Below, in pieces: positions 1 through 64,000 of a DNA stretch of 64,000 nucleotides. The notes beneath the pieces were generated by a model that did not search any database, was not told the origin of the DNA, and saw only the letters and a list, made by a program, of their open reading frames with translations. Source of the DNA: Eledone cirrhosa (taxonomy: Eukaryota); contig OZ024746.1 in the NCBI GenBank assembly GCA_964016885.1, positions 65,162,001-65,226,000 on the forward strand, given 5' to 3'. The stretch's first letter is position 1. Each line of letters opens with the position of its first letter. Made by a program: the position numbers and the translations under genes.

Positions 1-28245: not shown

Positions 28246-28440
28246 ATAGGAGCGAGTAGGATCCCGACGGCTGAGCTCAAGCCATTTCGACGGCTAATTC
28301 AGTCCAGAATTCGCCGTCGAAACGGCTTGGGCTCAGCCGTCGGGGTCCTACTCGTTCCTATTACCCACTCTACTCCCCTAAGTATTGAGTACTTTGGTGC
28401 GTTATGGTCCATCTGGTTCCTTACCACATTTCCTTCGTTA
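28246..28440 (+). mobile_element. Fold-back PLE tail containing the 3' half of a hammerhead
   Basis: Imperfect palindrome 28246-28361 containing gccgtc GAA ACGGCT-tgggctc-AGCCGT C (GUC site). Same family at 39113-39311. Confidence 0.7.
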
Positions 28441-28557
28441 TATATATATATAAATATGTACATATATATATAACTTTGAATAACTTTGAAATGTTTTGGC
28501 CAGTATTGACCCAGGCCATGTCTAACTTAATAGCACCACCTGGCGAAGTCTTTCAAT

Positions 28558-29496
28558 TCAGGATTTGGGCACCATGGCCCATTCGAGAAGAGAATTACTG
28601 TTTGCGGAGACATATCCGGGTGTGGGTGGTTTGTCCGGGATTACTTGGATCAATTTGTCCAAAGACTTCTTGAATTTTGTGTGATCAGTTTCTGTTTTGA
28701 CGTGTCCTGGTGTGATGTTGAAGAGAGCAGGGCCAATTGAGGTGAAATAATTGTGCCGTATTGTTGTTATGAGTTGCGATTTAGATTTTTGTTTGGGACG
28801 GATAGCACGGGGCCCAAGCCTTGGGTGTATTTTGAGGGTGATGACAACATCATTTGGGCAGTGCTGATGAAACATTTTCCACATCATGCAGATAATATAA
28901 CGCTCTCGGCGACGTTGGAGTGAGTAAAGTTTCAGCTTTTCTAGTCGACCCCAGTAGTCAAGGTCTGACATGCCATCTATCTTTTTCGTGATTGCCCTTT
29001 GGGGAGCTTCAAGTTTTATGATACTTTGTTTCGTGTGGGGAGACCACAGTGGACAACAGTATTCAAGGTGTGGTCGGGCAAAACTGGAGAAGAGAAGGAT
29101 AATGGTGTGGGAATCTCTCGACTGAAAGGTTCTGAGGATCCAGGAATACATTCTGCGGGCCATGTCAACTTTGCTGCTTATATGCGTGGCCCAGCTTTTG
29201 TCGTTGTCCACGGTTACTCCCAAGTCTCTGATGTTGTTAGATGCCACGAGAGTTTCACCGGAGGGAAGGGATTACGGGAGTTTCAGAGCATCCTCTTTTC
29301 CAAAGTGGATCAGTTCGAATTTGTCTTCGTTCAGTAACATGTTGTTCTTTTCCGCCCATTGGGTAACAGCCAGTAGGTCTGACTGAAGGCTTATCCAGTC
29401 ATCCACGCCATTGATGACCTTTTGGAGCTTGGAATTATCAGCGAAAATTCTAATGTTGCTGTGTTTGATGATGTCAGTGATGTCATTAATATAGAT
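28558..29496 (-). pseudogene. CR1-like ORF2 C-terminal part (frameshifted)
   Basis: IYINDITD..IFADNSKL, frameshift, then RDLGVTVD...RPHLEYCCPLWSP. Confidence 0.85.
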
Positions 29497-29994
29497 CAAA
29501 TGTTCTCAACGGGGTGTATATGCACCCCCAGGGGGCGTTTCGGACTCCAGGGGGGCGTTTGGGAGTAAGGTCGCGTTAGGGGGGGGGGGGGGGCTAGGAG
29601 GCTAGGGGGTCTGGAAGACTTTACTTTGGTAAGTTTTATAAGCCATATTTGTATGTCTTTCAGACAGCCAGTGTGAATGTATTTGAATGAGCTTGCAGAC
29701 TGCATAACTATAGTCTGGCTGCAGCTGTGAGCAGGTGTGCATGCGTGTCTAAACATTAACCGGTAATTGAAATACTAAAAATGAAAAAAACCCACAGTCA
29801 TCTGGGTCAAAGGACACTTTGAGTGCAGCCAGTTAGAATCTTATCTTTCCTTCACTGATAACAATGCATTTCCTGTCTGAAATTATTGACTCAACCGGAA
29901 TGAGTTGCACTATGTAGATCTACTTTATTCCCTATTGTATAAATAATATTACAAATAAAAAAAAAGAAAGAAAACACAGAAGCGTGTTGCACAC

Positions 29995-30295
29995 ACATCT
30001 AGGAGCACATACAACACATAAGCAGGTAATACATGCATCTAAGACCATATACAACACATAAGCAGGTAATACAAACATCTAGGACCACATAACACATAAT
30101 CAGGTAAGACAAACATCTAGGACCACATACAACACAATCAGGTAATACATACATCTAGGACCACATACAGCACATAAGCAGGTAATACACACATCTAGGA
30201 CCACATACAACACACAAGCAGGTAATACATACAGCTGGGACCACATGCAATACATAAGCAGGTAATACATACATCTAGGACCACATACAACACAC
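29995..30295. repeat. ~41-bp minisatellite, about 7 copies, inside the hAT element
   Basis: acatctaggaccacatacaacacataagcaggtaatac repeated. Confidence 0.9.
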
Positions 30296-31328
30296 ATTGT
30301 TTCATGTGCTACGGACGACGCAGGAGCAATGGTCGGCCTACATAAGGGCTTCGTCACTCTTCTGAAGAGAGAAAATCTATCTGTATTTGCTGTTCATTGT
30401 GTCATTCATCGACAACACTTGGCTGCGAAGAAATTCAGCAAGCCTCTGAGCAAGTCCTTGCAGGTGGCCATTGATGTCATCAATTTTATCAAACGCCATT
30501 CCCTCAATAAACGAATTTTCCAGCAACTGTGCCAAGATAATGACGAAGAATTCATCAAGTTGCTCCTTCATACTGAAGTGAGGTGACTTTCAATGGGCAA
30601 GTGCCTTACTCACTTCTTTGAACTGTTTGACTATCATTGAGTTTCTGTGAGGACGCAACACAGAACTGTACAAGAAAACCCTCGACTGCACCTACATCTT
30701 CGACAAATGCAATAGCGTCATTTTGGCTTTGCAGGGGGAGAAGATCACCTTGCTTAAAGCAAGGAATGCTGTGAAAACATTCCTGGCCAAATTGAATGTC
30801 ATCGAAAGGAATCTTTGTTGACGGGAATTCTATAATTTTCCTAGTGTCGCCAATGTTCAAAACATTGTAAGCGATGACCAACTCCAAATTTATACCACTC
30901 ATCTCCGTGCGTTACAAAACAACATGAGAGAACGGTTTGTCAACCTTTTGCCGATGTACATCCCAATGTGGATAGCAGATGCTTTCATAGCTAACGTGAG
31001 ACGATTTGGACGTTAAATATCAGGAAGAATTCATTGAAATTCAAGCAGATGACATGATCAAAATTAGATTTCCCAAAATAGGTGAACCCCTTTTTGGGAT
31101 GCAAGAGGAAATTCAGCGTTGATTTCCACACCTACATGCAGAGGCTAAGAGCCTTTTCCAAGCTCATACTTAGCCAAGAGGAGGTTTGGTGTTGTTTCCA
31201 GACTACACAGTAAGGCTCGCAACCGCTACAATGTAATTACACGTGGAGATCTCTGGCTACATATTATGAAAATTCAGCCTCACGTCATAGAGTTAACTAG
31301 ACCCCATGAAGCTCAAGGGTCCAATTGA
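30296..31328 (+). pseudogene. Buster-type hAT transposase remnant
   Basis: CATDDAGAMVG, HCVIHRQHLAAK, LLLHTEVR*LS (W replaced by stop); frameshifts downstream. Confidence 0.85.
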
Positions 31329-31977
31329 AATGAGTCAAAGTTAAAGTAAGTTGATTTATACGAAAACTTGGATATGCTATTGTTACAAAGCAAACTAACA
31401 ATTTTTATTTGTAGTTGCAGTCTGACTGGACTGGAAACCATCTACTACAATTCAATTACTCAATTGTTGTATATATTTTACCATTTATTAATAAATATAC
31501 CCTCCCGCGTGGTCATGAAAACCCTCTTCCGTGGTCTCTAAGCTCACAAAGCAGGGGGACATCAAGTTTGATATCAACATTTATTCTGTCCATTTCATTA
31601 AAGGGAAAATTGGAAAGCTTTGAAATTATATAATTGCCACTTTCTTCCAGATAAGAGCACTCTTGGCATAGACAGAGTTGCTCTTGTATAAATGTTCAAA
31701 ATAGCTGGTATCGCCTGGTGGGAATATAACAAATTCAACTGGTCCTTATTCATAAAAAAGAACATTTATGTTCCTTTTTTTGAAATTTATTTATTTCCTT
31801 TCAAGGAATGTATTTATACTCTCAGCTGCCTGAATATTGTTAATTAATTTTTTAGTAATCTACAGATATCAAAATCAGTAGTATATTGAAAAATGGAAAA
31901 ATGGGGGGGGGGGGGGGCGTTTCGTGATTTCAAGGGACAAAAGGGGGCATTTGGCCTAAATGGGTTGAGAACTTGTG

Positions 31978-33900
31978 ATATAGATGATGAAGAGAAATGG
32001 GCCCAACACAGTGCCTTGTGGGACCCCACTACTGACTTTGGCTCGGCTGGATTTGACTCCTTCGACTACAACATGTTGGGTTCTGTTTGACAGGAAGCAC
32101 TTGATCCACTGCAGCAGCTTTCCAGTGACACCAATATTGGACAGCTTTCTCAGTAGAATGTTGTGATCAACCCTGTCAAAGGTCTTGCTGAAATCAAGGT
32201 AGATAACATCAGTGTTGGAACCCTCTCCCAAGGCTCTCAAAATGTCATCAAAGTGATGCAGTAGCTGCGTCAGGCAATCCCTTCCATTACGGAATCCATG
32301 CTGGTTGGAGTTCAGCATATTGTTACTCTCAAGGAAGTGAGTCATTCGCGATCTCACCACTCTCTCAAATACCTTAATGATATAAGAGGTGAGTGAGATT
32401 GGACGGTAATTCACGGCAAGGGATTTGTTTCCTTTTTTGAAAACTGGGAAAACAGACTGGGTTAGAAGGTTTTCTGGCACATATCCAGCATCCAATGAGT
32501 TCCGCCACAGATTGGCAAGAGGAGATGCAAGTTGGTGTTGACATGCCTTCAAGACACAAGCAGGGAACCTATCGGGACCTACTGCTGAATTATGCTTGAT
32601 TTCTTTTATTGTCGCTAAGGCATCAGGGGCGCCAAACGTTATGTCCGATAAGGTGTAATGGGGAGTAATATCGCCGATACAGCCCAGATCGGCCATATCA
32701 GGATTGCTGAAAACAGAGCAGTATTGTTTCTGCAGTATCTCACTCATGGTTTTAGCTTTGTCTTGAAGAGTGCCATTTTCATCAATTAGGGGGCCAACAG
32801 TAGAGCCAGTGATTTTGTGTTTTTTTGCAAATGAAAAGAACACTTTGGGATTGAGTTTGATCTTCTCAATGGCCCAGGCCTCTTCAGCTCTTCTCTGATT
32901 GTTGATGATAGACATCATATTGTTTTGGAGGTTATGTTTTTTAATCTCTAGTGATGAAATGGCAGTCAAGTTGGTGTGTTGCTGCTGACAGTATTTAAGC
33001 TTGTTGATTTTTTTGTTAGTTTTCTTAATTTTCCTGATGAGCGTTTTTCTATTTCTAGGGATTCTGCTCTTAGATTTGTTTATAGTTCTTAATGGGGTGT
33101 GTTTTTCACATATGTTTGTAACAGTGTCCACAAATGTCTGCCAGGACTTTTTGATGTTAGTGGGTGTGTGAGTGTGCGTGAAGGACCAGTCGACATGTGC
33201 AAGATCATGACTGATCGCTTCCCAGTTTGCATTGTGGAAATCCATAGCGTCAAACCGATGGACAGGGGAGATGACATTGGGTTTATATATTGGACGGTGG
33301 AATCTCAGATCACAGAGAACCATGTCATGATCAGAGAGTAGAGTTTTCTCCACTGCAATATTGTGGATAGTGTCAGTGTGATTGCTGAAAATTAAGTCTA
33401 GGACGTTTTTGTGGCACCTCGTTGGTTCGAGCACCAGTTGGGACAGGAAGAAATCATCCATGAAGTCAAGAAGCGATTCCACTGCTTCCCTGTCAGAGGT
33501 TGAGGCAGAAGAACCTGGTGGCAGGCTGTTTGTGGACCAGTCAACTCCGGGGAGGTTGAAGTCCCCCATCATTAAAATGTTGTCAGGGTGACAGTCTTGG
33601 ATGAAACACTTTATGCTGTTGAGGCATTCCTTGAAGCATGGTAGAGGCGTTTGGGGTGGCCTATAGAGCCCAAGTACTATTAGGTTGTTGGTTTGACTGA
33701 ATACAGTGACTGCTTCGCAGTATCCATTAGAAAATATGTTCATAGCCTCTGTTGAGTAAGAATTATGGACATAAATGGCAGTCCCACCCTTTCTTCTGCC
33801 AGCGCGATCAGCACGGATGGCTTTGACATTTTTCACTTTCACCTCGGCTTCCAAGTGGAGGTTACTGAGATGGGTTTCAGTGAGGACGAAGAAAGGGATG
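31978..33900 (-). pseudogene. CR1-like ORF2 N-terminal part (APE endonuclease + RT to motif B)
   Basis: 632-aa open frame ending at GTVLGPFLFIIYI, where the hAT is inserted. Confidence 0.9.
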
Positions 33901-34084
33901 TGGTTTGGATGGACATCAAAATGTTGAGGCGAGAGAGGATGGTTTTAATTGTTTTGGTGTGTTGTTAATTTGTTTGTTTGTTAATGGCAGAAATGGGAGT
34001 TTGTGCAGTGGGGTGATAGTGGAGGGTGCTGCTGGGTGATAGCTCGAATGTTTTTTTCCAGTTCTTTTGCCAGATTCATTATGG

Positions 34085-34583
34085 CTAAAAAGAGGAAGAA
34101 GTTTCCTGTTTAGGGGACTGTTGGTGACTGTGGTAGTGGTTATTTTTATGTAGGTTATGGTTTTTGTTTTTGCTTTTATTTTTATTTTCATTTGTCCGAC
34201 GAGTCCCCAGGAGATGAGTAAAGGGACAATCCCGGTGTAAACACAATCTGTCTCGCTGGGAAAAGTGGCAGAATTGTGGATTCCTTGTTTGAGTTATTGG
34301 TGGTTGTGTTGGTGTTAAATTAGAGTATGTATTATGGTGGTGGCTGTTGTTTGTGGGGATAGACCGTTTTGTCCTAGGTAAATGGGTGAATTTGCAGCCA
34401 CTATCCATACATATTCTATAGCGTAGAGAGTAGCGGCAAATGATGGGGTTTCGAGTGGGTGTGTATGTGTGTGGGTGTGTGTGTGTTGTGAGAGGTGTAG
34501 ATGATAGTTTGAGCTGTGTGGGAGGGAGAGTTCTTGTACTTGTATTAGGAGGCAAATTCCTTGAGATAGCAGTAGGCAAAGAT

Positions 34584-34626
<43 letters not shown>

Positions 34627-35270
34627 GCAGAGGAGATGTTGGCAGTGGTGATGATTGGACTGCTGGGGCAGAGAAAGGAAGAGGCGTTTCCTGCTGTGAG
34701 ACAGTGGCTACTGGGAGGTCAATAATTTCATTTAGTAGATCGGCCATTGTTGATGAATCAAGGAGTGGTTCACACTGTTGTTGTTGTTGTTGTTGTTGTT
34801 GTTGCTGCTGTTGCTGTTGTTGTTGTTGCTGCTGTTACTGTTGTTGTTGTTGCTGCTGTTGTTGTTGTAGCTGTTGTTGTTGCTGCTGTTGCTGCTGTTG
34901 CCGTTGTTGCTGCTGTTGCTGCTGTTGCCGTTGTTGCTGCTGTTGCTGCTGCTGGATAGCGTCCAAAGAAAAAAACACACCGTAGTTTATCCAAATGTTT
35001 ATTGATTAATTTAAAAGCAACTTCGATTTGCTTTAATTTATTTTGAATCTGTTGTTCAGATCGGGTTTTCAAAAGGTGAACTGTACGTTTAGCAATTTCG
35101 TTCAGACATGAAGCATCTATGTCTTCTGTTAGGGTAAGGCAATGCCATGTGTTTATTAGAATGTCGATTTCATTATCAGACCAGTTCTGTTTGGATTTTT
35201 GCTGGTTAGCCATTCTAGTTTGGAGTGTGTGTGAGTGTGTGTGTGTTTGTGTTTTAGTTAAGTATTTCAA
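34085..35270 (-). pseudogene. CR1-like ORF1: Myb/SANT-like N-terminus, trinucleotide linker, two CCCH-like fingers (frame broken)
   Basis: NWSDNEIDILINTW..RSEQQIQNKLKQI; CRYSLRYRICMDSGCKFTH and CHFSQRDRLCLHRDCPFTH. Confidence 0.65.
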
Positions 35271-35460
35271 TATATTTGTTTTTCTTGATATTTGATTTTC
35301 TTGTATGTGAGTGAGAAGTGTATATATAAATATGAGTATATATATATAAATATATTCTGGTTATTTGGTTGTTTGAAATTAATGAAATTAATTAAATTAA
35401 TGAAGAGACGAAAGTATATACTAATTTGTAGTTAAAGGAAAATGTACTCACAAGTTGGTG

Positions 35461-35493
<33 letters not shown>

Positions 35494-35795
35494 AATATGT
35501 ACATATATGTACATATATATATATATATATAAATATGTACATATATATATATATAAATATGTACATATATGTACATATATATATATATATATAAATATGT
35601 ACATATATATATATATAAATATGTACATATATATATATATATAAATATGTAAATATATATATATATATAAATATGTACATAAATATATGTATGTACATAT
35701 ATATATATATATATATGTACATATATATATATATATATGTACATATATATATGTAAATATATATATATATATAAATATGTACATAAATATATGTA

Positions 35796-35831
<36 letters not shown>

Positions 35832-35881
35832 TATATATATGTATGTACATATATATATATATATATATGTACATATATATA

Positions 35882-35919
<38 letters not shown>

Positions 35920-35977
35920 TATATATATGTATATATATATATATGTACATATATATATATATATGTACATATATATA

Positions 35978-36017
<40 letters not shown>

Positions 36018-36113
36018 TATATATATATATATATATATATGTACATATATATATATATATGTACATATATATATATATATGTACATATATATATGTACAT
36101 ATATATATATATG

Positions 36114-36179
<66 letters not shown>

Positions 36180-36183
<4 letters not shown>

Positions 36184-36375
36184 CCAGCATTAAACTGCAT
36201 GTTGTTTTCTTCCGCACATTTGTATATGGCATCCAGCTCCTGCTGTAAAAGGGCAGCGTCAGCGGGGTTTTTGATTGCCTGTGCTACCTTAGTGTCATCA
36301 GCATAGCTAGTGAGGGATGTTGTTGTATGTACTACAGAGGGCATGTCTGAGAGAGCCACCAAAAACAGTAGTGTA
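36180..36375 (-). pseudogene. Short CR1-like RT fragment (YADD)
   Basis: [28 protein letters not shown]. Confidence 0.8.
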
Positions 36376-36387
36376 TATATATAAATA

Positions 36388-36433
<46 letters not shown>

Positions 36434-36456
36434 TGTACATATATATATATATATAT

Positions 36457-38305
36457 AATATAAGATCAAAAGATGGTTAAAGGAGTTCAATATATTTTAT
36501 TATGCGCATTTCAAAAACAGACATCATCAAACAATAATATTTGTGTTTTCATCAGATAAAACAGGAGAACATGATATGAAGGCTAAAAAAACACTTGTTG
36601 ATAGTGCAGTTTTAAATCAACATATGAAAAGTGGTTTTAGATTGATGTGTGATATTGGGAAAAATATTTTATTTAGAGAGGGGGGGAGAGAAAAGGATGA
36701 AAAGGGAAGGAGATGAGAGGGAGAGATGGGTGATAGAGAGAAAGAGATAGTTTTTATAACAGAGAGGAGATATATTTTATATAGAGGGGTTGAAAACCGT
36801 TGGAAGATACTGTATAAATTAAACATTTTGAAAATTAACGAAGGGAGGATATGTGCGAGGAAAAAATATATTATATTTAGGGAGGGGTGGGGGTGGAAAG
36901 GATGAAAAAAAGGGAAGGAGATGAGAGTGAAGGTGGAAAGGGAGAGATGGGTGATAGAGAGAAAGAGATAGTTTTTATAACTGAGAAAAAGATATAATGT
37001 TTTAATATAGAGAGGTTGGGAACCGTTGGAAGATAATGTATAAATTAAAGGAATTTGAAAATTAACGAAGGGAAATTATGTATGGAGATAGAGAGAAAAA
37101 AATAACGAAGGGAGATTATGTATGGAGATAGAGAGAAAAAAATAATAATTGTGGGTGAATATTCTAACGTCAAAAGGAGAAATGTAGGAATTTTAAAATT
37201 AGCAAAGAGAAAAAGTTTATGTATAGGATTTGAGAAAAATAATGTGAAGTTAAAGTTTTTATATTGAATTCATATGTATTAATAATGAGTTCGTTGATGG
37301 GGAGAAAAAAATAATAATAAATTAAGGATGAAATTGAGATTAAAAAGATTTATGATAGAGAGAAAAAATAATAATGATTGCGGATGAATACTCAAAATGT
37401 CAAAAACAAATGTTATTGTTTTACGAGGAGATATAATGAGGGTGATGAGTAAACGGGTATTATAGAGTGTATAATGCCCTTTAAAGTAAGGTAGATGGGT
37501 ATATTTTAAAGAATATATGAGTATATATTAAAAAAAATATATAATAATAAATTAAGGATGAAATTGAGATTAAAAAGATTTATGATAGAGGGAAAAAAAA
37601 ATAATAATGATTGCGGATGAATATTCAAAATGTCAAAAACAAATGTTATTGTTTTACGAGAAGATAGGATGAGGTAAATGAGTAAACGAGTACTATAGAG
37701 TGTATAATGCCCTTTAAAGTAAGGTAGATGGGTATATTTTAAAGAGGTGTATGTATATGTGCCTTTGAGAAAAGATTCTAAATTGATAAAGAATTGAATA
37801 TTAACTGTATACTTTGTGAAAAGTTCTATGGAATTTATGCAGGCAGATGGAAAACAAATCCGAGCGTCTATTTATTATGGATTCTAGGTTAGAGATAATG
37901 GTAAATTTTTCATTTAGGCAGAGATTACAGATTTTAGATAGAGAACTGTTCAAGTACGAGGATGCAGAAGAAATCTTTTTCCAAAAGATGTTATATTTAA
38001 TGTTTTTGTCTTTTAAGGACCATATGAGTTCTGAGAGAGCAGTGTTAGTTCTTTTAAGTTTGTATTTGAAAGATGAATGATGATTATAGAGACGAGCTTT
38101 AAAAGAGGTGGAAGTGGAGCCAAAATAGGTGAAGGAATTGGTGCTAGTTATAATTTTACATTCATAAATGAAATGCGCATAATAAAATATATTGAACTCC
38201 TTTAACCATCTTTTGATCTTATATTATGCATACTCCAGTCCCACAAACTGTAGAGTGCTTCTTATCCGATATCTGCATTGCTTTATTGTACTACAATAAA
38301 ACTCA
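36457..38305 (-). mobile_element. 5'-truncated Naiad-like PLE (GIY-YIG remnant ~37800-38170, 3' UTR with internal duplications, HHR) with inverted tail
   Basis: Minus-strand IYECKIITSTNSFTYFGSTSTSFKARLYNHHSSF...ICNLC. 36457-36513 is inverted at 38169-38226. Confidence 0.8.
36494..36562 (-). ncRNA. Type I hammerhead ribozyme
   Basis: Minus strand gttttat CTGATGA aaacac...gttttt GAA ATGCGCAT A ataaaat. Confidence 0.8.
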
Positions 38306-38460
38306 CCTCCTATATATATATATATATATATAAATATGTACATATCTATATATATATATATATATAAATATGTACATATCTATATATATATATATAAATA
38401 TATACATATCTATATATATATATATAAATATGTACATATATATATATATATATATAAATA

Positions 38461-38534
<74 letters not shown>

Positions 38535-38540
38535 TGTACA

Positions 38541-38580
<40 letters not shown>

Positions 38581-38600
38581 TGTACATATATATATATATA

Positions 38601-39016
38601 TTAGAAAGTGAGGTTTTTTTTACAAATTGAAAAATAACCGAGGTGTCCTACACGAGTGAAAGTATAAAGAAAAAGAGATGAAATCGAAAATGCAACTGGA
38701 GTCTTATTTTTTTAAAAAATATATATATTTATTTGGTTCCTTTACCGGTTTCGCAGTTCTTCTGCTTTTCAAAAGTAGAGTTGAGATGGAGGGTCTGTGG
38801 TTTTTTCACATCTGTGAGAAAAACCACAGACCCTCCATCTCAACTCTACTTTTGAAAAGCAGAAGAACTGCGAAACCGGTAAAGGAACCAAATAAATATA
38901 TATATTTAAAAAAAAAATAAGACTTCAGTTGCATTTTCGATTTCATCTCTTTTTCTTTATACTTTCACTCATGTAGGACACCTCGGTTATTTTTCAATTT
39001 GTAAAAAAAACCTCAC

Positions 39017-39022
<6 letters not shown>
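38601..39022. repeat. ~210-bp-arm palindrome of a PLE tail with a degenerate HHR in each arm
   Basis: Centre ~38811. ctt TTGAAAA gcag-aagaa-ctgc GAA ACCGGT A aag at 38849-38884. Confidence 0.85.
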
Positions 39023-39087
<65 letters not shown>

Positions 39088-39112
39088 CATATTTATATAT
39101 ATATATATATAT

Positions 39113-39311
39113 ATAACGAAGGAAATGTGGTAAGGAACCAGGTGGACCATAACGCACCAAAGTACTCAATATTGGGGTAGTAGAGTGGGTAATAGGAACC
39201 AGTAAGACCCCGACAGCTGAGCTCAAGTCGTTTCGACGGCTAATTCTGGACTCCAGAATTAGCCGTCGAAACGACTTGAGCTCAGCTGTCGGGGTCTTAC
39301 TGGTTCCTATA
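39113..39311 (-). mobile_element. Fold-back PLE tail (half hammerhead), same family as 28246-28440
   Basis: Palindrome centred on tctgga-c-tccaga (39251). Confidence 0.7.
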
Positions 39312-39377
39312 TATATATATATATATAGATATGTACATATTTATATATATATATATATATATAGATATGTACATATT

Positions 39378-39426
<49 letters not shown>

Positions 39427-39442
39427 GTACATATTTATATAT

Positions 39443-39690
39443 ATACACTACTGTTTTTGGTGGCTCTCTCAGACATGTCCTCTGTAGTACATACAACAAC
39501 ATCCCTCACTAGCTATGCTGATGAAACTAAGGTAGCACAGGCAATCAAAAACCCGGCTGACGCTGCCCTTTTACAGCAGGATCTGGATGCCATATACAAA
39601 TGGGCAGAAAAAACAACATGCAGTTTAATGCTGGCGAATTCCAAGCTCTACAATACAAACCTCCAAATAAACATGCAATTTCGATTTTTC
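39443..39690 (+). pseudogene. Short CR1-like RT fragment, inverted twin of 36180-36375
   Basis: [22 protein letters not shown]; same start point as the twin. Confidence 0.8.
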
Positions 39691-39792
39691 TATATATATA
39701 TATCTATATATATAAATATGTATATATATATATATATATAAATATGTAATGTATATATATATATATATAAATATGTATATATATATATATAA

Positions 39793-39837
<45 letters not shown>

Positions 39838-39950
39838 TGTATATATATATATATAAATATGTATATATATATAAATATATAAATATGTATATATATATAT
39901 ATAAATATATAAATATGTATATATATATATATAAATATATAAATATGTAT

Positions 39951-39985
<35 letters not shown>

Positions 39986-40016
39986 AATATATAAATATGT
40001 ATATATATATATATAA

Positions 40017-40097
<81 letters not shown>

Positions 40098-40277
40098 ATG
40101 TATATATATATATATATATATATATAATGTATATATATATATATATATATATAATGTATATATATATATATATATATAATGTATATATATATATATATAT
40201 ATAATGTATATATATATATATATATATATATAATGTATATATATATATATATATATATATAATGTATATATATATAT

Positions 40278-40365
<88 letters not shown>

Positions 40366-40440
40366 ATGTATATATATATATATATATATATATAATGGAT
40401 ATATATATATATATATAATGTATATATATATATATATATA

Positions 40441-40550
<110 letters not shown>

Positions 40551-40551
40551 G

Positions 40552-40604
<53 letters not shown>

Positions 40605-40935
40605 AATATATATATATATTTTAACTTTGATTATATCTCATATAAAATAATACAACTGGCTTTCCACAAAATACATATAGTTAGCACCCCAAACACTTAA
40701 ATTGGGTTTATACTAACGTATAACCTAATGTATGTTGAGTGAGATGGTTACCAGTCGGACTTTAGCTTAAAGCTATCTCTGTTATTGTATTAAATATATA
40801 AATATGTATATATATATATATATATAAATATGTATATATATATATATATATAAATATGTATATATATATATATATATAAATATGTATATATATATATATA
40901 TATAAATATGTATATATATATATATAAATATGTAT

Positions 40936-40970
<35 letters not shown>

Positions 40971-40979
40971 AATATGTAT

Positions 40980-41010
<31 letters not shown>

Positions 41011-41311
41011 AATATGTATATATATATATATATATATAAATATGTATATATATATATATATATAAATAAATATGTATATAAATATATATATATATAAATA
41101 AATGAATATGTATATATATATATATATAAATAAATATGTATATATATTGTTATACTTTGGGAGGGTCATGTTGCCAATAAGAAACACACGCACCAGTTGC
41201 TTTCACTTCAATTTATTATATATTTATAAATTTATAAATTTACAAATTTACAAACTTATAAATTTCTGGTTGGTTGGTTGGTTCCACATCCAGATAGTTG
41301 TTTATATATAT

Positions 41312-41356
41312 AGTCATAGTCCTTTCGTCACACACTCTGTGACCTCTTCAGTGACT
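41312..41356 (-). ncRNA. Minimal type I hammerhead in pLTR (also 45592-45636, 49852-49896, 54109-54153, 58385-58429, 62661-62705)
   Basis: Minus strand agtca CTGAAGA g gtcaca-gagtg-tgtgac GAA AGGACT A tgact. Confidence 0.78.
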
Positions 41357-41656
41357 GGGGATCCCTTTCTTCATTTCTGTGCCTTTCCTTTCTTCTATCC
41401 TACGCCATTTTGTTTCTGTGTGTGTGTGTTGTGTGCTCAGTTTGCGCATGCGCCACATCCGGGTGTCTGTGTGTGTGTGTTCATTTTTCTATTTTTCTAT
41501 TTATATTTTTCTATTTGTTTATTTATTTATTTATTTATTGTTGGTTGGTTGTTTGTTCTATGTGTGTGTGTGTTTTCATTTTGTCCTGTGTGTGTTTTCA
41601 TTTTGTGTGTGTTTTCAATTGTAAGTTCTATGTGTGCGTGTGTTTTCATTTTGTCC

Positions 41657-44600
41657 TTAATTGTAAGTTGTGATGTTGCTGTTCCACTCATATTTTCTAT
41701 TTAATTTTGGTTTTAATTCTTTTATGCTTACTGCCTCTGTAATTTGCCTAAACATTGCGTCTTTTCTGTGCGTGGATTCTATTTTTATTTCTATGCTCTC
41801 TAATCTACTCCTGTGTTCTATCTTAGCATGTTGGTAGAGCACAGATGATTCTTTATTATCTTGGAGGTCTCGCCAGTGTTCATTTATTCGTTCCCCTATA
41901 CTACGAGCTGTCTCACCTATGTACACTATATTTTTGTTTCTACATTGTCCTTCAGTACATCTTATGCTATACACTACATTTCTAGTTTTACAGTTAATAT
42001 GGGGGCTTATTTTACAGGTTATACATTTCTTATCTATACATGAGGGTCTTTGGAACGGGTATGTCTTGCTAATAAGTGTTTTTACGGAGGTACCAGGTCT
42101 TTCTACTATCTTAATATTGAGATTATGTTTATTTAGGGCCCTTCTAAATTTGTAGGCTAGTTCGCCTCTAGGGGTTGTATTGGTGAACATTACACTCTGG
42201 TATTTATTGCTATCATACCATGAGTTTATTCTATTGGCCTTGTTCCTAGTTCTTTCTATTCTATTCCAAAATTTTCTCCTATACAAGGGGCAGGTCCCAT
42301 TTATGTCATTATTTACCATTTTTTCCCATTTGGTTCTGGCTCCTTTATACACTCTGATTCTATCTCTCTGATTGTAGCCAGAGAACTGCATACGGTGGAT
42401 GAAGTGTTGTATGTGTCTCTCTAGTTCTTCGGGGTTGCACATGCGGGACACATTTCTCATCACCCGTACCAAATCCGCAATCGGTATGTTGATTTTGGTA
42501 TGGTCCGAAATGGCCGAGTTTCGGTGGATCAGATGTTTGGAAGTCATGGGTTTGGCATAATGGGAATGGAGGATTTGTTTTTGGTTGTTAATGGAATCTA
42601 ACCAGAGCTCTGTGTCTAGTACAGGTAATCGATGGTTGGGGTGTCTACTTGGGTAGTCTATAGTAACTCTAATGCTCTGGTGGATGGAGTTTGCTATTTG
42701 CTGGATGCTTTCCATTGTGTTTTTCTCTAGTTCCTGACTGTTCTTTAGTGGGGGTGTCTTAACTACGATGTTTATATCATCTACGTAGCGGGAGTACATT
42801 ATCAGGGTTAAGCCGTCTTCTAATTGTTCATTAAGTTTTTGTTTAAGTCTACTGTCCCACCATACCATGAATAAGTTAGCTATGTCGCCTGCAATGCTAA
42901 CACCAATGGCTGCTCCTTCCTCTTGGGCATATGTTTTACCATTAAATTTGAACATATGTTCCTTAAGGGTTAATTTTATGCTGGCCCCTACCGCATGTGC
43001 AATCATTTTCTTCAGTTCGTGGTTTTCGGGTGTCCGTATGGCTCTGGTCCACCCGTTCCATCTATCTGTGTGGGTTTTCTTGGCCATTGAGGTAATGGTA
43101 GGTGGTCTGCCTCTTGCTGGTCTTGTAGGGCACAGGTTGCTAAGGTCATAAGTGTCTAGGTAACTATTACTATGGGTAAGTTTAAGTAGAAGTCCCAGCT
43201 CACTGGTATCAATCCCACGGAACTCAACCTTGCTCTCGCTGATCATTTCTACGCATTTCTCCACAGCAAAATCCATGTCAATAGATGGATACAGGGACAC
43301 AACATCCATACTGCCTATTATGCAGTTTGTTAGGTCCCCAGATCGGTTACCCGCGCCGATTCTGCTGAGGAGGTCCTCCGTGCTGTCACACACATCTGGG
43401 GACATCTCAATGATGGGGCGTATGATCAGGGAGAGGAAGTAGGACAGTCTGTAGTTACTAGCAATGTTAGCCCCACAGACTGGTCGTGTTGGTGGTCCCG
43501 TGACAGGGTCCCAGCCCGTTTTATGGTCTTTTCGAAGCCCATACAACGCCGGCACGTCATTGTTCCAGGCCTGGAAGTTGTTGGCAGTCCTTTTGTTGGG
43601 CTGCATTATATTTGTCCACATCACCATATGGGCATTGAGGGCTTTTTCTCTATCCTCATGCTCCTGTGGTGTTACCTCTCTTGTGTTAGTGATGTGGGGT
43701 TGCATTGCCTGGATGTAGTTTGACAGGCTGTCAACCGACATTCTGCCAGACTTGTCTGTTGGAAAACATGCTATCTCTCCATTACGCGAGCGCTGCATGA
43801 GCTTACGCAAGCCATTTGCAGATTCTTCTCCCAGTTGCTGGGCCTCTATTCTATTATGCTTCTTGCTATACTGTTCTATAATATTTCTAAGTTCGGATTT
43901 AGCTATACTAAATTGTGCTTCTGTTTGTTCATCGACCTGCGACGGCAACTGCGTGCGTTTGTTAAATGGCAAAGTCGTGGCGTGGACTCGTCGTAGGTCG
44001 AATGATTTATCGGAGGGGTTATAAAACGGAGAGTTCCAGGCTGCTGCTTTATGTGTACTAGTGCTATTATTATTGTTAGTTGTGTTATTTCTATTTCTAT
44101 TTCCACCAGCAGCCTCAGCTTCATGGTTGTTTCTATGTCTCTCATAATTACTCCTGTCTCTTTCCACTGGCTCAATGTTGTTATCTACCCTATTTTGTGT
44201 GTCTGTGTGTTCGTCTTGGTTATTCTCTTTGTCCTTAGTCTCCCATCTCCTTTTCTTTTTAATCCTATTACTTTCTCTTATTTCTCTGATTTCTGTGCTA
44301 CTGTCATTACTTGTTTTCTGTGTCTGTGTGTTTGTTAAGATTGTGGTGGTGGTGAGAGGCATTGAATGCGTATGTGTTGTTGTTGTTGATGTGTTTTGTT
44401 GTTGTCTCCGTGTGTGTGTGTGTTATCGTTGTTGTGTGTGTTGTTATTGTTGTTTGTGTCTGCGTGTCTGTTGTTGTTGTATCTGGGTATGTTGCTATTG
44501 TTGTTGTTGTTGATGTGTGTGTTGTTGTTATTGTTGTCTCCGTGTGTGTTATCGTTGCTGTGTGTGTTGTTATTGTTGTTTGTGTCTGCGTGTCTGTTGT

Positions 44601-45474
44601 TGTTGTATCTGGGTATGTTGCTATTGTTGTTGTTGTTGTTATTGTTGTTTGTGTCTGTGTGTCTGTTGTTGTTGGGATGTGTGTTGTATATGTGTGTGCG
44701 TATATTGTTGCTTTTGTTTTTGATGCTCCAGCGTAGTTTTGTAAATGATTTTTCTATTTCTGACAGACAACTAATCATATTTACCTTCTTGAATGTCGCA
44801 AATTTGGGTGGCAGACGTAATACAGACATTTCATTATTATCTATTTCCGTGTTTCCATAAATGTTGGTATTTTCGTTGTTGAACTCTTCAGATAATGAGG
44901 TGTCGGCCATGTTGATACCGTCAATTTTGTCGGGATATCTATTGGTATACTCTATAGTATCCCGATTTAGCTTTGCCTGTTTAAGCCACTTTAATTTTCT
45001 GTTAAAGTGCTTATCACATTCTTGAGTAATGTACTGTTCTTCGGGGCGTATAAGGCTTATAAATGTTAGTTTTTCTGCTGGTGTGGTGATTTTAGATATT
45101 TCTTGTATTAGGTTACGCTTTAGTTTTTCTTGATGACTTAATTCTCTATAGATCTTTTTTATGTTTAGAATTAAAGTTCGTTTTAGCCTATCTGCTTGTT
45201 TTTTGGTGAGTTGTAATCTTCTAACGTCGGTATTGATGGTGTTGGTGTAGATTCTAGAAGTGGTGCACAGTTTTATGAAGTGTAGTTGTCGAGATGTTAT
45301 GGTTTTTCGTAGACAACAGAACATGGTGGTTTTCAGTATTTTGTTAGCCTGGCTAAGGCTTACGATATTTCGTTTCTGAATTTGTTTAGCAAGATTCTTT
45401 ATCTGAAATCGTGTGTTGAAACCGATATTGTTATACTTTGGGAGGGTCATGTTGCCAATAAGAAACACACGCAC
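41657..45474 (-). pseudogene. PLE polyprotein copy 1, frameshifted (379 + 901 aa)
   Basis: Lacks 16 bp relative to the intact copy. Confidence 0.85.
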
Positions 45475-45913
45475 CAGTTGCTTTCACTTCAATTTATTAT
45501 ATATTTATAAATTTATAAATCTACAAACTTATAAATTATAAATTTCTGGTTGGTTGGTTGGTTCCACAACCAGATAGTTGTTTATATATATAGTCATAGT
45601 CCTTTCGTCACACACTCTGTGACCTCTTCAGTGACTGGGGATTCCTTTCTTCGTTTCTGTGCCTTTTCTTTCTTCTATCCTACGCCATTTTGTTTCTGTG
45701 TGTGTGTTGTGTGCTCAGTTTGCGCATGTGCCACATCCGGGTGTCTGTGTGTGTTTGTGTTCATTTTTCTATTTGTTTATTTATTTATTGTTGGTTGGTT
45801 CTTTGTTCTATGTGTGTGTGTGTTTTCATTTTGTCCTGTGTGTGTTTTCATTTTGTGTGTGTTTTCAATTGTAAGTTGTTTGTTCTATGTGTGTGTGTGT
45901 TTTCATTTTGTCC

Positions 45914-48900
45914 TTAATTGTAAGTTGTGATGTTGCTGTTCCACTCATATTTTCTATTTAATTTTGGTTTTAATTCTTTTATGCTTACTGCCTCTGTAAT
46001 TTGCCTAAACATTGCGTCTTTTCTGTGCGTGGATTCTATTTTTATTTCTATGCTCTCTAATCTACTCCTGTGTTCTATCTTAGCATGTTGGTAGAGCACA
46101 GATGATTCTTTATTATCTTGGAGGTCTCGCCAGTGTTCATTTATTCGTTCCCCTATACTACGAGCTGTCTCACCTATGTACACTATATTTTTGTTTCTAC
46201 ATTGTCCTTCAGTACATCTTATGCTATACACTACATTTCTAGTTTTACAGTTAATATGGGGGCTTATTTTACAGGTTATACATTTCTTATCTATACATGA
46301 GGGTCTTTGGAACGGGTATGTCTTGCTAATAAGTGTTTTTACGGAGGTACCAGGTCTTTCTACTATCTTAATATTGAGATTATGTTTATTTAGGGCCCTT
46401 CTAAATTTGTAGGCTAGTTCGCCTCTAGGGGTTGTATTGATGAACATTACACTCTGGTATTTATTGCTATCATACCATGAGTTTATTCTATTGGCCTTGT
46501 TCCTAGTTCTTTCTATTCTATTCCAAAATTTTCTCCTATACAAGGGGCAGGTCCCATTTATGTCATTATTTACCATTTTTTCCCATTTGGTTCTGGCTCC
46601 TTTATACACTCTGATTCTATCTCTCTGATTGTAGCCAGAGAACTGCATACGGTGGATGAAGTGTTGTATGTGTCTCTCTAGTTCTTCGGGGTTGCACATG
46701 CGGGACACATTTCTCATCACCCGTACCAAATCCGCAATCGGTATGTTGATTTTGGTATGGTCCGAAATGGCCGAGTTTCGGTGGATCAGATGTTTGGAAG
46801 TCATGGGTTTGGCATAATGGGAATGGAGGATTTGTTTTTGGTTGTTAATGGAATCTAACCAGAGCTCTGTGTCTAGTACAGGTAATCGATGGTTGGGGTG
46901 TCTACTTGGGTAGTCTATAGTAACTCTAATGCTCTGGTGGATGGAGTTTGCTATTTGCTGGATGCTTTCCATTGTGTTTTTCTCTAGTTCCTGACTGTTC
47001 TTTAGTGGGGGTCTCTTAACTACGATGTTTATATCATCTACGTAGCGGGAGTACATTATCAGGGTTAAGCCGTCTTCTAATTGTTCATTAAGTTTTTGTT
47101 TAAGTCTACTGTCCCACCATACCATGAATAAGTTAGCTATGTCGCCTGCAATGCTAACACCAATGGCTGCTCCTTCCTCTTGGGCATATGTTTTACCATT
47201 AAATTTGAACATATGTTCCTTAAGGGTTAATTTTATGCTGGCCCCTACCGCATGTGCAATCATTTTCTTCAGTTCATCGTGGTTTTCGGGTGTCCGTATG
47301 GCTCTGGTCCACCCGTTCCATCTATCTGTGTGGGTTTTCTTGGCCATTGAGGTAATGGTAGGTGGTCTGCCTCTTGCTGGTCTTGTAGGGCACAGGTTGC
47401 TAAGGTCATAAGTGTCTAGGTAACTATTACTATGGGTAAGTTTAAGTAGAAGTCCCAGCTCACTGGTATCAATCCCACGGAACTCAACCTTGCTCTCGCT
47501 GATCATTTCTACGCATTTCTCCACAGCAAAATCCATGTCAATAGATGGATACAGGGACACAACATCCATACTGCCTATTATGCAGTTTGTTAGGTCCCCA
47601 GATCGGTTACCCGCGCCGATTCTGCTGAGGAGGTCCTCCGTGCTGTCACACACATCTGGGGACATCTCAATGATGGGGCGTATGATCAGGGAGAGGAAGT
47701 AGGACAGTCTGTAGTTACTAGCAATGTTAGCCCCACAGACTGGTCGTGTTGGTGGTCCCGTGACAGGGTCCCAGCCCGTTTTATGGTCTTTTCGAAGCCC
47801 ATACAACGCCGGCACGTCATTGTTCCAGGCCTGGAAGTTGTTGGCAGTCCTTTTGTTGGGCTGCATTATATTTGTCCACATCACCATATGGGCATTGAGG
47901 GCTTTTTCTCTATCCTCATGCTCCTGTGGTGTTACCTCTCTTGTGTTAGTGATGTGGGGTTGCATTGCCTGGATGTAGTTTGGCAGGCTGTCAACCGACA
48001 TTCTGCCAGACTTGTCTGTTGGAAAACATGCTATCTCTCCATTACGCGAGCGCTGCATGAGCTTACGCAAGCCATTTGCAGATTCTTCTCCCAGTTGCTG
48101 GGCCTCTATTCTATTATGCTTCTTGCTATACTGTTCTATAATATTTCTAAGTTCGGATTTAGCTATACTAAATTGTGCTTCTGTTTGTTCATCGACCTGC
48201 GACGGCAACTGCGTGCGTTTGTTAAATGGCAAAGTCGTGGCGTGGACTCGTCGTAGGTCGAATGATTTATCGGAGGGGTTATAAAACGGAGATTTCCAGG
48301 CTGCTGCTTTATGTGTACTAGTGCTATTATTATTGTTAGTTGTGTTATTTCTATTTCTATTTCCACCAGCAGCCTCAGCTTCATGGTTGTTTCTATGTCT
48401 CTCATAATTACTCCTGTCTCTTTCCACTGGCTCAATGTTGTTATCTACCCTATTTTGTGTGTCTGTGTGTTCGTCTTGGTTATTCTCTTTGTCCTTAGTC
48501 TCCCATCTCCTTTTCTTTTTAATCCTATTACTTTCTCTTATTTCTCTGATTTCTGTGCTACTGTCATTACTTGTTTTCTGTGTCTGTGTGTTTGTTAAGA
48601 TTGTGGTGGTGGTGAGAGGCATTGAATGCGTATGTGTTGTTGTTGTTGATGTGTTTTGTTGTTGTCTCCGTGTGTGTGTGTGTTATCGTTGTTGTGTGTG
48701 TTGTTATTGTTGTTTGTGTCTGCGTGTCTGTTGTTGTTGTATCTGGGTATGTTGCTATTGTTGTTGTTGTTGATGTGTGTGTTGTTGTTATTGTTGTCTC
48801 CGTGTGTGTTATCGTTGCTGTGTGTGTTGTTATTGTTGTTTGTGTCTGCGTGTCTGTTGTTGTTGTATCTGGGTATGTTGCTATTGTTGTTGTTGTTGTT

Positions 48901-49734
48901 ATTGTTGTTTGTGTCTGTGTGTCTGTTGTTGTTGGGATGTGTGTTGTATATGTGTGTGCGTATATTGTTGCTTTTGTTTTTGATGCTCCAGCGTAGTTTT
49001 GTAAATGATTTTTCTATTTCTGACAGACAACTAATCATATTTACCTTCTTGAATGTCGCAAATTTGGGTGGCAGACGTAATACAGACATTTCATTATTAT
49101 CTATTTCCGTGTTTCCATAAATGTTGGTATTTTCGTTGTTGAACTCTTCAGATAATGAGGTGTCGGCCATGTTGATACCGTCAATTTTGTCGGGATATCT
49201 ATTGGTATACTCTATAGTATCCCGATTTAGCTTTGCCTGTTTAAGCCACTTTAATTTTCTGTTAAAGTGCTTATCACATTCTTGAGTAATGTACTGTTCT
49301 TCGGGGCGTATAAGGCTTATAAATGTTAGTTTTTCTGCTGGTGTGGTGATTTTAGATATTTCTTGTATTAGGTTACGCTTTAGTTTTTCTTGATGACTTA
49401 ATTCTCTATAGATCTTTTTTATGTTTAGAATTAAAGTTCGTTTTAGCCTATCTGCTTGTTTTTTGGTGAGTTGTAATCTTCTAACGTCGGTATTGATGGT
49501 GTTGGTGTAGATTCTAGAAGTGGTGCACAGTTTTATGAAGTGTAGTTGTCGAGATGTTATGGTTTTTCGTAGACAACAGAACATGGTGGTTTTCAGTATT
49601 TTGTTAGCCTGGCTAAGGCTTACGATATTTCGTTTCTGAATTTGTTTAGCAAGATTCTTTATCTGAAATCGTGTGTTGAAACCGATATTGTTATACTTTG
49701 GGAGGGTCATGTTGCCAATAAGAAACACACGCAC
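45914..49734 (-). pseudogene. PLE polyprotein copy 2, frameshifted (379 + 902 aa)
   Basis: Same 16-bp deletion. Confidence 0.85.
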
Positions 49735-50173
49735 CAGTTGCTTTCACTTCAATTTATTATATATTTATAAATTTATAAATCTACAAACTTATAAATTATA
49801 AATTTCTGGTTGGTTGGTTGGTTCCACAACCAGATAGTTGTTTATATATATAGTCATAGTCCTTTCGTCACACACTCTGTGACCTCTTCAGTGACTGGGG
49901 ATTCCTTTCTTCGTTTCTGTGCCTTTTCTTTCTTCTATCCTACGCCATTTTGTTTCTGTGTGTGTGTTGTGTGCTCAGTTTGCGCATGTGCCACATCCGG
50001 GTGTCTGTGTGTGTTTGTGTTCATTTTTCTATTTGTTTATTTATTTATTGTTGGTTGGTTCTTTGTTCTATGTGTGTGTGTGTTTTCATTTTGTCCTGTG
50101 TGTGTTTTCATTTTGTGTGTGTTTTCAATTGTAAGTTGTTTGTTCTATGTGTGTGTGTGTTTTCATTTTGTCC

Positions 50174-53100
50174 TTAATTGTAAGTTGTGATGTTGCTGTT
50201 CCACTCATATTTTCTATTTAATTTTGGTTTTAATTCTTTTATGCTTACTGCCTCTGTAATTTGCCTAAACATTGCGTCTTTTCTGTGCGTGGATTCTATT
50301 TTTATTTCTATGCTCTTTAATCTACTCCTGTGTTCTATCTTAGCATGTTGGTAGAGCACAGATGATTCTTTATTATCTTGGAGGTCTCGCCAGTGTTCAT
50401 TTATTCGTTCCCCTATACTACGAGCTGTCTCACCTATGTACACTATATTTTTGTTTCTACATTGTCCTTCAGTACATCTTATGCTATACACTACATTTCT
50501 AGTTTTACAGTTAATATGGGGGCTTATTTTACAGGTTATACATTTCTTATCTATACATGAGGGTCTTTGGAACGGGTATGTCTTGCTAATAAGTGTTTTT
50601 ACGGAGGTACCAGGTCTTTCTACTATCTTAATATTGAGATTATGTTTATTTAGGGCCCTTCTAAATTTGTAGGCTAGTTCGCCTCTAGGGGTTGTATTGA
50701 TGAACATTACACTCTGGTATTTATTGCTATCATACCATGAGTTTATTCTATTGGCCTTGTTCCTAGTTCTTTCTATTCTATTCCAAAATTTTCTCCTATA
50801 CAAGGGGCAGGTCCCATTTATGTCATTATTTACCATTTTTTCCCATTTGGTTCTGGCTCCTTTATACACTCTGATTCTATCTCTCTGATTGTAGCCAGAG
50901 AACTGCATACGGTGGATGAAGTGTTGTATGTGTCTCTCTAGTTCTTCGGGGTTGCACATGCGGGACACATTTCTCATCACCCGTACCAAATCCGCAATCG
51001 GTATGTTGATTTTGGTATGGTCCGAAATGGCCGAGTTTCGGTGGATCAGATGTTTGGAAGTCATGGGTTTGGCATAATGGGAATGGAGGATTTGTTTTTG
51101 GTTGTTAATGGAATCTAACCAGAGCTCTGTGTCTAGTACAGGTAATCGATGGTTGGGGTGTCTACTTGGGTAGTCTATAGTAACTCTAATGCTCTGGTGG
51201 ATGGAGTTTGCTATTTGCTGGATGCTTTCCATTGTGTTTTTCTCTAGTTCCTGACTGTTCTTTAGTGGGGGTGTCTTAACTACGATGTTTATATCATCTA
51301 CGTAGCGGGAGTACATTATCAGGGTTAAGCCGTCTTCTAATTGTTCATTAAGTTTTTGTTTAAGTCTACTGTCCCACCATACCATGAATAAGTTAGCTAT
51401 GTCGCCTGCAATGCTAACACCAATGGCTGCTCCTTCCTCTTGGGCATATGTTTTACCATTAAATTTGAACATATGTTCCTTAAGGGTTAATTTTATGCTG
51501 GCCCCTACCGCATGTGCAATCCTTTTCTTCAGTTCGTGGTTTTCGGGTGTCCGTATGGCTCTGGTCCACCCGTTCCATCTATCTGTGTGGGTTTTCTTGG
51601 CCATTGAGGTAATGGTAGGTGGTCTGCCTCTTGCTGGTCTTGTAGGGCACAGGTTGCTAAGGTCATAAGTGTCTAGGTAACTATTACTATGGGTAAGTTT
51701 AAGTAGAAGTCCCAGCTCACTGGTATCAATCCCACGGAACTCAACCTTGCTCTCGCTGATCATTTCTACGCATTTCTCCACAGCAAAATCCATGTCAATA
51801 GATGGATACAGGGACACAACATCCATACTGCCTATTATGCAGTTTGTTAGGTCCCCAGATCGGTTACCCGCGCCGATTCTGCTGAGGAGGTCCTCCGTGC
51901 TGTCACACACATCTGGGGACATCTCAATGATGGGGCGTATGATCAGGGAGAGGAAGTAGGACAGTCTGTAGTTACTAGCAATGTTAGCCCCACAGACTGG
52001 TCGTGTTGGTGGTCCCGTGACAGGGTCCCAGCCCGTTTTATGGTCTTTTCGAAGCCCATACAACGCCGGCACGTCATTGTTCCAGGCCTGGAAGTTGTTG
52101 GCAGTCCTTTTGTTGGGCTGCATTATATTTGTCCACATCACCATATGGGCATTGAGGGCTTTTTCTCTATCCTCATGCTCCTGTGGTGTTACCTCTCTTG
52201 TGTTAGTGATGTGGGGTTGCATTGCCTGGATGTAGTTTGGCAGGCTGTCAACCGACATTCTGCCAGACTTGTCTGTTGGAAAACATGCTATCTCTCCATT
52301 ACGCGAGCGCTGCATGAGCTTACGCAAGCCATTTGCAGATTCTTCTCCCAGTTGCTGGGCCTCTATTCTATTATGCTTCTTGCTATACTGTTCTATAATA
52401 TTTCTAAGTTCGGATTTAGCTATACTAAATTGTGCTTCTGTTTGTTCATCGACCTGCGACGGCAACTGCGTGCGTTTGTTAAATGGCAAAGTCGTGGCGT
52501 GGACTCGTCGTAGGTCGAATGATTTATCGGAGGGGTTATAAAACGGAGAGTTCCAGGCTGCTGCTTTATGTGTACTAGTGCTATTATTATTGTTAGTTGT
52601 GTTATTTCTATTTCTATTTCCACCAGCAGCCTCAGCTTCATGGTTGTTTCTATGTCTCTCATAATTACTCCTGTCTCTTTCCACTGGCTCAATGTTGTTA
52701 TCTACCCTATTTTGTGTGTCTGTGTGTTCGTCTTGGTTATTCTCTTTGTCCTTAGTCTCCCATCTCCTTTTCTTTTTAATCCTATTACTTTCTCTTATTT
52801 CTCTGATTTCTGTGCTACTGTCATTACTTGTTTTCTGTGTCTGTGTGTTTGTTAAGATTGTGGTGGTGGTGAGAGGCATTGAATGCGTATGTGTTGTTGT
52901 TGTTGATGTGTTTTGTTGTTGTCTCCGTGTGTGTGTGTGTTATCGTTGTTGTGTGTGTTGTTATTGTTGTTTGTGTCTGCGTGTCTGTTGTTGTTGTATC
53001 TGGGTATGTTGCTATTGTTGTTGTTGTTGATGTGTGTGTTGTTGTTATTGTTGTCTCCGTGTGTGTTATCGTTGCTGTGTGTGTTGTTATTGTTGTTTGT

Positions 53101-53991
53101 GTCTGCGTGTCTGTTGTTGTTGTATCTGGGTATGTTGCTATTGTTGTTGTTGTTGTTATTGTTGTTTGTGTCTGTGTGTCTGTTGTTGTTGGGATGTGTG
53201 TTGTATATGTGTGTGCGTATATTGTTGCTTTTGTTTTTGATGCTCCAGCGTAGTTTTGTAAATGATTTTTCTATTTCTGACAGACAACTAATCATATTTA
53301 CCTTCTTGAATGTCGCAAATTTGGGTGGCAGACGTAATACAGACATTTCATTATTATCTATTTCCGTGTTTCCATAAATGTTGGTATTTTCGTTGTTGAA
53401 CTCTTCAGATAATGAGGTGTCGGCCATGTTGATACCGTCAATTTTGTCGGGATATCTATTGGTATACTCTATAGTATCCCGATTTAGCTTTGCCTGTTTA
53501 AGCCACTTTAATTTTCTGTTAAAGTGCTTATCACATTCTTGAGTAATGTACTGTTCTTCGGGGCGTATAAGGCTTATAAATGTTAGTTTTTCTGCTGGTG
53601 TGGTGATTTTAGATATTTCTTGTATTAGGTTACGCTTTAGTTTTTCTTGATGACTTAATTCTCTATAGATCTTTTTTATGTTTAGAATTAAAGTTCGTTT
53701 TAGCCTATCTGCTTGTTTTTTGGTGAGTTGTAATCTTCTAACGTCGGTATTGATGGTGTTGGTGTAGATTCTAGAAGTGGTGCACAGTTTTATGAAGTGT
53801 AGTTGTCGAGATGTTATGGTTTTTCGTAGACAACAGAACATGGTGGTTTTCAGTATTTTGTTAGCCTGGCTAAGGCTTACGATATTTCGTTTCTGAATTT
53901 GTTTAGCAAGATTCTTTATCTGAAATCGTGTGTTGAAACCGATATTGTTATACTTTGGGAGGGTCATGTTGCCAATAAGAAACACACGCAC
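50174..53991 (-). pseudogene. PLE polyprotein copy 3, frameshifted (379 + 901 aa)
   Basis: Same 16-bp deletion. Confidence 0.85.
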
Positions 53992-54430
53992 CAGTTGCTT
54001 TCACTTCAATTTATTATATATTTATAAATTTATAAATCTACAAACTTATAAATTATAAATTTCTGGTTGGTTGGTTGGTTCCACAACCAGATAGTTGTTT
54101 ATATATATAGTCATAGTCCTTTCGTCACACACTCTGTGACCTCTTCAGTGACTGGGGATTCCTTTCTTCGTTTCTGTGCCTTTTCTTTCTTCTATCCTAC
54201 GCCATTTTGTTTCTGTGTGTGTGTTGTGTGCTCAGTTTGCGCATGTGCCACATCCGGGTGTCTGTGTGTGTTTGTGTTCATTTTTCTATTTGTTTATTTA
54301 TTTATTGTTGGTTGGTTCTTTGTTCTATGTGTGTGTGTGTTTTCATTTTGTCCTGTGTGTGTTTTCATTTTGTGTGTGTTTTCAATTGTAAGTTGTTTGT
54401 TCTATGTGTGTGTGTGTTTTCATTTTGTCC

Positions 54431-57400
54431 TTAATTGTAAGTTGTGATGTTGCTGTTCCACTCATATTTTCTATTTAATTTTGGTTTTAATTCTTTTATG
54501 CTTACTGCCTCTGTAATTTGCCTAAACATTGCGTCTTTTCTGTGCGTGGATTCTATTTTTATTTCTATGCTCTCTAATCTACTCCTGTGTTCTATCTTAG
54601 CATGTTGGTAGAGCACAGATGATTCTTTATTATCTTGGAGGTCTCGCCAGTGTTCATTTATTCGTTCCCCTATACTACGAGCTGTCTCACCTATGTACAC
54701 TATATTTTTGTTTCTACATTGTCCTTCAGTACATCTTATGCTATACACTACATTTCTAGTTTTACAGTTAATATGGGGGCTTATTTTACAGGTTATACAT
54801 TTCTTATCTATACATGAGGGTCTTTGGAACGGGTATGTCTTGCTAATAAGTGTTTTTACGGAGGTACCAGGTCTTTCTACTATCTTAATATTGAGATTAT
54901 GTTTATTTAGGGCCCTTCTAAATTTGTAGGCTAGTTCGCCTCTAGGGGTTGTATTGATGAACATTACACTCTGGTATTTATTGCTATCATACCATGAGTT
55001 TATTCTATTGGCCTTGTTCCTAGTTCTTTCTATTCTATTCCAAAATTTGCTCCTATACAAGGGGCAGGTCCCATTTATGTCATTATTTACCATTTTTACC
55101 CATTTGGTTCTGGCTCCTTTATACACTCTGATTCTATCTCTCTGATTGTAGCCAGAGAACTGCATACGGTGGATGAAGTGTTGTATGTGTCTCTCTAGTT
55201 CTTCGGGGTTGCACATGCGGGACACATTTCTCATCACCCGTACCAAATCCGCAATCGGTATGTTGATTTTGGTATGGTCCGAAATGGCCGAGTTTCGGTG
55301 GATCAGATGTTTGGAAGTCATGGGTTTGGCATAATGGGAATGGAGGATTTGTTTTTGGTTGTTAATGGAATCTAACCAGAGCTCTGTGTCTAGTACAGGT
55401 AATCGATGGTTGGGGTGTCTACTTGGGTAGTCTATAGTAACTCTAATGCTCTGGTGGATGGAGTTTGCTATTTGCTGGATGCTTTCCATTGTGTTTTTCT
55501 CTAGTTCCTGACTGTTCTTTAGTGGGGGTGTCTTAACTACGATGTTTATATCATCTACGTAGCGGGAGTACATTATCAGGGTTAAGCCGTCTTCTAATTG
55601 TTCATTAAGTTTTTGTTTAAGTCTACTGTCCCACCATACCATGAATAAGTTAGCTATGTCGCCTGCAATGCTAACACCAATGGCTGCTCCTTCCTCTTGG
55701 GCATATGTTTTACCATTAAATTTGAACATATGTTCCTTAAGGGTTAATTTTATGCTGGCCCCTACCGCATGTGCAATCATTTTCTTCAGTTCATCGTGGT
55801 TTTCGGGTGTCCGTATGGCTCTGGTCCACCCGTTCCATCTATCTGTGTGGGTTTTCTTGGCCATTGAGGTAATGGTAGGTGGTCTGCCTCTTGCTGGTCT
55901 TGTAGGGCACAGGTTGCTAAGGTCATAAGTGTCTAGGTAACTATTACTATGGGTAAGTTTAAGTAGAAGTCCCAGCTCACTGGTATCAATCCCACGGAAC
56001 TCAACCTTGCTCTCGCTGATCATTTCTACGCATTTCTCCACAGCAAAATCCATGTCAATAGATGGATACAGGGACACAACATCCATACTGCCTATTATGC
56101 AGTTTGTTAGGTCCCCAGATCGGTTACCCGCGCCGATTCTGCTGAGGAGGTCCTCCGTGCTGTCACACACATCTGGGGACATCTCAATGATGGGGCGTAT
56201 GATCAGGGAGAGGAAGTAGGACAGTCTGTAGTTACTAGCAATGTTAGCCCCACAGACTGGTCGTGTTGGTGGTCCCGTGACAGGGTCCCAGCCCGTTTTA
56301 TGGTCTTTTCGAAGCCCATACAACGCCGGCACGTCATTGTTCCAGGCCTGGAAGTTGTTGGCAGTCCTTTTGTTGGGCTGCATTATATTTGTCCACATCA
56401 CCATATGGGCATTGAGGGCTTTTTCTCTATCCTCATGCTCCTGTGGTGTTACCTCTCTTGTGTTAGTGATGTGGGGTTGCATTGCCTGGATGTAGTTTGG
56501 CAGGCTGTCAACCGACATTCTGCCAGACTTGTCTGTTGGAAAACATGCTATCTCTCCATTACGCGAGCGCTGCATGAGCTTACGCAAGCCATTTGCAGAT
56601 TCTTCTCCCAGTTGCTGGGCCTCTATTCTATTATGCTTCTTGCTATACTGTTCTATAATATTTCTAAGTTCGGATTTAGCTATACTAAATTGTGCTTCTG
56701 TTTGTTCATCGACCTGCGACGGCAACTGCGTGCGTTTGTTAAATGGCAAAGTCGTGGCGTGGACTCGTCGTAGGTCGAATGATTTATCGGAGGGGTTATA
56801 AAACGGAGAGTTCCAGGCTGCTGCTTTATGTGTACTAGTGCTATTATTATTGTTAGTTGTGTTATTTCTATTTCTATTTCCACCAGCAGCCTCAGCTTCA
56901 TGGTTGTTTCTATGTCTCTCATAATTACTCCTGTCTCTTTCCACTGGCTCAATGTTGTTATCTACCCTATTTTGTGTGTCTGTGTGTTCGTCTTGGTTAT
57001 TCTCTTTGTCCTTAGTCTCCCATCTCCTTTTCTTTTTAATCCTATTACTTTCTCTTATTTCTCTGATTTCTGTGCTACTGTCATTACTTGTTTTCTGTGT
57101 CTGTGTGTTTGTTAAGATTGTGGTGGTGGTGAGAAGCATTGAATGCGTATGTGTTGTTGTTGTTGATGTGTGTTGTTGTTGATGTGTTTTGTTGTTGTCT
57201 CCGTGTGTGTGTGTGTTATCGTTGTTGTGTGTGTTGTTATTGTTGTTTGTGTCTGCGTGTCTGTTGTTGTTGTATCTGGGTATGTTGCTATTGTTGTTGT
57301 TGTTGATGTGTGTGTTGTTGTTATTGTTGTCTCCGTGTGTGTTATCGTTGCTGTGTGTGTTGTTATTGTTGTTTGTGTCTGCGTGTCTGTTGTTGTTGTA

Positions 57401-58267
57401 TCTGGGTATGTTGCTATTGTTGTTGTTGTTGTTATTGTTGTTTGTGTCTGTGTGTCTGTTGTTGTTGGGATGTGTGTTGTATATGTGTGTGCGTATATTG
57501 TTGCTTTTGTTTTTGATGCTCCAGCGTAGTTTTGTAAATGATTTTTCTATTTCTGACAGACAACTAATCATATTTACCTTCTTGAATGTCGCAAATTTGG
57601 GTGGCAGACGTAATACAGACATTTCATTATTATCTATTTCCGTGTTTCCATAAATGTTGGTATTTTCGTTGTTGAACTCTTCAGATAATGAGGTGTCGGC
57701 CATGTTGATACCGTCAATTTTGTCGGGATATCTATTGGTATACTCTATAGTATCCCGATTTAGCTTTGCCTGTTTAAGCCACTTTAATTTTCTGTTAAAG
57801 TGCTTATCACATTCTTGAGTAATGTACTGTTCTTCGGGGCGTATAAGGCTTATAAATGTTAGTTTTTCTGCTGGTGTGGTGATTTTAGATATTTCTTGTA
57901 TTAGGTTACGCTTTAGTTTTTCTTGATGACTTAATTCTCTATAGATCTTTTTTATGTTTAGAATTAAAGTTCGTTTTAGCCTATCTGCTTGTTTTTTGGT
58001 GAGTTGTAATCTTCTAACGTCGGTATTGATGGTGTTGGTGTAGATTCTAGAAGTGGTGCACAGTTTTATGAAGTGTAGTTGTCGAGATGTTATGGTTTTT
58101 CGTAGACAACAGAACATGGTGGTTTTCAGTATTTTGTTAGCCTGGCTAAGGCTTACGATATTTCGTTTCTGAATTTGTTTAGCAAGATTCTTTATCTGAA
58201 ATCGTGTGTTGAAACCGATATTGTTATACTTTGGGAGGGTCATGTTGCCAATAAGAAACACACGCAC
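54431..58267 (-). CDS. Intact PLE polyprotein (RT + Cys linker + GIY-YIG), 1278 aa from GTG; first ATG at 58243
   Basis: LPPKFA, TDKSG, LRKDHK..PTRPV, SMDVVSLYPSI, QEEGAAIG, RYVDD, VLDT, CIDKKCITC..C, NVVYSIRC..YIGET..ERINEH. Confidence 0.93.
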   Translation of the reverse strand: MRVFLIGNMTLPKYNNIGFNTRFQIKNLAKQIQKRNIVSLSQANKILKTTMFCCLRKTITSRQLHFIKLCTTSRIYTNTINTDVRRLQLTKKQADRLKRTLILNIKKIYRELSHQEKLKRNLIQEISKITTPAEKLTFISLIRPEEQYITQECDKHFNRKLKWLKQAKLNRDTIEYTNRYPDKIDGINMADTSLSEEFNNENTNIYGNTEIDNNEMSVLRLPPKFATFKKVNMISCLSEIEKSFTKLRWSIKNKSNNIRTHIYNTHPNNNRHTDTNNNNNNNNNSNIPRYNNNRHADTNNNNNTHSNDNTHGDNNNNNTHINNNNNSNIPRYNNNRHADTNNNNNTHNNDNTHTHGDNNKTHQQQHTSTTTTHTHSMLLTTTTILTNTQTQKTSNDSSTEIREIRESNRIKKKRRWETKDKENNQDEHTDTQNRVDNNIEPVERDRSNYERHRNNHEAEAAGGNRNRNNTTNNNNSTSTHKAAAWNSPFYNPSDKSFDLRRVHATTLPFNKRTQLPSQVDEQTEAQFSIAKSELRNIIEQYSKKHNRIEAQQLGEESANGLRKLMQRSRNGEIACFPTDKSGRMSVDSLPNYIQAMQPHITNTREVTPQEHEDREKALNAHMVMWTNIMQPNKRTANNFQAWNNDVPALYGLRKDHKTGWDPVTGPPTRPVCGANIASNYRLSYFLSLIIRPIIEMSPDVCDSTEDLLSRIGAGNRSGDLTNCIIGSMDVVSLYPSIDMDFAVEKCVEMISESKVEFRGIDTSELGLLLKLTHSNSYLDTYDLSNLCPTRPARGRPPTITSMAKKTHTDRWNGWTRAIRTPENHDELKKMIAHAVGASIKLTLKEHMFKFNGKTYAQEEGAAIGVSIAGDIANLFMVWWDSRLKQKLNEQLEDGLTLIMYSRYVDDINIVVKTPPLKNSQELEKNTMESIQQIANSIHQSIRVTIDYPSRHPNHRLPVLDTELWLDSINNQKQILHSHYAKPMTSKHLIHRNSAISDHTKINIPIADLVRVMRNVSRMCNPEELERHIQHFIHRMQFSGYNQRDRIRVYKGARTKWVKMVNNDINGTCPLYRSKFWNRIERTRNKANRINSWYDSNKYQSVMFINTTPRGELAYKFRRALNKHNLNIKIVERPGTSVKTLISKTYPFQRPSCIDKKCITCKISPHINCKTRNVVYSIRCTEGQCRNKNIVYIGETARSIGERINEHWRDLQDNKESSVLYQHAKIEHRSRLESIEIKIESTHRKDAMFRQITEAVSIKELKPKLNRKYEWNSNITTYN

Positions 58268-58706
58268 CAGTTGCTTTCACTTCAATTTATTATATATTTA
58301 TAAATTTATAAATCTACAAACTTATAAATTATAAATTTCTGGTTGGTTGGTTGGTTCCACAACCAGATAGTTGTTTATATATATAGTCATAGTCCTTTCG
58401 TCACACACTCTGTGACCTCTTCAGTGACTGGGGATTCCTTTCTTCGTTTCTGTGCCTTTTCTTTCTTCTATCCTACGCCATTTTGTTTCTGTGTGTGTGT
58501 TGTGTGCTCAGTTTGCGCATGTGCCACATCCGGGTGTCTGTGTGTGTTTGTGTTCATTTTTCTATTTGTTTATTTATTTATTGTTGGTTGGTTGTTTGTT
58601 CTATGTGTGTGTGTGTTTTCATTTTGTCCTGTGTGTGTTTTCATTTTGTGTGTGTTTTCAATTGTAAGTTGTTTGTTCTATGTGTGTGTGTGTTTTCATT
58701 TTGTCC

Positions 58707-61700
58707 TTAATTGTAAGTTGTGATGTTGCTGTTCCACTCATATTTTCTATTTAATTTTGGTTTTAATTCTTTTATGCTTACTGCCTCTGTAATTTGCCTA
58801 AACATTGCGTCTTTTCTGTGCGTGGATTCTATTTTTATTTCTATGCTCTCTAATCTACTCCTGTGTTCTATCTTAGCATGTTGGTAGAGCACAGATGATT
58901 CTTTATTATCTTGGAGGTCTCGCCAGTGTTCATTTATTCGTTCCCCTATACTACGAGCTGTCTCACCTATGTACACTATATTTTTGTTTCTACATTGTCC
59001 TTCAGTACATCTTATGCTATACACTACATTTCTAGTTTTACAGTTAATATGGGGGCTTATTTTACAGGTTATACATTTCTTATCTATACATGAGGGTCTT
59101 TGGAACGGGTATGTCTTGCTAATAAGTGTTTTTACGGAGGTACCAGGTCTTTCTACTATCTTAATATTGAGATTATGTTTATTTAGGGCCCTTCTAAATT
59201 TGTAGGCTAGTTCGCCTCTAGGGGTTGTATTGATGAACATTACACTCTGGTATTTATTGCTATCATACCATGAGTTTATTCTATTGGCCTTGTTCCTAGT
59301 TCTTTCTATTCTATTCCAAAATTTGCTCCTTTACAAGGGGCAGGTCCCATTTATGTCATTATTTACCATTTTTACCCATTTGGTTCTGGCTCCTTTATAC
59401 ACTCTGATTCTATCTCTCTGATTGTAGCCAGAGAACTGCATACGGTGGATGAAGTGTTGTATGTGTCTCTCTAGTTCTTCGGGGTTGCACATGCGGGACA
59501 CATTTCTCATCACCCGTACCAAATCCGCAATCGGTATGTTGATTTTGGTATGGTCCGAAATGGCCGAGTTTCGGTGGATCAGATGTTTGGAAGTCATGGG
59601 TTTGGCATAATGGGAATGGAGGATTTGTTTTTGGTTGTTAATGGAATCTAACCAGAGCTCTGTGTCTAGTACAGGTAATCGATGGTTGGGGTGTCTACTT
59701 GGGTAGTCTATAGTAACTCTAATGCTCTGGTGGATGGAGTTTGCTATTTGCTGGATGCTTTCCATTGTGTTTTTCTCTAGTTCCTGACTGTTCTTTAGTG
59801 GGGGTGTCTTAACTACGATGTTTATATCATCTACGTAGCGGGAGTACATTATCAGGGTTAAGCCGTCTTCTAATTGTTCATTAAGTTTTTGTTTAAGTCT
59901 ACTGTCCCACCATACCATGAATAAGTTAGCTATGTCGCCTGCAATGCTAACACCAATGGCTGCTCCTTCCTCTTGGGCATATGTTTTACCATTAAATTTG
60001 AACATATGTTCCTTAAGGGTTAATTTTATGCTGGCCCCTACCGCATGTGCAATCATTTTCTTCAGTTCATCGTGGTTTTCGGGTGTCCGTATGGCTCTGG
60101 TCCACCCGTTCCATCTATCTGTGTGGGTTTTCTTGGCCATTGAGGTAATGGTAGGTGGTCTGCCTCTTGCTGGTCTTGTAGGGCACAGGTTGCTAAGGTC
60201 ATAAGTGTCTAGGTAACTATTACTATGGGTAAGTTTAAGTAGAAGTCCCAGCTCACTGGTATCAATCCCACGGAACTCAACCTTGCTCTCGCTGATCATT
60301 TCTACGCATTTCTCCACAGCAAAATCCATGTCAATAGATGGATACAGGGACACAACATCCATACTGCCTATTATGCAGTTTGTTAGGTCCCCAGATCGGT
60401 TACCCGCGCCGATTCTGCTGAGGAGGTCCTCCGTGCTGTCACACACATCTGGGGACATCTCAATGATGGGGCGTATGATCAGGGAGAGGAAGTAGGACAG
60501 TCTGTAGTTACTAGCAATGTTAGCCCCACAGACTGGTCGTGTTGGTGGTCCCGTGACAGGGTCCCAGCCCGTTTTATGGTCTTTTCGAAGCCCATACAAC
60601 GCCGGCACGTCATTGTTCCAGGCCTGGAAGTTGTTGGCAGTCCTTTTGTTGGGCTGCATTATATTTGTCCACATCACCATATGGGCATTGAGGGCTTTTT
60701 CTCTATCCTCATGCTCCTGTGGTGTTACCTCTCTTGTGTTAGTGATGTGGGGTTGCATTGCCTGGATGTAGTTTGGCAGGCTGTCAACCGACATTCTGCC
60801 AGACTTGTCTGTTGGAAAACATGCTATCTCTCCATTACGCGAGCGCTGCATGAGCTTACGCAAGCCATTTGCAGATTCTTCTCCCAGTTGCTGGGCCTCT
60901 ATTCTATTATGCTTCTTGCTATACTGTTCTATAATATTTCTAAGTTCGGATTTAGCTATACTAAATTGTGCTTCTGTTTGTTCATCGACCTGCGACGGCA
61001 ACTGCGTGCGTTTGTTAAATGGCAAAGTCGTGGCGTGGACTCGTCGTAGGTCGAATGATTTATCGGAGGGGTTATAAAACGGAGAGTTCCAGGCTGCTGC
61101 TTTATGTGTACTAGTGCTATTATTATTGTTAGTTGTGTTATTTCTATTTCTATTTCCACCAGCAGCCTCAGCTTCATGGTTGTTTCTATGTCTCTCATAA
61201 TTACTCCTGTCTCTTTCCACTGGCTCAATGTTGTTATCTACCCTATTTTGTGTGTCTGTGTGTTCGTCTTGGTTATTCTCTTTGTCCTTAGTCTCCCATC
61301 TCCTTTTCTTTTTAATCCTATTACTTTCTCTTATTTCTCTGATTTCTGTGCTACTGTCATTACTTGTTTTCTGTGTCTGTGTGTTTGTTAAGATTGTGGT
61401 GGTGGTGAGAAGCATTGAATGCGTATGTGTTGTTGTTGTTGATGTGTGTTGTTGTTGATGTGTTTTGTTGTTGTCTCCGTGTGTGTGTGTGTTATCGTTG
61501 TTGTGTGTGTTGTTATTGTTGTTTGTGTCTGCGTGTCTGTTGTTGTTGTATCTGGGTATGTTGCTATTGTTGTTGTTGTTGATGTGTGTGTTGTTGTTAT
61601 TGTTGTCTCCGTGTGTGTTATCGTTGCTGTGTGTGTTGTTATTGTTGTTTGTGTCTGCGTGTCTGTTGTTGTTGTATCTGGGTATGTTGCTATTGTTGTT

Positions 61701-62543
61701 GTTGTTGTTATTGTTGTTTGTGTCTGTGTGTCTGTTGTTGTTGGGATGTGTGTTGTATATGTGTGTGCGTATATTGTTGCTTTTGTTTTTGATGCTCCAG
61801 CGTAGTTTTGTAAATGATTTTTCTATTTCTGACAGACAACTAATCATATTTACCTTCTTGAATGTCGCAAATTTGGGTGGCAGACGTAATACAGACATTT
61901 CATTATTATCTATTTCCGTGTTTCCATAAATGTTGGTATTTTCGTTGTTGAACTCTTCAGATAATGAGGTGTCGGCCATGTTGATACCGTCAATTTTGTC
62001 GGGATATCTATTGGTATACTCTATAGTATCCCGATTTAGCTTTGCCTGTTTAAGCCACTTTAATTTTCTGTTAAAGTGCTTATCACATTCTTGAGTAATG
62101 TACTGTTCTTCGGGGCGTATAAGGCTTATAAATGTTAGTTTTTCTGCTGGTGTGGTGATTTTAGATATTTCTTGTATTAGGTTACGCTTTAGTTTTTCTT
62201 GATGACTTAATTCTCTATAGATCTTTTTTATGTTTAGAATTAAAGTTCGTTTTAGCCTATCTGCTTGTTTTTTGGTGAGTTGTAATCTTCTAACGTCGGT
62301 ATTGATGGTGTTGGTGTAGATTCTAGAAGTGGTGCACAGTTTTATGAAGTGTAGTTGTCGAGATGTTATGGTTTTTCGTAGACAACAGAACATGGTGGTT
62401 TTCAGTATTTTGTTAGCCTGGCTAAGGCTTACGATATTTCGTTTCTGAATTTGTTTAGCAAGATTCTTTATCTGAAATCGTGTGTTGAAACCGATATTGT
62501 TATACTTTGGGAGGGTCATGTTGCCAATAAGAAACACACGCAC
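58707..62543 (-). pseudogene. PLE polyprotein copy 5, nonsense TAT>TAA before the endonuclease
   Basis: Stop at 59331-59333 after GTCPL. Confidence 0.88.
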
Positions 62544-62978
62544 CAGTTGCTTTCACTTCAATTTATTATATATTTATAAATTTATAAATCTACAAACTTA
62601 TAAATTATAAATTTCTGGTTGGTTGGTTGGTTCCACAACCAGATAGTTGTTTATATATATAGTCATAGTCCTTTCGTCACACACTCTGTGACCTCTTCAG
62701 TGACTGGGGATTCCTTTCTTCGTTTCTGTGCCTTTTCTTTCTTCTATCCTACGCCATTTTGTTTCTGTGTGTTGTGTGCTCAGTTTGCGCATGTGCCACA
62801 TCCGGGTGTCTGTGTGTGTTTGTGTTCATTTTTCTATTTGTTTATTTATTTATTGTTGGTTGGTTGTTTGTTCTATGTGTGTGTGTGTTTTCATTTTGTC
62901 CTGTGTGTGTTTTCATTTTGTGTGTGTTTTCAATTGTAAGTTGTTTGTTCTATGTGTGTGTGTGTTTTCATTTTGTCC

Positions 62979-64000
62979 TTAATTGTAAGTTGTGATGTTG
63001 CTGTTCCACTCATATTTTCTATTTAATTTTGGTTTTAATTCTTTTATGCTTACTGCCTCTGTAATTTGCCTAAACATTGCGTCTTTTCTGTGCGTGGATT
63101 CTATTTTTATTTCTATGCTCTCTAATCTACTCCTGTGTTCTATCTTAGCATGTTGGTAGAGCACAGATGATTCTTTATTATCTTGGAGGTCTCGCCAGTG
63201 TTCATTTATTCGTTCCCCTATACTACGAGCTGTCTCACCTATGTACACTATATTTTTGTTTCTACATTGTCCTTCAGTACATCTTATGCTATACACTACA
63301 TTTCTAGTTTTACAGTTAATATGGGGGCTTATTTTACAGGTTATACATTTCTTATCTATACATGAGGGTCTTTGGAACGGGTATGTCTTGCTAATAAGTG
63401 TTTTTACGGAGGTACCAGGTCTTTCTACTATCTTAATATTGAGATTATGTTTATTTAGGGCCCTTCTAAATTTGTAGGCTAGTTCGCCTCTAGGGGTTGT
63501 ATTGATGAACATTACACTCTGGTATTTATTGCTATCATACCATGAGTTTATTCTATTGGCCTTGTTCCTAGTTCTTTCTATTCTATTCCAAAATTTGCTC
63601 CTTTACAAGGGGCAGGTCCCATTTATGTCATTATTTACCATTTTTACCCATTTGGTTCTGGCTCCTTTATACACTCTGATTCTATCTCTCTGATTGTAGC
63701 CAGAGAACTGCATACGGTGGATGAAGTGTTGTATGTGTCTCTCTAGTTCTTCGGGGTTGCACATGCGGGACACATTTCTCATCACCCGTACCAAATCCGC
63801 AATCGGTATGTTGATTTTGGTATGGTCCGAAATGGCCGAGTTTCGGTGGATCAGATGTTTGGAAGTCATGGGTTTGGCATAATGGGAATGGAGGATTTGT
63901 TTTTGGTTGTTAATGGAATCTAACCAGAGCTCTGTGTCTAGTACAGGTAATCGATGGTTGGGGTGTCTACTTGGGTAGTCTATAGTAACTCTAATGCTCT
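62979..64000 (-). pseudogene. PLE polyprotein copy 6 (partial), same nonsense mutation
   Basis: Stop near 63603 after GTCPL. Confidence 0.85.

What the first reader, a model, noticed from the sequence alone, without database searches (positions are those of the whole stretch)
41143..64000. Over 22 kb head-to-tail array of full-length PLE units
PLEs are known to form partial tandems, but five or more near-identical full-length units in a row, each separated by a hammerhead, is unusual. It mirrors the retrozyme arrays at about nine times the unit size. Possible origins are rolling-circle reverse transcription of an HHR-generated circular RNA, repeated insertion, or unequal crossover.
Basis: partly seen in the sequence, partly recalled or inferred. 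Interest (0 to 1): 0.7.

Follow-up and report, generated by a model that had tools for sequence, protein, structure and literature searches.

The report
Six-copy Penelope retrotransposon tandem array
Six full copies and one partial copy of a Penelope-type jumping gene, each with a hammerhead ribozyme motif, sit head to tail in a TA microsatellite; the run likely began as a short multi-copy insertion and likely grew later by unequal DNA exchange, while younger sister insertions suggest that the element's enzyme copies one RNA more than once.

Summary
Confirmed. The array is 27.4 kb: six full 4.26-4.28-kb units plus a 5'-cut 1.8-kb unit, ending 4.6 kb past the window, in (TA)n. The unit is a Neptune-type Penelope-like element (RT, C-terminal GIY-YIG) with one minimal type I hammerhead per pseudo-LTR. 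One of six frames is whole.

A single rolling-circle pass is unlikely. Five substitutions and two deletions are shared by subsets of mostly neighbouring units, the terminal pseudo-LTR is about 2-3% divergent, and 0 of 32 other arms of its subfamily pass a marker twice. Best reading (0.62): a 1.4-2.4-unit insertion later expanded by unequal exchange. A haplotype mis-join is untested (0.12).

In a younger subfamily, 13 of 63 arms pass a marker two or three times, and nine arms hold two full, near-identical units. Two of those have only about 20-36 bases upstream. This supports reiterated copying at insertion, proposed in print in 2014; I found no paper showing it. One hyper-edited locus argues for template switching rather than one circle. 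No RNA data. This scan noted similar two-armed multimers for non-coding retrozymes elsewhere in this genome.

The parts
41144..64000 (-). Tandem PLE array, part inside the window; it continues to extended coordinate 68573 (G000:C6:65230573), 6.4 units in all
41144..45424 (-). Unit U1 (3'-terminal); 16-bp deletion shifts the frame; divergent terminal pseudo-LTR
45425..49684 (-). Unit U2; same 16-bp deletion
49685..53941 (-). Unit U3; same 16-bp deletion
53942..58217 (-). Unit U4 (coordinate reference q1-4276)
58218..62493 (-). Unit U5; premature stop shared with U6
62494..64000 (-). Unit U6, 3' part; runs to 66765 and is preceded by the 5'-truncated U0 (66766-68573), both outside the window
54431..58243 (-). 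The only unbroken ORF, 1270 aa: Asn-rich N-terminal part, RT (YVDD), CX4CX2C linker, C-terminal GIY-YIG
   Evidence: closest named protein 69% identical, Octopus vulgaris
41144..41656 (-). Terminal pseudo-LTR: 11 substitutions and several indels against the internal ones; best match among fetched loci 96.4%, against 98-99% for an internal one
41312..41356 (-). Minimal type I hammerhead motif (predicted cut after 41317)
45592..45636 (-). Hammerhead motif (predicted cut after 45597)
49852..49896 (-). Hammerhead motif
54109..54153 (-). Hammerhead motif
58385..58429 (-). Hammerhead motif
62661..62705 (-). Hammerhead motif
39691..41143 (.). (TA)n target tract at the element's 3' end; a similar tract flanks the far end

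Best explanation
This is a 6.4-unit head-to-tail array of a Neptune-type Penelope-like retrotransposon in a TA microsatellite, which likely started as a 1.4- to 2.4-unit insertion and likely grew to its present length by unequal exchange between its own units. Step 1 (structure shown, mechanism inferred): the element's endonuclease/RT inserts at (TA)n and starts copying just inside the ORF; genomic 3' ends lie at ORF+26 or ORF+86. In this family copying often runs past one unit, from a circular monomer or by jumping back onto a homologous RNA end. Step 2 (inferred): the direct repeats, at least 1.8 kb long, mispaired and duplicated units on the chromosome after mutations had begun to accumulate. 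That gave two blocks of three related units (U6-U5-U4 and U3-U2-U1), mosaic body/pseudo-LTR combinations, and a single odd terminal pseudo-LTR. The hammerheads repeat simply because each unit carries one; whether they cut is untested. No offspring of the array were found.
For: (1) Nested sharing. U4-6 share two derived substitutions; U1-3 share a 16-bp deletion and one substitution; U5-6 share a stop; U0, U4, U3 and U2 share another change (states polarised on 35-120 dispersed arms). About 0.007 such repeats are expected from independent errors, against 5 seen. Six of 7 shared variants are contiguous (5% of 720 orders do as well), and the pseudo-LTR marker is incompatible with the body markers, as recombination predicts. 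(2) Seven substitutions are common to the array and absent from all sampled dispersed arms (0 of 35 to 0 of 81). A stretch holding three of them matches fully only in the array's segments; the other 33 of the 40 scored hits all score as three mismatches. (3) The array is an outlier: 0 of 32 other arms of its subfamily pass a marker twice, and 58 of 58 other arms outside the young subfamily carry the 5' marker once. At the young subfamily's rate (p=0.20 per unit), six passes have probability 3.4e-4 per arm. (4) The terminal pseudo-LTR is divergent here, whereas it is within 0-1 substitution of the internal ones in 6 of 6 multimer loci compared. (5) Expansion of TE tandems by unequal exchange is documented (PMC5932611, passages).
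Against: Sequence alone cannot separate a real unequal crossover between two 3-unit alleles from an assembler joining them; the 3+3 block pattern fits both. One marker (q3900) and a 3-bp deletion (in U3 and U1, not U2) each need an extra conversion or multi-unit exchange. Block-wise sharing also occurs in 2 young multimer loci (C3:66.5, C4:116.3), and one locus shows different templates within an arm (L067), so template switching by RT can mimic part of the pattern. At the upper bound of p (0.31) and an assumed 300 long arms, 0.8 six-unit arms are expected from RT alone. The origin of the odd terminal pseudo-LTR is not explained.
Confidence: 0.62

Rival explanations
1. All 6.4 units were made in one reiterated (rolling-circle or jump-back) reverse transcription of a 4.27-kb monomer RNA; the blocks arose later by gene conversion.
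For: U0 and all full units share private alleles, as one template predicts. The 3' end is the family's usual end and the 5' end is an arbitrary truncation. The family makes multi-unit arms: 13 of 63 young arms pass a marker at least twice and 3 pass it three times, and survival across the unit junction (14 of 36 over 3.05 kb) is no lower per kb than inside the ORF (36 of 73 over 1.23 kb).
Against: It needs 27 kb of continuous copying; 0 of 63 young arms pass four times. Marks 2 kb apart would have to be converted together into three neighbours, twice. The terminal pseudo-LTR is of another type. In the array's own subfamily 0 of 32 other arms are multimers.
Confidence: 0.15
2. The assembly joined two alleles of about 3.4 units each (U0-U6-U5-U4 and U0'-U3-U2-U1), so the true array is about half as long.
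For: There are exactly two blocks of three, and U4's pseudo-LTR carries the U0 allele, as such a join would give. The array is longer than typical accurate long reads (recalled, 15-20 kb).
Against: No left-over copies turned up: the private alleles occur only in the 7 segments, and each flank query has one full-length identical match among 40 scored candidates; purging could hide left-overs. It needs both alleles to have already expanded independently to three units.
Confidence: 0.12
3. The units were added from several sibling RNAs, by template switching in one event or by repeated insertion into the element's own pseudo-LTR.
For: At L067 the 5' partial and the inverted arm share 31-32 A>G changes (0 T>C) that the terminal unit lacks, so one arm was built from two templates. 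The anole PLE protein cuts its own ORF-pseudo-LTR junction in vitro (PMC11167929). The odd terminal pseudo-LTR may record such an event.
Against: It needs four or five sibling sources that share seven private alleles; none was found. All six junctions are seamless, without tails or inversions.
Confidence: 0.08
4. The array is a retro-copy of a read-through transcript from a parent array elsewhere.
For: Multi-copy PLE mRNA from tandem loci is the published scenario (PMC11167929).
Against: No other run above 2 full units among 100 listed of 115 matches or among 38 of 38 subfamily matches. It only moves the expansion to another locus.
Confidence: 0.03

Closest known systems
C-terminal-endonuclease PLEs of the Neptune/Nematis type (PMC8557442, passages)
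   Same: One ORF with RT then GIY-YIG; CX2-5CxxC linker; pseudo-LTRs from partial tandems; inverted 5'-truncated arms and optional tail in dispersed copies; (TA)n targets; hammerhead in the pseudo-LTR.
   Different: The tail is 60 nt, not 30-40. The passages read describe partial tandems, and multicopy head-to-tail insertions for non-autonomous Chlamys elements; six full-length coding-size units were not described in what I read. The clade was not placed on a tree.
PAc (Poseidon of Anolis carolinensis; PMC11167929, parts 1-2 of 4)
   Same: Tandem or partial-tandem loci; two internal RT start sites that define the tail; AT-rich targets; both strands cut and extended, which fits the two-armed insertions seen here.
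   Different: PAc's hammerhead overlaps the start codon; here the predicted cut lies 146 nt upstream of the ATG. For PAc, hammerhead cutting was not needed in vitro and no RNA ends mapped there, which counts against a circle.
Circular-template model for PLEs (PMC4209133, part 1 of 4 and passages)
   Same: Minimal type I hammerhead with an unpaired base before stem II and a 1-2-bp stem III; the paper proposes circles as templates for more-than-unit reverse transcription and head-to-tail copies.
   Different: Offered there as tentative. The young multimers here give genomic counts that bear on it, but this array itself needs later DNA-level steps.
Tandem TE arrays expanded by unequal exchange (PMC5932611, passages) and tandem LTR retrotransposons sharing LTRs (PMC11899658, abstract)
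   Same: Head-to-tail whole elements that share the terminal repeat, from a single insertion.
   Different: The seed repeat here is made by the PLE's own more-than-unit copying; no target-site copy lies at the junctions, so double insertion does not fit.
Animal non-LTR retrozymes (PMC7229834, passages; preprint 10.64898/2026.07.22.740005, part 1 of 5 and passages)
   Same: Tandem units with one type I hammerhead each.
   Different: Retrozymes are non-coding, a few hundred bases, with circles shown by northern blot. This unit is 4.27 kb, encodes its own enzyme, and no RNA has been seen.

Membership tests
Penelope-like element, C-terminal EN+ | Single ORF with RT followed by a GIY-YIG endonuclease | tested here: met
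   1270-aa frame. GIY-YIG PF01541 scores 24.0 bits, cutoff 22.6, on the last 122 aa; RVT_1 is weak (E 1.7e-4, below cutoff). RT motifs MDVVSLYPSI and YVDD read directly.
Penelope-like element, C-terminal EN+ | Pseudo-LTRs from partial tandems, inverted arms, optional tail | tested here: met
   Dispersed copies show direct partial tandems, head-to-head inverted arms and a 60-nt tail on one end.
Penelope-like element, C-terminal EN+ | CCHH motif in the endonuclease | tested here: met
   Two Cys between the NVVY and YIG halves and downstream His residues, read against the description in PMC8557442; not aligned to reference sequences.
Penelope-like element, C-terminal EN+ | RT groups with telomerase/PLE RTs on a tree | not tested
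   No named reference set on hand; the PDB sequence search gave one weak unrelated match (E 0.11).
Neptune (versus Nematis) clade | CX2-5CxxC linker before the GIY-YIG; (TA)n targeting | tested here: met
   C-x4-C-x2-C precedes the endonuclease; insertion ends abut (TA)n. The linker is shared with Nematis.
Neptune (versus Nematis) clade | Phylogenetic placement with named Neptune families | not tested
   The 120 listed homologues carry no clade names.
Minimal type I hammerhead of metazoan PLEs | CUGANGA and GAAA cores, stems I and II, short stem III, NUH site | tested here: met
   5-bp stem I, 6-bp stem II, 2-bp stem III, CUA site; 90 of 122 arms carry one of two sequences differing at one stem-III base. 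Rfam gave no hammerhead hit. The free fold is not better than shuffles (z -1.14) and its minimum-energy form uses another stem I pairing.
Minimal type I hammerhead of metazoan PLEs | Self-cleavage (dimer- or protein-assisted) | not testable with these tools
   Needs an in vitro assay or RNA ends.
Non-LTR retrozyme | Small non-coding unit | tested here: not met
   The unit is 4.27 kb and encodes RT and endonuclease.
Single rolling-circle concatemer | All units, terminal repeat included, differ only by independent changes | tested here: not met
   Five shared substitutions, two shared deletions and a divergent terminal pseudo-LTR. Met or nearly met by young loci such as C10:43.9, C9:26.4 and C1526.

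The most novel reading that the evidence does not exclude
This autonomous PLE family replicates through a 4.3-kb, protein-coding, hammerhead-made RNA circle. Its RT starts inside the circle on both cut DNA ends and rolls round with about a 20% chance of finishing each further turn, so two-armed insertions of up to five units are born in one step, and such concatemers seed large coding satellites like this 27-kb array.
Probability: 0.33. Interest if true: 0.75.

Novelty: new member of a known kind. Interest (0 to 1): 0.47.

Why it matters
How PLEs make their tandem and inverted copies is an open question: a circle was proposed in 2014, and an in vitro study in 2024 found ribozyme cutting dispensable. 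The array alone is an unusually long case of a known route from transposon to satellite. Its young relatives matter more: they give countable genomic predictions (units per arm, no pause at the junction, variants shared across both arms, one edited template) and a named 4.28-kb RNA whose circular or linear form can be tested directly.

Tried and rejected
Reads. No RNA holder was listed, so expression, monomer ends and circles were not testable. Contigs of two runs showed no contig with the array's allele at the private sites they covered, and two RAD-seq runs were too patchy. Contigs drop rare variants and the animals may differ, so this says nothing on copy number. A circle's junction would in any case read the same as the genomic tandem junction.

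RNA editing as a family-wide marker: rejected. Locus-shared private changes had 13 A>G and 15 T>C of 67; unit-specific ones had 75 and 30 of 416, on 1405 A and 736 T sites. Only L067 is clearly hyper-edited.

A recombination hot spot at the hammerhead cut: not seen; linkage across it stays at r2 0.92-1.0 for the informative markers in 58 loci.

An early estimate of rarity, from 34 full-length loci chosen by likeness to the array (none had two full units in one arm within the 10 kb fetched), was biased; the exact-pattern lists found the multimers.

Array as a master copy: no offspring among 40 scored of 754 candidates. Rfam found only microRNA-like noise in the 150 of 205 rows shown and no hammerhead. 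The PDB sequence search was blank.

Literature: 'Penelope + tandem array + pLTR' gave 0 papers. Searches listed no paper whose title or abstract start describes arrays of more than two full-length PLE units. Most subscription papers, including the 2005-2006 PLE reviews, are outside the library, and no supplements were read; they may describe such arrays.
Full report
Observation. The stretch 41144-64000 matches itself at multiples of 4.26-4.28 kb, 99.5% over 18.6 kb. The window is G000:C6:65162001-65226000 of a 3.0-Gb genome. With the next 28 kb fetched, the array ends at extended position 68573. It holds six full units (U1 at 41144 to U6 ending 66765) and a 5'-truncated unit U0 of 1.8 kb (unit positions q2465-4276), 27.4 kb in all, on the minus strand. 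Both ends abut (TA)n; there is no inverted arm and no tail.

The unit. The unbroken frame in U4 is 1270 aa from the ATG. [quoted passage not shown] The closest named protein is 69% identical, from Octopus vulgaris; I did not determine the host. The linker and TA targeting fit the Neptune/Nematis type described in PMC8557442 (passages). U5 and U6 stop at 1062 aa; U1-U3 shift frame at 371 aa. Each pseudo-LTR holds one minimal type I hammerhead, with the predicted cut 146 nt upstream of the ATG. It matches the description in PMC4209133 (part 1 of 4). Rfam does not detect it, and its free fold is no better than shuffles. Genomic 3' ends of the family lie at ORF+26 or ORF+86, that is 172 or 232 nt downstream of that cut, like the two internal RT starts of the anole element (PMC11167929, parts 1-2 of 4).

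Variation inside the array. Variants were polarised on 156 dispersed arms from 64 fetched loci. Seven substitutions are common to all units that cover them and absent from every dispersed arm (0 of 35 to 0 of 81); three lie in U0 too. A 356-bp query with those three matched fully only in the array's segments (U2 differs by one change of its own), and the other 33 of 40 scored hits all scored as three mismatches. No parent or offspring is therefore evident. On top of this, U6-U5-U4 share two derived substitutions, U5-U6 share the stop, U3-U2-U1 share a 16-bp deletion and a substitution, U3 and U1 share a 3-bp deletion, and U0, U4, U3 and U2 share a pseudo-LTR change. Independent errors would give about 0.007 repeated hits against 5 seen. 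Six of 7 shared variants are contiguous, matched by 5% of 720 orders, and the pseudo-LTR marker conflicts with the body markers, which points to recombination. U1's terminal pseudo-LTR differs by 11 substitutions and several indels in about 480 bp, carries alleles of another subfamily, and has no relative closer than 96.4% among the fetched loci.

How rare is it? An exact 26-base pattern near the 5' end of the ORF has 115 matches, 100 listed. They form 88 arms: 80 single, 7 double and this one with six. All 7 doubles belong to a younger subfamily. A pattern for that subfamily gave 80 of 80 matches listed, in 63 arms: 50 pass the marker once, 10 twice, 3 three times, none four times. A pattern for the array's own subfamily gave 38 matches: the six units and 32 single arms. 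These lists need exact matches, so older or mutated copies are missed.

The young multimers. Sixteen young loci were compared. Nine arms at 7 loci hold two full units; two insertions have two full units on both arms (C4:116.27 Mb, 4.8 units; contig C1526). Units mostly differ by 0-5 substitutions, terminal pseudo-LTR included; one terminal unit (C4:215.2 Mb) has 18 small indels that look like sequencing error. Nine of 16 loci carry 1-6 variants found at no other of the 16 but shared by all segments that cover them, in six loci across both arms. Two arms have only about 36 and 20 bases upstream of two full units, too little for unequal exchange to have made them from a monomer, though loss of a palindrome's centre could fake this. 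Survival across the unit junction (14 of 36 over 3.05 kb) is no lower per kb than inside the ORF (36 of 73 over 1.23 kb). I infer that RT copies one template, or RNAs of one source, more than once at insertion. PMC4209133 proposed this through a circle, tentatively (passage).

Against a simple circle. At L067 the 5' partial and the inverted arm share 31-32 A>G changes and no T>C, on both sides of the hammerhead cut, while the full terminal unit has none of them and differs at subfamily sites. Read as A-to-I editing (inference), both central segments copied one RNA and the terminal unit another. At C3:66.5 and C4:116.3 the 5' partial also sides with the opposite arm rather than with its own arm's full units. 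Template jumping between two RNAs, or later exchange, is thus part of the picture. In the anole element, hammerhead cutting was not needed for insertion in vitro.

Reading for this array. At p=0.20 per unit, six passes have probability 3.4e-4 per arm: 0.02 expected among 63 arms, 0.10 among an assumed 300, and 0.83 at the upper bound of p. Length alone therefore makes one pass unlikely but does not exclude it. The nested variants need DNA-level copying after mutation in any case. The simplest history is a seed of 1.4-2.4 units, within the family's normal range, followed by unequal exchange, as known for other TE tandems (PMC5932611, passages; PMC11899658, abstract). The 3+3 pattern would also result from an assembler joining two alleles. 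No left-over copy or second flank was found, but only long reads can decide. The laid runs were contigs and RAD-seq and could not test this.

Verdict. A real and, among the matches listed, unique long array of a known class of element, most likely explained by known processes. Its value lies in having led to a young subfamily whose multimers make the open question of PLE replication testable. Other papers seen only as passages or listings: PMC7229834, PMC12910113, PMC13282606, PMC3846280, preprint 10.64898/2026.07.22.740005. Earlier notes of this scan describe two-armed multimers of non-coding retrozymes in this genome; one prompted the editing test. They are leads, not support.

Noticed in passing
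L073-L075 (G000:C4:116262094-116282957): Two-armed insertion of 4.8 units (2 + 2.8) of the young subfamily; units differ by at most one substitution and two indels, and four long frames are open (1258-1278 codons). The best single example of a multimer likely born at insertion.
   Followed up: yes
L067:721-7084: The 5' partial and the inverted arm share 31-32 A>G changes around the hammerhead; the full terminal unit lacks them. Likely an A-to-I-edited RNA copied twice, joined to a unit from another template.
   Followed up: partly
window 1-1888, 9056-9505, 10300-11067, 22699-23417: A ~510-bp tandem repeat with a different hammerhead core (482, 1005, 1514 on minus; 10777, 22798, 23220 on plus), retrozyme-like; no BLAST match to the PLE unit.
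   Followed up: no
window 8621-8912: Older solo pseudo-LTR of the array's family (87%) with the 60-nt tail, between TA tracts; its hammerhead stem II is decayed.
   Followed up: partly
window 12086-14578 (+): 830-codon open frame with no Pfam hit at E 0.01; a weak match to the GIY-YIG region of the array's protein (E 0.047) suggests another, distant PLE family.
   Followed up: partly
window 31956-33944 (-): LINE-type frame with AP endonuclease and RT domains.
   Followed up: no
window 22013-22645 (-): 210-codon frame with a PHD finger above Pfam's cutoff, probably part of a mobile element.
   Followed up: no
window 38610-39020: Palindromic repeat of about 410 bp with many 93-98% copies in the genome, MITE-like.
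   Followed up: no
L001:7248-7500: End of a very young repeat: the scored hits are 100% identical over 252 bp and often occur as inverted pairs 3-7 kb apart; not identified.
   Followed up: no
window 53942-58217, runs X5-X8: Runs labelled as four other organisms hold long pieces of this family at roughly 95-99% identity; related species or horizontal spread cannot be told from coded names.
   Followed up: partly
dispersed arms L026, L039, L042, L047, L085-L086: Several 5' truncations fall at q19-56, inside the tail region, as if the RT start structure also stalls a passing RT.
   Followed up: no
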